This document shows positions 1-64,000 of a stretch of 64,000 nucleotides of DNA, piece after piece. A program made the position numbers and the translations under genes. Origin of the DNA: a virus. Each line of letters opens with the position of its first letter. Positions within the stretch are counted from its first letter, which is position 1. The notes beneath the pieces are model-generated. The model searched no databases. It was not told the DNA's origin and saw only the letters and a program-made list of their open reading frames with translations. Where the stretch lies: the IMG/VR virus record IMGVR_UViG_3300025450_000013; one strand, written 5' to 3'.

Positions 1-187
1 CGTGAAGGAATACGGCATGTTCGTTCTTACAGAAACGAGCCTGTAAAGGATGGGATTTTCTATGATTAAATCCTACGGACACTATTTTGTTTCCACGCAC
101 TATTGCCGCGGCAAACTTGATGTTGGAATCATCATTTGCCTCGGCAATCTTACAGAGAGTATCCAGTATGTCCTTTTTCACTTTCAT
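1..187 (-). CDS. CMP/dCMP-type zinc deaminase, truncated by window edge (not in ORF track)
   Basis: Manual translation from ATG at 187: MKVKKDILDTLCKIAEANDDSNIKFAAAIVRGNKIVSVGFNHRKSHPLQARFCKNEHAVFLH; the AAIV..G.N pattern leading into the H(AE) motif is typical of deaminases. Confidence 0.7.
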   Translation of the reverse strand, partial: MKVKKDILDTLCKIAEANDDSNIKFAAAIVRGNKIVSVGFNHRKSHPLQARFCKNEHAVFLH

Positions 188-192
188 GGTGT

Positions 193-221
193 ATTATAGC
201 ACAAGTGAATAAGGAAATCAA
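193..221 (-). promoter_or_regulatory. sigma70-type promoter, probably giving a leaderless mRNA
   Basis: TTGATT-N17-TATAAT, followed 5 nt later by the ATG at 187. Confidence 0.65.
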
Positions 222-661
222 CCTTTTTTTCCTAAGGTTGCCTTTAACATCCATCGGTGCTTGCGGTGGGTTTCTATACGTCCAGCAACAAAGTTCTGCC
301 AACCCCACATCTTTTGCTCTCCGGATAGTCGGAAACATTCGTCAAGACAGGCCAATACGGTTTCATTGGCATCATATAGATTAGAAAACATCTTTTCTGG
401 TTTAGGAATCTGTGGATCTTCTTTGATCTCGGACAGTTCTACCATACGAGCAAGAGAACCAGGAGCAAAGTTATCCATAGAACGGATTTGTTCAGCAATG
501 TCATCGACGGAATCGTGTAGTTCTTCATAGAGGTCATTTAGAAATTTGTGATATTGTGGAAAGTCGGAACCGATATAGTTCCAGTGGTATGCATGTGACT
601 TCATATACATCACAAACACATTACCTAATAATACTTTTGCCTTTTCTACTACTTCTTCCAT
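218..661 (-). CDS. dps: Dps/ferritin-like DNA-protection protein
   Basis: HAYHWN..G..F...H..L..LYEE...D.IAEQIR and C-terminal KHRWML motifs. Confidence 0.9.
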   Translation of the reverse strand: MEEVVEKAKVLLGNVFVMYMKSHAYHWNYIGSDFPQYHKFLNDLYEELHDSVDDIAEQIRSMDNFAPGSLARMVELSEIKEDPQIPKPEKMFSNLYDANETVLACLDECFRLSGEQKMWGWQNFVAGRIETHRKHRWMLKATLGKKG

Positions 662-662
662 T

Positions 663-1157
663 CTAGGTCTCTTTTACGTTGGTTGTTGTATTTGCTACCA
701 CCGTATTTATAACATTGTCGGGAATGGGCACTCCATCAGGCCAGCAATAAGAGTAGATAACTGAACGAGGAAATCTTGCTATTGATACTTGGTCATTCTG
801 GTTTCCACCTAAACCATAGACATACTTAGCATCAAATGAGACGACAAAGAATACGTGGCCTCCACCGTTTCGTTTCTTGGTAGCAATACAACCAACCATT
901 GGTTTGGTTAGTTTCTGGCCATACTTGGCATAACTTAATGCCAATAAGGAACCTGTGTTTGGAAGTCCTGCTTCCTCTAATACTGCTCCCACAAATGCGG
1001 CACACCAAGGTGTTGTATGGTCGTTCTTGATTTCTGGATGGCCTGCCTCAGCAAAGAACTTTACCACTTTAGGATTGGCCTTTAAGGTAGTGCCTTCGTG
1101 CAATCCAACATATTTACTTGCTATCTTCATCCATGGTAGGTCTGTTATGTTCTTCAT
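663..1157 (-). CDS. TIGR02594-like NlpC/P60 (CHAP-like) cell-wall peptidase
   Basis: PWM..A...G..E start, TPWCAAFVG catalytic Cys, GGGHV catalytic His, LGGNQ motif. Confidence 0.85.
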   Translation of the reverse strand: MKNITDLPWMKIASKYVGLHEGTTLKANPKVVKFFAEAGHPEIKNDHTTPWCAAFVGAVLEEAGLPNTGSLLALSYAKYGQKLTKPMVGCIATKKRNGGGHVFFVVSFDAKYVYGLGGNQNDQVSIARFPRSVIYSYCWPDGVPIPDNVINTVVANTTTNVKET

Positions 1158-1338
1158 GTTTTCCCCATTTACCTAACGGACATTTAGAGTCCATAAAAAG
1201 AGTTTTACCTTTCATAAAGCACCAACATACCTTACACTGGTACAAAGTTGTATCCAGTTCTGAGCACTCTTCACAAATCTTTATTCTTTCTGCGGCCACT
1301 TTACGGCGTTTAGCACTAATAGTATTTAGTTCCAGCAT
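1114..1338 (-). CDS. small Cys-rich putative metal-binding protein
   Basis: R..IC..C, C..C.CFM..K, CPLGKW pattern. Confidence 0.6.
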   Translation of the reverse strand: MLELNTISAKRRKVAAERIKICEECSELDTTLYQCKVCWCFMKGKTLFMDSKCPLGKWGKHEEHNRPTMDEDSK

Positions 1339-1916
1339 TAGTAGAAATCTACGATGTGGTCGGCAAGTCCATACTTAACCGCCTCTTTAGCAGTCAACCA
1401 GACATCCTCTGGTGGTAGCAAATACTTCTTGATAACAGCCTCTGTCTGACCGGTACACTTCTTGTAATGTTCTAATAGTCGTTGGCTGGAGTTATTAAAC
1501 TCAACAACTGACGCTAATAGTTCATGTTCTTTACCAAATGAACCCCAAGAGAACTGGTGTGAAAGAATGGAGGTATTGCGAGTAACGTAGCGATGACCTT
1601 TCTCACCTGCTATAAAGGTCAATAACCCACAAGAGGCAACCTCACCAAGCCCATAGGTGTAAATAGGCACCTTAGAACCTTTCATAATATCAATCAAAGC
1701 AAATGCTGATGATACCTCACCACCTGGAGAGTTTATAATCATCTTTATTTGTTTTGGTTTCTTTTTCATAAGATTGCGAGCCATAATAAATCGCACGGCC
1801 TCGGTAGATGAAGAGTTATCAAACTCTGAGGTGAAGAAATAATAATGTAGTTCTTCTAAATCGGGAATGTTAGATACTTCTTTTTCTTTATTGTCTAAAG
1901 GCATAGCAAATTCCAT
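1338..1916 (-). CDS. clpP: ClpP-like ATP-dependent protease proteolytic subunit
   Basis: INSPGG, G.VAS(C)G catalytic Ser, HQ, D.WLTA.EAV.YGLAD.I. Confidence 0.9.
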   Translation of the reverse strand: MEFAMPLDNKEKEVSNIPDLEELHYYFFTSEFDNSSSTEAVRFIMARNLMKKKPKQIKMIINSPGGEVSSAFALIDIMKGSKVPIYTYGLGEVASCGLLTFIAGEKGHRYVTRNTSILSHQFSWGSFGKEHELLASVVEFNNSSQRLLEHYKKCTGQTEAVIKKYLLPPEDVWLTAKEAVKYGLADHIVDFY

Positions 1917-1926
1917 TCTATTAAGA

Positions 1927-1951
1927 GAAAGGCGGGAATTTCTCCCCGCCC
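1927..1951 (-). terminator. hairpin terminator after the 1959-2483 gene
   Basis: GGCGGG..CCCGCC stem followed by TTTCTCTT on the minus strand. Confidence 0.5.
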
Positions 1952-1958
1952 CTATTTA

Positions 1959-2483
1959 TTATCGCTGAATATGTATATGGTTGTAGTGACCAGGAACCCG
2001 CCATAGGACGGTGTAACCAGCCGCTCTAGCATCGGCGGCCAGCTGGTCAAACTTATGAGCATATCCAGATCGTGCTTCTACAACGCCGCGCCCCACGTTT
2101 ACGTCAATAGCCCGGCCAGCGTAATGGGCCCACCCGTGATGGACACGATGGACTCCACCAAATGCGGGATGTTCCGAAACACGGAACCCCTGTCGCTGTA
2201 GTTGGTGCCCGTATTCCACCAAGGATGTAGAAGCTGCGGCGAAACCCCAGTTTTCTTCCTGCTCCTCGTGGAACTGACGGACCTGTCTCTTGTTCTTATA
2301 ACGTGGTTGAGGTGAGACACTCCAATTTTCTCCACCAAATACACTGGCGAGTGGATCGGATTCCTCTTGCACGGATTGGTCTGAATATTGACTATGTTTG
2401 CCGTAGTGGACTCTGGCTTCTGCCATGCCGCATATCGCAAACATAACAGATGCCGCCAAAGCGGCTAGAATAATCTTCTTCAT
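1959..2483 (-). CDS. secreted LAS-type (peptidase M15-like) zinc cell-wall peptidase
   Basis: Signal peptide MKKIILAALAASV..AEA; C-terminal H-x6-D (HYAGRAID) and HxH (HIH) Zn-ligand pattern. Confidence 0.65.
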   Translation of the reverse strand: MKKIILAALAASVMFAICGMAEARVHYGKHSQYSDQSVQEESDPLASVFGGENWSVSPQPRYKNKRQVRQFHEEQEENWGFAAASTSLVEYGHQLQRQGFRVSEHPAFGGVHRVHHGWAHYAGRAIDVNVGRGVVEARSGYAHKFDQLAADARAAGYTVLWRVPGHYNHIHIQR

Positions 2484-2670
2484 ATAGTTACCTTTCTGTT
2501 ATGCATAACCACGCACAAGTCTCCACACAGGGTCAATATAAGTTAGAATGTGAGGAGATTGTTGCCAGAGATGGCTGCGAAGTTATGGGTTAAGTGCCAC
2601 CGGCCAGTACCTTCGTGGTCAGGTGGCTTACACAAGTCGCAAATCGCAAACCTGTGTAATATCTATTTAG
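2484..2670 (-). promoter_or_regulatory. late promoter plus long structured 5' leader
   Basis: CTAAATA at 2664-2670, followed by three stem-loops in ~175 nt of non-coding sequence before the AGAAAGG SD. Confidence 0.55.
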
Positions 2671-2674
2671 GCAC

Positions 2675-3031
2675 CTAGATACCTTTTTCTTTATTTAATT
2701 GTGCCTCAAATACTTTATAGAGTCCGGTAACGGTATCGGAGTTATAAACAACATCACTCATCATAGCAATAAGGCAAGTCATCTCACTCTTAGGTGGATT
2801 GGTTGTGATGGCAATAGAAGTACCTGAAATCCAAATGGTCTCAACCACACCTTCCTTGTTAGTCATGTTAAGTAAAGAGAAAAACTTGGAATCTTCCATT
2901 AACTTTAGAACACTTTCTCTCTTGTCACAGATAGGTAGTTCTTCTTTTTTAGGTGTGGTCTTGGCCTGCGCTGAAAAAGAGGCAAGGATGACAGCAAGCA
3001 TGATTAACTTTTTCATTTTATTCCTCATCAT
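2675..3031 (-). CDS. hypothetical secreted protein
   Basis: Signal peptide MKKLIMLAVILASFSAQA. Confidence 0.6.
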   Translation of the reverse strand: MMRNKMKKLIMLAVILASFSAQAKTTPKKEELPICDKRESVLKLMEDSKFFSLLNMTNKEGVVETIWISGTSIAITTNPPKSEMTCLIAMMSDVVYNSDTVTGLYKVFEAQLNKEKGI

Positions 3032-3302
3032 ATTTTATGTGAATACGGTTACTATAACTTACCAATGGTAGATTAGAACGACCAGTGGCATGTTTATATA
3101 GCGTTTTTTTGATAGGTTCAGTTAGCAACCCAGCAAATCCATCAGGTATAAGAATACCTTCCGAAACTTTACAATCATCAAGATTGAATGTTTTGATATA
3201 TTCTCTTTTAGCTGAATCCTCATCTTTAGCATCTATAATCATAAGAGCCTGTAAATGGCCCTCTTTATTCTGTTTATCAGTTGTTATTGTATAGTAGCAC
3301 AT
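3018..3302 (-). CDS. hypothetical protein
   Basis: ORF tightly packed in the minus-strand operon. Confidence 0.5.
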   Translation of the reverse strand: MCYYTITTDKQNKEGHLQALMIIDAKDEDSAKREYIKTFNLDDCKVSEGILIPDGFAGLLTEPIKKTLYKHATGRSNLPLVSYSNRIHIKYDEE

Positions 3303-3305
3303 TTT

Positions 3306-3854
3306 TTACCTCTCAGTATTTGCCACGGATACATTTAAATCAAGTTCTGTTATAAACATTGTTAGTGTTAGCCTAGAGTTTTCATCTTTTCCAAACCCCG
3401 ATACAGGTGAATGGAGTATATGTGAATTAAATAGAGCAAGCCTATTATACTTATTCTCTATTATTATTTCTTTTCCATCTTTGAACAGTACCGTTCCAGA
3501 TAATTTTTTAGGATCTTTATTGAGATAAACAACACCAGAGTATATATGAGGATCATCCGTATGGTGTGCTTCATCATCAATAACCAAATCACCACTAATT
3601 TTATGGAAATATAGGTTACTTATCCATGAATATTTGTATGCTAGAGAACCTCCTCGGAACAGTTTATCAAAAATACTATTCATTAGTATTGTGGACTTAT
3701 TTTTATCTATATCAAACAAATCCAAAGTCCTTTCTCCAGTCCAAATTGTTCCAGATACAGGACTTTGTTTATAGTATTTTAATTCCCGAGAATATTCAAC
3801 CAATTCATCAGGATTTTCAAGAACATCGTCTATGATAACTATGTCCTTTAGCAT
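3306..3854 (-). CDS. Fe(II)/2OG oxygenase (DUF6445-like)
   Basis: IIDD..ENP start, G.RT, HxD (HTD), SGVVYL, YNRL.LF....H, R.T. Confidence 0.75.
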   Translation of the reverse strand: MLKDIVIIDDVLENPDELVEYSRELKYYKQSPVSGTIWTGERTLDLFDIDKNKSTILMNSIFDKLFRGGSLAYKYSWISNLYFHKISGDLVIDDEAHHTDDPHIYSGVVYLNKDPKKLSGTVLFKDGKEIIIENKYNRLALFNSHILHSPVSGFGKDENSRLTLTMFITELDLNVSVANTER

Positions 3855-3857
3855 ATT

Positions 3858-4202
3858 TTACCATCCAAAATCATCTTCCTCATATACACGGGCACCAGGG
3901 CTATTCTTAATGATGATATTCTTACGGACTTTCTGTTGTGCAGGAGCATATCCATAAGCAGGTGCATAACCGTATACCGGAGCATACCCATAACCATAAG
4001 GAGAAGCGAGTGCACCACCAATGATACCACCTACAAGCCCAGCACCGAGCATAGCAGCACCATAACCACCATAACCCCATCCACCGTATCCGTATCCACC
4101 CCAACCACCATAACCATAACCCCAAGCATTTGCAGGAGCAGAGGAAGCGAAACTAATTCCGATAGCAGCAACGATAGCAATAACTGTCTTTTTCATTTCC
4201 AT
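3858..4202 (-). CDS. Gly/Tyr/Trp-rich secreted protein
   Basis: Signal peptide ending APANA, GWGYGGYG repeats, hydrophobic Gly-zipper, YGYAP repeats. Confidence 0.7.
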   Translation of the reverse strand: MEMKKTVIAIVAAIGISFASSAPANAWGYGYGGWGGYGYGGWGYGGYGAAMLGAGLVGGIIGGALASPYGYGYAPVYGYAPAYGYAPAQQKVRKNIIIKNSPGARVYEEDDFGW

Positions 4203-4224
4203 AACCTTTCATTAGTTATATTAT

Positions 4225-4253
4225 ATCCTATCATAAGGAATAAACCTTGTCAA
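4225..4253 (-). promoter_or_regulatory. sigma70-type promoter
   Basis: TTGACA-N17-TAGGAT with an adjacent TATAAT, upstream of the 3858-4202 gene. Confidence 0.55.
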
Positions 4254-5156
4254 CTAGTTTATGAAATCCTTGAATGATTTCCTACTTTCACGGATTACCG
4301 TTTTACATTCTTTTCCGTTGTCAATAACGTTTATATGGGAAAAGTGACGAATCCTTCCGTCATATATTTTTTCAATTGGTTTATTATCTAGCATCTTTAT
4401 ATGAAGTTTTTGATGGGAAACTTTGAGATGCATTTTGGTTTGTATAGGCCGTATAATTGCTATGTCTTCAGATGGAACTAATGCCCACTGGAAAATGGTT
4501 CTCATTTGTCTTGGTTTGTTTTCAACACGGAAAGGGTTCATCTGTAAATCATCCACTTGCCACTCGGCAAGAGCATCTAACATTTCTTCTGGTGAATTGG
4601 CCTTGACCATAACCTTTTCGGTTAATCTCTTTCTCGTCTCACTGGACTTTCTCCACATATCTTGCTTCTCATCAATACCATACTGGAATCCGGCCCAAGG
4701 TAGACGGACACCATGATTGGTTCTGACAACGATTTCTGTGGTAGGTATGATACGAACAATGGACTTGTATTCACCGGTACCATCATTCTCTCTGGCAGCC
4801 TCAATCAATACTAATTTTTTGGGAGTTGAAACAAAGATGAAACCAGTCATCTTTTGATCTATTAGGTATTTAACAGCATCCATTTGTTCCATATGGAGTG
4901 CTTTGTAGATATCATCACCGTCTTTTTTATTTGTTTCTTGATTAAGGACCGGAGTTAAACTAGTTGTCATTATAACCAAACCATCGTGGTTCATACCTTC
5001 TTGGTATGAGATGTCATGGTCAAACATAACTAGGATTTCTCCGACCTTAGTTTTCTGCTCGTCGCGGAATGATACGTGGGAGACATAATCTTGATCTCTA
5101 TTCTTGGCTAAAACCCAACCTGTATCTTTAAAATATTTTGCGGCGATGATACACAT
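4254..5156 (-). CDS. N-terminal-nucleophile (Ntn) hydrolase-like protein
   Basis: N-terminal M-C, then KNRD, EGMN..GL and RTNHG motifs; CTAAATA late promoter at 5185-5191. Confidence 0.65.
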   Translation of the reverse strand: MCIIAAKYFKDTGWVLAKNRDQDYVSHVSFRDEQKTKVGEILVMFDHDISYQEGMNHDGLVIMTTSLTPVLNQETNKKDGDDIYKALHMEQMDAVKYLIDQKMTGFIFVSTPKKLVLIEAARENDGTGEYKSIVRIIPTTEIVVRTNHGVRLPWAGFQYGIDEKQDMWRKSSETRKRLTEKVMVKANSPEEMLDALAEWQVDDLQMNPFRVENKPRQMRTIFQWALVPSEDIAIIRPIQTKMHLKVSHQKLHIKMLDNKPIEKIYDGRIRHFSHINVIDNGKECKTVIRESRKSFKDFIN

Positions 5157-5183
5157 TTTAACCCTAGAGATTGAGATTATATC

Positions 5184-5426
5184 TTATTTAGTATCCTCTT
5201 TATTAGGTACTACCGCGTATCCAGGATAGTAGAAGTTTGAGGTGTGGTGATTGGATGCCACATGGGCACCACGGAGTCCACCCTTTAGTTCTGTACCACC
5301 GAATATGGATGCCGCAGAAGCATATCCGTAATTTTGATATGTGTCTTTGTTATATTCGCCAGCATCGGCAGCGACGGCCTGGTTGGCGAAATAGAATAGT
5401 GCGATAAGAGAAATAACCTTATTCAT
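5184..5426 (-). CDS. small hypothetical secreted protein
   Basis: Signal peptide MNKVISLIALFYFANQAVA; strong AGGAAAGG SD. Confidence 0.6.
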   Translation of the reverse strand: MNKVISLIALFYFANQAVAADAGEYNKDTYQNYGYASAASIFGGTELKGGLRGAHVASNHHTSNFYYPGYAVVPNKEDTK

Positions 5427-5464
5427 TTCTTTTCCTTTCCTAGTTTCCTAAAGTTAGCGAAACA

Positions 5465-5481
5465 ATGCTGCAATGCAACAT
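5465..5481. promoter_or_regulatory. PhaR(AniA)-like operator
   Basis: Imperfect palindrome ATGCTGCAATGCAACAT in an intergenic region; minus strand reads TGCATTGCAGCA. Confidence 0.45.
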
Positions 5482-5511
5482 ACACTAGTATATAGGCACC
5501 AGGAAGGTTTG

Positions 5512-6168
5512 TCAAGTGATTTTTATCCATTCCCTTTCCTGGAAAGGTTCTGTCATCAATGTATGACTAGGAAAACTAACCGATAACCTTTTAGTTAAGG
5601 ACTTGACTTCATGGTAATAATGAGCAGGAGCATAGCAAATATCACCTGGTTCCATTACTATTTCAAACATAGGTTTCTCATCAATGTGTTTAATATTTTT
5701 CTTTTCTTCATCATAACACATAACATTCCACATTTTAACTCTAGATTTACCTTCAACTTGAACTATTAAATTATGAGCCTTATCATAATGTATTCCAAAT
5801 CCTACATTTTGTTGGTCGGTCAAATCAAAGTATATATGAGCATCTGTAGGTAAATTTGTTATTGATTCCAATTCACCACATATGGTATTGATTGTTTCAT
5901 TCACCCTTGAAGAGTCCATAATGTGACAAAGATATTTTTTAGTTATCTTTTTTATAATAGATGGAGGAAAGCAATTGATATTAGTCACCCAGGCCTGGTG
6001 AGGCCATTCATACTTCTCATTTAAAAAAGCCTTAAATCTTTTCTGAGTATTGGAAGGCCTAAAGTTAAGTAAGTTCTCCAAATCTTTCCATGAGAATATA
6101 CCATGTAAGGCATTTCTTTCATAGAATGGTTGTAGTAGTTTTATTCTATCTTGTAACAACTCTAACAT
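5512..6168 (-). CDS. JmjC/cupin-like Fe(II)/2OG hydroxylase
   Basis: GFGIHYD..HNLIVQVEG, MEPGDICY.P..Y.H, RLSVS. Confidence 0.8.
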   Translation of the reverse strand: MLELLQDRIKLLQPFYERNALHGIFSWKDLENLLNFRPSNTQKRFKAFLNEKYEWPHQAWVTNINCFPPSIIKKITKKYLCHIMDSSRVNETINTICGELESITNLPTDAHIYFDLTDQQNVGFGIHYDKAHNLIVQVEGKSRVKMWNVMCYDEEKKNIKHIDEKPMFEIVMEPGDICYAPAHYYHEVKSLTKRLSVSFPSHTLMTEPFQEREWIKIT

Positions 6169-6170
6169 TA

Positions 6171-6905
6171 TTAATAACCTGTTGGCGTTTTAGAGTTTTT
6201 AACCCTTAGCAATTTGAAATTGGTATAACCTAAAGATAGATATTTTTCAAAATCAAAACTTACCATAGATGTCTGTTTAAATCCATTCTGTTGTGAACAT
6301 TGATAAGAATATGTATCTCCTCGATTATTCTTAGAATGTGTCTTATAACATATTCTAGCCGGGCATTTATAAGCACAACCCATATTAAGAAACAATCTAA
6401 TTCTATCTTTACATTCTATAGATTGCAATAACTCATAGTTGGTATTAAAAGCCTCGGGTAGAGGAACTATGGTGTCATATATCTCTAATCTTTTATAAAG
6501 TTTATCCAGAGTATCTGTTTCTTTAATTACAGATGCTTCAATTTTATATAGTGGATAATCTTTTCGTATTCTTTTAGCCAATGCATCTTTGGTTACAATA
6601 ACCGAATTGCCTATACGATGGTGCTTATCTAGAAATGATTTGGATTGTTCATACATCTCTTCGGAGAAGAAATAAGAGGTTAATGGTATTCTGTAACCTA
6701 TATTATTAGAATACATCCAGATAAGGTCTTCATCAGTCAATTCTTTACCTGTATCTGCATAACTTCTACCACCATATAATACACATGGGTCATTGAATCC
6801 AAACAAAGACTCTATGATAGATAGTTCAACAGTTCCAAAATTATCGGATAAAAAGTTCTGAATAGCACCTTTTTTAAATCGTGCTGAGATAGTAAGGTTA
6901 ATCAT
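6171..6905 (-). CDS. peptidase U32-like Fe-S protein
   Basis: IEASVIK, LFLNMGC.Y.CP.R.C, a later Cys and a GY.NFKL terminal motif resemble U32 TIM-barrel proteins. Confidence 0.5.
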   Translation of the reverse strand: MINLTISARFKKGAIQNFLSDNFGTVELSIIESLFGFNDPCVLYGGRSYADTGKELTDEDLIWMYSNNIGYRIPLTSYFFSEEMYEQSKSFLDKHHRIGNSVIVTKDALAKRIRKDYPLYKIEASVIKETDTLDKLYKRLEIYDTIVPLPEAFNTNYELLQSIECKDRIRLFLNMGCAYKCPARICYKTHSKNNRGDTYSYQCSQQNGFKQTSMVSFDFEKYLSLGYTNFKLLRVKNSKTPTGY

Positions 6906-7333
6906 TTATCAATTCTACATATCAATTCTTTAATAACATCATCATATTGATCATACTCAGTTATCCTATAATCATACCTTGAAGGTTGTTCAAAGATTTT
7001 GTTAGTATCTTCAAACCTACTTTCTTTTATGGTATCCATCCATACAGTTATGTCCGCATTAAATGACTGTCTAGTTTCTTCGGTCGGGCATACAAAATCA
7101 CAAACACAATGATATCCCAGATTTGTTATACTCATATCCGCCATCATGCACATACGCTGAGCTTGTCTTAACCTACCTTTATCTGAAAAATCCCAGTCAC
7201 TAAAATACTCTCTTAAAGCATCACCATTAAATGCATCTATATGAAAAGAGCAGGTAGCAACCAACTTTTTCGTAAAGGTTGTCTTACCGGAACCAGGCAG
7301 ACCCATCACTAAGATTTTAATTTTTCCAGACAT
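6902..7333 (-). CDS. adenylyl-sulfate (APS) kinase-like P-loop protein
   Basis: GLPGSGKTT, N.D..R, DFS..GR.RQA.R, DFVCP, FE.P; a short CysC-like form. Confidence 0.75.
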   Translation of the reverse strand: MSGKIKILVMGLPGSGKTTFTKKLVATCSFHIDAFNGDALREYFSDWDFSDKGRLRQAQRMCMMADMSITNLGYHCVCDFVCPTEETRQSFNADITVWMDTIKESRFEDTNKIFEQPSRYDYRITEYDQYDDVIKELICRIDK

Positions 7334-8084
7334 TCATATCACCGAATTTATTAAATATTTCTGGTGGTATAACAGTTTTTCTTTCTATATATTCAACTTT
7401 ACTTCTAACATTATGCATATCTGGCATACGCATCAATCTATCAAATTGGTCATAATCTGATGTTACATTATTATAATCATGTTCATAATACGGTTGTTCA
7501 ATATAATTATATACATTTCTCATGACCACTTCAGGCCTAATAACAAGATCATCATAATGTATGGAGAGGAAATTATGTTCTCCCGACCAGAACATATCTC
7601 TCACACCGTAATATACTGGGTTAATCAAACTTTCCATATATACTTCGCATCTAGTGAATACATTATTCATCTTAAAATTTTCTTTAAAGTATATTGGTAT
7701 ATGGTATGGATTTTTTCTATACAATCTTTCAAATGAATCCAGTATCCATCCAATATCTCTTACCAAAACAATCAATTTAAGATCAGGATATAATCTTTTT
7801 AAAATGTGTATCTTATTACACCAAGACCTGTTGTGGTTGAAATATAAGGTTTTATCTGGTGCATCATGGAAAGTTTCTGCAATATTTCTTAGAATATTAT
7901 CAATTTGTTCATTACTTTTATTAGAGTAAGAACCAACATTATTAAGTGAACTCAATACACCATCAAATATTCCATTGAGAGGGTTGGAAATCATTGCATC
8001 AAATTTTGGATTTTGATTTAGTATAGATGTAAAAAGTGTGCTTCCGGACCTTGGGAGTCCGGAAGTAAATACTATATTTTTCAA
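7317..8084 (-). CDS. PAPS-dependent sulfotransferase
   Basis: SGLPRSGSTL 5'-PSB loop, ILNQNP, LVRD...I..S 3'-PB motif, YDDLV..P. Confidence 0.85.
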   Translation of the reverse strand: MKNIVFTSGLPRSGSTLFTSILNQNPKFDAMISNPLNGIFDGVLSSLNNVGSYSNKSNEQIDNILRNIAETFHDAPDKTLYFNHNRSWCNKIHILKRLYPDLKLIVLVRDIGWILDSFERLYRKNPYHIPIYFKENFKMNNVFTRCEVYMESLINPVYYGVRDMFWSGEHNFLSIHYDDLVIRPEVVMRNVYNYIEQPYYEHDYNNVTSDYDQFDRLMRMPDMHNVRSKVEYIERKTVIPPEIFNKFGDMNVWKN

Positions 8085-8551
8085 TTCAATCTCTCGACGG
8101 TTACAGTAGATGTTGAACTCATTCCAATAGAACGAGCAGCACCGTAAGAAAGATCAAGATGCCGACCTCGAACAAAGGGACCTCTATCATTGACAACTAC
8201 GGTAACACATCCGCGATGGCAGACCCGTAGGTGTGTCCCAAACGGCAATGATCTGTGTGCTGCTGTGTGACCGTGAGGGTTGAACACTGCACCGGAAGCC
8301 GTATGGCGGGCCAATCTTTCACCATGCCCGTAGTAAGAAGCAACCATTTTGCTCCCAGAGGAATGCCTGCTGCCATCATCATTGCTATAATCATTATCAA
8401 CGTTGCTTTTAGTTGATCTCGCATGTTTTCCTTTCCTAACTTGGTTCTGAGATGGTTGTGCGCCGAAGAGTCCACCAAAAAAATCTCCTACTGGATCTGC
8501 CATAGCAGGAGTGGTGAATAAAAATGCGGCGATCATTAGATATTTTCTCAT
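8081..8551 (-). CDS. rlpA: RlpA-like (DPBB) lytic transglycosylase, secreted
   Basis: ASYYG, TASG..F, TAAHRSLPFGT, V.VNDRGPF..GR.LDLS..AA; signal peptide. Confidence 0.9.
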   Translation of the reverse strand: MRKYLMIAAFLFTTPAMADPVGDFFGGLFGAQPSQNQVRKGKHARSTKSNVDNDYSNDDGSRHSSGSKMVASYYGHGERLARHTASGAVFNPHGHTAAHRSLPFGTHLRVCHRGCVTVVVNDRGPFVRGRHLDLSYGAARSIGMSSTSTVTVERLN

Positions 8552-8566
8552 ATTATTTTCCTTTTA

Positions 8567-8716
8567 TTACATACCAAACTGTGCTTTCACAACACCGACA
8601 ACTTTATCAATGAACTCATTAATATCTTCATCTGAATGTTGTTCTGCGGTTACGTTGAAATGGCTTCTAACCAGTTCAACAATCTGTGCTTTAGTTTCAT
8701 CTGATAGTTCAAACAT
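8567..8716 (-). CDS. 49-aa hypothetical protein (below ORF-track cutoff)
   Basis: MFELSDETKAQIVELVRSHF...QFGM* with an AGGAG SD; fills the gap between neighbours. Confidence 0.55.
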   Translation of the reverse strand: MFELSDETKAQIVELVRSHFNVTAEQHSDEDINEFIDKVVGVVKAQFGM

Positions 8717-8717
8717 T

Positions 8718-8948
8718 TTATTCTCCTTCTATAATAGCTGTGGATGTTTCTCTATCTATAACTAACTTACCATAACAAGCAATATTCCAATCTTCACTCA
8801 AATCTTCCTTTTCACTAAAAGATGGAACATTTATCTTTACGTGTTTGAATAGGTATTCTTTACCATCTTCAAATACACGCCACACATGGTCAACTGTACC
8901 TCGACCAGGTTGACCTCTGGTTTTATTAAACCTTATACTATATTTCAT
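8718..8948 (-). CDS. hypothetical protein
   Basis: Coupled (ATGA overlap) to the upstream oxygenase. Confidence 0.6.
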   Translation of the reverse strand: MKYSIRFNKTRGQPGRGTVDHVWRVFEDGKEYLFKHVKINVPSFSEKEDLSEDWNIACYGKLVIDRETSTAIIEGE

Positions 8949-9589
8949 ATCACCTCCGCAGGTAGTTGTGCAGGTGGAGGATAATAATCTCTAATACCTA
9001 TATTAAAATGAATAAAAGAAAAGGGAAAATCCGATCCGTTTCTGGTAAATGAATGAGGTAACCACGAATTGGTAAACATTAACATACCAGGTTTAGGTGG
9101 AATATATATTGAATTTGTGGAGTTTTCAATATAGCAGGTAAATTCTGGGCCAAAACTATCTTGTACCTTACCTGGTCTAGGGTCGTGTATCACTATTTGA
9201 CTACAGTTCTTAGGTGCTTCTAGTATATAAAATCCTACTATCTTACAACCATTGGGATGAACATGTTGTTCCATGGATGATGATTTCAAATGATACTGCA
9301 TCCACATACCCATATAATATGTTTGCAGGTTATCCATATTGAATCCTTGATTCTTCAATACGTTCCATGCGGTGTTCAAAATATAATTAGAAAAATCTTG
9401 TATTCTATTGTCGTTAGAAAAATTATAAGTATGGTACATTGGATAAATTTTATCCATCTTCTTTTGTTTCTTAATATCTCTTAGATAGTCATAGGATACA
9501 GTTTTAACATTATCCAAAAAACTTGGTTTATCCAAAGTATAAACACTAGAAGGAAAATAATCAAACTGTTGCCATGTATCATTATCCAT
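8945..9589 (-). CDS. Fe(II)/2OG oxygenase (TIGR02466-like)
   Basis: FPS.VY, W, HVH, GFY, DPRP, PG.L..F.SWLPH. Confidence 0.8.
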   Translation of the reverse strand: MDNDTWQQFDYFPSSVYTLDKPSFLDNVKTVSYDYLRDIKKQKKMDKIYPMYHTYNFSNDNRIQDFSNYILNTAWNVLKNQGFNMDNLQTYYMGMWMQYHLKSSSMEQHVHPNGCKIVGFYILEAPKNCSQIVIHDPRPGKVQDSFGPEFTCYIENSTNSIYIPPKPGMLMFTNSWLPHSFTRNGSDFPFSFIHFNIGIRDYYPPPAQLPAEVI

Positions 9590-9825
9590 TATGCAAACTC
9601 TGCTGCAAATGCTTCATCTATGTCCACGGGTGGAGTCTTTACTAGTATGAAAGCAGGAGTAAATCCAGCAAAGCCATTACCACTTTCAAAGAAGTAGCAA
9701 ACGGCTTGAGCATCTTCTTCAAAGAAGTATTCACCCATAATAAGCCCAGTAGCATTTTCTTGGACATACCATACTAGGTTATCCTCATTATCAAAATCTG
9801 GATAGTATCTATACAACTGTTTCAT
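9589..9825 (-). CDS. hypothetical protein
   Basis: GGAG SD; G.GF.GFTP.F motif. Confidence 0.6.
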   Translation of the reverse strand: MKQLYRYYPDFDNEDNLVWYVQENATGLIMGEYFFEEDAQAVCYFFESGNGFAGFTPAFILVKTPPVDIDEAFAAEFA

Positions 9826-9833
9826 CTTATCTC

Positions 9834-10442
9834 CTAGAAGGTGTTAAAACTAAAGATGGTACGTTCTGGTGTTTTGTTTACCATATCATCCGAACCGTGA
9901 CTTAACCACGCAGGGAATAGATACAAAGTTCCTAGTTCTGGTTTAAACTCTTGCTTCTCTAGGTTATACTTATTCAACCTGCTGAGAGGTGCAAAACTTG
10001 GAAACTCATTCTGGTTATAGAATGTTATTGTGTTGCTATTATCATCCACATGGAGATAGATAACACCAGCAATCTGGCTTCCTGTATGCTTATGTCTCTT
10101 ATGTATGCTACCAACATTTTGCACCGATACCCAGGATGTTACAATGTCCTGTGTGCAATACATTCTCACACCAAGGGCCTCGGCATATTCCATAATAACA
10201 TTCACCATATCGTCCGTGAATGTGGAACAACTCTTTACATTAGCAGTTATAATCTTATGACTTTCACTGGCATAATCCCAAGTGGAGATACCATCAGTCA
10301 GAAGGCTAATAGGATTGAAACCTTCACGGTGTTGCTTAAAGTAATCACAAATGTCTTTACATTGTTCAGGTGTAAGGAAGTTCTTAACTCTTTGTATGAG
10401 TGTAGGGAATAGTTCAATGTCTTCTATCTCAACTTGTCTCAT
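9834..10442 (-). CDS. Fe(II)/2OG oxygenase (TIGR02466-like)
   Basis: LFPT, SW, HKH, GVIYL, G.L.LFPAWL.H, R..FSFN. Confidence 0.85.
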   Translation of the reverse strand: MRQVEIEDIELFPTLIQRVKNFLTPEQCKDICDYFKQHREGFNPISLLTDGISTWDYASESHKIITANVKSCSTFTDDMVNVIMEYAEALGVRMYCTQDIVTSWVSVQNVGSIHKRHKHTGSQIAGVIYLHVDDNSNTITFYNQNEFPSFAPLSRLNKYNLEKQEFKPELGTLYLFPAWLSHGSDDMVNKTPERTIFSFNTF

Positions 10443-10446
10443 ATTA

Positions 10447-11052
10447 TTACCTTACGTTAAAACTTAAAATTATTCTTTCATCGGAACCATTTTCTTCACC
10501 ATCAGACCCATGTCTAATCCAAGATGGAAATATTATTAAATCACCTGCATGTGGTTCAAAATTTACCACTCCATAAACATATTCTGTCAGATTTTCCATA
10601 TCAACATTCATCATTTGTAAATAAGGGGATGGATTTACAAATGATAACTTGCTACTGTATTCATCACATTTAATAAATAAAGCACCTGAAACTGCGGACA
10701 ATGGATGTGAGTGATGTTGTAATATACTTCCTTTATATTGGATATTTGCCCAAGAATTGGTAATGTCTTCTGTTATTAGTTTGTATCCAGAATTTTCACA
10801 ATATTCACAGACAGTTTTATATATTCTATCACTTAAATTTTCACAACTTTTAACTTTCTGGGATATATCCGTTATTGTTTTTTTATCTGGATCATAATTT
10901 GATACACTATTTCCTACTAAAGCAGGATATTTTAAAAATTCATCTATGTTTGTATGGCAATAATCAACTATATCATCACATTGCTTAGAATTTAAAAACT
11001 CACTAATATGAAATACAGGAGTAGGAAATAGACTATATTTGTTTATTTTCAT
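10447..11052 (-). CDS. Fe(II)/2OG oxygenase (TIGR02466-like)
   Basis: LFPTP, SWAN, HSH, SGALF, GDLIIFPSW..H, RI.LSFN. Confidence 0.85.
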   Translation of the reverse strand: MKINKYSLFPTPVFHISEFLNSKQCDDIVDYCHTNIDEFLKYPALVGNSVSNYDPDKKTITDISQKVKSCENLSDRIYKTVCEYCENSGYKLITEDITNSWANIQYKGSILQHHSHPLSAVSGALFIKCDEYSSKLSFVNPSPYLQMMNVDMENLTEYVYGVVNFEPHAGDLIIFPSWIRHGSDGEENGSDERIILSFNVR

Positions 11053-12422
11053 ACCTTCAATCCTTTGAACTTGTTCTTACCATCAAACTGTCTAGGAATA
11101 GGTTTCACTTCTTCCTGTCCTGAGTCCACAATGTCTTGAGCTGATTGTTCTACATCATACAACTTCATCTTGCTTTTGTCAATACCAATCACAAATCTTT
11201 TATTCTGTGACGGATCATTATATCGGTTCTTCAACTGTTTTACCTGAACCTGTTTCAACTGCTCCATGGTTTCATTGGTGATAAGGGCCAAGAACAAATC
11301 GGCCGTAGCAGGCAAACCAAAGGACTCTGAGGTATCGGTCATGTCCGGGTCGGAACTATTATAACCACCTCTGGTCAACTGTGTAGCAGACCAAACAGGA
11401 ACATTGAACTCAACTGCCAAACCTCTCAACTCTTCGGCGATTGCCTTGATGTATGTATAACTATTTGCCACACCTGGTTTGATACGAGAACTGGAACAGA
11501 TGTTAAGATAGTCAATCATAATGGCATCCGGTACAAAGTTCTTTTTCAGGTGTAGTTCATTCAACAAGGATCTGAAATGTGTTGCCGAGGCCGAGGAAGT
11601 TGGATACTCTTTGACGATTAGTTTACCATTAGTTTTGGCCTTCAGATTACTAATCTTTTTCTGATACATATCTTTTGGCAAAACCATCAGATCATCAAAG
11701 GTGATATTCATCAGGTTGGCATCTATTCTCTTTGATACTTCCTCTTCTGCTAGTTCAAGTGTAATATAAAGAACATTCTTTCCTTGAGCGAGATAGCTAG
11801 CGGCAAAATGACACAAACAAAGAGACTTACCAACACCAACGCCTGCCATAACCACGTTGAGAGTTTTCTTAGGAACTCCGTTCTTGGTGATTCTATTAAA
11901 AAAATCAAGATCAAATGGCAATTTCTCTTGAACTCGGTGATAGTATTCGTAACGATCTTCAAACTGTTCGAGGTAATCATGGCCAACGTTTGGATCAAAA
12001 CTAATAGACAACGCATCAGATAACAGACCTGGGATAGCACCTTTTTCCAGTTTACCTTTACCATTCATAATCTCCAGTGAGGAAGTGATAGCATTATATA
12101 TTGCCTTCTCCTGGCAGAACTTTTCTGTGGAATCTAAAAGCCAGTCCGGGTTTGTCAAAACTGTGTCAGCATCAAGTTCTTTTAGTGTCTCCTTGATATT
12201 CTTAACAGTATCGTCGGTTGTACCACGCAAGTTATCAACCTCGATGTCCAAGGCATCAAAGGTTGGTTGCTGATTATACTTCAACACGAAACCGGCCACT
12301 TCTTTGAAAAGTAGCCGGTCTTCTTGATTAGAAAAGTATTCTTCTTTTAGGAATGGTAGAACCTTGCGGGTGTAGGTTTCATTCTTGATTAGGTTCTTTA
12401 GTATCGTTAATTCTAGTCTCAC
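11049..12422 (-). CDS. gp41: replicative DNA helicase gp41 (DnaB family)
   Basis: AGVGVGKS Walker A, ITLE, IDYLNI, SATQ..R.G, SESFGLPATAD, KQLKNRY; probable GTG start at 12422. Confidence 0.95.
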   Translation of the reverse strand: MRLELTILKNLIKNETYTRKVLPFLKEEYFSNQEDRLLFKEVAGFVLKYNQQPTFDALDIEVDNLRGTTDDTVKNIKETLKELDADTVLTNPDWLLDSTEKFCQEKAIYNAITSSLEIMNGKGKLEKGAIPGLLSDALSISFDPNVGHDYLEQFEDRYEYYHRVQEKLPFDLDFFNRITKNGVPKKTLNVVMAGVGVGKSLCLCHFAASYLAQGKNVLYITLELAEEEVSKRIDANLMNITFDDLMVLPKDMYQKKISNLKAKTNGKLIVKEYPTSSASATHFRSLLNELHLKKNFVPDAIMIDYLNICSSSRIKPGVANSYTYIKAIAEELRGLAVEFNVPVWSATQLTRGGYNSSDPDMTDTSESFGLPATADLFLALITNETMEQLKQVQVKQLKNRYNDPSQNKRFVIGIDKSKMKLYDVEQSAQDIVDSGQEEVKPIPRQFDGKNKFKGLKV

Positions 12423-12717
12423 TCTCACCTTCCGCTTCTGATGCATCTAATAATAGGGTATTCAATACAAGCCCAAGAACTGTGTTGAACTTTTCATTTT
12501 TCCGTAATGTCATCATAGACAAGTCATTGGTCTTGAGGATTTCATAATCGTAACCAATCCGAGGAACATTATCCTCATCAACTCTAAACTTGACATAAGT
12601 ATAACGGTAGCACACTCCTGCGAACGGGTCAACCAGTAACTCAATAGGAACTGTTGAACCATCTTCTTTTATATTAAATAAATCATCCCTAAATTTCCAA
12701 TCAATCCCCAGTTCCAT
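12379..12717 (-). CDS. hypothetical protein in the gp40 position
   Basis: Lies between uvsX and gp41, as T4 gp40 does. Confidence 0.5.
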   Translation of the reverse strand: MELGIDWKFRDDLFNIKEDGSTVPIELLVDPFAGVCYRYTYVKFRVDEDNVPRIGYDYEILKTNDLSMMTLRKNEKFNTVLGLVLNTLLLDASEAEGESETRINDTKEPNQE

Positions 12718-13759
12718 CTTCCATCTCCATCACATTTGTTTTACCATACATAAACTCACCTTGACAGGCTTCATCAATCTTTTGTAGAAGGTCTGTGGTA
12801 AAATACTTTTCTGGGTTCTTCTTTACCTGACTTTCAAATGCCTTTGTTCCGTCTGGGAACTCATACTTGTTTGATACCTTTTTAACAAGGCCAAATTTAT
12901 CGGCAAGGTCAAGGAGACCATAGTAAGGATCTAAACCTGAGGAATAGTTCAACCAGGTTTCCACTCTCTTGTCTTCCACGGTCATACGAGATTTCTTGAG
13001 GTGTGCGGTGATAACAGCACCGGTACGACCACCATCGTCGTCCAGTGTCTTATCCTTCTTCTTAGATAGAAAGATGATAGTTGATGCCGCATATTCAAGG
13101 CCAGAACCACCACCCATCTTCTTTACAGGTACATAGGAACCGACCACATCATAAACGTGGTTAGTGACAATCAAAGGCACTTTTGCCTTACCTAACTTGA
13201 GGGTAAGGACACGGAAAGCACCACGCACCAGTTGGGCGCGGGTCATATCACGGGTGTCCTTACCATCGGCAATATCAGCCATTTCTTTATCGGTTGAAAG
13301 ATTACCAAGACTATCAAGAACAAATAGCATTGGTGGTCGTTCACCTTTTTGTTCTAGATACCGATCTAGAATTTTAACCGCTTGCGTCCTGAACTCCTGG
13401 ACCGTAGCCACTGGTACAATTGCCATACGCTTAGTGTCAATTCCGCGGCCTGCAAGAAAATCTTTAGAAACAGCGGATTCGGACTCAAAATAAAAGACAA
13501 ATCCATTTGAATGATCCTCCAAAAATTGATAGCACACATTTAGTGCATAGAATGTTTTACCTACCGATGGTTCACCGGCAAATGCTGTTACTTTGTTTTG
13601 TGGGAGCCCACCGAAGATAGAACCTGATAATAAGGCATTCATTGCATATGAACCAGTGCCTATAAATCCTGAAACATCTCCTGCTTCAATACCATTTTCG
13701 GCAATAGAAGCGTATTCGTTGTTGGTTTCTTCCAACAACTTCTGAAAAATATCTGACAT
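12701..13759 (-). CDS. uvsX: UvsX RecA-like recombinase
   Basis: GEPSVGKT, DSLGNL, DMTRA, NHVY, MGGGSG..YAAS. Confidence 0.95.
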   Translation of the reverse strand: MSDIFQKLLEETNNEYASIAENGIEAGDVSGFIGTGSYAMNALLSGSIFGGLPQNKVTAFAGEPSVGKTFYALNVCYQFLEDHSNGFVFYFESESAVSKDFLAGRGIDTKRMAIVPVATVQEFRTQAVKILDRYLEQKGERPPMLFVLDSLGNLSTDKEMADIADGKDTRDMTRAQLVRGAFRVLTLKLGKAKVPLIVTNHVYDVVGSYVPVKKMGGGSGLEYAASTIIFLSKKKDKTLDDDGGRTGAVITAHLKKSRMTVEDKRVETWLNYSSGLDPYYGLLDLADKFGLVKKVSNKYEFPDGTKAFESQVKKNPEKYFTTDLLQKIDEACQGEFMYGKTNVMEMEDGTGD

Positions 13760-13792
13760 AAGTTTCTCCTTATATTGTGTCTAACAATCTCG

Positions 13793-13975
13793 TTAGGCAA
13801 CTTCTTTAAAATATTTCTGTAACTCTGGTGATAATTTCTCTAGTAGATGACCGCCAATACCAACTCTTACTATATTGGCTAACTCTATAATATTATTGGT
13901 ATCTATTGTATTATCAGGTGTAAACTCATACAAACGTGCAGGTGAATGTTTATGATGTTTATCCTTCTTGGTCAT
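13793..13975 (-). CDS. hypothetical protein
   Basis: Short ORF between the halogenase and uvsX. Confidence 0.45.
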   Translation of the reverse strand: MTKKDKHHKHSPARLYEFTPDNTIDTNNIIELANIVRVGIGGHLLEKLSPELQKYFKEVA

Positions 13976-15530
13976 AGTAGATTTTCTCCTTTAGGTAATC
14001 TATCAAATAAGGTTCATCTTTAACTAAATTGGCCCAGTGATCTCTCTTTTCGGTTAACTTATGAGCAGCCCACAACCAATCTTTTCTATGTTGTTCATTG
14101 TAATTGAATGAATCCAACGAGTGTTTATCTGTAGCAAACAAATTCAATCCTGTAGCAACACAGTTTATGCCTGAATTATTGAAACTATAATTTTCAAATC
14201 TAGAGTTGAAAACATTAATAAAAGAATTTTCATGTTTAATGGTTGGGTCATAAAAATCTTGACTGTATTCACGACGACCAACATCTTTCCAATATTCTGT
14301 ATCATCTCTATGTGAAAGAGCATAATGGAGTGCTACAAACTGTGAGAACCCGTTAAATATCTTTCTACATTCGTAGGTGTATCCGTCTTTATCAATCTGA
14401 CTTACATATCCATCTGGTACTCTATCTAATACACGAAGTAACCGCACTAGAAACATATGAACACTAAAGAGACCATTACTTTCCAGTGGTTCAATAAAAC
14501 CTGCGGATAATCCAATTGGTACTACGTTTTTTTCCCAAAGTTTCTTATATATACCAACACGGAACTTTAACTTCTTATATGTCAATTCTTCGTTGTAAAG
14601 GTTCTTTTCTTTGAGATGTTCTTTAAACTCTTCTAAAGCACCTTCATCATCAATATACTTATCAGAGTAAACATAACCTGTACCAATACGACTCCATAGT
14701 GGAATGTTCCACACCCATCCATTACCGATAGCATGGCCATCAGTATATCCAACCAATTGGTTCTTCTTATCTGTATATGGTGCTTGAGTGGCCCATGCTG
14801 AGTTGTTTGGAAGAATATCTGACATTGATACAAAAGGAACTTTTAACTTATCATATAGAACTGCTTTGAAACCGGTACAATCAATGAATAGATCAGCAGT
14901 AATCTCTTCACCACTATCCAATTGCAGATATTCAATACCATCTTCATTGAGTTTGATATCTTTAACTTCTGCTAGAATATTCTTAACACCTTTAGGTATA
15001 GAATATTCATTTTTCAACCATTGTGCAAATTGGACAGCATTAAAATGATATGCACAATCATTCTTCAGTGTGTATCCAGGAACAATATTATCTTTCTCAG
15101 AAATCTTATTCTGATTAACTAGAGCCATAATGGGATAGATACAAGAAGCATAATCACTAACATGAGTATCAGGAAAAAACATCTTCTTGAAATACCAATC
15201 ATTCTTTTGTGAATGATTACCTTCTACATTAAGATCACCAAAAGGATAATGGAATGATCCAGCACCTTTTTTGTAGAAGTCCGTGAACCTAATGGATAGT
15301 TTATATGAGGCATCACAATGTTTCATCCATTGTTCATCTTTGATACCCAACAGGTTCATCCATTGATTAATAAATCCTAAAGTGGACTCACCAACACCAA
15401 CTGTAGAAATATTAGGGCTTTCAATTAGGACAATCTCACGACCAGGTAATCTAGCAATAAGAGTAGCAGCAGTCATCCATCCAGCAGAGCCACCACCAAC
15501 TATAACAATTTTTTTAATCTGCTTACTCAT
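13959..15530 (-). CDS. flavin-dependent (tryptophan-halogenase family) halogenase
   Basis: GGGSAG FAD motif, VGVGEST, catalytic K (YKLSIRF), FIDCTGF, GWVWNIP, FIEPLESNG; start at 15530 overlaps the gp43 stop (ATGA). Confidence 0.9.
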   Translation of the reverse strand: MSKQIKKIVIVGGGSAGWMTAATLIARLPGREIVLIESPNISTVGVGESTLGFINQWMNLLGIKDEQWMKHCDASYKLSIRFTDFYKKGAGSFHYPFGDLNVEGNHSQKNDWYFKKMFFPDTHVSDYASCIYPIMALVNQNKISEKDNIVPGYTLKNDCAYHFNAVQFAQWLKNEYSIPKGVKNILAEVKDIKLNEDGIEYLQLDSGEEITADLFIDCTGFKAVLYDKLKVPFVSMSDILPNNSAWATQAPYTDKKNQLVGYTDGHAIGNGWVWNIPLWSRIGTGYVYSDKYIDDEGALEEFKEHLKEKNLYNEELTYKKLKFRVGIYKKLWEKNVVPIGLSAGFIEPLESNGLFSVHMFLVRLLRVLDRVPDGYVSQIDKDGYTYECRKIFNGFSQFVALHYALSHRDDTEYWKDVGRREYSQDFYDPTIKHENSFINVFNSRFENYSFNNSGINCVATGLNLFATDKHSLDSFNYNEQHRKDWLWAAHKLTEKRDHWANLVKDEPYLIDYLKEKIYYDQEG

Positions 15531-18085
15531 GAAAAGAAATCCTCTAAACTGGCCGTTTTCTCGGCCTTCCACCCAATACTATCTAGTATAATTTTGAGAG
15601 GGTCAAGAAATGCCTTCTCAAATTGTGTATTATAATCTATATATTTAGATAAGGCAAATTCTTCCGGGATGCCGCCTTGTGGAAAAGATATAACATTGGA
15701 TTGGATGGTGTTTGGTTCTTTAAGGAACACAAACTTTAGTTTCTCACCGTTGTTGATTAGTGGATACTTAGTATCCAGTTTATGACTACGTAGAAAGTGA
15801 TTATATACGAGAGCACCACGCACATGAATAGGTGTCCCGCTTCCGTAGATAGACTTCTTATCAGCATACTTAACGAGACCATTGAGCCCACGAGGAAACG
15901 ATATGTCCGACAAAGGTAGATTTTCAAAAGAAGACCTGAAATCTCTAATAAAAGACTGAATATCTGTTTCGTTGCCGTCAAATATGACATCTACTGCCTC
16001 TCTTAGTTTCTCTCTACATGATGATGGAGTGGAAGACTTGACCATTTCAAGTCCCATAACTTTCTTCTTTGGTTTCTCGTATTGAACACCTTCATTGTTC
16101 CATACACTGAGAATGTATCTCTTCTTGGCGGTCCATATGGCCTTATCACATAGACCTTCTCTCTTCATAAAGATTTTTTGTTGAAATACATTAGTATAGT
16201 CACCAAGGTCTCCACAAGCGGTATCAATAACAGGTTGTATTTTATTCTCACATACTTTATCAAGGAAGGAGATGACTCTTGCCGTATCACCAGTGCCGAG
16301 GTCTTCACCAATAGTCTTGCCCACAAGCGGACCAAGGCGTAGGTAAACCGAGTCTGTATCAAGCGCAATGACATAATCCTCTCCTGTTGTCTTTAGTATT
16401 TTATTGAGATACTGGTTAAGTGTTCTTTCGATCCACCGTATTGAGAGTTGGCCAGTCGTCGTGACCGCAATCGCGTTACGTAGATCAAAAAACCTGAAAA
16501 ACTTGGAGCCAAGCGCACCATAGAGGGAGTTGAGTGATACTTTTTTAGAGAGTTGAAGATTGTTATACTTGGCGATTTTATTTTTAAGTTCTTTCTTTTT
16601 CTCAGGGTCTTTTTCATTTTCATAGGCCGCCTCGGCATCTAGCATCTCCTTCTTATACTTCTTACGATCAGCAAACATCTTCTCAACCATCTCTGGCATA
16701 AAACCTTGCTTGTCACGGCGATAGAACTGGCCATTAGCAGTTAGACATACATTGCTATCCTTTAAGGCAGATAGATCCAACTTACGGGCCAAAAGACTAT
16801 CAACACTAATATTGCTTGAAACAAGGCTGCGCATAGCATCATCGTAATCAACAGGTTCAATAATAGTCTCAGGGGAGATATTACTGCCCATAATGACACT
16901 AGGATACTCACTATTAACATCGAAACTAGCAACCCAATTATGAAATCCAATGATGGGATCTTTAACATAGGCACCCACATAAGCAGCCTCCTTTTCGTGG
17001 CGTTCAATAGGTGGCACAACCTTGTTCTGTGCCTTCAGATGATGGAAACAGATAACATCCCACATACGGACTTGTGCGAACACATCCTCAAAGTTACATT
17101 TGTTATCATAGGACAAAGTTAGAGCGAGTTCAATCAACTTGTTCTTATCATCAATCTTGTCAACGAGGTCAACGTCTTTGATGTTATAGTCGATGAACTT
17201 TTGATAGTCCTCCTTATACAGGTTGAACAAGGTGCCAACCTCTTCATAAGACAACTTTCGTTCACCAAGTTCTTCGTGTGCGATGTTGTCCAACTTATAG
17301 GACTCTTGTGACTTACCGTTCTTAGCATATCGTTGGTACAGGTCAAGCAAGTCAAGTGTGGCAATACCAAGGATTGAGTATGACTTAATCTTACGGTTCA
17401 TACCAAGGTCAACCATCTTATCGTTGATCACACCCCACGGAGATAGTTTCTTGGCCTCGTTTTCACCCATTAGTTTGCGAATACGATTGACCATATATGG
17501 TATATCGAAGTTCTGGACATTCCAACCTGTGATTACATCTGGATATTCCGATTGCCACCAACCAAGAAACTTACGAATAAGGTCAAACTCATCCGCACAT
17601 TTGAAGTATGTAACATCATCACGGGTGTTGTTATACACACCACAACCAAAGGTGGTGAACTGACCATCCATCTTCACGGTGATAGCAGTCAAAGGACCAA
17701 GAGCATGTTCTGGTTCAGGGAATCCACCACCATCAGGTTCACCGACCTCGATATCGATATTGGCCACTTTGATAAGGGACATATCCCAATCAACTGTGCC
17801 TTTGAACTCATCGGCAATAAAGCAATACTGATAACGAGTGTTGCCGTATACCTTAAAGTTCTCCACATTATCATACTGTGAAACAAAATCACGGGCATCA
17901 CGGATCGTACCTGGTTTTACTTTACCCAAGTATTCGCCATAGATTGTGGTGTATTTGGTGGGTGTGTTGGAAGGTACAAAAAGAGAAGGGTGATATTCGA
18001 CTTTATGCCTCACCCTTCTCCCTTGCTCAACACCTCGGTATAGGATCTTTCCACCCCATACTTCAACGTTTGTGTAAAATTTCAT
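15527..18085 (-). CDS. gp43: family B DNA polymerase gp43
   Basis: Exo DIEV and GWN..FDIPY; pol SFDVNSEYPS, K..LNSLYG, DTDS, KKRY; C-terminal clamp-binding SLEDFF. Confidence 0.97.
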   Translation of the reverse strand: MKFYTNVEVWGGKILYRGVEQGRRVRHKVEYHPSLFVPSNTPTKYTTIYGEYLGKVKPGTIRDARDFVSQYDNVENFKVYGNTRYQYCFIADEFKGTVDWDMSLIKVANIDIEVGEPDGGGFPEPEHALGPLTAITVKMDGQFTTFGCGVYNNTRDDVTYFKCADEFDLIRKFLGWWQSEYPDVITGWNVQNFDIPYMVNRIRKLMGENEAKKLSPWGVINDKMVDLGMNRKIKSYSILGIATLDLLDLYQRYAKNGKSQESYKLDNIAHEELGERKLSYEEVGTLFNLYKEDYQKFIDYNIKDVDLVDKIDDKNKLIELALTLSYDNKCNFEDVFAQVRMWDVICFHHLKAQNKVVPPIERHEKEAAYVGAYVKDPIIGFHNWVASFDVNSEYPSVIMGSNISPETIIEPVDYDDAMRSLVSSNISVDSLLARKLDLSALKDSNVCLTANGQFYRRDKQGFMPEMVEKMFADRKKYKKEMLDAEAAYENEKDPEKKKELKNKIAKYNNLQLSKKVSLNSLYGALGSKFFRFFDLRNAIAVTTTGQLSIRWIERTLNQYLNKILKTTGEDYVIALDTDSVYLRLGPLVGKTIGEDLGTGDTARVISFLDKVCENKIQPVIDTACGDLGDYTNVFQQKIFMKREGLCDKAIWTAKKRYILSVWNNEGVQYEKPKKKVMGLEMVKSSTPSSCREKLREAVDVIFDGNETDIQSFIRDFRSSFENLPLSDISFPRGLNGLVKYADKKSIYGSGTPIHVRGALVYNHFLRSHKLDTKYPLINNGEKLKFVFLKEPNTIQSNVISFPQGGIPEEFALSKYIDYNTQFEKAFLDPLKIILDSIGWKAEKTASLEDFFS

Positions 18086-18390
18086 TAAGGTGTGATTATC
18101 TTTGAGTTAGGAACAACAATTCCACCGAAAGTGGTATTGTATTGATTGACAAATTCTGTAATAGGTTTAACAATTGTTATAACATGTTCATGTTTAAATG
18201 TCAAGACCTTTTCTTCTGTCCATTGTGTATAAGGTGCAAAACCAACCGAAGGGCTTGAAGGATCTGTCTTATTAGGAACTACAACAATACGGATAGGATT
18301 CTCAATTTCAATTTCTTTATCATCATCGGAAATAACTTTTCCCATGATGTCTTCGCCTGTGATTAATCGTAAAATCTGTAAGTTTGCCAT
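18085..18390 (-). CDS. conserved T4-like hypothetical (Sm-like fold)
   Basis: ILRLITGEDI..., position immediately upstream of gp43. Confidence 0.6.
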   Translation of the reverse strand: MANLQILRLITGEDIMGKVISDDDKEIEIENPIRIVVVPNKTDPSSPSVGFAPYTQWTEEKVLTFKHEHVITIVKPITEFVNQYNTTFGGIVVPNSKIITP

Positions 18391-18596
18391 CAGTCAATAA
18401 TCTCCATTAGGTAGTCATAAACCCCAAGTGTAACCCACTTGAAAGGTGTAGTAGCGGCACGATTGCCGTATTCGTTAATAAATGTGTAAGAGTTGTCCTC
18501 ATCGGCAATCTTACCAATGCGTTCCCACTTTCCGTCATAGGCCCGCTGTTTAAATTCCGTCTCATAAATCGTCATATCTTTTTCATGGAATTGCAT
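18390..18596 (-). CDS. hypothetical protein
   Basis: SD and tight packing. Confidence 0.5.
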   Translation of the reverse strand: MQFHEKDMTIYETEFKQRAYDGKWERIGKIADEDNSYTFINEYGNRAATTPFKWVTLGVYDYLMEIID

Positions 18597-18606
18597 GTCA
18601 ATCTCC

Positions 18607-19206
18607 TCAGTCCCATAGGCTACGATAATATTTACCGAACAATCTAAACCCGTTATTTATTCTGTTATTATACTCTTTTATACCATCTCTGTCAACCCAA
18701 TAATCAGGATTAGTTTGTTCCCAATACGATGTGTGTTCGTCATCACCATCAACAGGTATAATCTCATACTTTGGTTCACCATGAACAAACTGGTCTTCCC
18801 AGGAATCATCAGTTAGGTTCTCAAAGGCCCAAATCATTTCTTTTAGAACCCATTCCCACCTGTAATGAACCCAGTTGTCATCTTCTGTTCCATGACGCAT
18901 GTGTGGTGGAAGATCCTCATCATCAACCATAGCAGAACCGTGTTTGGTTTCTTTGAGTTGTTTGAGCATAGGAATAATAATGTGTGCGAGTGTTCTATCC
19001 ATATTCCAAGTATCATACTTGTCAATACGGACTTTTATTTTTTGATTTCCACCAATCTTGTTGATCCATTCACAAATATCATTCAACCAAGTCTTGGCAA
19101 GAAACTCACCAACTTTGTCATGTGTATCTTCACTAACAAATGGGATTAGTTGAGCGATTTGATATGGACCCCACCAGGTTTTATATTTACCTATGTAAAC
19201 TTTCAT
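18607..19206 (-). CDS. conserved phage hypothetical protein
   Basis: DTWNMD.TLA.II.PMLKQL and LFGKYY..LWD motifs. Confidence 0.65.
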   Translation of the reverse strand: MKVYIGKYKTWWGPYQIAQLIPFVSEDTHDKVGEFLAKTWLNDICEWINKIGGNQKIKVRIDKYDTWNMDRTLAHIIIPMLKQLKETKHGSAMVDDEDLPPHMRHGTEDDNWVHYRWEWVLKEMIWAFENLTDDSWEDQFVHGEPKYEIIPVDGDDEHTSYWEQTNPDYWVDRDGIKEYNNRINNGFRLFGKYYRSLWD

Positions 19207-19369
19207 AATGTTCCCTCACAAGTTCAATAATGTTGTTAGCACAAGTACCGCACACAGGACCACAATCAAGGTCCTTTAGAACGGTACCAACGCTTGGTTT
19301 GGTTTCTCTGCCCTTGAGATAATCTATAATCTGTGTATCAGTCAGGACATTACAAGAGCAAATAATCAT
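19187..19369 (-). CDS. bfd: bacterioferritin-associated [2Fe-2S] ferredoxin
   Basis: MIICSCN.LTD..I...CG.C (CxC...CxxC), 60 aa. Confidence 0.85.
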   Translation of the reverse strand: MIICSCNVLTDTQIIDYLKGRETKPSVGTVLKDLDCGPVCGTCANNIIELVREHYESLHR

Positions 19370-19370
19370 G

Positions 19371-19706
19371 TTACTTTACGAAGTCACCATTAACCTCAAT
19401 AACCTTATCGTTGACAAGGATTAGAACAGGCTGAACGGTACCCTTACGTGCTACTGATGCTTTCTGTGGAGCAACTGCATCACAAATAACCTTAGCAATC
19501 TGTGCCGCAGTAAGAACGGAGTTAGAAGCATTAAGGATCTGTGCGATAGTTGTAGCAGCAGGTACGAAACCACATACAGCCTTGGTAGCATTTGCTACGT
19601 CTGTTGCCACAACTGAACTATTCGTGACTACTGTGGTTGGATTGAATGAGTTACAACCAGCAAGTGTAAGACCTGCGGCGACTGTAACCGCGATTAACTT
19701 TTTCAT
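19371..19706 (-). CDS. lipoprotein (possible lysis accessory)
   Basis: MKKLIAVTVAAGLTLAG-C lipobox; GAGG SD. Confidence 0.7.
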   Translation of the reverse strand: MKKLIAVTVAAGLTLAGCNSFNPTTVVTNSSVVATDVANATKAVCGFVPAATTIAQILNASNSVLTAAQIAKVICDAVAPQKASVARKGTVQPVLILVNDKVIEVNGDFVK

Positions 19707-20059
19707 TTTGTTTCCTCTTCGTTTGGTACCCATCCATTTAATATATCCCAATGGTAACCAGGAACATCGTATGGTTGAGAAGGGTGTGTATTCTTCAATA
19801 AGAATATGATAAAACCTAATACACTAGCCGCAATAGCTGCTTGTGGTACAAATGGCGATATCAACTTTAACAAATCATCAATAGTTGATATTACCGCCAA
19901 ATCATTTTCTTTATTCTCTATAATCTTGACTATACTAGCCCAGTCAATATCTTCTGCTGTTTGTAGTACCTCAAGGATTTTACTTAGATTGATAGCACCT
20001 TCAGGTACCTCAACCGCACCATACTTAGTGGTTAGGTCGTTATAGATGTATTGTGTCAT
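19703..20059 (-). CDS. hypothetical membrane protein
   Basis: One hydrophobic helix; coupled to its neighbours. Confidence 0.55.
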   Translation of the reverse strand: MTQYIYNDLTTKYGAVEVPEGAINLSKILEVLQTAEDIDWASIVKIIENKENDLAVISTIDDLLKLISPFVPQAAIAASVLGFIIFLLKNTHPSQPYDVPGYHWDILNGWVPNEEETK

Positions 20060-20322
20060 TTCTTTTTAGGCACTGGTTTGATAGGAACAACCTTTTCAAC
20101 TGGATTAGGTGCTGGAACAGGTGTAGGAACTGGATTGAGTGATTTCTCTGGTAAAAGGATTGCTAGGAGACCACCAATAGCAGCACCGGCAGCAAGAATG
20201 TGAACTACCAACTCATCAGAAACAAGACCTGATGCTTTGAGGCCCATAGCGATTAGACCACCGCCGGCCCAGGTTGATGGCTCTTCCAAACGAGCAATAA
20301 TCCAAACTAGAACTTTAGGCAT
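20056..20322 (-). CDS. holin-like two-TM membrane protein
   Basis: RLEEPSTWAG plus two TM segments and a basic Pro-rich tail; CTAAATA late promoter at 20359-20365. Confidence 0.5.
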   Translation of the reverse strand: MPKVLVWIIARLEEPSTWAGGGLIAMGLKASGLVSDELVVHILAAGAAIGGLLAILLPEKSLNPVPTPVPAPNPVEKVVPIKPVPKKK

Positions 20323-20357
20323 TATATCCTCCATAATGATGCCCACGATTAGGCACT

Positions 20358-21245
20358 CTATTTAGGCTTCCTGTCGTGTATTCTTTCATATGGATATTTA
20401 CCACCCCACTTACTACATCTTGGTTGAGAGGTACATTCACGGCAAACGGGAACATCTACCTCAACTCCATTCTTGGTTACAATCTGTCCGTCATACTTAT
20501 ATCCGTTTCTATCAAACGGTATTGTTGTCCATTCTACACCATGTTTGGCATAAAAGTCAACTGTTTTTTGCTGACCTGTCATTTGATCCACCTGTTTTTT
20601 TGATAGTTCAGGATAAACATTCTTATGCCAAAACTGTTTAACGGATGGAATAGTTGGATGGTCTCCGTATGATATAAAGTCTTCACACTTTTCGGAATCT
20701 ATCCACCAAGCAAATGGTTCTTTCTCTTTATTATGTATGGCACCAACAGGACAGGCCTTGGCACAATCATCACATCCTACACACCTGTTCCAGATTTTAT
20801 AGTTCTGCCTTCGGTCTGTAGGTACATCAGTTATCTCATTCTCAAACCTAAAGACCGTAATGTGGTGGTCAAATCCAAACTTGTAGGAATAGATTAAAGA
20901 GTTACGGGCGCGCACTCCGAGACCGGAGAGAATGGCCGCTTCTTTGTAGTTTGTATGTATATTCCAACATACGGCACCTTGTTCTCGGATTTGATTTATG
21001 ATACCTCTGGACTCATCGTAAATGGTATAATCCCAAGTATGACCTCTTCTTATAAGGACAATAGAGTTGGTAAGGTCGGTAAAATGAATAGTCTCACCGG
21101 AGCAATAGTTCTCAACACCGTGTAAGCTAACATACTTGACTGGATGATAAGCACATCTTTTTAGATCATCTCCTGTAAGATAACCAACATCCCAATCCTC
21201 TTCTTTAAATATTTTTTTGATATCATTAAATGAAATACTTATCAT
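20358..21245 (-). CDS. QueG/reductive-dehalogenase-like double [4Fe-4S] protein
   Basis: KEAA..SGLG...RNSL....FG, CVGCDDCAKACP.GAI, ID..KC, CREC...RC; likely start 21245, because the longer ORF runs through the tRNA-like gene. Confidence 0.7.
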   Translation of the reverse strand: MISISFNDIKKIFKEEDWDVGYLTGDDLKRCAYHPVKYVSLHGVENYCSGETIHFTDLTNSIVLIRRGHTWDYTIYDESRGIINQIREQGAVCWNIHTNYKEAAILSGLGVRARNSLIYSYKFGFDHHITVFRFENEITDVPTDRRQNYKIWNRCVGCDDCAKACPVGAIHNKEKEPFAWWIDSEKCEDFISYGDHPTIPSVKQFWHKNVYPELSKKQVDQMTGQQKTVDFYAKHGVEWTTIPFDRNGYKYDGQIVTKNGVEVDVPVCRECTSQPRCSKWGGKYPYERIHDRKPK

Positions 21246-21264
21246 TACAATCACAAAAGAGGAA

Positions 21265-21339
21265 TGGAGCGGAGACTGTGTAATCGAAACACAGATTCCA
21301 AGGTGGGAACCTTGGGTAATACCTTTATACGACCTCCGC
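21265..21339 (-). tRNA. non-canonical tRNA-Gly-like RNA, copy A (6-nt anticodon loop, 6-bp T-stem)
   Basis: GCGGAGG-TC-GTATAAAGGTATTAC-C-CAAGG-TTCCCA-CCTTG-GAAT-CTGTGT-TTCGATT-ACACAG-TCTCCGC-T-CCA; ATAAATA late promoter at 21366-21372. Confidence 0.8.
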
Positions 21340-21376
21340 GAGGCACACTTGTCTGGGGACAAATCTATTTATGCTA

Positions 21377-21670
21377 CTAGAACCAACTACCTGGAGGAAC
21401 TGGATAAAATGGAAAGTTTGGGTTTCCTTTAGGTAAACAACAAACCTCAACCTTTATATTATCAGAGTCCAGTAGATCAAAGATCGAAATAATCTTATCA
21501 CTTTTCTTTTTAGGTGATTCAGGTGGTGGTGGAGGTCCGAACAAACTAGTGGTGACTTTAGATTTACCAAAGACACCATCTAGCATTTGACCTTTACCAG
21601 CACCACCCACACCATTAGCATAAGCATTAGTATAGAGCAAAACAAATGCTATGGCAAGTAGGTATTTCAC
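21377..21670 (-). CDS. hypothetical secreted protein
   Basis: Signal peptide, poly-Pro stretch. Confidence 0.5.
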   Translation of the reverse strand: MKYLLAIAFVLLYTNAYANGVGGAGKGQMLDGVFGKSKVTTSLFGPPPPPESPKKKSDKIISIFDLLDSDNIKVEVCCLPKGNPNFPFYPVPPGSWF

Positions 21671-21927
21671 TATGCTAATCCTGTTCCATCATGTTCTACA
21701 ACATCAGGTAGTTTAATGGAACCATCGGCATGACGTTCCTTCTTTTTGCGGTCAACACCAACAAAGTTTTCCGGATGCTTTAGTATTTCAGCAAGGAACT
21801 TAACAAACTCTGCTAGCTCTTCCTTGTTATACTTTGCACCAAGTTTTCCATCTTCCCTTAGATATGCCGTCAATAAACAATAAGTTTCATTTACACAGGC
21901 ATAAGATACTTTGTCATTTACAACCAT
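21670..21927 (-). CDS. hypothetical protein
   Basis: AGGA SD and packing. Confidence 0.55.
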   Translation of the reverse strand: MVVNDKVSYACVNETYCLLTAYLREDGKLGAKYNKEELAEFVKFLAEILKHPENFVGVDRKKKERHADGSIKLPDVVEHDGTGLA

Positions 21928-21935
21928 TTTTTATC

Positions 21936-22100
21936 CTAACATTTAAAGTTTATTACCGCATCTTTCCATTCACCATCCATCGGCACCTTGGCGGCAACCT
22001 GACGCAAATGGCAAACCTTTGGTTCTACCTTCAGCTGGTGCGTTTGACACTCACCTGAGGACAGACAAATACTAATAACTGCGAATACTAACTCTTTCAT
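21936..22100 (-). CDS. 54-aa hypothetical protein (below ORF-track cutoff)
   Basis: MKELVFAVISICLSSGECQTH...NFKC* with an AGGA SD. Confidence 0.5.
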   Translation of the reverse strand: MKELVFAVISICLSSGECQTHQLKVEPKVCHLRQVAAKVPMDGEWKDAVINFKC

Positions 22101-22334
22101 ATTACTTTCCTTATAATAAGAATAGTAAACCTACATAAAGAAGACCTACTATTACTCCGATTATAGTCGGCCAGAGAAGTTTATTCTCCTTGAGACTGTG
22201 AGACGGCTCGGTGGTAGTATCGCTCAAAGATACTAAGTCTGTCTTCTTCCGAATAACAGTCGGGAATTGGATAACCTTTGACTTTTTCCCAGACATGTTC
22301 AGCCATCTCCAATGTAAACTGTTTATCTTTATCC

Positions 22335-22556
22335 TCAGAGGATTGCGTAGAGTCCAACTGCCACTCCAAGGGTAAAAGGAATCATATTGCTAATTAGAAC
22401 AACACCAAGGGCCGTCATAAACAATCCTGTATGTGTCTCTTCTTGTTCATCTGTCTCTTCGTGTTCTGCCACATTAGCATAAACCATACCCTTGATGAAG
22501 GTATTTACAAATACGCTGATGGCGATGGAAGAGATTATTAGTAGAATAAGAAACAT
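22335..22556 (-). CDS. hypothetical membrane protein
   Basis: Two hydrophobic segments, AGGAG SD, late promoter at 22574-22580. Confidence 0.55.
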   Translation of the reverse strand: MFLILLIISSIAISVFVNTFIKGMVYANVAEHEETDEQEETHTGLFMTALGVVLISNMIPFTLGVAVGLYAIL

Positions 22557-22702
22557 GTTTTCTCCTGTTTGTTTATTTAGTATAACGTTCCTGCTGTATT
22601 ACATTTTGGACATGCTCATATCGGGCACCCTCAAAAAGCAATATTAGTCCTATTTCACCAAGAATGATGAAAGCAAATACCCAACATAGTGTAGTAATCC
22701 AT

Positions 22703-22999
22703 TTAGTCATTTTTTTCACCTTTATAGATATACATCTTCTTTCGTTCGTCAGAAAGTTCTATTAGATAATCATTCTCTTTATCAAAGATTTTTAGATACT
22801 CTTCTTCCGAGATTTCACGATAAGAGAAGATGTCCTCACCAACATGGTTTTGGGCAAACTCGGTTAATCCTATCTCTGCGCCAGTAGCATGGTCGGTCAC
22901 AGTATCAAGGGCCCACTCAATTTCACCATCATCAGGTACCTCTACGGCATACATATGACGAAAGGTGGCCACGGTTTCTACCAATACAATCTTAGGCAT
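22703..22999 (-). CDS. hypothetical protein
   Basis: GGAG SD and packing. Confidence 0.6.
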   Translation of the reverse strand: MPKIVLVETVATFRHMYAVEVPDDGEIEWALDTVTDHATGAEIGLTEFAQNHVGEDIFSYREISEEEYLKIFDKENDYLIELSDERKKMYIYKGEKND

Positions 23000-23000
23000 T

Positions 23001-23798
23001 TTATATCTCCGCTATTAGAACAGGATCAACTAAACTTCTTTCATTAGGATAACCGAATGGATTACACACAACTCTTGTTTCTCCGATTTTATAATCAAAA
23101 GCATTATGTGTATGACCATGGATCCATAGTTTTACATTATCAGTCATCATATGCTCCAGATCCGAAGCATACAATGTATTCAGTTCTTTATCATCAGCAA
23201 ACCTCTCATGGATGCTTTTCCATGAAGGAGCATGGTGAGTAATAACCACACAAGGTATATCTTTTACTCCTGCACCCGCAAGGATATCTTCTAGATATAT
23301 TCTTGATAGTTTATGTTCTATGTAAGCATCCTGCGGAGAAAACTTACGATAGTTGCCTTTAGCATCACAATACTTGATGACATTAAAATCATTCATGGCA
23401 AACCTTAGTCGGTTGGTCGTCACCGGATTTTGTATATCAGTATTGGTCCAAAGAGTAGATCCAACAAACTTTATACCATCAATAGTCGCACTCTCGTTAT
23501 CAAGAAAATGTAGGTTCTTATACTCAGCAAGAGCATTACGAAGAATATCGGCACTCTTGTTGAATGTGCCTTTATAGTGTTCATGATTGCCCATGATATA
23601 GATAACGTCCTTGAAGTTGGCACAGACCTCATCAAAGAACGTATAGTAACCAAGATTGTTTATATTGCGTTCTTTATTCTTAAAGGCCTTGGCAAGGCAA
23701 ATGTCGCCAGCCAGTACCAGCACATCCGCACCGGCATTGGGAATATGGACGTTATGTCCAAACTCAAGGTGAAGGTCTGATGCTATCTGTATCTTCAC
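23001..23798 (-). CDS. calcineurin-like metallophosphoesterase
   Basis: SDLHLE, AGD, GNHEHY, THHAP, HGHTH, NP.GY. Confidence 0.9.
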   Translation of the reverse strand: MKIQIASDLHLEFGHNVHIPNAGADVLVLAGDICLAKAFKNKERNINNLGYYTFFDEVCANFKDVIYIMGNHEHYKGTFNKSADILRNALAEYKNLHFLDNESATIDGIKFVGSTLWTNTDIQNPVTTNRLRFAMNDFNVIKYCDAKGNYRKFSPQDAYIEHKLSRIYLEDILAGAGVKDIPCVVITHHAPSWKSIHERFADDKELNTLYASDLEHMMTDNVKLWIHGHTHNAFDYKIGETRVVCNPFGYPNERSLVDPVLIAEI

Positions 23799-23991
23799 TT
23801 GCTTCTCCTGTTATTCCCATTTTATGGAGCCAAAGATTGTAATCGGTTCTAGACATGTAGTCTCTAAGCACTCTCTCAATAGCGTGACAGACACCATCCT
23901 CTTCTGGATTGTTTAGCATAATTTCATAGTATCCTTGTAAGTCCTGAACAACTATGGAACTTATTATGTGTCCTTCAATTTCTATTTTCAT
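23764..23991 (-). CDS. hypothetical protein
   Basis: Part of an array of small early genes. Confidence 0.5.
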   Translation of the reverse strand: MKIEIEGHIISSIVVQDLQGYYEIMLNNPEEDGVCHAIERVLRDYMSRTDYNLWLHKMGITGEASEDTDSIRPSP

Positions 23992-23992
23992 C

Positions 23993-24250
23993 TTATAGTC
24001 TCCTCAGGGTTTCTTTCACACTCAACCATTCTTGGTATTGGTCATTGGTAGAAAAGTAGTTTATAACCAAATCAAGAGCATTTAGGAACTCATCATCCGG
24101 AGGAATCGTCTCATCCGAACAATCATACTTATCAGGCTCACAGTTGATACGATAGGCGTCTTTTAGTGACTCCACTACGATTTCATCTTTTTGGCTATCG
24201 TTTAGTTTAATATCAACATCAACATTTACTTTCATCTTATTCATCCTCAT
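23993..24250 (-). CDS. hypothetical protein
   Basis: Part of an array of small early genes. Confidence 0.55.
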   Translation of the reverse strand: MRMNKMKVNVDVDIKLNDSQKDEIVVESLKDAYRINCEPDKYDCSDETIPPDDEFLNALDLVINYFSTNDQYQEWLSVKETLRRL

Positions 24251-24515
24251 CTTGGAATGGTATTGGTCTTAGAGTGTCCTGTGCCTTCATTAGTATCTCA
24301 GAAAGGGCCATACGATATTTGAAACCATCATCCTCTAACTTAGCAATATGGTCGTTATTTTCTCTTATCGTTTTGAGTGCTTCACGCATACGGCCTTTCC
24401 AAAAATCTATTTCTGCTGCTTGTGTCTCAATAGTGTCGGCGGCTTCTCCAAGCATTTTCATTCCGCTTGTAGTATGTCCAAGGCGCAGTCGTTCAAGCAA
24501 TGGTATGTCAGTCAT
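24237..24515 (-). CDS. hypothetical coiled-coil protein
   Basis: MTD...RLR...EAADTIETQA motif, shared with its neighbour. Confidence 0.6.
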   Translation of the reverse strand: MTDIPLLERLRLGHTTSGMKMLGEAADTIETQAAEIDFWKGRMREALKTIRENNDHIAKLEDDGFKYRMALSEILMKAQDTLRPIPFQDEDE

Positions 24516-24735
24516 CCTTCTCTCCTAATGTTTTACGAGCTTGGCGTATGCGTTCCATCACTTCGCTATCAGAGAAGTTATCGCCTAGTTCAGCAAACGG
24601 TTTCAGCGCCTTCTCCAGTTCCTCAATCCGCTTTGCTTGTGTCTCAATAGCGTCAGCGGCTTCATTGAGGAAATCTACATACATATTTTCGGCATGTTCC
24701 CGCAATCGCGTCACAAGGTCTGTATAGTCAGTCAT
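24508..24735 (-). CDS. hypothetical coiled-coil protein
   Basis: MTD...RLR...EAADAIETQA motif. Confidence 0.6.
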   Translation of the reverse strand: MTDYTDLVTRLREHAENMYVDFLNEAADAIETQAKRIEELEKALKPFAELGDNFSDSEVMERIRQARKTLGEKDD

Positions 24736-25127
24736 CGTGCCACCTTATTCAATGCTTTGAGGTCATCAGTCTCGGTCAATACCTGGAGACCACCCTTGTT
24801 ATACAAAGGCATAACTCGCTTTGCTTTGGCAAGGATGGCCTCTTGAACGTGCCGAGGTTCCTTATGTAGATTAGTCATAACACCACGTTTAGCGCAAGCA
24901 TACTTAGTACCTGACATACCTGCGGAAACATAGTCTGGACGCTCTACCTTTATATCCTTAGCACAATCCTTTACGCTATTCACTACCTTACGTGCCTTCT
25001 TGAGTTGAGAAATATGAAGACCTTGGGCCATCAACCATTCCTCGTGAGCAATAGCGGACTTGGAAGGTTTCTTGGCCTTCCGCTTCCGCAGATTAGTGGT
25101 GGTGTAATAGGCAGGTAATAAAGCCAT
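24732..25127 (-). CDS. hypothetical basic protein
   Basis: Lys-rich, C-terminal P.YNKGGLQ motif. Confidence 0.6.
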   Translation of the reverse strand: MALLPAYYTTTNLRKRKAKKPSKSAIAHEEWLMAQGLHISQLKKARKVVNSVKDCAKDIKVERPDYVSAGMSGTKYACAKRGVMTNLHKEPRHVQEAILAKAKRVMPLYNKGGLQVLTETDDLKALNKVAR

Positions 25128-25624
25128 CAGTCTTTGGACTCCTCAAATGCTTTCTCTTCTTCCTGGTATTCTAGCCATATATCATACTCTGATTCCAACT
25201 CCATGGCAATATGCTCTGGTAGATGGTCGCGCCATTCATCATCGGAAAAATCATAATCATAACATTCATCAATACCATCGGAATACTCGCCGACAAAACA
25301 CATACCTTCCTCGCGGTAAGAGGCATCAACGGTGAAACCTAACTCTTCCATTTTCTTATAGAAAGCAATAGGCGGAGACCAGGCCGTATCAAAACCTAAC
25401 TCCAGTTCCTTATTAGTCTCCATGCCGATGAAACCGTTGGCAATATCCCATTTGGTTCCCCAATGCTCAATATGCCACTCGTACCAGTCATCCTTCTTAT
25501 CCTCAGGAAGAGGAACAAACTCTTGAAAAAACCTGTTTTCCTCAAATGCCGCTTTGGCACGGGAAATCATAGCCGGATCGTTATGTGATAGGGAGAGATT
25601 ATTAGAACACCAGTTAGGGCACAT
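25127..25624 (-). CDS. DUF1281/YubB-like ferredoxin-fold protein
   Basis: PNWC.N, WYEW....WGTKWD, FDTAWSPP; start at 25624 lies downstream of the promoter. Confidence 0.7.
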   Translation of the reverse strand: MCPNWCSNNLSLSHNDPAMISRAKAAFEENRFFQEFVPLPEDKKDDWYEWHIEHWGTKWDIANGFIGMETNKELELGFDTAWSPPIAFYKKMEELGFTVDASYREEGMCFVGEYSDGIDECYDYDFSDDEWRDHLPEHIAMELESEYDIWLEYQEEEKAFEESKD

Positions 25625-25658
25625 AATGTATTCCTTTTTCAGTTTCATTTTATAACAT

Positions 25659-25779
25659 ATTATAGCACAAGGAATATACTGTGTAAATGCGACATATTGT
25701 CGCACCCTGTTTACATTTGTTTATGTTATTTCCAGCATAATCGGTTATTATGTCAAAAATAGCATAACCGATGTTTACA
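25659..25779 (-). promoter_or_regulatory. early sigma70 promoter with upstream palindromic operator
   Basis: TTTACA-N17-TATAAT (25659-25687); TGCGACA-TAT-TGTCGCA (25688-25704); two TGTTTACA boxes. Confidence 0.65.
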
Positions 25780-25831
25780 TTAAAATGATCTATAAATGGG
25801 TCAGGAGACGGTCATATGATCTGTTTATAGA

Positions 25832-26095
25832 TCAATCCATATTACCGAAGTCATTGTTGAGGCGAGAAGGAGGAACGGAACCACCACCACTGGAGGAACT
25901 GGTGCTGGCATTAGGAAAGTTATGGTGTGTAGCATTTGATGAAGTAGAACCTTCACTCCATCCAGGATTTTCCCAAGAGAAGGCCGGTATCTTATGTACC
26001 GGCTCTCCACTTAGGGAATGGTATTGAGCATTAGCAACCGTGGAGAATACCACCATTGAGATCAAGATCAAATATTTCATCATACATCTCCTCAT
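25832..26095 (-). CDS. small secreted Ser-rich protein
   Basis: Signal peptide MMKYLILISMVVFSTVANA. Confidence 0.55.
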   Translation of the reverse strand: MRRCMMKYLILISMVVFSTVANAQYHSLSGEPVHKIPAFSWENPGWSEGSTSSNATHHNFPNASTSSSSGGGSVPPSRLNNDFGNMD

Positions 26096-27100
26096 TCATA
26101 TCAAGTTCTCCAAAAACTGGTCTGTCGCCGCTTCCCAAGAGAAATGTTTTGCTCTTTTTACGGCATCTTTTCTATCTAACATATGGGCACCAATAATGGC
26201 CTCTTCCAAGTCGTTATCATGTAATACACCAGAAACATTATGTTCAATAATATATTCATTCACATCATTACGGAAGGCAGCAACAGGAAGACCTGATGCC
26301 ATACCTTCTAACACAACCAATCCAAACGTATCAGTCAAAGAAGGCCAGGCAAATACATCATGCTTTCTCAACTCATTGGCAATCTCATACTTATTCTTTT
26401 TACCAAGAAAGTTCACATTAGGATACTTTGCTTTGTATTCTTCCAGTTGTGGTCCATCACCAATGAGTGTCTTGCGTATCCAACCATTCTTGATAGATAA
26501 AAATGCCTCAAGGTTCTTTTCAGCCGATATACGACCAACATAAACTGCCTTGATAGGACCATTCTTGTCCCGACTTTCTGGGTCAATACAAGGACTAAAC
26601 AAAGATGTATCTACTCCTCGTGTCCAGACCTTGGTTTTCTTTATACCGAGTTTAGCACAGTAATCAACCATGGCGGGGGTAGGTACCAAAATATTATGGC
26701 TGTTTCTATGAAACCAACGAAAATACTTGCCAGTAACTCTTGGTGAAATATAAGCATGTTCATACAAATAATCCGGAAACTTAGTATGGAAACTTGTAGT
26801 GTATTTTCGTTTTTGTTTTTTACAGGTGTATCTGGCGGCAAGTCCTATTGCTCCTTCTGTTGCGATGTGGACATGGTCAGCATCCCTCAAAGCCTCCTCA
26901 ACCAAACCAATAGGAAAAATAGGCATATAAATGCCAGTAGAAGGCTGTAGTGGTACAGTCAAACTATATTGGTCTGGCCCAATAATAGAAACTTCATAAC
27001 CTTTTTCTATCAAACATTTTTTCGTCATCTCAATAGTAGTTTTTACACCATTTATTTGCTTTTCACTTGAGGCATCGGAAAATATAACAATCTTAGTCAT
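26096..27100 (-). CDS. GT4 (GT-B) glycosyltransferase
   Basis: QINGV, HIATEG.IG, VGRISAEKNL, PSLTDTFGLV.LE.MASGLPV. Confidence 0.9.
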   Translation of the reverse strand: MTKIVIFSDASSEKQINGVKTTIEMTKKCLIEKGYEVSIIGPDQYSLTVPLQPSTGIYMPIFPIGLVEEALRDADHVHIATEGAIGLAARYTCKKQKRKYTTSFHTKFPDYLYEHAYISPRVTGKYFRWFHRNSHNILVPTPAMVDYCAKLGIKKTKVWTRGVDTSLFSPCIDPESRDKNGPIKAVYVGRISAEKNLEAFLSIKNGWIRKTLIGDGPQLEEYKAKYPNVNFLGKKNKYEIANELRKHDVFAWPSLTDTFGLVVLEGMASGLPVAAFRNDVNEYIIEHNVSGVLHDNDLEEAIIGAHMLDRKDAVKRAKHFSWEAATDQFLENLI

Positions 27101-27708
27101 TTCTTTACTCTTCCTAATATCCATTCTTCACCTGGACATTCTTTTGATTGTTTGTTTTTTACACCATTATTCCACCACTTGAAACCTGCTCGGCGTCTAT
27201 TGGATTCAGCAACTACACTTGATAGTTTTTCTCGGTGTTCTTTTGATTGCCAAACATGATTACCAGAATCAGATAACTCTTTCTGTTTTTTCTCACTTCT
27301 TTTAGAAAAACTTTTTCTATTCTTTTCAGATTGTGCTGGATGTTTACCTTCTTTAGCCAACTTTTTTAGTCGGTTGCTATTTATTTCAGCAACCATAGAA
27401 ACAAAATCTGGGTCAAGAAAACGATGTTCTCCACTTTTTACCTTTTCCATTTCACGGAGAGAAGCAATCTCTGACTTTTCTTCTGGTGTAAGGGATACGT
27501 GTCCTGTAGTCAGCATTGCCCAACAAGAACCCCAATCACCCTGACTTTTATGGATGTTGTAGTGTTCTTGTGAAGTAACACATTTTAGGTTATCTATATT
27601 ATTATTTGTGTGGTCACCATCTATATGGTGAATGTGGTGTCCCTTTGGAATAGGACCGTGATGTTGTTCATAAATACGACGATAAATACGATTACGATAA
27701 ATAGTCAT
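27097..27708 (-). mobile_element. free-standing HNH homing endonuclease
   Basis: IHHIDGDHTNN...NL......H HNH motif, basic G.H repeats, WWNNG C-terminal motif; inserted between the phosphoesterase and GT4 genes. Confidence 0.8.
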
Positions 27709-27777
27709 AGGCTGGTGCTCCCAAATAGCATTAGAGTCCGTAGGTGTTAGCGCACCGTGACGGACAGTCCTATTTAG
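27709..27777 (-). promoter_or_regulatory. late promoter and structured leader of the HNH gene
   Basis: CTAAATA; GTCCGT..ACGGAC hairpin; TGCT..AGCA hairpin overlapping the GGAG SD. Confidence 0.55.
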
Positions 27778-27791
27778 TAAACCATCGTTTT

Positions 27792-28535
27792 TCATAGATA
27801 ACATATAATCTCAAACTCACCTGAGTAATGTTCCACTATTGCGGTACAGGACTCTACCCAATCACCGCAGTTTATGTATTGGACTCCTTGTATGTCTTTC
27901 ATAGCCGCTTGGTGGATGTGGCCACAAATAACGCCATCAGCGTGTCTTTTAGAAGCGGCATCAGCAACAACATTTTCATAATCTCCTATAAAGTTTACGG
28001 CTTCTTTTACGTGGTGCTTCGCCCACGCGGACAGGGAGAACCCAGGTATTCCTAAAGTTCTTGTTATCCATTGAATCTTACCATTCAGACCAATCATAGC
28101 ATCATACAACACTCCGCCGATATAGGCAAGCCACTTGGCGTTCATGGTAACAATATCAAACTGATCTCCATGTATAACAATATATTTCTTTCCATCTACA
28201 CCATAATGTATGGCCTCATCCACAAGTTGGATGTTTCCGAATACGATTCCAGAATGTTCTCTAAGGAACTCATCGTGGTTACCGGTCACATAGGTAACGG
28301 TAGCGGCCTTTTTGGATTGTTTGAGGAAGAACTGAATAACATTATTATGGGCCTGTGGCCAATAAACCTTTTTACGCATCATCCAACCGTCAATAATATC
28401 ACCTACAAGGTAATAATGGTCTGCTTCGGTTGATTTTAAAAAGTTTAGTAGGAGTTCTGCGTTTGAATATTTGGTTCCTAAATGTAGGTCCGAAATAAAA
28501 ATAGAACGGTACTTTACTCGGTCTTTATGTTTCAA
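27792..28535 (-). CDS. LpxH-like (UDP-2,3-diacylglucosamine hydrolase family) metallophosphoesterase
   Basis: SDLHLG, VGDIIDGW, GNHD, HGDQFD, CGHIH, N.GDWVES. Confidence 0.85.
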   Translation of the reverse strand: MKHKDRVKYRSIFISDLHLGTKYSNAELLLNFLKSTEADHYYLVGDIIDGWMMRKKVYWPQAHNNVIQFFLKQSKKAATVTYVTGNHDEFLREHSGIVFGNIQLVDEAIHYGVDGKKYIVIHGDQFDIVTMNAKWLAYIGGVLYDAMIGLNGKIQWITRTLGIPGFSLSAWAKHHVKEAVNFIGDYENVVADAASKRHADGVICGHIHQAAMKDIQGVQYINCGDWVESCTAIVEHYSGEFEIICYL

Positions 28536-28581
28536 AACAACCTCTCTGGTTAGGAGACCTATTATTTATTGCTTTGCAACA

Positions 28582-29532
28582 TTAACCGTTTTGTGACGGT
28601 TTCATACTTTCCATAATATCATCTAAAGTATATTGTGGATAGTAACCTAATAGTTCTTTTAGTTTAGTGTTATCAGCAACAAGATAAGGAACGTCACCAT
28701 CTCGGCGTTCTTTATACTCTATTCTCATTTCACCATTATGTAATACGTCGTTGGCCTTATCAACAACCTCTTTCACAGAATAACCTTTACCAGAACCTAT
28801 ATTGAGGACGATGTTGGTATTATCCAAGAAGTTTATGTATTCATAGGCCGCGATATGTGTTCGGCAAATATCAATCACATGAACATAATCACGAATAGCA
28901 GTTCCGTCTACCGTAGGATAATCATCACCATATATTGTGGCAGTTTTATTCTTTGCCAATAGTGGAATCAGATGTGTTTCAGGATCATGTTCTTCATAGA
29001 GGTTGGCCTCTACGTTTCTACCGCAGGCATTGAAATATCTTAGGCGTGCCACATTCATATCGTTGACACCTTCAAGGATAGTTTCGCACATAGCCTTAGA
29101 CTTACCATAAACAGAAACAGGATTCATCGGTTGTGACTCCAACAAATGACCAAACATTTGACTTTTGGACTCACCATACACCGCAGCCGTAGATGAAAAG
29201 ATAAAGTTTCTTATCTTACATCTTTTTGCCATATCAATGGTGTTTAAGGTGGCTCCGATGTTGTTTCTATAATATGACCAAGGGTCTCTTTCCCCTTCTT
29301 CCACTGAGATATATGCTGCGAAATGGAAGAGGCAATCGACTTCTCCTCTTGAGAAATAAGCGGTGTTGAGAGAAAGATCAACACAGCTAAAAGCATCATA
29401 AAGATGCCGCAAATGCGGTCTAACATTTTTATCTACTCCTATGATAAAGCAATCCGGATAGGTTCGCTTTAGTTCATAGCACATATGACTGCCAATGTAA
29501 CCGTTACAGCCTGTGACTACAAATTTTTTCAT
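28582..29532 (-). CDS. galE: UDP-glucose 4-epimerase
   Basis: TG..GYIGSH, FSSTAAVYG, YGKSK, LRYFNACG, DGT.IRDYVHV. Confidence 0.9.
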   Translation of the reverse strand: MKKFVVTGCNGYIGSHMCYELKRTYPDCFIIGVDKNVRPHLRHLYDAFSCVDLSLNTAYFSRGEVDCLFHFAAYISVEEGERDPWSYYRNNIGATLNTIDMAKRCKIRNFIFSSTAAVYGESKSQMFGHLLESQPMNPVSVYGKSKAMCETILEGVNDMNVARLRYFNACGRNVEANLYEEHDPETHLIPLLAKNKTATIYGDDYPTVDGTAIRDYVHVIDICRTHIAAYEYINFLDNTNIVLNIGSGKGYSVKEVVDKANDVLHNGEMRIEYKERRDGDVPYLVADNTKLKELLGYYPQYTLDDIMESMKPSQNG

Positions 29533-30116
29533 TTGATTGCTATTAGTTTTAGAACCGCACCTCTTGCTGGTTCTGGGTTACGTTCATCATCTTCACGGTA
29601 AATCCCCGTGAATCCTGCTTCTTGTAAAAGATTAACCAATGACTTCTCACAGAAACCATTAATGTGGCCCATACCTGGTATTCTATATTCTTCTGGATGA
29701 CGCCAACCACCAAATAGATAGTCCATGGCATTCTCCCAAGGATCTTCATGTCTATTCAACCATTCAACATTAGCCTTTTCTTTCCAGTCACCGTGGACAA
29801 TACGTTCCATAATCCACATAACATCTGGGCAGGTGATCTCAAATGTACCACCTGGTTTTAGAATACGATGAATTTCTTTCAATACATCTGGAACCGCAAA
29901 GTGGAGCAAATGTTCTATAACATCTCCAAGATAAATTTTCTCTGCGGTGTTATCTTCATACGGATATGGAATGTTATGAAGGTCATGGACTTTTGTTGTG
30001 CTAGGCCATTGATGAATGTCCATACGATCTGTTGAATCTGGTTTAGGATGTGGTCCTGCACCAATGTCAAGAATAAATTTATCTGGTTTTTCTATTATGA
30101 GTTTAACTTCATCCAT
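29529..30116 (-). CDS. class I SAM-dependent methyltransferase
   Basis: LDIGAG, VIEHL, EIHRILKPGG. Confidence 0.8.
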   Translation of the reverse strand: MDEVKLIIEKPDKFILDIGAGPHPKPDSTDRMDIHQWPSTTKVHDLHNIPYPYEDNTAEKIYLGDVIEHLLHFAVPDVLKEIHRILKPGGTFEITCPDVMWIMERIVHGDWKEKANVEWLNRHEDPWENAMDYLFGGWRHPEEYRIPGMGHINGFCEKSLVNLLQEAGFTGIYREDDERNPEPARGAVLKLIAIK

Positions 30117-31086
30117 TTAGAGCATCCTTAATGCAAAGACGTAAACTGTCATTAACTTTCATCTGTGCTTCCCAACCAAGGAGTTCCTTGGCCTTTGTTA
30201 CATCAGGCACACGATGGCGAACATCATTAAGATATCCTGGTTTATGGTCAAAGGTCATAGCATAATCAAACTGACATCCAAACTCAGTGGTTGCGATAAC
30301 ACGGATTCTTCGTGCTAAGTCCTTCATGCTTATTGGTTCATAGTTGCCAAGATTAAAGGCCTGACCGTTTGTCTTAGCGGAGAATGAATGTGTAGCAATA
30401 GCCTCTGCTACCTCATCAATCCATGTGAAGCAACGGATCTGCTCACCATCACCAAGAATAGGAATATTATTGGAACGTTTGACTATAATCTCATGCATAA
30501 AGTCAGCAAATACGTGGGAAATACCTTGCTGACCTTCCGTTCGCTCATAAGGAGTTAGAACATTGAATGGACGCCAAATGGTATATTCAACACCATATTG
30601 CTTTTTAAAAGCAATCGACATCTTTTCACCAACAAACTTGGAAAGGCCATACTCGGTGTAAGGAGCAATCACCTGATCAACATCATCTTCCTTAACTGTA
30701 CCTTCACAGTTCTCATACACCATAGACGATGAGGTATAAACAACTTTGGAGACGCCGTGGTCTACTGCGGCCTTGAGGACGTTATTATGTAGTGCTAGGT
30801 CTTCACCGAGAATATCGGCACAATACTTATTAAATCCACCAACACCATAGATACGGGCGGCCGCCTGGATGATTAGGTCTGGTTGAACTGATTTGACAAG
30901 AGCATTTACCGATGGACGATCTGTAAGGTCGATTTTGCGGAACTCATAACCTTCACCAGCAATACCAAGACGCTCACCATAACGGCAAAGATTATCTGCA
31001 CCATACACAGCATGTTTATCTCGTAGCAGTTTAGGAATAACTGCCTGCATCAATGACCCTTCCGAGCCGCATACTAATACTTTCAT
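30109..31086 (-). CDS. NAD-dependent NDP-sugar epimerase/dehydratase/decarboxylase
   Basis: SSSMVYE, YGLSK, RPFN, GDGEQIRCFT. Confidence 0.85.
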   Translation of the reverse strand: MKVLVCGSEGSLMQAVIPKLLRDKHAVYGADNLCRYGERLGIAGEGYEFRKIDLTDRPSVNALVKSVQPDLIIQAAARIYGVGGFNKYCADILGEDLALHNNVLKAAVDHGVSKVVYTSSSMVYENCEGTVKEDDVDQVIAPYTEYGLSKFVGEKMSIAFKKQYGVEYTIWRPFNVLTPYERTEGQQGISHVFADFMHEIIVKRSNNIPILGDGEQIRCFTWIDEVAEAIATHSFSAKTNGQAFNLGNYEPISMKDLARRIRVIATTEFGCQFDYAMTFDHKPGYLNDVRHRVPDVTKAKELLGWEAQMKVNDSLRLCIKDALNG

Positions 31087-32315
31087 TTAACATCTCCAAC
31101 TTTATAAATGCCTGTCTTACTTAGTTTACTTTCTGGATACATTTTCCAGAGGTCGGCAACAATACAATCTTTTCTAAACCAATCTAGAGGCCATTCTGAA
31201 TCCATACCTGTGTGTGGAGTCATTACAATAACCGCATCCACCTCTTGAGGTATCATCCATGTATCTGCTTTGATAAATGGATCCCACATATCTGATTCAA
31301 CACCATGCTTCTTACACACCTTACGCATTTTATATGAAAGACTGTTGCGTGTATCATCACAGTCCTTCTTGAATGTAGCACCTAGAATAAGGACCTTATC
31401 GATGTTCGGGTTGATATCCTTAATGCGATTAAACACATAATCTGGCATACCTTCATTAATAAGAAAGCTAGTGTTAATAAGATCGCCAAAGGGAATGTCA
31501 CTAAGCAAGAAACGGCCGTCTTTGAAGAGGCAAGGGCCTCCAACATTAGGACCTGGATGAGGCACATCCATTCTAGGATAATCATAGTTACATGCGTCAA
31601 TAACTTTGTCGATGTTGATGCCATGTTTCTCTCCAATCATCCACATTTCATTAGCAAAGGCAAAGGTTACATAACGATACATGTTAGTCATCAACTTACC
31701 AAGTTCCGCTTCTTTTGGTGAAAGGTGAAAAACTTTATTCTTGATAAAACTGTTAAAGAATAATGCGGCCTGTAAGTAAGACTCCTCACTAAAGGCACCG
31801 ACAATCTGCGGTAGTTTTGTTGTTTCAATAATAGAACGGCCTTGAACCACTCGTTCTGGGCAGAATACAAGATAATAATCTTCACCTTCTATCCAACCAT
31901 GGTTCTTCTCAATATGCTTACGAAGAACCTCTGTCGTACCAGGTGATACCGTAGAACGAAGGACAATCAACTGTCCTTTTCTCATGCGAGGAATAAGAGT
32001 ATCATCAACAAAATTAAAAAGGTCATCAAGACGGGCATTACCTTCTCCATCAACTGGCGTACCAATCATAATTGCAACTACATCAGAGTCCTTGATGAAA
32101 TCAAAATCGGTGGTAAAAAGGATTCTATCTTTCTTTAGATTGATTTTAAGAATATCTTCACCACCTTCTTCCGCATAAGGTGTGATACCAGCATTTAGTT
32201 TATCAACGGCATCTTGATTGATATCAATACCATATACATTATGACCTGCTTCGGCCACGACACAGGCAAATGGAAATCCTACGTGCCCGCCGGCACCGAT
32301 AACTGATACTTTCAT
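31083..32315 (-). CDS. UDP-glucose/GDP-mannose (UDP-ManNAc) dehydrogenase family
   Basis: GAGGHVG, GTP, RSTVSPGTT, PERV, AE..KL..N, GGPCL.KD, FK...DD.RNS. Confidence 0.9.
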   Translation of the reverse strand: MKVSVIGAGGHVGFPFACVVAEAGHNVYGIDINQDAVDKLNAGITPYAEEGGEDILKINLKKDRILFTTDFDFIKDSDVVAIMIGTPVDGEGNARLDDLFNFVDDTLIPRMRKGQLIVLRSTVSPGTTEVLRKHIEKNHGWIEGEDYYLVFCPERVVQGRSIIETTKLPQIVGAFSEESYLQAALFFNSFIKNKVFHLSPKEAELGKLMTNMYRYVTFAFANEMWMIGEKHGINIDKVIDACNYDYPRMDVPHPGPNVGGPCLFKDGRFLLSDIPFGDLINTSFLINEGMPDYVFNRIKDINPNIDKVLILGATFKKDCDDTRNSLSYKMRKVCKKHGVESDMWDPFIKADTWMIPQEVDAVIVMTPHTGMDSEWPLDWFRKDCIVADLWKMYPESKLSKTGIYKVGDVK

Positions 32316-33256
32316 TATTTTGTCTCCAATAAAACATCCTCTATGTCATTACAGGTATCTTGGATGGTGTGGTTTGCCATGACATAGTTATAGGCACTAT
32401 CAATCTTTTCTTCATCTCTCTTATGATTACGGAGAAGTTCCATCAACTCCTTTTCATCTTTATAAGTGGTGCCATAATAGCACATATCTTTGGCACCGGC
32501 AATATCTCTGGCGTACCATGGAGTTTTATTCATCATAGCCTCAAGAAGAACAAGCCCAAATCCTTCCTCATAGGAGTTCATAATGTAAGCATCGGCCGAA
32601 GAAATAGAAAATAAAACATCCGTCTTGGATTTACCAAAGAAACATTTGACCGCATCATTCTCGGCAGGCATCAAATGTTCCTCACCGTATCCATATAGAT
32701 GGAGTTCTGCATTAGGAATCTTGGCCTTAGTAAATGCTTCGGCGAGAGGACCCATTGCTTTATGTGAATAAAAACCACCGGCAGAAACAAAGATAGTTTT
32801 TGTTTTATCAAGATTTAGTCTAACATATGCTACTTGCTCAATACCATGCCGAATACGACGACCTTTTTCTAACACATTATGTTTTCTAAGATGATCAATA
32901 TCCATGCTGGTAGAGTAACCAAGGAATCGGTGATGTTTTAGACCATGAACACACATCTGACTGTCGCTTGGTTTTACAATTAGATAAAGAACAGGAGATT
33001 TTATTCTATCAGCATTTAGATGAACGATATTCTGTGCCTGAACATCACCACCATGAACGATGATAAGGTCCCACTTTTCACCTAATGAATAGAAATCATC
33101 CAGAACCTTTACACCATTATAATCACCTTGGTTTGTAGGTGCCAAAACGAACACTTCATGCCCTCGTTTAAGCATTTCTTCGGCCATATTCTGGACATAA
33201 TACTCACTACCACCAGGATATGGAGCATAACGGTGAACCACAAATAATATTTTCAT
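32315..33256 (-). CDS. GT4 glycosyltransferase
   Basis: GGSE, EGFGLVLLEAM. Confidence 0.85.
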   Translation of the reverse strand: MKILFVVHRYAPYPGGSEYYVQNMAEEMLKRGHEVFVLAPTNQGDYNGVKVLDDFYSLGEKWDLIIVHGGDVQAQNIVHLNADRIKSPVLYLIVKPSDSQMCVHGLKHHRFLGYSTSMDIDHLRKHNVLEKGRRIRHGIEQVAYVRLNLDKTKTIFVSAGGFYSHKAMGPLAEAFTKAKIPNAELHLYGYGEEHLMPAENDAVKCFFGKSKTDVLFSISSADAYIMNSYEEGFGLVLLEAMMNKTPWYARDIAGAKDMCYYGTTYKDEKELMELLRNHKRDEEKIDSAYNYVMANHTIQDTCNDIEDVLLETK

Positions 33257-34167
33257 TTACCACCCATTACAAATGTTTCCCACCAATCACATAGGTTATT
33301 TAAATCGGTGAACTCATTAGGAATATCATTTTTAAATACAGTTCTCTCTATCTTATCTAGGTACTCTTGTTTACCAGCAGGAGAATCCAAATGTCTAATA
33401 TAGTCCACAACATCATCTAAGGTTTTAAAATTATGAACATTAATAAAGGCCTCGGTATTAAAGTCACGATTAACCGTTGGGCTACCCCAATAAATCGGCA
33501 TTGTCTTGGTCTGGAATGCGTTTAGAATTTTCTCTGTAACATAACCAGGATAAGAACCATTCTCAAAGCAAATGTTAAACCTATAGTTGTTGAGAAACTC
33601 CAGTTTATATTTTAACTTATCTCTTGGTAGAATGGCATTCATGTTGTTTAGATGTGGCCCAGCCGAGTGTACCTTTTTATATTGACTTGTAAGGTGGAAC
33701 ATGGCATTCCGCATCTCTTGTCTAGGATTAGATACAACAAAAGAACAGAAATCTCTGTTATCATAATCTTTTTCATAGTCGTGTACCACATTTTTAATCT
33801 GGTAAAAATCATCTGTCCATCCTTCTTGGACAGCACCATGCATATCAACCACATAAAGTGGTAGACGATAATGCCTTGATGTGTTTAGGTGATCAAATGT
33901 AATTGCAAAGTGAGCCTTATCTAAAGGAGGACGAACATTCTCACCTGTAAATGCGATAGTCACCATATTAGGATTTTTAAATTGACTCCAATTATAATGA
34001 CTATCAGTATAAAAACTCTGATTAGGATTCAAATCACCAAATATTAGGTAATCAGGATTCTTATCATCTCTCTTTACATCAAATCTACGGCCTAATGCTT
34101 CCATAAAAAAGTTTTCGGCCGTAGAAAATGAATATATGAATCCAAGTTTAAGAGGTTTTTTCATCAT
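33253..34167 (-). CDS. GT10 alpha-1,3-fucosyltransferase-like
   Basis: TGENVRP, FCSFVVSNP, K.EFL..YRFNICFEN...GYVTEKI..AF...PIYWG. Confidence 0.85.
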   Translation of the reverse strand: MMKKPLKLGFIYSFSTAENFFMEALGRRFDVKRDDKNPDYLIFGDLNPNQSFYTDSHYNWSQFKNPNMVTIAFTGENVRPPLDKAHFAITFDHLNTSRHYRLPLYVVDMHGAVQEGWTDDFYQIKNVVHDYEKDYDNRDFCSFVVSNPRQEMRNAMFHLTSQYKKVHSAGPHLNNMNAILPRDKLKYKLEFLNNYRFNICFENGSYPGYVTEKILNAFQTKTMPIYWGSPTVNRDFNTEAFINVHNFKTLDDVVDYIRHLDSPAGKQEYLDKIERTVFKNDIPNEFTDLNNLCDWWETFVMGGK

Positions 34168-34760
34168 TTATACCAGAAGAAGGTTGAGTTAGTTGATAGG
34201 TTAATAGGTGCTGTAATACCATTCTTTGTGCGGAAATCGTTTACTGCTTTATTAACATTTTGAATAGAAGAATAATCATGCCCACTAAACAATCCACCTT
34301 TTTTTAATAAAGGATAATATGCTTCACAGTCCGATAATGTAGCATCATATGAATGATCACCATCAACAAAGATAAAATCAAACTCCGCTTTATCTGTAAT
34401 GGTTTTAATTTTAGATGCAGCATCAATAGATGTTTCACGGATCATTTGCGCGCGATCACCATATTGTTTTAGGTTCTTTTGTGCAATATCTAGGAACTTA
34501 TCAATTGTATCTTGTGTAATCTCACCGTTCCAATCTTCATACGCCTTATATGGATCAATGGTGTATAGTTTAACAATGTTTGGGCATTTATCCAATAGAA
34601 ATGCTGTAGACTCGGCACGACATGTACCGATCTCAACACCAACTACGTTTTCACCAAGTCGTTTGATATAAGGTGCTAAACCTTTTACCGAAACCCATTC
34701 ATAAGGCCACTTATCACCAAGTTCCTCAATAGTCTTGAAATCATCTTCTCCTAAAGCCAT
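34164..34760 (-). CDS. class I SAM methyltransferase (Methyltransf_24-like)
   Basis: VEIG, IDPY, DFIFVDGDHSY, GG...GHDY. Confidence 0.85.
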   Translation of the reverse strand: MALGEDDFKTIEELGDKWPYEWVSVKGLAPYIKRLGENVVGVEIGTCRAESTAFLLDKCPNIVKLYTIDPYKAYEDWNGEITQDTIDKFLDIAQKNLKQYGDRAQMIRETSIDAASKIKTITDKAEFDFIFVDGDHSYDATLSDCEAYYPLLKKGGLFSGHDYSSIQNVNKAVNDFRTKNGITAPINLSTNSTFFWYK

Positions 34761-34761
34761 C

Positions 34762-35658
34762 TTAATCTCCGTATTTGTTTTCTACTAATTCTTTCCAAAT
34801 AGGAACCCTATCCCACTGGTGAACAACTGTTGCCTTTTTACTATTGGCATAAATCTCGTTATCTGTTACATTATAGTCTATTTGTTTAACAAATGGCAAG
34901 ACCATCATAGGATTATTCCTATATGCCTCACCAATACCACCTGAACCAGCCTTGATAGCAGGTAAAGATGTACCAGCATGAATAACCCATCCATCGGTAG
35001 GATTAGTAAAATTTGTCTGGATTGTATAAGCGTCGGTTTGTAATAGGATGTTTAGAGCAGCCTGATCTGGTCCTCCACCACCGGGAACATGTGGATTAAG
35101 ACCATGACAAATTAACCAAACATTTAGAGCAAGATCACGCATAGCATTTCTTTTTCCTGCAATAACACCTGCACAATAGATTTCATTATCACCATGAGTT
35201 TCCAAGAAATAAGGACCGAATGCCTGTTGGAGATTGTTACAACCCCAAGGTTCATCTTTATACTTTAGATTTTCGGAACCAACAATAATTTGATTATCAT
35301 TATTGTTTAACCATTTTGATGGATCACTTTGAAATACCACATCACGAACATCTGTCATAATAACATTATTAACAGGTTCACTTAATACGTTTAGAAAACC
35401 ATATAGATGAAAGAAACGGTCAACCATGACAGAACCTTTGGAATTATCATGTTTAAATCCAGTCTTTTCATCATATTGGCCACAACCAATTAGCATAAAC
35501 TCTTCATCAGTAAGTTTCTTTACCGTTTCTGTGTCCATATTATAAACGATAAGAGCCTTATGACCTGTAAAACCGGACTTCTTAATAGAGTTGGCCCAAT
35601 ACTTAATCTTATCCCATTTATAGTTATCAACTACACCTACAATTAAATCTTTTGCCAT
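34762..35658 (-). CDS. putative GT-A glycosyltransferase
   Basis: RFF, TDVRDV.FQ, DQAALN, HQWDR. Confidence 0.6.
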   Translation of the reverse strand: MAKDLIVGVVDNYKWDKIKYWANSIKKSGFTGHKALIVYNMDTETVKKLTDEEFMLIGCGQYDEKTGFKHDNSKGSVMVDRFFHLYGFLNVLSEPVNNVIMTDVRDVVFQSDPSKWLNNNDNQIIVGSENLKYKDEPWGCNNLQQAFGPYFLETHGDNEIYCAGVIAGKRNAMRDLALNVWLICHGLNPHVPGGGGPDQAALNILLQTDAYTIQTNFTNPTDGWVIHAGTSLPAIKAGSGGIGEAYRNNPMMVLPFVKQIDYNVTDNEIYANSKKATVVHQWDRVPIWKELVENKYGD

Positions 35659-36389
35659 GGAAATTTTCCTTCATAATATTGTTCGTTTATCTTGTTACCT
35701 GAATCAAAAAATTCTTTACTTACCGAGTTGGGGTTGCCATCTAAACGATAGCAAAGTGTATGCTTACCGCTCGTATTATATTTTGAACGGTCTTTCACAG
35801 CATAGAGATACTGGCGGTCTCCACCCCAACCGGCATGCCAGTAGTGACATGTCTTTTGTAGAAATTCTCTTTTCCAACAGAATGATGATGTGTCTATTAG
35901 AAACTGGTCTCCATAAGGAGAGTTGCGTGAAGCAAATATTGGCCACTTGCCTAAACTTTCACAGTTGTCATCACAGAGATATTCTTTATTCGTATTATAT
36001 ATCTGTCGTAAAGAGTAAGCAAAATCTAAGTTCTGTGTCTCAATGGTTTCTATCAATGATGCTACATGGTCTGGTTGATACCAGTTGTCTTCATCAAGGA
36101 AGAGAATGTAATCGGAGTTTACTAGGTGTGGATATGCCGCATAGATACGATGACCATAGAATGATTGTTCACCAACTTTACCTGTGTTCTCTGGTGTTAC
36201 ACAAAATTGAATAGCACCACCAACAGCAAGAGGATATACTTTATCAAAATGTTCGGGTCCATCACATACAATTAAATGCTTACACTTGTAGGTTTGGTTT
36301 GCTACCGACTCAATGGCATCTTTTAGTTTTGGAGAACCAATAGTAGGTGTAATAACCGTTACAGGTTTTTCAATCACAAGTTTCATCAT
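35643..36389 (-). CDS. GT2 glycosyltransferase
   Basis: VITPT, SV.NQTY, FLDEDN (DxD), DR. Confidence 0.85.
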   Translation of the reverse strand: MMKLVIEKPVTVITPTIGSPKLKDAIESVANQTYKCKHLIVCDGPEHFDKVYPLAVGGAIQFCVTPENTGKVGEQSFYGHRIYAAYPHLVNSDYILFLDEDNWYQPDHVASLIETIETQNLDFAYSLRQIYNTNKEYLCDDNCESLGKWPIFASRNSPYGDQFLIDTSSFCWKREFLQKTCHYWHAGWGGDRQYLYAVKDRSKYNTSGKHTLCYRLDGNPNSVSKEFFDSGNKINEQYYEGKFPWQKI

Positions 36390-36405
36390 AACATCCTATA
36401 AAGAA

Positions 36406-36434
36406 GACCGGGACTTGTATCAGAGGTCCCGGCC
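36406..36434 (-). terminator. terminator after hsp20
   Basis: CCGGGAC..GTCCCGG stem followed by TCTTCTTT. Confidence 0.55.
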
Positions 36435-36447
36435 GTGTTATACTTAC

Positions 36448-36987
36448 TTAGGCTACTTTCTTACCTGTCTTCTCTCCAGCAAGCTGCTTTTGAAACGCCG
36501 TTGCCTCAGAGAGGAACTGTCTCGTCGCCTCCCCGACGCCGAACGGATCCAGGATGTCGATTTTCTTCGCCTTCTTCTCTTCGGGAATAAATCGTTCAAG
36601 AAAGATTTTAAGAAGTCCATTAGCCATCTCCGCGTTCTTTACAACGACCGTGTCGGCAAGTGTAAATTGGCGAGTGAAAGCACGGTCAGCAATACCTTTG
36701 AAAATGTAGTCTTTATCATCATTCTCTAAGCGGCCAGAAACCGTCAAAACATCATCCTTCAATTCAATATCAAGGTTCTGTTTTCCGAAACCAGCAAGGG
36801 CGATTTCGATAACAAAATGTTCCTCGTCGACCTTCTTGATATTGTATGGAGGGTATGATGGGATTTTTGGAGCGTATTCACTTGCTTCCTGTAATCGTCT
36901 AAGGATCGTATCAAATCCAATAGCAGTCTTAGGAAGATTTCCAGATGTTAACCCAAAGGGGTCAAATAGTAGATGTTCTTTAGTCAT
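36448..36987 (-). CDS. hsp20: small heat-shock protein (IbpA-like)
   Basis: YPPYNI, IEIALAGF, GIA.R.F.R.F.LA, NGLL. Confidence 0.95.
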   Translation of the reverse strand: MTKEHLLFDPFGLTSGNLPKTAIGFDTILRRLQEASEYAPKIPSYPPYNIKKVDEEHFVIEIALAGFGKQNLDIELKDDVLTVSGRLENDDKDYIFKGIADRAFTRQFTLADTVVVKNAEMANGLLKIFLERFIPEEKKAKKIDILDPFGVGEATRQFLSEATAFQKQLAGEKTGKKVA

Positions 36988-37075
36988 GTGTTTCTCCTAT
37001 AGTTAGCGAGAATAAAAGTGAATGAATCCTCCTGGAAACATTCACATATATTATATAGTAAACTTATTGATCTTG

Positions 37076-37420
37076 TCAACCAATTCTCCAACTAGAACCG
37101 TCAGAATATACAGGAACTGGTGTAGATCCTCCACCTGTTACGACAACACCAATTACGTTATTAGAAAAGTCATTAGAGGAATCAGTAACAAATGCCCTTC
37201 TTCCTAAACCAACAGATGCAGATGGTAATCCTGATACCGTTGTTGGTAATGTATAAAAACTATTCTTAGAAACGTCAAAAACAATCGTGCTATTATAAGA
37301 TAGTTGTAATAGACGAGATGCCGCACTCTCACCAATAGATGTAACACTCATTCCAATACCAGTATAGGTATTGCTAGAGTTTACCCAAGATGCTGTAAGA
37401 TTTCCAATAGGAGTTGTCAT
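37076..37420 (-). CDS. tail-fibre/spike C-terminal-like small protein
   Basis: TV..LPSA....RAFVTD...GGG...VPVYSDG..WRIG module. Confidence 0.55.
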   Translation of the reverse strand: MTTPIGNLTASWVNSSNTYTGIGMSVTSIGESAASRLLQLSYNSTIVFDVSKNSFYTLPTTVSGLPSASVGLGRRAFVTDSSNDFSNNVIGVVVTGGGSTPVPVYSDGSSWRIG

Positions 37421-38100
37421 GTTGTCACCATTGCTGAAGTTAAGTTCATTGCTGGATAATAATCCAAATATGTTTGTACCACTACTCTATCACCAGAATC
37501 CGTAACAATAGCATTAGTAACACTATCGGCACTTGCATATGGTGTACCACTTACATAAAGAACAGTTGTAAGATAGTTACCTGAGGTCTGTCCTACTATA
37601 TTTTGTCCTGGATTAGCATTTACACCTGGTGTTAGTCCACTTATCTGAGCTACGGCACCAGAACCACCAATCTGTGTGAAACTAGAAACAGTTCCTAAAA
37701 CTTGGCCTGCTACAGACACCAACTCACCAACTTGTAAAGAACCCAGCCCACCACCAAGTAGTTTATTCATAATACCAAGTGTAGCACCCATACTACCCAT
37801 ACCAATCATGACATCATTAGAACCTTGTATTGGTATTGGAAATCCTTTAACATGAGGAGTAATACCAATAATGTCAGGTGATGCTTGACTTATAATAGCA
37901 GGAATAGCAGGTATACCACCAATCAAAACATTGTGTTGTAATACGTTAATCAACTGACCTAGATTAGTATGAGTGTCAATATCACCAACAACAGCAGGTG
38001 TTCTATTGTTAATTTTTACATTAGAACTTTCTGCCAGTAGGCATTTAGAAAGAGCACCGCACATTCTCATCATCAAATCAAGGTGAATGGGAAAGGTCAT
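37417..38100 (-). CDS. PAAR(gp5.4)-like protein with C-terminal extension
   Basis: N-terminal H...R.CGA...NV.IN....AVVGD...H...NV.IGG. Confidence 0.45.
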   Translation of the reverse strand: MTFPIHLDLMMRMCGALSKCLLAESSNVKINNRTPAVVGDIDTHTNLGQLINVLQHNVLIGGIPAIPAIISQASPDIIGITPHVKGFPIPIQGSNDVMIGMGSMGATLGIMNKLLGGGLGSLQVGELVSVAGQVLGTVSSFTQIGGSGAVAQISGLTPGVNANPGQNIVGQTSGNYLTTVLYVSGTPYASADSVTNAIVTDSGDRVVVQTYLDYYPAMNLTSAMVTT

Positions 38101-38747
38101 ACTTTCTTAGGCCTTCCTGGTTTTCTTGTTGGAACCTTAGGTGGTGATTTAGGTGGTAGTTTAGGTGGTAACTTACTATTACCTTTCTTTCTTCTAATTT
38201 CTCTATCATCTTCTTGGACACTGATAATAATAGTTGAACCTTCAGATGATACACCAGTTGATCCCATACCACCTGTGCGGTTGGTTTTAATACCTGGTCT
38301 TGCTGCGGATTCGGAAATAGAATACTCAATATCCTTGACCAACTCACCTTGTGCAATACGATCACCAGCATTGATTACAATCTGGTTCTGAGAAATGTTA
38401 TAGACAAGAACCATAACCTCATTGACATAATCGGAATCAATAACACCTTCAGCATTAGCAAGAACTAGACCTTGCTTCAGTGACGCTCCGGAGCGGGCGT
38501 GGAGGCGCACGGAGTAACCTTCTGGAATGTCAAAGATAAGTCCAGTTGGTACCATAACACGGTCACCTGGCTGAACAACAATCTGGTTATTCATAGGTCT
38601 TTTGAAGTTTTTATTATGATGACTATACCCTTCATAGGTATTATTGTAATACCCCTGGAAAGACAAGTCAAAACATGCTGACTGTGTGGTCTGCTTTGCT
38701 GGTAGTTTCACCTGTGGATGTAATCTAAAAAATTTCAATTGTGTCAT
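38097..38747 (-). CDS. dut: trimeric dUTPase with basic Pro-rich tail
   Basis: ARSG, GVIDSDY, GDRIAQ, R.GGMGSTG. Confidence 0.9.
   Translation of the reverse strand: MTQLKFFRLHPQVKLPAKQTTQSACFDLSFQGYYNNTYEGYSHHNKNFKRPMNNQIVVQPGDRVMVPTGLIFDIPEGYSVRLHARSGASLKQGLVLANAEGVIDSDYVNEVMVLVYNISQNQIVINAGDRIAQGELVKDIEYSISESAARPGIKTNRTGGMGSTGVSSEGSTIIISVQEDDREIRRKKGNSKLPPKLPPKSPPKVPTRKPGRPKKV
38137..38172. repeat. three 12-bp tandem repeats (TTAGGTGGTnnn)
   Basis: Encode LPPK/LPPK/SPPK in the dUTPase tail. Confidence 0.7.
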
Positions 38748-38761
38748 AATATACTCCAATA

Positions 38762-39184
38762 TTATTCTTGGTCTGGATATCTTTTCTTACCGAGAGAATA
38801 CTTGGCGACCAAGTTCCATTCAGGTTTCTCACTATAGGAGATAATTTTAATCCTATTTAGAGGTGTAAGTGGATCAGCACTCTTGTCTTTACTAACAAGA
38901 TTAACTAAACCCCATTCTGCTAAAAGGTTAGCAATAGTATTACGACGGCCCTTATCTTCCTCCGAGAAGTCAGTAGGTTTTCCGTCTAACATAAACATTT
39001 CTTTAAAATGAACTAAGTAGTATCTGCCTTGTTTATGTAGGATATGGCATGACTGATATAGTGTTTTATCCTTTTTGGATGCAACACCTATACGAGTCAA
39101 AGTTTCCTTCACTTTTAAGAAGGCTTGTGGATCAGGTAATCTTACCTCCACGAAGTCGTCTAGGTTTACTGTCATTTGTGCCAC
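38762..39184 (-). CDS. regA: RegA translational repressor
   Basis: FLKVKETLTRIG, LYQSCHILHKQGRYY.VHFKE. Confidence 0.95.
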   Translation of the reverse strand: MAQMTVNLDDFVEVRLPDPQAFLKVKETLTRIGVASKKDKTLYQSCHILHKQGRYYLVHFKEMFMLDGKPTDFSEEDKGRRNTIANLLAEWGLVNLVSKDKSADPLTPLNRIKIISYSEKPEWNLVAKYSLGKKRYPDQE

Positions 39185-39548
39185 CTTTGTGAATACGTTT
39201 TTTTATTTCTTCTATCTGGGCATCGTTCAGTAAAACCAGAACCTGTTTCGCTTTATCATAAGAATAACCATAATACTCTTTGACGGCCTCCAAGTTATCT
39301 GAGGTTTCACGTTTTACCCATTTACTGTAAGGTCTTTTATACCCACGGACAGTATTTAGGAGATATTGATATTGAAGAGTTCCAGGAAGATTGGGATACA
39401 AGTTCATCTGGTTGGCTTGTAAGGTGCAATCATAATGAAACGACAACGCCTTATTTATAATATATCCCTGGTAGTCCTTCTCATCCTCCAGAACGTATTT
39501 CTTGTTCTGGAGGATTGAAGGTATAATATCTTTGAATAGGTCAGCCAT
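39132..39548 (-). CDS. gp62: clamp loader small subunit gp62
   Basis: Y.INK.LS, YYGYS..KA; lies between gp44 and regA. Confidence 0.9.
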   Translation of the reverse strand: MADLFKDIIPSILQNKKYVLEDEKDYQGYIINKALSFHYDCTLQANQMNLYPNLPGTLQYQYLLNTVRGYKRPYSKWVKRETSDNLEAVKEYYGYSYDKAKQVLVLLNDAQIEEIKKRIHKGGTNDSKPRRLRGGKIT

Positions 39549-40483
39549 TACTTGACCTCACATTCCACCATCATTTCAGTTAGACAGGCCACTAGGTTCA
39601 ACTCTTGGTCTGCCACAAATGCTGCCTGATACTGATACTTGGCAAGGGTTATGACCGCAGCAGGAATGGATTCTGGTTTCAGATACTCATACAAACCATC
39701 ATACACATCACGGAAGATTTTTGCTGGATCAACATCAGAGTTATTTACAACCCACTTACGCATAGCACCAAAGTCTTTCTCCTTTAGTGCCTTGATAAGT
39801 TCTTCCAGTTTTCTTACATTGTCAACTTGAGCAAGAACACCAGCATCAATAGTTCCGCCAGAAGAATAACGTTGTATCTCGTTGAGAGTTCGGCGGTAAT
39901 CTGGGAAATACCGCGAAACAATCTTTCCCAAAACGTTGGCATCGTATTCAATTCCCTCTGTTACTAATATTGTTTTTAGTCTTTTGAACATCTCCATTGC
40001 CATCTTGGCCTTCTCATCACCTTTGAGTGAGAAGTCAACAACGGCACAACGAGAATGTAGAGCATCAATCAGCCTTGCCTTAAAGTTACAGGTGAAGATA
40101 AAGGAACAGTTGTCACTAAACTCCTCAATAGCCCCACGAAGTCCCGCCTGGGCCTCTGGTGTAAGATAATCAGCCTCATCAAGGATGATAACCTTACGAC
40201 CACCTGTAAGAGAGATGGTTGAGGCATAACCTTTGATCTTGGTTCTCAACATATCAATACCACGTTCATCAGAACTATTGATAAAGAGATGGTTGAGACC
40301 AAGTTCTTCACACATGGCCTTGGCGATGGTGGTCTTGCCGCAACCGGCAGGACCAGTTAGCATTAGGTTGGGTATGTTACCCTCTTTCACATAATCCTGA
40401 AATACCTTTTTGATACGATATGGCAGGATGGTGTCCTCGACCTTATGAGGACGATAGCGTTCGCATAACAAATATTCACTCAT
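39548..40483 (-). CDS. gp44: clamp loader large subunit gp44
   Basis: E.YRP, GPAGCGKTT, DEADY, LHSRC, FPD.RR. Confidence 0.95.
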   Translation of the reverse strand: MSEYLLCERYRPHKVEDTILPYRIKKVFQDYVKEGNIPNLMLTGPAGCGKTTIAKAMCEELGLNHLFINSSDERGIDMLRTKIKGYASTISLTGGRKVIILDEADYLTPEAQAGLRGAIEEFSDNCSFIFTCNFKARLIDALHSRCAVVDFSLKGDEKAKMAMEMFKRLKTILVTEGIEYDANVLGKIVSRYFPDYRRTLNEIQRYSSGGTIDAGVLAQVDNVRKLEELIKALKEKDFGAMRKWVVNNSDVDPAKIFRDVYDGLYEYLKPESIPAAVITLAKYQYQAAFVADQELNLVACLTEMMVECEVK

Positions 40484-40779
40484 TAAGATGCCGTCTTTTC
40501 CATAACAGTGGTGTAAAACTCTTCAAAGTCCGTATTCTCTTGAACCTCTTCTTTGAAGTTGGCACGGAAGTAGGCCCTTGACATACGGCGGAACAACTTC
40601 TTATCAATACCGAGTTTGTCGGCAACCTCATTCGTGGTTTCTTTTTGTAGTTCACGTTCGGCACCAACACGGGTCATGGAGTCATTCATCTCCATAACTG
40701 CCTTGCGGAGGATCTTACGATCTTCATCTGTAAGGCCTTGAACCGACCGTTGCTGCTGGTTATGTCCAATCATACTCAT
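40483..40779 (-). CDS. DsbA-like dsDNA-binding protein
   Basis: ~98-aa helical protein with LGIDKK.F....R.Y pattern as in T4 DsbA. Confidence 0.55.
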   Translation of the reverse strand: MSMIGHNQQQRSVQGLTDEDRKILRKAVMEMNDSMTRVGAERELQKETTNEVADKLGIDKKLFRRMSRAYFRANFKEEVQENTDFEEFYTTVMEKTAS

Positions 40780-40976
40780 TAGTCCACCTCAATAATCGCA
40801 CTAGGGTTAATACAAACATATCCATTTGCTGCTACAACGGCAACACCGCCGCCGTCTTTACATTTTTGGATATACAGTTCATGCAGAGAAACATTGTTAG
40901 CAATCACATAAACAAATGCCACAATGGTGGCACCTGTAAATGTCATTAACAGAACATCATAGATTTTCTTACTCAT
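40779..40976 (-). CDS. small membrane protein
   Basis: One TM segment, C..GG....C. Confidence 0.5.
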   Translation of the reverse strand: MSKKIYDVLLMTFTGATIVAFVYVIANNVSLHELYIQKCKDGGGVAVVAANGYVCINPSAIIEVD

Positions 40977-41632
40977 TATTTTGTTTCCTGAGCAATGAAG
41001 TATTTAAGATTACCTGCCTTGTTCACGAACTTGGCAAAGGCACCAATCTGTAGTTCCACATCATAGTCATCAGGAATGAGTTTTAGGTTCTCACTCTTGA
41101 AGGTTGCGATAAAGTCCTTACCAGCATAGTCACCAATCTTTGTAGAACCGTGGTTGGACGTGTCATTTGCTTTCTCGTGGATCTTTAGCAACAGAGATGC
41201 ATCCTTACCAACTACCGATAGGTGTGGAAGGTTGTTCATCGAGGCCAACTTTAGCAACCGTGAGATAGAAGCATTTAACAAGGTAAAAGATACATCAACA
41301 TTCTTGATTGATAGTTCCTTATCGGCAGGTGGTGTAATGATAAGATTAGGAGAACAAGGAAGATACGTCAAGGTAAAGTCACCTTCAGTCATAGACACGG
41401 AGTCGGTGCTAAATGTGATTTCAGGATTGCGTAAGGTTGTAATGTTACCTAGAAAGTTATTCAGATCATAGATGCCGAACTGTTGTGGGATATCATCTTC
41501 AAGAGTTGCCTCAAGGAGAATGGATCGTTCCGATGACATGGTCTTCTGAACCTTGCCAGGATTAAGAACAACACCGCTATTGATATTGGCAAAGTTCTTT
41601 AGAACCGTTAAGGTATTTTCACTAAACTTCAT
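40976..41632 (-). CDS. gp45: sliding clamp gp45
   Basis: MK.S..T..VLKNFA.IN, FGIYDL..FL, NLK.IP.DY.V. Confidence 0.95.
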   Translation of the reverse strand: MKFSENTLTVLKNFANINSGVVLNPGKVQKTMSSERSILLEATLEDDIPQQFGIYDLNNFLGNITTLRNPEITFSTDSVSMTEGDFTLTYLPCSPNLIITPPADKELSIKNVDVSFTLLNASISRLLKLASMNNLPHLSVVGKDASLLLKIHEKANDTSNHGSTKIGDYAGKDFIATFKSENLKLIPDDYDVELQIGAFAKFVNKAGNLKYFIAQETK

Positions 41633-41645
41633 ATTATACTCCTTA

Positions 41646-42245
41646 TCATATTGTCAAACTATAATATATACTAGCATCTTTATCGTTTTGTGTCAAGATG
41701 GTTTTTATATTTTCTTTTAGATCATTCACTGTTCCTTCATTGTGAATAATAAAATCTGGAACATAGTTATTCCATGCCGTCTCTGATATATGCATCTTGG
41801 AAAGTTCTTCTGGAGATGGGTCATCACCTCGTTTTACTCGGATAATCTTACCGCCGGCACTCCGAATAAAATCAATCTCATTAGGAAAACGAGTATCGGA
41901 TATAACCACATCTTGATATCCTTGTATGCGTTTCTCTAAGGCTGCAATCCAGATGTTATCTGCAATATTGTCTCGGCATGCCTCACTACCCATTTTTTGT
42001 AGAATAAGGCGAGGTGTAACCTCGTATCCAAGTTTATTAGACCACCAGGGGTCAACACGTTCACGAAAGGCCCGTGAAGCGTTACTATCACCTTCCAAAA
42101 GACCCCGTGGCCATACAAAGATGGAAGCCACGGCATCTTTTAGAGCATCGGCAAAGGCAAACTTTTTGTAACCATAATCTCTTTCGAGAATGTCACCTAC
42201 TGTGCCTTTGCCGGAACCAATGTAACCGACAACGCCGATTATCAC
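41646..42245 (-). CDS. gp1: deoxynucleoside monophosphate kinase gp1
   Basis: G.IGSGK.T, FAD.LKD, TPR..LQ..G.E, D.RFPNE, H.SE. Confidence 0.9.
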   Translation of the reverse strand: MIIGVVGYIGSGKGTVGDILERDYGYKKFAFADALKDAVASIFVWPRGLLEGDSNASRAFRERVDPWWSNKLGYEVTPRLILQKMGSEACRDNIADNIWIAALEKRIQGYQDVVISDTRFPNEIDFIRSAGGKIIRVKRGDDPSPEELSKMHISETAWNNYVPDFIIHNEGTVNDLKENIKTILTQNDKDASIYYSLTI

Positions 42246-43048
42246 CGCAAATTACCGCTCAATGCTGCTACTGCTGGAAGGTCACCCTGGAACCCATATG
42301 TACCAACGTGTGTTGTCTTCATCCATGGGCATAACCACACTTTAACACCGATAGCTCGGGCATTCTGACAGAACATATAGTCCTCAGAAAGGTAACGATG
42401 TGATTGTGGATCAATGACTGTATCAAAGAAAGCATGAATGTATCGTGAACCATCAAAGTTAGCTTGACCAACGTGGTCTGGCTTATAGTGAAGGTGTGGA
42501 TATTCTTCAGCATACTTATCAAATACTTCACGTTTCACCAACATAAATCCTGTACCAATCTCCATAACCTCAACTGGTTCAGTTACCTTGAATGATGTGG
42601 TACCTGGAACTGGGTTAAACACGAAGTCACCTGTAACACCGTCAAGCATACCAGGTTCAAACTCTTTATTATCCACATTCTTTTTTACAGCATTGACAAT
42701 GTTAGACCAGTTAATTGACTTCTTTGGATATGGACCACCGATGATTTCTTTATCCAAAGCCAATAAAGCAAGAATGTCCTGTGGATTAAACTGGATATCG
42801 GAGTCAATAAACAATAGATGGGTGCAACCTGAACGGAGGAACTCATCAACAAGGTAGTTTCGTGCCCTAGTAATAAGGGACTCATTAAAGATAAATGAGA
42901 ATCGGCATTCCATACCATATTGGATGCAGGTTGCTTGAAGGTCGAGACAGGCTTTAGCATACAAACCGAAGCATTGGCCTCCGTAGCACGGCGTGGCCAC
43001 AAATAATTTTTTTTGACGCAAGGATTCGGTTGAAATCTTAATTTCCAT
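42242..43048 (-). CDS. GT-A-like glycosyltransferase-related protein
   Basis: ATP.YGG, ESLITRARN, FIDSDI (DxD), GTGFML, YLSEDY.FC. Confidence 0.7.
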   Translation of the reverse strand: MEIKISTESLRQKKLFVATPCYGGQCFGLYAKACLDLQATCIQYGMECRFSFIFNESLITRARNYLVDEFLRSGCTHLLFIDSDIQFNPQDILALLALDKEIIGGPYPKKSINWSNIVNAVKKNVDNKEFEPGMLDGVTGDFVFNPVPGTTSFKVTEPVEVMEIGTGFMLVKREVFDKYAEEYPHLHYKPDHVGQANFDGSRYIHAFFDTVIDPQSHRYLSEDYMFCQNARAIGVKVWLCPWMKTTHVGTYGFQGDLPAVAALSGNLR

Positions 43049-43119
43049 AATGTTCTCCATAAACAAAAAGGGACGTGACAAGGTGCCACATCCCTATATA
43101 GCATACTTTTTAGAAAGTA

Positions 43120-43341
43120 TTACTGAGCAAGGCGATAGAAAGCGGTGCGCTTACCGTCAACATTGCGGTAGTTGGTGTAAATGTTGTAATACTCACGAAG
43201 GTCGGAAACTCGCTTACCAACGTTCTCACGAGGAACACGGGCCAACTTGGCGATTGAGTCCGCCGTGATACCTGGTGACTTCGTGTTCTTTAGAAGAACA
43301 TTTTCAATCTTCTCAATTTGTGTCTTACGTGGTGTAGCCAT
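43120..43341 (-). CDS. winged helix-turn-helix DNA-binding protein
   Basis: TADSIAKLARVPRENVGKRVSDLR HTH followed by a beta-wing. Confidence 0.65.
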   Translation of the reverse strand: MATPRKTQIEKIENVLLKNTKSPGITADSIAKLARVPRENVGKRVSDLREYYNIYTNYRNVDGKRTAFYRLAQ

Positions 43342-43380
43342 AATATATACTTCCTTTTTCATAGTTAAGTTTCGTCGTTT

Positions 43381-43452
43381 TGGAGCGGAGACTGTGTAAT
43401 CGAAACACAGATTCCAGGGGGGACCTGGGTAATACCTTTATACGATCTCCGC
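43381..43452 (-). tRNA. non-canonical tRNA-Gly-like RNA, copy B (truncated anticodon arm, 6-bp T-stem)
   Basis: GCGGAGA-TC-GTATAAAGGTATTAC-C-CAGG-TCCCC-CCTG-GAAT-CTGTGT-TTCGATT-ACACAG-TCTCCGC-T-CCA. Confidence 0.8.
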
Positions 43453-43486
43453 ATTTATACCCTGCTATAATACCGACGATTTTTAT

Positions 43487-43515
43487 ATTATAGCAAAGTA
43501 TTGGTGTTATGTCAA
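43487..43515 (-). promoter_or_regulatory. perfect sigma70 promoter for tRNA-like copy B and the HTH gene
   Basis: TTGACA-N17-TATAAT. Confidence 0.85.
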
Positions 43516-43538
43516 CAACTTTTTTTATCTCTTTAGAA

Positions 43539-43644
43539 GGATACAGGTTTACTACCGTCCGCATTATGATGGTGGCCATTCCAGAGCATAACCTATTTGG
43601 TTGGCAAGGTTCAGGGTGATCATTCCCCAAGCGAGCCTGTATCC
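43539..43644 (+). ncRNA. putative multibranch structured ncRNA
   Basis: 12-bp closing stem GGATACAGGTTT/GAGCCTGTATCC plus three internal hairpins; G-U pairs favour the + strand; followed by a + strand terminator. Confidence 0.5.
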
Positions 43645-43653
43645 ATCTAAGGA

Positions 43654-43685
43654 GACAGGGGAAAATCCCCTGTCATTTTTTTATT
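43654..43685 (+). terminator. intrinsic terminator (U-tract on + strand; may act bidirectionally)
   Basis: GACAGGGG-AAAAT-CCCCTGTC followed by ATTTTTTT. Confidence 0.7.
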
Positions 43686-44910
43686 AGAAAGTAGGACCAG
43701 AGGCGCCATTAGCACCAACGGCACCCGGATACTCAACTTCACCAGTAGCACCTGTAGCACCAACAACAGGATCGGCGGTTTCATCCACTTTACGATACAA
43801 CTCTAAAAAGGCATTTTTCGTATCAACGTCAAAACGGTTGAGGCACAATTCAATAGCCTTTACCTTGTTTTGGTTGAAGATGGAATATGCCTCGCAGATA
43901 TGGACAAGACGGCGGGTTGAGATGATTTCACTCAAAGCACCTTCAAAGAAGGACTTGCGGATAACATCTGCCCAAGTAACCAACTTGTCAACAAACTCCG
44001 TTGCGGTGATACCGGATGCTTGTAGAACATTGTTGAGGATTTTTGTCTCAACCTTAGCGGCAGGATATTCTTGTTCCATTGTAATGCTGAAACGCTCAAG
44101 GAACGCCTCATTCATAACATTGGTGCCGATAAAGCGGCCGTCATCAGAACCTTTGCCTTTAGTATTGGCAGTGGCAACAATGTTAAAACCTGACGCAGGG
44201 TGAACCACACGGTTAGTTTTTTTCAGATAGATTGCTTTACCTTCAAGCACCGGCTGGAGGCACATAAGTTTGTTGGAACCGAGGTCAACCTCGTCCAGTA
44301 ATAGTAAGGCACCGCGAGACATAGCAGTAATAACAGGACCGTCTTGCCATACGGTCTCGCCATTGATAAGACGGAAACCACCGATAAGGTCGTCCTCGTC
44401 GGTCTCAATTGTAATGTTGACACGGACACATTCTTTCTTTTCTTGGGCACATACTTGTTCCACCATCATAGTTTTACCGTTGCCAGAAAGGCCGGTGATA
44501 TATGTTGGATAGAACTTTTTGGATTTGATGATAGCACGGACGTCCGTGAAATGGCCGAACGGAACATAACCGAGTGCCTTTTCAGGAACAAGTGAAACCT
44601 CGGCGTTAGTAGAAACAACCGAAGGTGCCACCATAGCAACGGCCACGGCAGGCGCCGCTTTCGGAGTTGGTGCCTTAGGAGCCGGGGCAACTTTTTTAGC
44701 AACCTTTGGAGAAGCATCGGCGCCGTGTTCAGGAAGAGAATAGATACCACGACCAATCTTGCGGGATACGTCATTAAGTATCCAGTTAGGTTTATCAAGT
44801 CCGTATTTGTCGCAGATTTCCAGGACTTGCGGACGGGTGATTGAACGGATAGCACCAAACTCGAAACGGATTTTATCGAGGAACTCGGTGCGGTCAATCT
44901 TCTTAGCCAT
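43684..44910 (-). CDS. cobS: CobS/MoxR-like AAA+ ATPase
   Basis: GLSGNGKT, DLIGG, LLDEVD, TANTKG.G, AFLERF, STRRL; start at 44910 follows a GAAAGGA SD. Confidence 0.9.
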   Translation of the reverse strand: MAKKIDRTEFLDKIRFEFGAIRSITRPQVLEICDKYGLDKPNWILNDVSRKIGRGIYSLPEHGADASPKVAKKVAPAPKAPTPKAAPAVAVAMVAPSVVSTNAEVSLVPEKALGYVPFGHFTDVRAIIKSKKFYPTYITGLSGNGKTMMVEQVCAQEKKECVRVNITIETDEDDLIGGFRLINGETVWQDGPVITAMSRGALLLLDEVDLGSNKLMCLQPVLEGKAIYLKKTNRVVHPASGFNIVATANTKGKGSDDGRFIGTNVMNEAFLERFSITMEQEYPAAKVETKILNNVLQASGITATEFVDKLVTWADVIRKSFFEGALSEIISTRRLVHICEAYSIFNQNKVKAIELCLNRFDVDTKNAFLELYRKVDETADPVVGATGATGEVEYPGAVGANGASGPTF

Positions 44911-44946
44911 TAGAACTATTCCTTTCAGATTTCTCATTATATATGG

Positions 44947-44975
44947 ATTATAGCATACGGAATGGTAGGTGTCAA
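44947..44975 (-). promoter_or_regulatory. perfect sigma70 promoter
   Basis: TTGACA-N17-TATAAT. Confidence 0.85.
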
Positions 44976-44978
44976 CCA

Positions 44979-45284
44979 TTATTTTCGATTGTAAACACCG
45001 TTGTTTTTCTTAGACTTTTTCTTTGAGTATGCCTTCTTGATTTCCTCAGGGTATGTAAACAAGCACAGGTCGGCACTCGCACCTTCCCAAGGAACCCATC
45101 GTTTTACTGTGGCACGGTCATCTTGCTTATCATATTCATAACTTCCGTGTGTGTTCCACCACAAGTCAAACTTGTTTTTAGGGCGCCATATATCAATAAA
45201 TCGCCAATAGTTTGTATCATAGTTATCTTCCAACCATCCAGCATATCGACCATTATCTCGGTCAGGAGATTTATATTCTTTCAT
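44979..45284 (-). CDS. hypothetical protein
   Basis: Trp-rich ORF between the VWA and AAA genes. Confidence 0.55.
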   Translation of the reverse strand: MKEYKSPDRDNGRYAGWLEDNYDTNYWRFIDIWRPKNKFDLWWNTHGSYEYDKQDDRATVKRWVPWEGASADLCLFTYPEEIKKAYSKKKSKKNNGVYNRK

Positions 45285-47515
45285 TATGCTACCTTCTTTG
45301 CTTGTGTTGCGATACGGTCAACAAACTGACGGAGCAGAACTCGATTGACCGTCTTTTTCATGGCAAACTTGGAGAATGCCGCAGCCATTCGTTTTGGAGA
45401 CATTTTCTTTTCACCGCTATTGTCGATTTCCAGTTTGTTAGTATTATCGCCAATGGCATTAGAGTCAATAACATAGTATTCATCATAGCCGGCACTCTGA
45501 ACAGGATAGAACTTATTGTCCTGCCAGAACTTTTTAACTTTTGTATCTTTATCGGTATAACTCCAAAGGTTAAAGTCAGACATGAACCGTTTGAAGTTCC
45601 GCTCAAAGAGATAGAAACCAACAAGGTTACAACCGGTGCGGTCTTTTAGAATACGCAGGAGGACATTTGTATTGTTTTGCGTACCCATCCAACCCCAAGG
45701 CTCATAGTCATATGTCTTGCGGGTTACCGGATCAACATAGAAATACTTGCGGTTAGCAGACCGTTGCGTAGTGGTCATACCTGTAGTAGGAAGAGTTTCA
45801 TTCTTTACACCTTCACCACTGTCAGAACCACCGTCGGTCATAAAGATAGTATTGACGATTTCCAGTTTGTTCTTAGCACGGAAATCTTCAACCATCTTAG
45901 GAGCAATCATAATGGCCAGGTTCAGAGGTGTACCGCCGAGGCCGTCGCAACCGATATAGTTCCGACCAGAGGTATACCAAAGCATGGACATGGCGAAGTT
46001 AAGTTCCTGTGTATTCATACGGGATGATAAGAAGTTCCGCATAACCACGGCACCACCACCAATCACATTTTGCTGGTTCATATATGTGAATGGATTGTCT
46101 GCACCGCAATCCCTGAAAGCATATACCTCAAAAGGCACTCCGATTTGTTTACAGAATAAGCAAAGGGAGAATAGTTGCTTTAGAGTATTGCGGAGGTTAT
46201 ACTGCATAGAACCAGACCAATCAAGGAACATGATAAAGCCGTGGTTCTTGCCTTTTGGAATAACCGTCAGGCGGCGGAAGATATCATCATTATACTTGTA
46301 AGAATGGAGTTTGTTAGTATCAATAACACCAGTCTTGGCAATATTGATACGGGCATACATTTCAGCAGCCTTTTTAGCCTCAAACTCCTTGACCAAGAAA
46401 GAGATGGTTTCTTTCTCTTTCATTTTCCATTGCGTCATATCTTTCTGGCAAGCAAGGAAGGTAACGTTATCAAAATAACGGGTGGTCATTTCTTTGCGCC
46501 AGTCTTCAAGGACCATTTTGTAATCGTTTATGGCCTTGTCCCAATTTACTTGCGGCATATTGAGATAGATATAATGGCAGTTTTCGTCCTTTACGATATC
46601 TTGGGAACGTTTCTGCCACGTTTGATCCGTTTCAGACACAGGAACATTGTCAGGAACCTCGGTGTTTTGACCAGCACCGTCGCCTGATTTATTGGACTCA
46701 GCTTCAAGGTCGCCTTCGCCTTGGGTTACACCATTGGCCTTTTCTTCACTTTCACCGGAATCGGTTTCATCTTCATCCTGGCCTTGGCCTTCACCGTCAT
46801 CATCACTAGTATCACGGTTGTCATTGCCATCATAATCGGAGTAATCATCGCCTTCTCCTTCTTCGGACTCGCCTTCAACAAGGTCGATTTCCATTTCTTG
46901 CTGGTTTTCAAGTTTTTCTTTACAAAACTTGTAGATTTCCTCCGTGAGTGCAACAACCTCATCGAAAGTTTCCAGACCTTCGGCACGTTTTATGAATACA
47001 CGTTCCTCAGGTGAAAATTCTATATTCATATTTATATTGCCGCCTTTGAAATATACATTCATGCGGTCAATAAAATTCATGGTATTGATATCACGTTTAG
47101 CTGTGCCAAAGAAGTCACGTTCCATAAGTTCCTTGTAACCGATAAGATAGTTTTTACGGGAACCAGGATAGCGGCGTTTCTGGCGCTTATCAATACGAGC
47201 ATCCTCAACACAGTTAAGGAAACCTTTAACCGTTGATTGTAATTGTTCGGAAACTTTTTCATTAGGAAAAATACGTGCGGTGATATCCTCATATGCCTTT
47301 TTATATGTGTCGGCATCAGGAGTATCTAGAGCATGACCCGTCTCATGGACAATAAGGAGGTCCTGAAGATCATTAGAAATACCTTGCCACAAAGGAAGCA
47401 TAAGGACACGACCTTTGAGGTCGAACATTGCCGTTTTGATACCGGGAGTTTGTTGGACCGTGATATTTTCCGTGGCAAGGAGTTTTGCTAACAAAGAAGT
47501 TTGATTGCCTGACAT
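45284..47515 (-). CDS. CobT-like protein: HExxH metallopeptidase domain, acidic linker and VWA domain
   Basis: LAKLLATENI, HETGH, N.VEDARI, DWSGSM MIDAS, GTPL, TDG. Confidence 0.85.
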   Translation of the reverse strand: MSGNQTSLLAKLLATENITVQQTPGIKTAMFDLKGRVLMLPLWQGISNDLQDLLIVHETGHALDTPDADTYKKAYEDITARIFPNEKVSEQLQSTVKGFLNCVEDARIDKRQKRRYPGSRKNYLIGYKELMERDFFGTAKRDINTMNFIDRMNVYFKGGNINMNIEFSPEERVFIKRAEGLETFDEVVALTEEIYKFCKEKLENQQEMEIDLVEGESEEGEGDDYSDYDGNDNRDTSDDDGEGQGQDEDETDSGESEEKANGVTQGEGDLEAESNKSGDGAGQNTEVPDNVPVSETDQTWQKRSQDIVKDENCHYIYLNMPQVNWDKAINDYKMVLEDWRKEMTTRYFDNVTFLACQKDMTQWKMKEKETISFLVKEFEAKKAAEMYARINIAKTGVIDTNKLHSYKYNDDIFRRLTVIPKGKNHGFIMFLDWSGSMQYNLRNTLKQLFSLCLFCKQIGVPFEVYAFRDCGADNPFTYMNQQNVIGGGAVVMRNFLSSRMNTQELNFAMSMLWYTSGRNYIGCDGLGGTPLNLAIMIAPKMVEDFRAKNKLEIVNTIFMTDGGSDSGEGVKNETLPTTGMTTTQRSANRKYFYVDPVTRKTYDYEPWGWMGTQNNTNVLLRILKDRTGCNLVGFYLFERNFKRFMSDFNLWSYTDKDTKVKKFWQDNKFYPVQSAGYDEYYVIDSNAIGDNTNKLEIDNSGEKKMSPKRMAAAFSKFAMKKTVNRVLLRQFVDRIATQAKKVA

Positions 47516-47540
47516 TCCGTAACCTTTCTCGATTTTCACT

Positions 47541-47569
47541 ATTATAGCAAATCGAACCTGGTTTGTCAA
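47541..47569 (-). promoter_or_regulatory. perfect sigma70 promoter
   Basis: TTGACA-N17-TATAAT. Confidence 0.85.
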
Positions 47570-47711
47570 GTCCGTTAGGAATCAGTAGGTTAGCGGGTTA
47601 GACGATTGTAAACATAAGAGAATGTGAAGATTACCGCATAGATTGTAAACACGGAAAGGATTACTTCCGCGTTGTCATACATATGGTTCACTTTATAAAA
47701 GTCAAAATATT

Positions 47712-48209
47712 TCATGCCTTTTTTATCCTCTTGTTGAACCTTGCCTTTGATATATGTGCAATATGTTCATCAATCTTTTTTAGACGGAGATATTTACAAA
47801 GTGTATCAACCACAACCTCATCTCTTTCCGCCTTTGTGATATACTTTACATAAATTGGTTCATCATGTCGGATGAAACCAATCTTTCTTATCTTTTTGGC
47901 CGCACTATGACCTTCATCATCTCTACACATATCGGCAAGTTCTTTTTCAAACCTATATACTCTATATCGTATATTGCCTTCACCAGCATATATACATTCA
48001 TATTGATTGAAATCACCTTTATGATAGATAAGATATAATCCAGGACTATCTGGTAGTTCTTTCATATTTACATCAAGTGTAACACCTCTATCGGTTTTAT
48101 CTGAACTAACCACCACAAAATCTTTTTGTAACATACGTTCAAAGATTTTTTCCGCAACATCATGTTCTGTCAGTTTTTCATTACCATCTGTAAGGTCATA
48201 GTGTGCCAT
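47712..48209 (-). CDS. degenerate GIY-YIG nuclease-like protein
   Basis: PGLYLI...IYAG....R.R, a late E and C-terminal FN. Confidence 0.5.
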   Translation of the reverse strand: MAHYDLTDGNEKLTEHDVAEKIFERMLQKDFVVVSSDKTDRGVTLDVNMKELPDSPGLYLIYHKGDFNQYECIYAGEGNIRYRVYRFEKELADMCRDDEGHSAAKKIRKIGFIRHDEPIYVKYITKAERDEVVVDTLCKYLRLKKIDEHIAHISKARFNKRIKKA

Positions 48210-48210
48210 T

Positions 48211-49470
48211 TTATCTTCCCACCTGTGTTAGGTATTTGGCCTTTGTCTCTTCCCAATCCATATAGATTAGGTCATCATAGAAAAGAGTTTCCTTAGAAAC
48301 ACGGTCTTGCTCAATCAAGGACTTGATCCGTTTTCCTGCATACTTGTCTTTCCATAGATTTACCAGAGCATCATAACTGGAATCAAACGCCTTGGCAAGT
48401 TTATCTTCGGTGATTTCCTTACGAAGAAACTCGTTGGTGTTGTTATACAAAGGACTAAAATAGATACCACGGGCATGTTCAGAACGGATAAGTTCTTTAG
48501 GAATATTCAGTTGAGAATATATAAATGTGTAAGAACGGTTTTTGTGGTCTCTTTTATAAGGCAAACCATCAAGGTTCTTAGCTACATACCACTCAAAGTA
48601 TTTGCGGGTATGGTTTTTCTTCAACCAATCTAGCATTAGTTTTACAGTAGGTTTTCTTGCTTCATAAGAGACAGAGCCTGATGTGAAGCCCATTTTCTTC
48701 CAATGTTGTAGGCGATCATATTGCGATAACTGGTTAGTTTTAGACTTACCGTATAATGATGTAGTAGTGACGCCAATGAGTGTATCACCATATTGTTTTT
48801 TCCAATCCTGTTGTACCTTATCACAAAGACAAAGTAATGCTAAAAGTTTACCACCTGTGTAGTTATAACCAAGTGGTTGTAGAGGCACAATGGTAGAACC
48901 AATGGCCGTATGATTGATCATACCTTGACTTGTCTTAACATCACGGGACCATCCAATATGGTTATCTCGTGGAGTCAAGTCTAAGAAGTCAGAAGAGATA
49001 CAAATTACCCCTAGGTACTTTCCGGTAACATCATCTTGAACAATATAATTCATGTTCCTTCCGATGTTGTTATTATTCTTCATGGTAGAAGTAAAGTTGC
49101 GAATGGTGTTCCATTTACTAGCAAGATCACCACCATTAGAATAGATTAGTCTAGGTTGCAATTTCTCATAGTCTATTGGATCGTTTGGTATCCAAATATT
49201 ATCTTTAATAGATTGAATATACTTTTTATCCTTTTCATCAATATCATCATCATATAATCCACCTGGTATGATAGGATATTTGATATGGATTTCTAACCAC
49301 TTTTGATAGAGTGTGTATTCCTCTACAGTCATAGCGGATACATTTGTGAGGTCCTCAATGACGACCTTTTTTAGTTGTTCATCATTAAGGGCCTCAGGTG
49401 TTTCAAATGTAGAGTTAAATGCATCCCATTGCTTTTCAACATTTTTTAGTTCTTCATCACTTTTTGCCAT
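48211..49470 (-). CDS. DUF4338 (DruA-like) domain protein
   Basis: GR....V.D..TGKYLG.I.I.SD......RD..IGW, P.QP.GYNY.GGKLLA, TTSLYG....Y. Confidence 0.7.
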   Translation of the reverse strand: MAKSDEELKNVEKQWDAFNSTFETPEALNDEQLKKVVIEDLTNVSAMTVEEYTLYQKWLEIHIKYPIIPGGLYDDDIDEKDKKYIQSIKDNIWIPNDPIDYEKLQPRLIYSNGGDLASKWNTIRNFTSTMKNNNNIGRNMNYIVQDDVTGKYLGVICISSDFLDLTPRDNHIGWSRDVKTSQGMINHTAIGSTIVPLQPLGYNYTGGKLLALLCLCDKVQQDWKKQYGDTLIGVTTTSLYGKSKTNQLSQYDRLQHWKKMGFTSGSVSYEARKPTVKLMLDWLKKNHTRKYFEWYVAKNLDGLPYKRDHKNRSYTFIYSQLNIPKELIRSEHARGIYFSPLYNNTNEFLRKEITEDKLAKAFDSSYDALVNLWKDKYAGKRIKSLIEQDRVSKETLFYDDLIYMDWEETKAKYLTQVGR

Positions 49471-49749
49471 AATAATCCTTTATTTCCAACGGTCTTTAAG
49501 TTCTTTCACACGGTCACGAAGGTATTCTTCAATTATAGGTGTTATATTATCATTTTTCTTGCGTAATGGCAAGGTCAATAGTTCACTTTGTAATGCTGTA
49601 ATAAGTATGTAATCTTGGGAATAACTATGATTTTTATGAGGATCAGTTTTTGCCATATTGTTTGCTCCAGAGATAGCTGTTTAGTTTTGAGACAGAATGT
49701 GCTACTCTGTCCATAAACCAACTATTCCAGAACCAGTGATTATAACGTT

Positions 49750-49986
49750 TCATTTTAGAACTCCATTGTTGATTAGGCCGGCAAGGTAAATCACAGTGAT
49801 TACTAACTCAATAGTAATCAACGACCATTTACGCCACGATAAGGCGACCACCAACCACCCTAGATTACCTATCAGTGATAGATAAACATTCATAGGATAT
49901 ACATTGTAAGATGTGAGTGCTGCACCTGCTAATAGCAAAAAGGTTGACAACCACTCAAAGCAAAACTCTACTTTTTTAGGAAACAT
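49750..49986 (-). CDS. small membrane protein (PnuC-like fragment)
   Basis: Three TM segments, N.YP.N motif. Confidence 0.5.
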   Translation of the reverse strand: MFPKKVEFCFEWLSTFLLLAGAALTSYNVYPMNVYLSLIGNLGWLVVALSWRKWSLITIELVITVIYLAGLINNGVLK

Positions 49987-50057
49987 TGTTCCAACCCATT
50001 TGTGATAGTCCTTCCCATAAATTATCTACATTATAGGTTACATAGCCAAAAGGTGTA

Positions 50058-50369
50058 TCAACAACCATTATCATTATCCATCTCCTTACGGAAGTCAAAG
50101 TCATCGGTCAATAAACCATCTTCTATTTCTTGAGAAATTTCATCTAACTTTTCTGCTAATATTCTCAAGGACTCAGAAGCAATAGCATCAACAAGGATTG
50201 AGTTTACGGTCTGGCCTTGAACAAGACCAAGTTCTTCCATAATAGTAGAAGCAACAGCCAACCTTTCCATTTGACCAGAAGGTGATGGTGCCCATACAAA
50301 TGGAATAAGCCCTGCGTCCATCATACGTTCGGACTCGGCCATCTTCCGTAAAGTTTCTTTGTCTAGCAT
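50058..50369 (-). CDS. hypothetical protein
   Basis: ORF downstream of gp46. Confidence 0.55.
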   Translation of the reverse strand: MLDKETLRKMAESERMMDAGLIPFVWAPSPSGQMERLAVASTIMEELGLVQGQTVNSILVDAIASESLRILAEKLDEISQEIEDGLLTDDFDFRKEMDNDNGC

Positions 50370-50386
50370 GATTGTATCCTACCAGA

Positions 50387-52108
50387 TTATTGTTCTTTTG
50401 TCAAGACCGAAAAGTTTTTTACCTTTTCAAACTTTACCGTTCTTTGGAAACGGTCAATCATGGCATCTTTATGTGATATAACAAAGATATTAGAACCACT
50501 GTCACCCATGTCCCACATGATCTTGATAAACTCATCCGTTCCACTAGCATCCATAGCACGGTCAAGGATCTCATCGAACACAAGTATATTCACATTAACG
50601 GAGTTTTTCATCTTGGCAATCTGTCTCCATGTAAGGAGAATAGCCAAGTCTATTCGTAACTTTTCTCCTTCGGAAAAGTTGTGGTATGAGAACTCGTCTC
50701 GGTATCTTGACTTGATTGATTCCTCGAATGACTCATTAATATTAAAGTTGACAAAAAAGCCAAGTTTAGCGAGGTACTTATTGATATGTTTATTAATGAT
50801 AGGTAGATACTGTTTAATGATTTTTGTCTTGATTCCACCATCTTTAAGTAGAGTAGTGGCCAAGTCCACATATTGGCGTTCATCTAGAAGGGCCTTCTTT
50901 TCTTCTTCGAGGGAGGAAATATCATGTTGGACTTGAATGAGTTGTCGTTCCGACTCTTGGGTAGTTGTGTCAGATAATGCGAACGTTTCAATCTGTGCCA
51001 CAATTTGAGACAGATTATTAGAAATATGGTTATAGGAAGACCTACTAGATGTAAGATCCATCTTAACTCCATTAAGACGCTTGAGAACCTCATCAATCTT
51101 CTCTATTTCTTCCAGGACGGCAGTAATCTGTTCGTCAGCCTTATTTATACCCTGAGATATTTCATCAATCTTAGCATTACTATCTTTGATGTTCTTTTCT
51201 TTATGGTCGGCAGCAATGTCCTGCTTACAGGTAGGACAACTATCATTATCGTGATAGAACGACACCTCTTTCATCAATCTTTCTGAATTGCCTTCCATCT
51301 TGGCCTTGAAACCGACTAACTTACCATACTTTGTCCTTAATGCCGAGGTATCAATACCTTGTTCGAGGAGTTCATCTCTTTGCTTCTCTAGGTCGGAAAT
51401 AGTCGTTTTCTCGGAAACTAAACTATCTTTTAGTTCCTGTTCTTTCTCTCGTAAAAGAGCAAGTTTAGTTTCATTATTCGACTTTAAGGACTCTAAAGTC
51501 TGCTCAATGTAAGTTTTATTTTCATTTTTACTGGTTAAAGTAATCCTATTCTTCTCTAGTCCTTCACGGTTGATCTGTAGTCGGTTCTTAACCACATTAG
51601 ACATAGCAGAAAAGATTTGAATATCTAGAAGGTCCTCAATCACCGTTCTACGGTCACCAGGTGACAACTGCATGAAAGGAACAAATGATGCCGAACCAAG
51701 AATAACAACTTGTGTAAAAGACTTAAAGTTCATCTTTAGAATGTGCTTTTCTAGATGCTCTTGATAGTCCTTGGCCGCTGCATCCTGGTTGACCATTTTA
51801 CCTTCACAATAAATCTCGAAGATATTTGGCTTCGCACCACGAATAATCTTGTACCGTTTGTTTGAAATAGAAAACTCAATCTCCACCTCACAGTTCTTAC
51901 CATTGATAGAATTTACCACATTACCTTTGTTAACCTTACGAAAAGGTTTACCAAACAACACAAAGGTCAAGGCATCCAGAAATGTGGATTTACCTGATCC
52001 ATTATGTCCCATGATTAAGGTGTTCTTATGTGTATCTAACTCCAACTCGGTCCAGTTGTTACCGGTTGCAAGAAAGTTTTTATAGCGAATTGTATGGAAT
52101 GTTATCAT
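50387..52108 (-). CDS. gp46: recombination endonuclease subunit gp46 (Rad50/SbcC)
   Basis: G.NGSGKST, CPTC zinc hook, FSEGEK, FDE, ISH. Confidence 0.95.
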   Translation of the reverse strand: MITFHTIRYKNFLATGNNWTELELDTHKNTLIMGHNGSGKSTFLDALTFVLFGKPFRKVNKGNVVNSINGKNCEVEIEFSISNKRYKIIRGAKPNIFEIYCEGKMVNQDAAAKDYQEHLEKHILKMNFKSFTQVVILGSASFVPFMQLSPGDRRTVIEDLLDIQIFSAMSNVVKNRLQINREGLEKNRITLTSKNENKTYIEQTLESLKSNNETKLALLREKEQELKDSLVSEKTTISDLEKQRDELLEQGIDTSALRTKYGKLVGFKAKMEGNSERLMKEVSFYHDNDSCPTCKQDIAADHKEKNIKDSNAKIDEISQGINKADEQITAVLEEIEKIDEVLKRLNGVKMDLTSSRSSYNHISNNLSQIVAQIETFALSDTTTQESERQLIQVQHDISSLEEEKKALLDERQYVDLATTLLKDGGIKTKIIKQYLPIINKHINKYLAKLGFFVNFNINESFEESIKSRYRDEFSYHNFSEGEKLRIDLAILLTWRQIAKMKNSVNVNILVFDEILDRAMDASGTDEFIKIMWDMGDSGSNIFVISHKDAMIDRFQRTVKFEKVKNFSVLTKEQ

Positions 52109-52754
52109 ATTCACGTATTCTCTTGACAGGATTTAATATTTCAGACTCCAATTTTTTGACGAAAAATACCTGTACCAATCTAGTTTCATCACCCATATAG
52201 TAGTTACTTGGTGAATGTGGTATGTTTCCATCAAAACATATTAAACGGTTATACACGTTAGATATACGGACAGTTTCTTCAAAACATGAATTATTTTTAA
52301 TGATGTTTTGATCAAAGTCACAATCTTCACCTTTGGAATAAAACTTTTTCATATATGTACCATCTATGTCTTGTTTTTCTTTTATCTGTCTATAAATTGT
52401 TGTTCCTAAATTTCTATCAAAACCAGGTGTCAAATATACAACACCGGCCATTAGACATCCATCTTCATGTATCCATCCCATATTCTTAGGTGATAAAGGA
52501 TCAGGATCTAGAGTGTTTACCTTCCAAAAGTTTGTCTCTACTCTCCATTCTATATTGCCATAAGGATAATATATCTGAAATATTTTAGAAACAAAACCAG
52601 AAAATAATTCTCTATTTAAATCATATAGAGGTATTGTTCTTTTACCTGGATAGTTACCAGGAGAATCCAAAAAATGCTGTTTTAAGGCAAACTCTCTGAC
52701 CTTATTCGGATCATTATAAAAGTTGTCTATACATGTAGTAGGAAAGTTATTCAT
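52080..52754 (-). CDS. Fe(II)/2OG oxygenase (DUF6445-like)
   Basis: IDNFY.DP..VR.FAL, YPGKRT, WIHED, AGVVYL, NVYNRL, H, RL.QVFF. Confidence 0.8.
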   Translation of the reverse strand: MNNFPTTCIDNFYNDPNKVREFALKQHFLDSPGNYPGKRTIPLYDLNRELFSGFVSKIFQIYYPYGNIEWRVETNFWKVNTLDPDPLSPKNMGWIHEDGCLMAGVVYLTPGFDRNLGTTIYRQIKEKQDIDGTYMKKFYSKGEDCDFDQNIIKNNSCFEETVRISNVYNRLICFDGNIPHSPSNYYMGDETRLVQVFFVKKLESEILNPVKRIREYDNIPYNSL

Positions 52755-53827
52755 ACCGTTTCTACCTGTAATGCCTCTTGGTAAACGTCTAACATGAATG
52801 ATTTCATTCTAGCAGATTCCACCGGCAAAGTCAACCCATCAATATACTTGGAAAGGATTGTGGAGGTATCTTCTGCTTCATCAACCGAGTCCATATCTTC
52901 ATTCTCAAGCAATACCGAAGGATCTTCTACAACGGTAATATCTAAAGGGCCTGCCTTATAGATGGAGTCAAAGAGAAGATCAAAGGCATAAGGATTAGAC
53001 TTGTTTACTACAATCAACTTTACATAAGTATTCTTATACTTGGAAAAGTCCGTGTTTTGGATTTTTTCTACAATCTCAGGATTGGCCACATCATCATACT
53101 TAGCAAGACGGAACATCTTATAAGGATTCTGTATAAACTCTATTTCTCTAGTGTCAGTATCAAACACAGAGAAACCACGAGGATCGGCATAGTCGTGCCA
53201 GGTATATTCAGCAAAAGCACCGATATAAGATACATTACCAATAGTGGAACGATGATGATAATGCCCAGAGTAAACTTTATCAAACTTATCAAAAGTAACA
53301 CGATCAAGCCCATGGTCTGATATCAAACCTCTATGCATAGTGAAACCGTTTAGTTCTAGGTGACCCATAAGAACCTCGGCCCGTGGTTGACTGATAACAT
53401 CCATAGCCTGTTCACGGTTAGAATCTGTGATCCAAGGCATGATCTGTATATCAAGGCCATCTATATTGATCAACTCAGGAAGTGAATAGGTATGAATGAA
53501 CTGATAACGGTTAACAACCAATTCATCTAGAGCATTTACTTCGTGGGTGTCTTTATAGTAACTATCGTGGTTTCCTTGAATGATATGGGTTTCGATACCA
53601 CGGTCCTCCAAAGGATCGAGGAGGTCTTCTCTACATCTTTTGGCGGAGAGGAAGTTGATGTATTTACGTCGGTCGAAAATGTCTCCAAGGTGTACCACAT
53701 TCCGAATATTATGAGTATCAATATAATCAAAGAACCAGTCGTAACAACGTTTTTGATAATCGTGAAACGCCGGGTTATCATTGCGTATTCCGGCATGTGT
53801 GTCTGTCAAAAGTGCTATCTTCGCCAT
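52751..53827 (-). CDS. gp47: recombination endonuclease subunit gp47 (Mre11/SbcD)
   Basis: TDTH.G, LGD.FD.R, GNHD, GHLE, SGHYH. Confidence 0.95.
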   Translation of the reverse strand: MAKIALLTDTHAGIRNDNPAFHDYQKRCYDWFFDYIDTHNIRNVVHLGDIFDRRKYINFLSAKRCREDLLDPLEDRGIETHIIQGNHDSYYKDTHEVNALDELVVNRYQFIHTYSLPELINIDGLDIQIMPWITDSNREQAMDVISQPRAEVLMGHLELNGFTMHRGLISDHGLDRVTFDKFDKVYSGHYHHRSTIGNVSYIGAFAEYTWHDYADPRGFSVFDTDTREIEFIQNPYKMFRLAKYDDVANPEIVEKIQNTDFSKYKNTYVKLIVVNKSNPYAFDLLFDSIYKAGPLDITVVEDPSVLLENEDMDSVDEAEDTSTILSKYIDGLTLPVESARMKSFMLDVYQEALQVETV

Positions 53828-54329
53828 CTATTCTACATCCTTTGCTTCTATTTTCACTTTTGGTTATAATCTGTAAGTTGTCCTGGTGATGAAAACCACC
53901 TTTGGCAATAGGTATGATATGGTCTACTTCATATTCTATTCCTGTTTCTTCACACATTTGACGACACCTCTGATATATTGTTTTTATAGCATCAAAATCA
54001 GCATCATTAGGTATTTGATTTCTAACTCTCGCCCTTCTACGTCCTTGACGGTCGGCTGACTTCACTTTCGCTTCATCATTTAACCATTGCTGTTGATACT
54101 TATCATAGTTATTCTTTCTCCAATTTTGGAGTTTTTTTTTCTGTTTTTCTTTAGTTCTATAAGGAGCCATAAGTTCGACATTGTTTAATTTTTCACGACC
54201 TTCTTTGATAGAACAAGGAACACATTTATATCCAGATGTATATTTCTCAAAACTACCACAATGCTTACAAGCAACATCGGATATATATTTCTTATCACCT
54301 CTTATTAATGCTTCTTTTCTTTTTCCCAT
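53778..54329 (-). mobile_element. free-standing HNH endonuclease
   Basis: CxxC/CxxC, VDHIIP...GG.H...NLQI.T..EN..K; own CTAAATA late promoter at 54363-54369. Confidence 0.85.
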
Positions 54330-54382
54330 AGTGTGTTCCTTTCTATGATACGCACTCTGGGTTATTTAGTATTTTTAGATTT

Positions 54383-54568
54383 TTAATCCTCTTTAGTAAG
54401 TTCTTTATAAGTATCAACTTCACTCTGCCTTATCCATCCAAGGGTAATCATTCGTTGGAAAACCTTGTCTTTATCTTCTTTACTATGAGGAACCGGTTCT
54501 ACGATTTTATCACAGAACCATTCCATGGATTGTTCTACTTCTCTGATTAGGTCATCAATATCAGTCAT
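54383..54568 (-). CDS. hypothetical protein
   Basis: Packed ORF downstream of gp55. Confidence 0.5.
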   Translation of the reverse strand: MTDIDDLIREVEQSMEWFCDKIVEPVPHSKEDKDKVFQRMITLGWIRQSEVDTYKELTKED

Positions 54569-54780
54569 GACGATTTCCTACGTTTAAAAGTATTTGCCGT
54601 TCCCATTTCCGTATCATAGTCATTGATAGCTGTATCAATAGCACGTTTAATGGCATCTAACCGCATACGGTAGTTACCACGAACATGAACTCTTTCTTTC
54701 TTGTCCTTCAAGGCCGACAATAACTGCTGGACCTGGAAAGGTACATCAAACTGGTTCTCTTCCTTCATCGTCTTCTCCAA
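54565..54780 (-). CDS. hypothetical protein
   Basis: Packed ORF downstream of gp55. Confidence 0.55.
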   Translation of the reverse strand: MEKTMKEENQFDVPFQVQQLLSALKDKKERVHVRGNYRMRLDAIKRAIDTAINDYDTEMGTANTFKRRKSS

Positions 54781-55318
54781 AAAACTTATCTAGTCCTTCT
54801 TTGGCCGCTTTACGTTTCTCTTTCTTTTCCGCTTCACGACCTTCAAACTTCTTTATGAACTCGTTTAGGTTATCATACATCGTAGAGGAAATCAAGTGCT
54901 GATCATCATGGTCAATCATCAAAGCGGCATCCGATGTATCTAGGACACTTTCTTGGAATTTTTTGTATATAATGTAACGATTTTTTTCTTCTTTACTAAT
55001 CCTTCTATGGAAGGCATAGTAAATGATTTGAGTAAAGTAAGCAAAAGGATTTGAACCTTTATCAGGATTAAAGTTATCAAAATAAAGAAAGCAATTTTCA
55101 ATAGCATCAGATACCAACTCATCACGGAATGAGTAGTTCATGAAACGAGGTTTATGGGAAAGGTTTTCTGCAATAAGGTATATACATTTACCGATATATT
55201 CAGAAACACGGGGTTTTTCGGTGCCTTGCTCTTTTGAAATTAATACCTGTTTTTTATACTCAACAATTTCAGCAAGAAATCTTTCATTATCAACATAATG
55301 TTTTTTGTTCTTTGACAT
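54746..55318 (-). CDS. gp55: late-transcription sigma factor gp55
   Basis: HYVDN..F, IA..LS.KP.F.NY, D.IENC, NPFAYFTQI...AF.RRI.KE. Confidence 0.95.
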   Translation of the reverse strand: MSKNKKHYVDNERFLAEIVEYKKQVLISKEQGTEKPRVSEYIGKCIYLIAENLSHKPRFMNYSFRDELVSDAIENCFLYFDNFNPDKGSNPFAYFTQIIYYAFHRRISKEEKNRYIIYKKFQESVLDTSDAALMIDHDDQHLISSTMYDNLNEFIKKFEGREAEKKEKRKAAKEGLDKFFGEDDEGREPV

Positions 55319-55342
55319 TTTAACCCCTTTTATTAAAGTATG

Positions 55343-55371
55343 ATTATACTATCAATTTTGTATATTGTCAA
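55343..55371 (-). promoter_or_regulatory. perfect sigma70 promoter for gp55
   Basis: TTGACA-N17-TATAAT. Confidence 0.85.
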
Positions 55372-55374
55372 GTA

Positions 55375-56154
55375 TTATTTTCCAAACCCGAAAGGGCACT
55401 TTTTTTCCTGCTCTGACATTTTTTCCTGTATTTTTAGGATTTTTCTCCATCCATAAAAAGATTGATTTGCCCCATTTCTAACAACTTTTACAAACTCTTG
55501 TTTTGATAATAAATGATTTTTAAAGGTAAGTTTTTTTTCTGTAATAGGAACCATATGAACCAATGGAGTACCTATTGTTATCTCAAATTCATATGATAAT
55601 TTAGGAATCATTATATTAACATTAGTAGATGAGTTCATTTTAAAAGATGTTATAGCAGGTAAAACTTTGAATAAATGATTGTGTAAAGACCAATCATCAC
55701 CTACCCACATAAATTTTATTCCTGTTTTCTCGTAAAAGTGCCAAGGTGAATTTAATTTTAAATGATTATGAAATGGAAATCCTGCACCTAATTGTTCTCT
55801 GGCATGATCTTTAGGAGCCGGACCACAAGACCAACAATAGTTCATATCGTCATAATCAACTTTTATAGCAAAATCACACCAACAAGGTAATGATATTCCT
55901 TTTTTATAGAACTCTATAATCGCATAGCAATCTTTTGCTGTTTGTGCATTTCTATTTCTATTTTTATATGCTATTTTACCATCATCGGATGGACCATAAT
56001 CAGGTTTGAAACCAGAAGGTAATTTCCTCCACCAATCAGGAGTTGATCTACTAGTATAGATTATTGGTGTATTATGATAAACTTCTACCTCATCGGTAAA
56101 ACAATCTAAGTGTATTTCAGGAGTTCTATGAAAAAAACTGAACATTTTTATCAC
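55375..56154 (-). CDS. hypothetical protein (beta-rich, C-terminal CPF motif)
   Basis: PDWW..LP, T.K.C, KL.SPW, GTPLV...P, terminal KCPFGFGK. Confidence 0.65.
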   Translation of the reverse strand: MIKMFSFFHRTPEIHLDCFTDEVEVYHNTPIIYTSRSTPDWWRKLPSGFKPDYGPSDDGKIAYKNRNRNAQTAKDCYAIIEFYKKGISLPCWCDFAIKVDYDDMNYCWSCGPAPKDHAREQLGAGFPFHNHLKLNSPWHFYEKTGIKFMWVGDDWSLHNHLFKVLPAITSFKMNSSTNVNIMIPKLSYEFEITIGTPLVHMVPITEKKLTFKNHLLSKQEFVKVVRNGANQSFYGWRKILKIQEKMSEQEKKCPFGFGK

Positions 56155-56172
56155 TTTCTTGCATTTTGGGGC

Positions 56173-56277
56173 TTGACAAGGTTCCTAATATGTGTGTATA
56201 ATGAGCTTTGTTACCACCACCAATATTAACCAGTTGCTCAAGACGAACGAAGTGAGTCCGATGCGAAGCATCGGACA
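56173..56277 (+). promoter_or_regulatory. counter-oriented sigma70 promoter followed by GAA-loop hairpins (small RNA or origin candidate)
   Basis: TTGACA-N18-TATAAT on +; GTCCGATGC-GAA-GCATCGGAC at 56256-56276. Confidence 0.5.
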
Positions 56278-56679
56278 CTAATGAAAAACTTTACCATTCT
56301 TTAATGATTGCAATATTTCTTCCATTGTCTCTTCATCAATTTTTTCTTCTTGTATTTCTTCTACCTTTTCACGTTTAGCAGCAAGGTAATGATCTACACT
56401 TTCCCAATAATACTCATTCATATTATCGGTGACATCTTGGTAAAGAAGAACCTCTTCCCTTTTGATATTAAATTCCTGTTGATCACATATACGAGGATAA
56501 ACCCAAGGCATAAATGCTATCTGTAAATATCCTGTAGATGTTGCTGGAACATACATAGCCTTGAGTGGATTGATTACCGTGATATAATCACCAGTATCAT
56601 CACCTGTCTCAAAGGCCTCGGCAATAATATCATCACCGGTCTTTAGACGGATGAATTTGGCGATTGATTGATTTTCCAT
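56278..56679 (-). CDS. conserved T4-like hypothetical (Sm-like fold)
   Basis: FIRLKTGDDIIA...NP...PW; lies downstream of uvsW. Confidence 0.65.
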   Translation of the reverse strand: MENQSIAKFIRLKTGDDIIAEAFETGDDTGDYITVINPLKAMYVPATSTGYLQIAFMPWVYPRICDQQEFNIKREEVLLYQDVTDNMNEYYWESVDHYLAAKREKVEEIQEEKIDEETMEEILQSLKNGKVFH

Positions 56680-56680
56680 T

Positions 56681-58156
56681 TCACTTATCCTTCATGTCAA
56701 TTTTGTATATACGGAACCTAAAGTGTTCTTCACTATAGGTTTTTAACCTCTCTAAAAAATGCTTTAGAGTGAAATTTTCGCGTTTTTTGTAGGTAAAATC
56801 ATCGGCGATATCAAATAAGGTGGCGGATTTTTTCGTTGCAGAAACACGGAGTCCGCGACCAATGGACTGAAGGTTACGGATCTTGGACTTGGAAGGAGAT
56901 GCAAAGACGATGTTGTCCAAGGCCACAATATTAGTACCAGTGCTAAGAACACCAACGGACCCAACAATAATAGCATCACGTTCGTTCTCGACGACCCTGC
57001 GTATTTGTTCTCTGTCTTCGACATCAGTTCCTCCATGAATAAAAAAGACCTTACGGCCGTCCTTGACTTTCTTATTTAGCATGTCGTGGAGGACGGTCCC
57101 ATGCTTCTCAACAAAGTTAAATAGTAATAAGGTATTGCCTTCTAAAGACAAGACAAGATTACATATAAACTTATTACGACTATTATTAGATATAATATAT
57201 TCAAGTTCCTCTTGGTATGTGGCCGATTTCATATAGTGACATTCTTCCTCACTATATTTCAACAAAAGACACTTGATGGTAAGTTCTGCTAGTTGTTTCT
57301 TCTCCATCAGTTCTTTTGATGTGGTAGCCTTATATATCTGCCCGAATAATCCCATCAATACCCATTCGTGTGCCTTGGCACCGGATAATGTGCCTGTTAC
57401 ACCGAGTCGGTATTCTGCTTTGGTACATTTGGAAAGGATATCAGATAGAGCCTTGGCCTGTGCTTGATGAACTTCGTCACAGATTACATAATCAAACTGC
57501 TCAAAGTATTCTTTAGGCATCCTAAACAAGGACTGCCAAGTGGATATCATAATGGGATGTTCGGAGTTTTTATCTTTACCTGAATATACTCTCCAACAAT
57601 ACTTGAACATATCCTTACCATTCTTAGTAGAATAGTCTTGGAAGTCGGAGAACATTTGTTCTACTAGTGCGGACCTAGGAACAATGAGAAGGCCTCGCTT
57701 CCCTTGTTTGAGCAAATAATTGCAAACAAGGTATAGCAAAAGAGACTTGCCGGAACCAGTAGGAGACAACACAATGCGACGTTTAGAACGAATAGAATGA
57801 ACGAAAGCATCCATTTGATAATCGCGTGGAGGGTGTTTAGGATTGAGTATTTCAACATATTCTTTAGCCTCTTCTAAGGAGAATGATGTATCTAAGTCTT
57901 CATCCTCATACTCATATGTATAACCTCTCTCCTTGATCCACTTCATTACCTGTGGTGCAAGGCCACGATATATCAAACCTGTGGTAGGTGAATAAAGTCT
58001 GAGGTATCCATCCCAAAGTTTCTGCTTGTAAGAAGGAACAAACTGAAACCCTGGGGGACGGAAAGAAAATGCATCTCGCAATTCCCATCCTTTACCTTCA
58101 TCACAACGGATATGGATGTAGGCCTCATTCTTATTTGTTATAACAAAGTCTATCAT
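56681..58156 (-). CDS. uvsW: UvsW SF2 helicase
   Basis: PRDYQ, SPTGSGKS, DEVH, TGT, QSIGRGLR. Confidence 0.95.
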   Translation of the reverse strand: MIDFVITNKNEAYIHIRCDEGKGWELRDAFSFRPPGFQFVPSYKQKLWDGYLRLYSPTTGLIYRGLAPQVMKWIKERGYTYEYEDEDLDTSFSLEEAKEYVEILNPKHPPRDYQMDAFVHSIRSKRRIVLSPTGSGKSLLLYLVCNYLLKQGKRGLLIVPRSALVEQMFSDFQDYSTKNGKDMFKYCWRVYSGKDKNSEHPIMISTWQSLFRMPKEYFEQFDYVICDEVHQAQAKALSDILSKCTKAEYRLGVTGTLSGAKAHEWVLMGLFGQIYKATTSKELMEKKQLAELTIKCLLLKYSEEECHYMKSATYQEELEYIISNNSRNKFICNLVLSLEGNTLLLFNFVEKHGTVLHDMLNKKVKDGRKVFFIHGGTDVEDREQIRRVVENERDAIIVGSVGVLSTGTNIVALDNIVFASPSKSKIRNLQSIGRGLRVSATKKSATLFDIADDFTYKKRENFTLKHFLERLKTYSEEHFRFRIYKIDMKDK

Positions 58157-58608
58157 CTATCCGTCATTTTCTTCCATTCAATAAAGGATCTTAGAGCATA
58201 TACTCTACTGTTTAGTTCCTTTATAATAGAGGTGCAAAACTCTACAATTTCTTCATGGACTACTTTTTTAAGAACTAGATTATTTAGGTCTTCGTCCGCG
58301 TCCATGTATATTGGTGTATATTGTTTGATTATAATACGACCTTGAGGTTCCCAACCACGTTCTTTCAGTTCTTCCATATCAAGTTCACCTTGATAATATT
58401 GATGCTTAATCAAACGCATTTTATTATAGTCATTGGTAAACTTCTTGACTAACATTCTATGGTGAGATAGAATGTGTAAGTATTTACCATGAAGGGAAGA
58501 AATACGTATTAGTTCTAGGCCTGGTTCAGTGGAGTCAATAGCACAATCCTTATGCCATTCTTCCATTAGGTCATCAAGTTTAACTGGTGGTCGCAAAGCA
58601 AACTCCAT
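58153..58608 (-). CDS. uvsY: UvsY recombination mediator
   Basis: W..D..ID, LH.KY, YY.G, Y.DAD.D, I.W.K; synteny. Confidence 0.9.
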   Translation of the reverse strand: MEFALRPPVKLDDLMEEWHKDCAIDSTEPGLELIRISSLHGKYLHILSHHRMLVKKFTNDYNKMRLIKHQYYQGELDMEELKERGWEPQGRIIIKQYTPIYMDADEDLNNLVLKKVVHEEIVEFCTSIIKELNSRVYALRSFIEWKKMTDR

Positions 58609-58624
58609 TCATTATCAAATGACT

Positions 58625-58653
58625 ATTATACAGGAATATTATACGGAAGTCAA
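58625..58653 (-). promoter_or_regulatory. sigma70 promoter for uvsY
   Basis: TTGACT-N17-TATAAT. Confidence 0.75.
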
Positions 58654-59163
58654 TCTCTCAATTTCAAAGAGGTCATAACGGAAGGTAAAGTCAGCGGTAG
58701 GAATAACATCCGCGTCTACCTTGGTATCAAAGGATATTAATCCAATTGATGTCGGGTGACAGTTATGGAACTTTACCCGAATGTTAGGATTATTTGCATT
58801 GGTATTTACGGTAAGATATCCGTCAAAATAAAGTGGTGCTTTAGGATTCTTTGCCTTAATGTATTGAGCATATGATTGTGGTCTGGTTAGACCTACCAAC
58901 CACTTATATGTCTCCTCCCATACCCGAAGGTCCTCATCGATAATAGCAGTGATGGTGAAAGCATCATATACTAGTTTATCACCGTGACGATATGTATTAG
59001 AAAATGGTGTAGGAACCATAACCTCTGTGGTAGATACTGAAGGTAGATTGACCGTTTGACAGAAATATTTTAGAAACGGAAGATCAGGAATAATGAACGT
59101 GAACTTGGTACTCTGTAGAATACTGGTGTTCGTAGGTGTCTGTGGTAAAAATTCTGTAGTCAT
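58639..59163 (-). CDS. gp3: tail completion/tube terminator gp3
   Basis: F.F.I..LP...YFCQ.VNLP, GD...Y, DE.L..W.E...W; lies between gp23 and uvsY; late promoter at 59179-59185. Confidence 0.8.
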   Translation of the reverse strand: MTTEFLPQTPTNTSILQSTKFTFIIPDLPFLKYFCQTVNLPSVSTTEVMVPTPFSNTYRHGDKLVYDAFTITAIIDEDLRVWEETYKWLVGLTRPQSYAQYIKAKNPKAPLYFDGYLTVNTNANNPNIRVKFHNCHPTSIGLISFDTKVDADVIPTADFTFRYDLFEIERLTSV

Positions 59164-59309
59164 ATTTCCTCCGTCCATTATTTAGGCATTCACTTTTGAC
59201 GGCCAACATTACGAAAGTTTAATGTTCCGTTAATGTTTGGTTCATTGAAAAAAGTTTTTTGATGACTATATACTATTAGGTTAGATTACGAACGACCAAG
59301 GAGGTTATT

Positions 59310-59870
59310 ATGGGTATCATTTACTGTTACACAAACAAGGTTACTGGAAAGAAATATATCGGACAAACCATACATCCAGAACAAAGGAAACGCAACCACT
59401 TGCACGAAGCAATGGAAAGAGATTCTAATTATTATTTCCATCGTTCTATCAGGAAACACGGATGGAATAACTTTGACTATGAGGTTCTGGAAGAAAATGT
59501 TGAGAACCTAAATGAAAGAGAAAACCATTATATTAATATGTATAATACATTATGGCCCAGTGGATACAACCAATGTCCTGCCGCAGCATTAGATAAGACC
59601 GCTATTGAGAAGATGAAAGATACTAAAAGAAAACAGTTTTTCTCCATGTCAGAAGAAGAACGCAGAGCAAGAGTAGAGTGTATGGTACAAGCCAATATTG
59701 GATCTAAACGAACAGAAGAAACAAAAAAGAAAATGAGTGATTCAGCAAAAAAGTATCTTGCTGAAAATCCAAGAGTCAGAAGCGAAGAAACTAAAAAGAA
59801 AACAAGCGAAACTATGAAAAGAATAAGAGCAGAAAAGTTTTGGTCGACCAACAAAAATGCCGGGGAGTAA
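59310..59870 (+). mobile_element. Seg-like GIY-YIG homing endonuclease with NUMOD3-like repeats
   Basis: IIYCYTN...GKKYIGQT, R, E, GYN, and R(T/S)EETKKK.S repeats; GGAGG SD. Confidence 0.9.
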
Positions 59871-59888
59871 ATCCCCGGCAGTTTGTCT
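59853..59888. terminator. bidirectional terminator between gp23 and the GIY-YIG gene
   Basis: AAAAA-TGCCGGGG-AGTAAAT-CCCCGGCA-GTTTGT. Confidence 0.75.
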
Positions 59889-59924
59889 TATACACTTATA
59901 AGTTGTGTATAAGTATTTGATAAA

Positions 59925-61295
59925 TCAAGTGAGGTTCCGCACTCTGAAAATACGGTAGTAGATGTTAGCCTGACCTGATGTGTTGCGGTCGCCAACTACA
60001 CCATCGCCGTTTGAAGTTGCGAACGGATTGGCAACCATTCCGTAACGTGTTTTGAAACCAATCTTTGGCTGGAATGTATCCTGACCGATTGCACGAACCA
60101 TCTGTAGTGGAACGTATGGGCAGTAGAATAGACCAGCGTCAAATGGTGACTGACCACGGAAGCCAACTGTGACAAGCTCGTCGCCGACTGCTGAACCACC
60201 GAAGTAAGGATCAATATAAACCTTAATGCGGTTGTGAAGCATACCAACGAAGGTGTTGCCTGTATCGTCAACTGTTAGGTCGGCAGATAGAGCAGGTGTA
60301 TAGGAAAGAACACCAGCCATAGCCATAGCAGATGCAACGTCTGAAGAAACGATGATGACGTTGCCTTTGCCGCGACGGGTTGCCTTCGCAATAGCGTTGG
60401 CTTCGCGTTCAATCTGGAAAATAAGACCTTTGAACTTCTCAACTGACCAACGGCCGTTTGAGTCTGTGTCAAGATCGAATGTACCAGCAGTTGTAACACC
60501 ATACTGAGCACCAACTGATGCTGAACGGTAGATTGTGCGGATAACTTCACGGTTGATTTCTGCTAGGATCTCTGTTGAGAGAATGTTAGCAAGTTCTGTC
60601 TCAGCATCAAGGCCGTGAATGGCTTTAAGATCCTGAGCAAGTTCTGTGGTGTATTCTGCTTTTAGCGCACGGCTACGAGCAGTAACAGTGACTTTATCAA
60701 TGTTGAATGCCATTTCAGCAAAAGCATTACCTGAAGTACCGTCGCCGAGTGCTTCAGCCTGTGCTGTTGTCATGCCTTTACCAACACCGTATGTTGCTGA
60801 ATCGCCAAGAGCGAAAACAGGATCGGTGTTTGATGTGTTACCAGATGTAGCACCAGCAAGACCACCAGCAGCGTTCTGTGAAGAGAAAGCTGAGTTAGCT
60901 TCAAAGAACAATGCTTCGTTTGCTGTTGCAGGTGTCTGACCGTATGGAACAGTCTGGTTGCTATAACGGGCACGCATAGCAAAGATAAGGCCGGTAGGAC
61001 CTGTCATTGGCTGAACGCCGCAAACGTCATAAGCGATTAGGTTAGGAAGCGCACGACGGACAAGAGAAATAAGAATTGGATCGTATGAACCAATTGCTGT
61101 ACCAGCACCGAGGCCGCCACCTGAGTTTGTAGGTGCAGCTTCGTTAAGTGTGCGGCTTTCCTCAGCCATTGCTTTTTCTTGGTTCTCAAGAACTACGGCT
61201 GTAACCGCACGGCGGTATGGATCCTTAATTGATGAGAGACCGTCGTGGTCAAGAACTGGTGACCACTTCTGCTCTAGTTGTTCTGTTAAATACAT
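59925..61295 (-). CDS. gp23: major capsid protein gp23
   Basis: KWSPVL, LVRRA.PNLIA.D.CGVQPM.GPTG, SRALKAEYT.ELAQDLKAIHGLDAE, FQPKIGFKTRYG. Confidence 0.98.
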   Translation of the reverse strand: MYLTEQLEQKWSPVLDHDGLSSIKDPYRRAVTAVVLENQEKAMAEESRTLNEAAPTNSGGGLGAGTAIGSYDPILISLVRRALPNLIAYDVCGVQPMTGPTGLIFAMRARYSNQTVPYGQTPATANEALFFEANSAFSSQNAAGGLAGATSGNTSNTDPVFALGDSATYGVGKGMTTAQAEALGDGTSGNAFAEMAFNIDKVTVTARSRALKAEYTTELAQDLKAIHGLDAETELANILSTEILAEINREVIRTIYRSASVGAQYGVTTAGTFDLDTDSNGRWSVEKFKGLIFQIEREANAIAKATRRGKGNVIIVSSDVASAMAMAGVLSYTPALSADLTVDDTGNTFVGMLHNRIKVYIDPYFGGSAVGDELVTVGFRGQSPFDAGLFYCPYVPLQMVRAIGQDTFQPKIGFKTRYGMVANPFATSNGDGVVGDRNTSGQANIYYRIFRVRNLT

Positions 61296-61330
61296 TTTAG
61301 TTTCCTTCTTTCTATGTTACTAAAGTTAAA

Positions 61331-62770
61331 TTACTTTGGGAGGCTTCTACCAAGTGCTTTTACGTAGTTTGCCATAGGACCTTCAAGATTGCTTTCGTTA
61401 ATCATTGATGGATCTGCGGACTCTACGCGGTCAAGCACCTCATCAGCCTTAACTGATGTTGGGAAGTAGTTCTCTCGTAGTGTTGAAATTTTTTCGATAA
61501 ACTGGTCATCGTTATTATAAGCAACATTCTCAACGAGACCTTTAAGTTTCTCGGCCTGAGTAGTTGTAAGACCTTCACAAACATAACCTACCAACTCATT
61601 CTTACGAGCCTCAGCAATCATGCCTGTTAGAGCAACATTGCGTTCAATCTCTTCATTGAGTTTTGCTTCAAGTTCTTCAACGGTATGTGAAAGTTCTTCT
61701 ACAACGGCAACTTCCTCTTCAGGAATGTCGATGTAGTGTTCGGCGAATAGTGAACGAAGACCGCTGATGAAATCCTCGGTAAGTTCGCTACGGAGAGCGG
61801 ACTCAACGGCAACTTCATTTTCTTCGATCCATTGTTCAACTACGTAATTGAGATAGTTATCAACGTCAGATGAAAGTTGTTCCATAATCTCTGCAACTCT
61901 TTCTTCCAATGTCTCTGCATAAGCCTGCTCAAGTAGGGCAACTTCTTCTTCAAGTTTCGCTTTTACAGCAGATTCAAAAATTGTGGTTGCCTTAGCATGA
62001 AAATCTTCTGAGAGGTTTTCACCTTCGAGTAGAGCATTAACATGTTCAGACATGTCAACTGGATAATACTCGACTGGTGATTCCTCTGATGTCTCTTCGT
62101 CTAGAACTTCTTCTGAAAATTCAAAGTTCTCTTCAATTGCTGCAAGTATCTCTTCTTCTGAAAGACCTGCTTCAATTTGTTCGTTGATAAATGCCTCTAG
62201 TTCTTCAGAAAGTTCAATTTCTTCTTCTAGTGATTCTTCTTTATCTTCTTCCATTGAACAAGCAGCAGCCATTTTTGATTTCTTAGCTGCTTCTTTAATG
62301 GTTGCAACACGATCTGCAATTGCTGATGTTTCAGCAACTACTGGACGGTCATCTTCCATCTCTTCTGGAAGACCAGCAGGAGAAGATGAACCGGACTGTG
62401 GTTGTGCTTTTAGTGATTTCTTACCTTCACCTTTAACGGATGGAACAGATGACTTTGATGTGTCTTTGCCGGTTTTGCCAGCAGCTTTAGCACCAAGGTT
62501 ATCTTTTGCTAGGCTTGTTGGTGTAGCACCACCAAGATCCTCAACACCGTCAAAATCTGATGGACCAGAAGCACCGTTGCCTTGAGCATGACGGTCTTCT
62601 TTAGCCTTTGTACCAGGATGCAATGTCTTGGCGTTGGCTGTATTAACTGTTGAAGGATCAACTGGATTAGGATTTGAAATCTTACCAGGTGATACTTCTG
62701 GATAAGCACCTTCGGTTAGTTGCTTACCTTCTAGAACAGCTTTAGCTGCTTCGGTTAGTGATTTACCCAT
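61331..62770 (-). CDS. gp22: prohead core scaffold gp22
   Basis: Acidic coiled coil, KA.TIFE.AV, D.YL.YV.E.W, LF.EHYID.P; late promoter at 62799-62805. Confidence 0.92.
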   Translation of the reverse strand: MGKSLTEAAKAVLEGKQLTEGAYPEVSPGKISNPNPVDPSTVNTANAKTLHPGTKAKEDRHAQGNGASGPSDFDGVEDLGGATPTSLAKDNLGAKAAGKTGKDTSKSSVPSVKGEGKKSLKAQPQSGSSSPAGLPEEMEDDRPVVAETSAIADRVATIKEAAKKSKMAAACSMEEDKEESLEEEIELSEELEAFINEQIEAGLSEEEILAAIEENFEFSEEVLDEETSEESPVEYYPVDMSEHVNALLEGENLSEDFHAKATTIFESAVKAKLEEEVALLEQAYAETLEERVAEIMEQLSSDVDNYLNYVVEQWIEENEVAVESALRSELTEDFISGLRSLFAEHYIDIPEEEVAVVEELSHTVEELEAKLNEEIERNVALTGMIAEARKNELVGYVCEGLTTTQAEKLKGLVENVAYNNDDQFIEKISTLRENYFPTSVKADEVLDRVESADPSMINESNLEGPMANYVKALGRSLPK

Positions 62771-62809
62771 GTTTAGGATACTCCTTTATTTCCTATGTTA
62801 TTTAGTATT

Positions 62810-63457
62810 TTACAATTTTGAAATATAATTTTCAAAAATCTTTAAGGCTACAGATTCAATATCGTGTTTGGATGCTTCTTTAATGAGTTTTACCGCACGG
62901 TAGTGATCTTGTTCATGCCACTCTCCGTTTAGAAAAACCCACTCTTTGCCTTCCATTATACCACGAACGAATGCCTCTGGTGCTGATGGGTCGGCCACAA
63001 CATCTGCTGCTGTTGCTAACTTGTAATCATCTTGGACTTGTTGATAACCATTGTGTGCTTTAAGAGACCCTACACCTCTCGTTGACACACCAAGGCTTGC
63101 ACCACCATCTAGTAGACTCTTAACTATTTTACCGTTAGGAGTATCTAAAATCTTTGCTTTACCAATAAAATTATTCCCGTCAGGATGTAATGATGTAATC
63201 ATGTGGGACACACGGTCTAGGTTAATTTGAGGATTCTCAGGATGACCTAGCTCACCAAACGCTCTGTTCTTTTGAACGTATTCGCGGTTGTAACGATCTG
63301 CCTCTTTGGAAAGGACATTCAATGGATAAACACGACCGTTTCTATTGACCTTCTCGGCCTGCATAAAGATACCTTGAATAAAGTGGTTTTTTCCACCTTT
63401 ACCATTATCTTCAACAAGATATTGAATGTCTAGAATTTCTTCGGTTATTAGTTTCAT
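62810..63457 (-). CDS. gp21: prohead protease gp21
   Basis: MKLITE, G.F.QAE..NRNGR.YP, GELGHP, GVSTRG.GS, D.VADPSAP.A. Confidence 0.96.
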   Translation of the reverse strand: MKLITEEILDIQYLVEDNGKGGKNHFIQGIFMQAEKVNRNGRVYPLNVLSKEADRYNREYVQKNRAFGELGHPENPQINLDRVSHMITSLHPDGNNFIGKAKILDTPNGKIVKSLLDGGASLGVSTRGVGSLKAHNGYQQVQDDYKLATAADVVADPSAPEAFVRGIMEGKEWVFLNGEWHEQDHYRAVKLIKEASKHDIESVALKIFENYISKL

Positions 63458-63484
63458 TGGTTTCCTCTACCTTTATAGGTATAT

Positions 63485-64000
63485 TTAGTTGTTTTCTTCC
63501 GATAATGGATTAGATGACATGGATCCAAGAGTTCTTAAAACAGGATTATCTCCAATACGTTTAGCTGTATTTTTAATAGATGTATTCCATTTCTTATATC
63601 CAATAGCACGACCTAATCTTTTTGCTTTATTCGTTTGACCGCGTTCTTTCCAACTTTGTATTTTTTCAGCCCTTCTTTGTGCTTTAACATTTGCTATTGT
63701 TTTTTTAGAAAGTTTAGCCCAATCAGGTTTTTTTAATTTATCATCTTGTTTTGTAGGAGCAGTAGGTTGATCATCTTTTTTTATTCCAAAAGCACCTTTT
63801 TGTGGCTTTGTAGCAGATGGTTTTGATTCTGGTTCTTTTTCATCAACATCAGCCATAGCTTGTGCAGTTTTACCAAATTGTTTACCAAGTTTTTCTGCAC
63901 TTGTTTTAGCTCTTCTTTCTAATTCTGATGATGGTTTTGTCCAACCGGTTTCTCCATCTTCATCTAACTTTTTTTTACGTGTTTTTGGTTTTTTTAATTT
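63485..64000 (-). CDS. basic head-region protein, 5'-truncated by window edge
   Basis: Frame stays open upstream of 63856 to position 64000 (KLKKPKTRKKKLDEDG...); lies upstream of gp21. Confidence 0.55.
   Translation of the reverse strand, partial: KLKKPKTRKKKLDEDGETGWTKPSSELERRAKTSAEKLGKQFGKTAQAMADVDEKEPESKPSATKPQKGAFGIKKDDQPTAPTKQDDKLKKPDWAKLSKKTIANVKAQRRAEKIQSWKERGQTNKAKRLGRAIGYKKWNTSIKNTAKRIGDNPVLRTLGSMSSNPLSEENN

What the first reader, a model, noticed from the sequence alone, without database searches (positions are those of the whole stretch)
21265..43452. Two dispersed tRNA-Gly-like genes that look chargeable but non-decoding
Seen in sequence: 21265-21339 and 43381-43452 (minus strand, 22 kb apart) both fold as cloverleaves ending in encoded T-CCA. 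Their D arms, variable loops and T arms are identical. Their acceptor stems differ only at position 7 (G7-U66 vs A7-U66, pairing kept). Both have a 6-bp T-stem (CTGTGT/ACACAG), giving a 13-bp acceptor+T helix instead of 12. Both have a non-canonical anticodon arm, altered differently: a 6-nt loop TTCCCA in A, and a 4-5-bp stem with a 5-nt loop TCCCC in B. Each has its own promoter (late ATAAATA for A, perfect TTGACA-N17-TATAAT for B). Established: U73, G1-C72, C2-G71, G3-C70 and anticodon CC are bacterial GlyRS identity elements; a 13-bp helix is a tRNA-Sec-like feature; T-stem changes exclude EF-Tu in staphylococcal non-proteinogenic tRNA-Gly. Inference: conservation everywhere except the decoding loop argues against simple decay. 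These could be a phage class of non-translating Gly-tRNA mimics, acting as glycyl donors for a tRNA-dependent transferase or as decoys for tRNA-targeting defences, toxins or stringent-response sensors.
Basis: partly seen in the sequence, partly recalled or inferred. Interest (0 to 1): 0.85.

Follow-up and report, generated by a model that had tools for sequence, protein, structure and literature searches.

The report
Phage glycine-tRNA look-alikes near Mom-like enzyme
This T4-like phage carries two real, conserved glycine-tRNA look-alikes that probably cannot read codons; across many phages such RNAs sit beside Mom-type or DUF4338 acyltransferase genes, so they are most likely private glycine carriers for a phage enzyme that may chemically disguise phage DNA.

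Summary
Both elements are real. Orthologues in related phages keep the 6-bp T-stem and a 5-6-nt anticodon loop; all stem pairs hold and 8 of 21 show compensatory changes. This is selected structure, not decay. The likely partner, absent from this finding, is a DUF4338/DruA GNAT gene (48211-49470) 4.8 kb upstream of copy B, whose best fold match is phage Mu Mom, a Gly-tRNA-dependent DNA-modifying enzyme (Z 9.9, tied with other GNATs). 54 of 76 homologous genes have a deformed tRNA-Gly within 230 nt, against 1 of 8,929 background windows. RNA-only scans put deformed tRNA-Gly beside Mom or DUF4338 genes (22/43 and 11/34 clusters; canonical control 1/29). Best reading: a non-decoding private glycyl donor (about 0.62). 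Charging, expression, enzyme activity and a DNA target are untested. EF-Tu exclusion and the tRNA-Sec analogy are not supported. The link is not obligatory: one complete relative has only canonical-looking copies. A tRNA-Gly-like locus inside mom was reported in 2011 without a function, and this scan found the same pairing before on other DNA (e1-5388419, e1-5057176).

The parts
21265..21339 (-). Copy A: tRNA-Gly-like RNA gene, 7-bp acceptor stem, U73, encoded CCA, 6-nt anticodon loop, 6-bp T-stem
   Evidence: identical copy in L001
21366..21372 (-). Possible T4-type late promoter core upstream of A
   Evidence: motif not above chance on its own; TAAATA core at the same site in L001, L450, L458
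21347..21364 (-). Leader hairpin before A, conserved at this site in relatives
20358..21245 (-). QueG/reductive-dehalogenase-like 4Fe-4S protein directly after A; probably an incidental neighbour
   Evidence: of seven related loci beyond the near-identical one, none has the RNA upstream
43381..43452 (-). Copy B: tRNA-Gly-like RNA gene, 5-nt anticodon loop, same 6-bp T-stem; lies in the leader of an 80-aa gene, enclosed by a 6-bp leader/trailer stem
   Evidence: orthologues at this slot in L002-L005, L007-L009, L154, L459
43487..43515 (-). Perfect sigma70 promoter driving B and the 80-aa gene; also present in relatives that lack the RNA at this slot
43120..43362 (-). 80-aa basic protein downstream of B, no family hit
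43684..44979 (-). MoxR/CobS-like AAA ATPase; marks the conserved slot upstream of B (same order in Pelagibacter phage HTVC008M)
45284..47569 (-). Large protein of PHROG 459 ('peptidase') between the GNAT gene and the ATPase
48211..49470 (-). DUF4338/DruA-family GNAT-fold protein (419 aa); proposed user of the glycylated RNA
   Evidence: Pfam PF14236 E 3e-21; model pLDDT 95; best fold match Mu Mom 8bv8, Z 9.9, rmsd 4.0, 171 aligned, tied with other GNATs

Best explanation
A and B are expressed, processed and charged with glycine by the host GlyRS, which reads the first acceptor pairs, U73 and a CC in the anticodon loop. Their 5-6-nt loops and lengthened T-stem keep them out of ribosomal decoding. 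The Gly-RNA is used as an activated-glycine donor by the phage's DUF4338 GNAT (48211-49470), in the way Mu Mom uses Gly-tRNA-Gly; the likeliest acceptor is phage DNA, giving protection from restriction. Shown here: the RNAs' conserved structure, their statistical tie to Mom and DUF4338 genes across phages, and the enzyme's GNAT fold. Inferred: expression, charging, exclusion from decoding, use by the enzyme, DNA as target. The RNA is an accessory that raises or protects the donor pool, not a required part.
For: Structure under selection: 9 orthologues, 100% of cells paired, 8 of 21 pairs with changes on both sides, including two of the six T-stem pairs. Protein-first: 54 of 76 DUF4338 loci have a deformed tRNA-Gly within 230 nt of the gene end, background 1 of 8,929 windows; 27 distinct RNAs, none with a TTC T-loop, all with CC in the anticodon-arm region. 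RNA-first, no protein used in the scan: clusters within 300 nt of a Mom or DUF4338 gene were 22/43 (extra T-arm base) and 11/34 (GUGC T-loop) against 1/29 for the canonical pattern, p 9e-6 and 4e-3. The commonest neighbours are true Mom proteins (8bv8 E 3e-11, PHROG 1384, PF25680). Contig level: 10 of 28 against 0 of 21, p 0.003. Mom takes glycine from Gly-tRNA-Gly and seems to read the acceptor end (PMC13219725). GlyRS charges acceptor-T minihelices and reads C35/C36 (PMC9908026). No Mom match in five close relatives, three nearly complete, while DUF4338 is in all five (positive control). Relatives G002 and G003 hold a canonical tRNA-Gly as well as an odd one. Cultured phage HTVC008M has a deformed copy at the same slot as B.
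Against: In this window's own clade the RNA is 4.3-4.8 kb from the GNAT gene or elsewhere, not adjacent, so the tie rests on homologues. The 54 of 76 loci are kin, not independent events. DUF4338 shows no sequence or profile-profile similarity to Mom, its Mom fold match is within 1 Z of ordinary acetyltransferases, and it keeps a glycine-rich GGK loop where GNATs bind CoA (mapping by eye), so its donor could be acyl-CoA. G004 (100% complete) has the enzyme with only canonical-looking tRNA-Gly; cyanophage S-SM2 has a distant homologue and no match. 18 of 28 contigs with milder tRNA oddities had neither enzyme. Two orthologues (L462, L463) have lost the CC. The acceptor ends were fixed by my search patterns, so they are not independent evidence. 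No expression data.
Confidence: 0.62

Rival explanations
1. Decoys: the RNAs soak up host enzymes that recognise the tRNA-Gly acceptor end (TacT-type GNAT toxins, FaRel2-type pyrophosphokinases) or tRNA-sensing defences, and have no tie to the DUF4338 enzyme.
For: The conserved part is the acceptor end, which TacT (U73, G71; PMC9976931) and FaRel2 (PMC11559606 abstract) read. Two copies under strong promoters would give abundance.
Against: Does not explain the tie to Mom and DUF4338 genes in three separate enzyme groups. A canonical tRNA-Gly would be an equally good decoy. Variable loops rule out a decoy for anticodon nucleases.
Confidence: 0.12
2. The DUF4338 protein is an acetyl-CoA GNAT that acts on Gly-tRNA (like TacT/AtaT) or on another target, and the RNA is its substrate or RNA antitoxin rather than its donor.
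For: Glycine-rich GGK loop near-invariant in 100 homologues; fold ties with acetyltransferases; no profile similarity to Mom.
Against: The same kind of RNA flanks true Mom genes, whose donor is known to be Gly-tRNA. The gene sits among replication genes (gp46/gp47/gp55 region) and a distant homologue is annotated as mom.
Confidence: 0.1
3. Decaying duplicates of an ordinary phage tRNA-Gly, alike only because of recent duplication or gene conversion.
For: A and B are near identical; the A slot holds a canonical tRNA-Gly in G002 and, in the same region, G003; the B slot is empty in L006, L011-L014, L018; L462 and L463 lack the CC.
Against: No broken pair in 186 cells and 8 compensated pairs; the 6-bp T-stem persists in phages about 20% diverged. 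Non-random placement beside GNAT genes.
Confidence: 0.07
4. They still work on the ribosome as odd decoders or frameshift suppressors (A redrawn with an 8-nt loop, B with a 4-bp stem and a 7-nt loop around CCC).
For: G18-G19, TTC and a normal EF-Tu triple are kept; GGG is the rarest Gly codon in the window (17 of 431).
Against: The pair that closes the 6-nt loop covaries (G-C to A-U), so the 8-nt drawing is wrong. No anticodon is conserved among orthologues. B has no purine at 37.
Confidence: 0.06
5. Copy A is the partner of the QueG-like Fe-S protein just downstream.
For: Adjacent, same strand, about 20 nt apart.
Against: Seven more distant loci with this protein have another gene upstream, and A-slot RNAs in G001 and G002 are followed by other sequence. 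QueG acts on G34-U35-N36 tRNAs (own knowledge).
Confidence: 0.02

Closest known systems
Non-proteinogenic tRNA-Gly(UCC) NP1, NP2, NEW of Staphylococcus aureus (glycine donors for Fem transferases; PMC4574755, PMC3239215)
   Same: Gly identity kept; proposed role as donor for a GNAT-fold transferase; coexists with a canonical tRNA-Gly. The more distant DUF4338-adjacent RNAs converge on similar changes (no TTC T-loop in 27 of 27, predicted weaker EF-Tu binding, mean +0.8).
   Different: A and B keep G18-G19, TTC and a normal EF-Tu triple and are disabled at the anticodon loop and T-stem length instead. Phage-encoded; no Fem gene seen in the window; the proposed acceptor is DNA, not peptidoglycan.
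Phage Mu Mom (PF25680, PDB 8bv8; PMC13219725)
   Same: GNAT fold, best structural match of the 419-aa neighbour; Mom uses Gly-tRNA-Gly; many Mom homologues have a deformed tRNA-Gly beside or inside them.
   Different: The window's enzyme is DUF4338/DruA, about twice as long, with no detectable sequence or profile similarity and no HY/ELxR/NSES/AD motifs. Mu uses host tRNAs; no activity is known for DUF4338.
tRNA-Gly-like 'pseudo-tRNA' embedded in the mom homologue of Dehalococcoides ssrA islands (McMurdie 2011, PMC3146451)
   Same: Conserved tRNA-Gly-like locus tied to a Mom-type gene.
   Different: Described without a function, inside the coding sequence. Here the RNAs are free-standing genes with own promoters, in two copies, with a different deformation and a different enzyme family.
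Bacterial tRNA-Sec
   Same: 13-bp acceptor plus T helix.
   Different: 7/6 rather than 8/5, short variable loop, no UCA, U73. A numerical resemblance only.
Druantia DruA (PF14236; called a GNAT in PMC10853773)
   Same: Same Pfam family as the neighbouring enzyme.
   Different: No other Druantia gene was noticed; a phage gene among replication genes; no paper found that links DruA to tRNA.

Membership tests
Canonical elongator tRNA-Gly | GlyRS identity set G1-C72, C2-G71, G3-C70, U73, CC in anticodon loop | tested here: met
   set from PMC9976931 and PMC9908026. CC is present but its register in a 5-6-nt loop is uncertain
Canonical elongator tRNA-Gly | 7-nt anticodon loop on a 5-bp stem | tested here: not met
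   6 nt (A), 5 nt (B); closing pair covaries
Canonical elongator tRNA-Gly | 5-bp T-stem closed by G53-C61 | tested here: not met
   6 pairs, closed by U-A in A and B
Staphylococcal non-proteinogenic tRNA-Gly | Loss of G18-G19 and U55-C56 | tested here: not met
   Both kept in A and B (feature)
Staphylococcal non-proteinogenic tRNA-Gly | Weak EF-Tu T-stem (about 1.3 kcal/mol weaker than tRNA-Gly mean) | tested here: not met
   ddG 0 against canonical median -0.5 by the three-pair model; the effect of the sixth pair is outside that model
Staphylococcal non-proteinogenic tRNA-Gly | Charged with glycine and used by a transferase | not testable with these tools
   needs biochemistry
tRNA-Sec | 8/5 or 9/4 helix, long variable arm, UCA anticodon | tested here: not met
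   7/6, 4-nt variable loop, no UCA
Mom (PF25680), for the 419-aa neighbour | GNAT fold | tested here: met
Mom (PF25680), for the 419-aa neighbour | Match to the Mom profile and its motifs | tested here: not met
   Pfam gives only DruA; HMM from Mom neighbours score -1.6; profile-profile probability 0.5%
Mom (PF25680), for the 419-aa neighbour | Closer in structure to Mom than to other GNATs | tested here: inconclusive
   rank 1, Z 9.9, rmsd 4.0, 171 aligned; next rows 9.1 and 9.0 are tied
Mom (PF25680), for the 419-aa neighbour | Gly-tRNA-dependent adenine N6 modification of dsDNA | not testable with these tools
   needs an enzyme assay
DUF4338/DruA (PF14236) | Score above the Pfam cut-off | tested here: met
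   76.2 bits against 27

The most novel reading that the evidence does not exclude
DUF4338/DruA proteins are a second, unrecognised family of Gly-tRNA-dependent nucleic-acid modifying enzymes, and phages have repeatedly turned a tRNA-Gly gene into a private non-decoding glycine carrier for them and for Mom, by at least three structural routes (short loop plus 6-bp T-stem, shrunken D arm with altered T-loop, bulged T-stem inside the mom reading frame). This would predict an undescribed DNA base in widespread aquatic T4-like phages, including cultured pelagiphages, and give Druantia DruA a testable chemistry.
Probability: 0.45. Interest if true: 0.88.

Novelty: new variant of a known kind. Interest (0 to 1): 0.72.

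Why it matters
Dedicated non-translating tRNAs are known from staphylococcal cell-wall synthesis; I found no paper describing one for a phage enzyme. The Mom mechanism paper (2026) assumes host tRNA is scavenged. If these RNAs are private donors, standard annotation is missing a widespread class of phage RNA genes, and their position points to the substrate of DUF4338/DruA, a family with no known activity that also occurs in the Druantia defence system. The prediction can be tested now in two cultured phages (HTVC008M, Mosig).

Tried and rejected
Default ARAGORN and Rfam: no call. First structure job without an alignment: pLDDT 33, useless. Foldseek on PDB: no match under E 0.001; Mom at ranks 17 and 21. 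HMM and profile-profile comparison of DUF4338 with Mom: nothing. No Mom-like gene in the window by my own HMM, and no Fem, MprF or other GNAT among the top 25 Pfam families of 55 other window proteins (list truncated, so not exhaustive). ESM Atlas returned only DruA-type clusters. No whole genome is held for the window and the two long metagenome contigs could not be searched, so the rest of this genome was not checked for canonical tRNAs or Mom. Ten literature searches found no report of these RNAs or of a tRNA link for DUF4338; subscription papers are not covered. Rejected: tRNA-Sec analogy, staphylococcal-type EF-Tu antideterminant, quadruplet suppressor, link to the QueG-like gene.
Full report
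Observation. Both elements are present as described. They are 92% identical with E 1.6e-20, and nothing else in the window resembles them. Each folds as a cloverleaf more stably than all 200 shuffles. Default ARAGORN and Rfam miss them. The window is a T4-like phage segment: gp23, a family-B polymerase, an SbcC-like gp46 and a DnaB-like helicase are there. B has a perfect sigma70 promoter. The late-promoter 7-mer before A is not significant alone, but its core recurs at that site in relatives. One detail was not in the finding: the T-loop is closed by U-A, not G53-C61.

Is it decay? The two copies alone cannot say, since they may be a recent duplication: B alleles in sister contigs carry either base at position 7. 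Other genomes settle it. Orthologues in L007, L008/L009, L459, L462 and L463 are about 76-83% identical to A and all keep a 6-bp T-stem and a 5-6-nt anticodon loop. Over nine distinct sequences every cell pairs, and 8 of 21 pairs change on both sides, in all four stems; slid controls pair 37-55% (related sequences inflate the shuffle test). The loop itself varies in length and sequence, so no anticodon is conserved, and the pair closing the 6-nt loop covaries, which excludes an 8-nt frameshift-suppressor drawing. The slots are labile. The B slot is empty in several close relatives with the same promoter. The A slot holds another odd copy in G001 and a canonical tRNA-Gly in G002; G003 has a canonical one in the same region. 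G002 and G003 each carry one canonical and one odd copy. G004 has two canonical-looking copies only.

The partner. The 419-aa gene at 48211-49470, 4.8 kb upstream of B, is DUF4338/DruA, which the literature classes as a GNAT (PMC10853773). A model built on 100 homologues has pLDDT 95. Its top match among 48,161 PDB representatives is phage Mu Mom (Z 9.9, rmsd 4.0, 171 residues), tied with ordinary GNATs at 9.1 and 9.0. It is not a Mom family member by sequence. Mom transfers glycine from Gly-tRNA-Gly to adenine N6 in dsDNA and appears to read the acceptor end (PMC13219725).

Neighbourhood tests. Protein first: of 76 homologous loci with enough downstream DNA, 54 have a tRNA-Gly-like gene within 230 nt of the gene end, typically behind its own promoter-like sequence; the same detector fires in 1 of 8,929 other windows. 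These 27 distinct RNAs are 63-69 nt, have shrunken D arms, never a TTC T-loop, and always a CC in the anticodon-arm region. They fall in one large clade, so they are not independent events, and in the window's own clade the RNA is not adjacent. RNA first: three viral scans used only tRNA patterns. After clustering at 85%, hits within 300 nt of a Mom or DUF4338 gene were 22 of 43 for an extra T-arm base, 11 of 34 for a GUGC T-loop, and 1 of 29 for the canonical pattern (p 9e-6 and 4e-3). The commonest neighbour was confirmed as Mom against PDB, PHROG and Pfam. In many such loci the RNA overlaps the start of the mom reading frame; this matches the unexplained locus reported in Dehalococcoides islands in 2011 (PMC3146451). 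On long contigs, 10 of 28 odd-pattern records against 0 of 21 canonical ones held either enzyme; the other 18, many fragmentary or only mildly odd, show that not every variant is linked. Five close relatives have DUF4338 and no Mom. The cultured phages HTVC008M and Mosig each carry the enzyme and one deformed tRNA-Gly not annotated as RNA; in HTVC008M it follows the AAA ATPase gene exactly as B does.

Mechanism. Shown: conserved structure, neighbourhood, fold. From established knowledge: bacterial GlyRS reads the first acceptor pairs, U73 and C35/C36, and charges minihelices, so charging is plausible, perhaps at reduced rate. Inferred: the short loop blocks decoding; the charged RNA feeds the DUF4338 enzyme; the acceptor is DNA. 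EF-Tu exclusion is not predicted for A and B (ddG 0 against -0.5), though it is for the distant DUF4338-adjacent class (mean +0.8). What the sixth T-stem pair does is unexplained; it may shift the elbow and hinder ribosome entry. The RNA is optional, as Mu manages with host tRNA. I put the donor role at about 0.62 and donor plus DNA target at about 0.45. Rivals are a decoy for acceptor-reading toxins (0.12), a substrate or antitoxin of an acetyl-CoA GNAT (0.10), decay (0.07), odd decoding (0.06) and a QueG partner (0.02).

Novelty. It works like the staphylococcal non-proteinogenic tRNA-Gly but fails that group's sequence criteria, and it is not tRNA-Sec-like beyond a count of 13. Ten literature searches found no functional link of phage tRNA-Gly mimics to Mom or DUF4338. 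This scan has noted the same pairing on other DNA; those notes are unchecked and not counted as support. What this window adds is a distinct structural subtype with covariation, a matched canonical control, and cultured phages in which to test the idea. Verdict: new variant of a known kind, interest 0.72.

Noticed in passing
window 43528-43650: Strongly structured multibranch element between the AAA gene terminator and the B promoter; folds much better on the + strand (z -4.8) than on - (z -1.9), and has no match in any locus fetched.
   Followed up: partly
L099, L101, L103, L121, L155 and many more: The tRNA-Gly-like sequence is read in frame as the Mom N-terminus (…GSIPTSPLQ), sometimes with the only ATG inside the D arm, so cutting out the RNA would destroy that mom message; a possible switch between enzyme and donor.
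   Followed up: partly
L087:12998-13071 and L086:15805-15878: Deformed tRNA-Gly genes in cultured Pelagibacter phages HTVC008M and Mosig, not annotated as RNA; the Mosig one is overlapped by a 31-aa 'hypothetical protein'.
   Followed up: partly
L034, L063, L066, L072 (55-205 nt after the DUF4338 gene): Tandem pairs of two different deformed tRNA-Gly genes.
   Followed up: no
L462:144-218, L463:299-372: Orthologues of B that have lost the CC in the loop, each directly behind a canonical tRNA-Gly in a tRNA cluster.
   Followed up: partly
L450:1575-1645 and L458:1430-1500: The leader at the A slot is longer in G001 and G002 and contains complementary TGGGG/CCCCA tracts that could form a pseudoknot; most of it is missing in the window.
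   Followed up: no
window 43463-43500: The -10 box of the B promoter lies in an inverted repeat that is conserved in relatives lacking the RNA; possibly an operator for the 80-aa protein.
   Followed up: no
L333/L407: A fully canonical tRNA-Gly(UCC) directly after a DUF4338 gene, a possible starting state for the deformed class.
   Followed up: no
G022, G024, G028, G029, G031, G033: Phages with two DUF4338 paralogues, a long and a short type, 17-24 kb apart.
   Followed up: no
window 26096-35658: Block of glycosyltransferases, epimerases, a UDP-sugar dehydrogenase and an LpxH-like phosphoesterase interrupted by an HNH gene; also a tryptophan-halogenase-like gene at 13959-15572.
   Followed up: no
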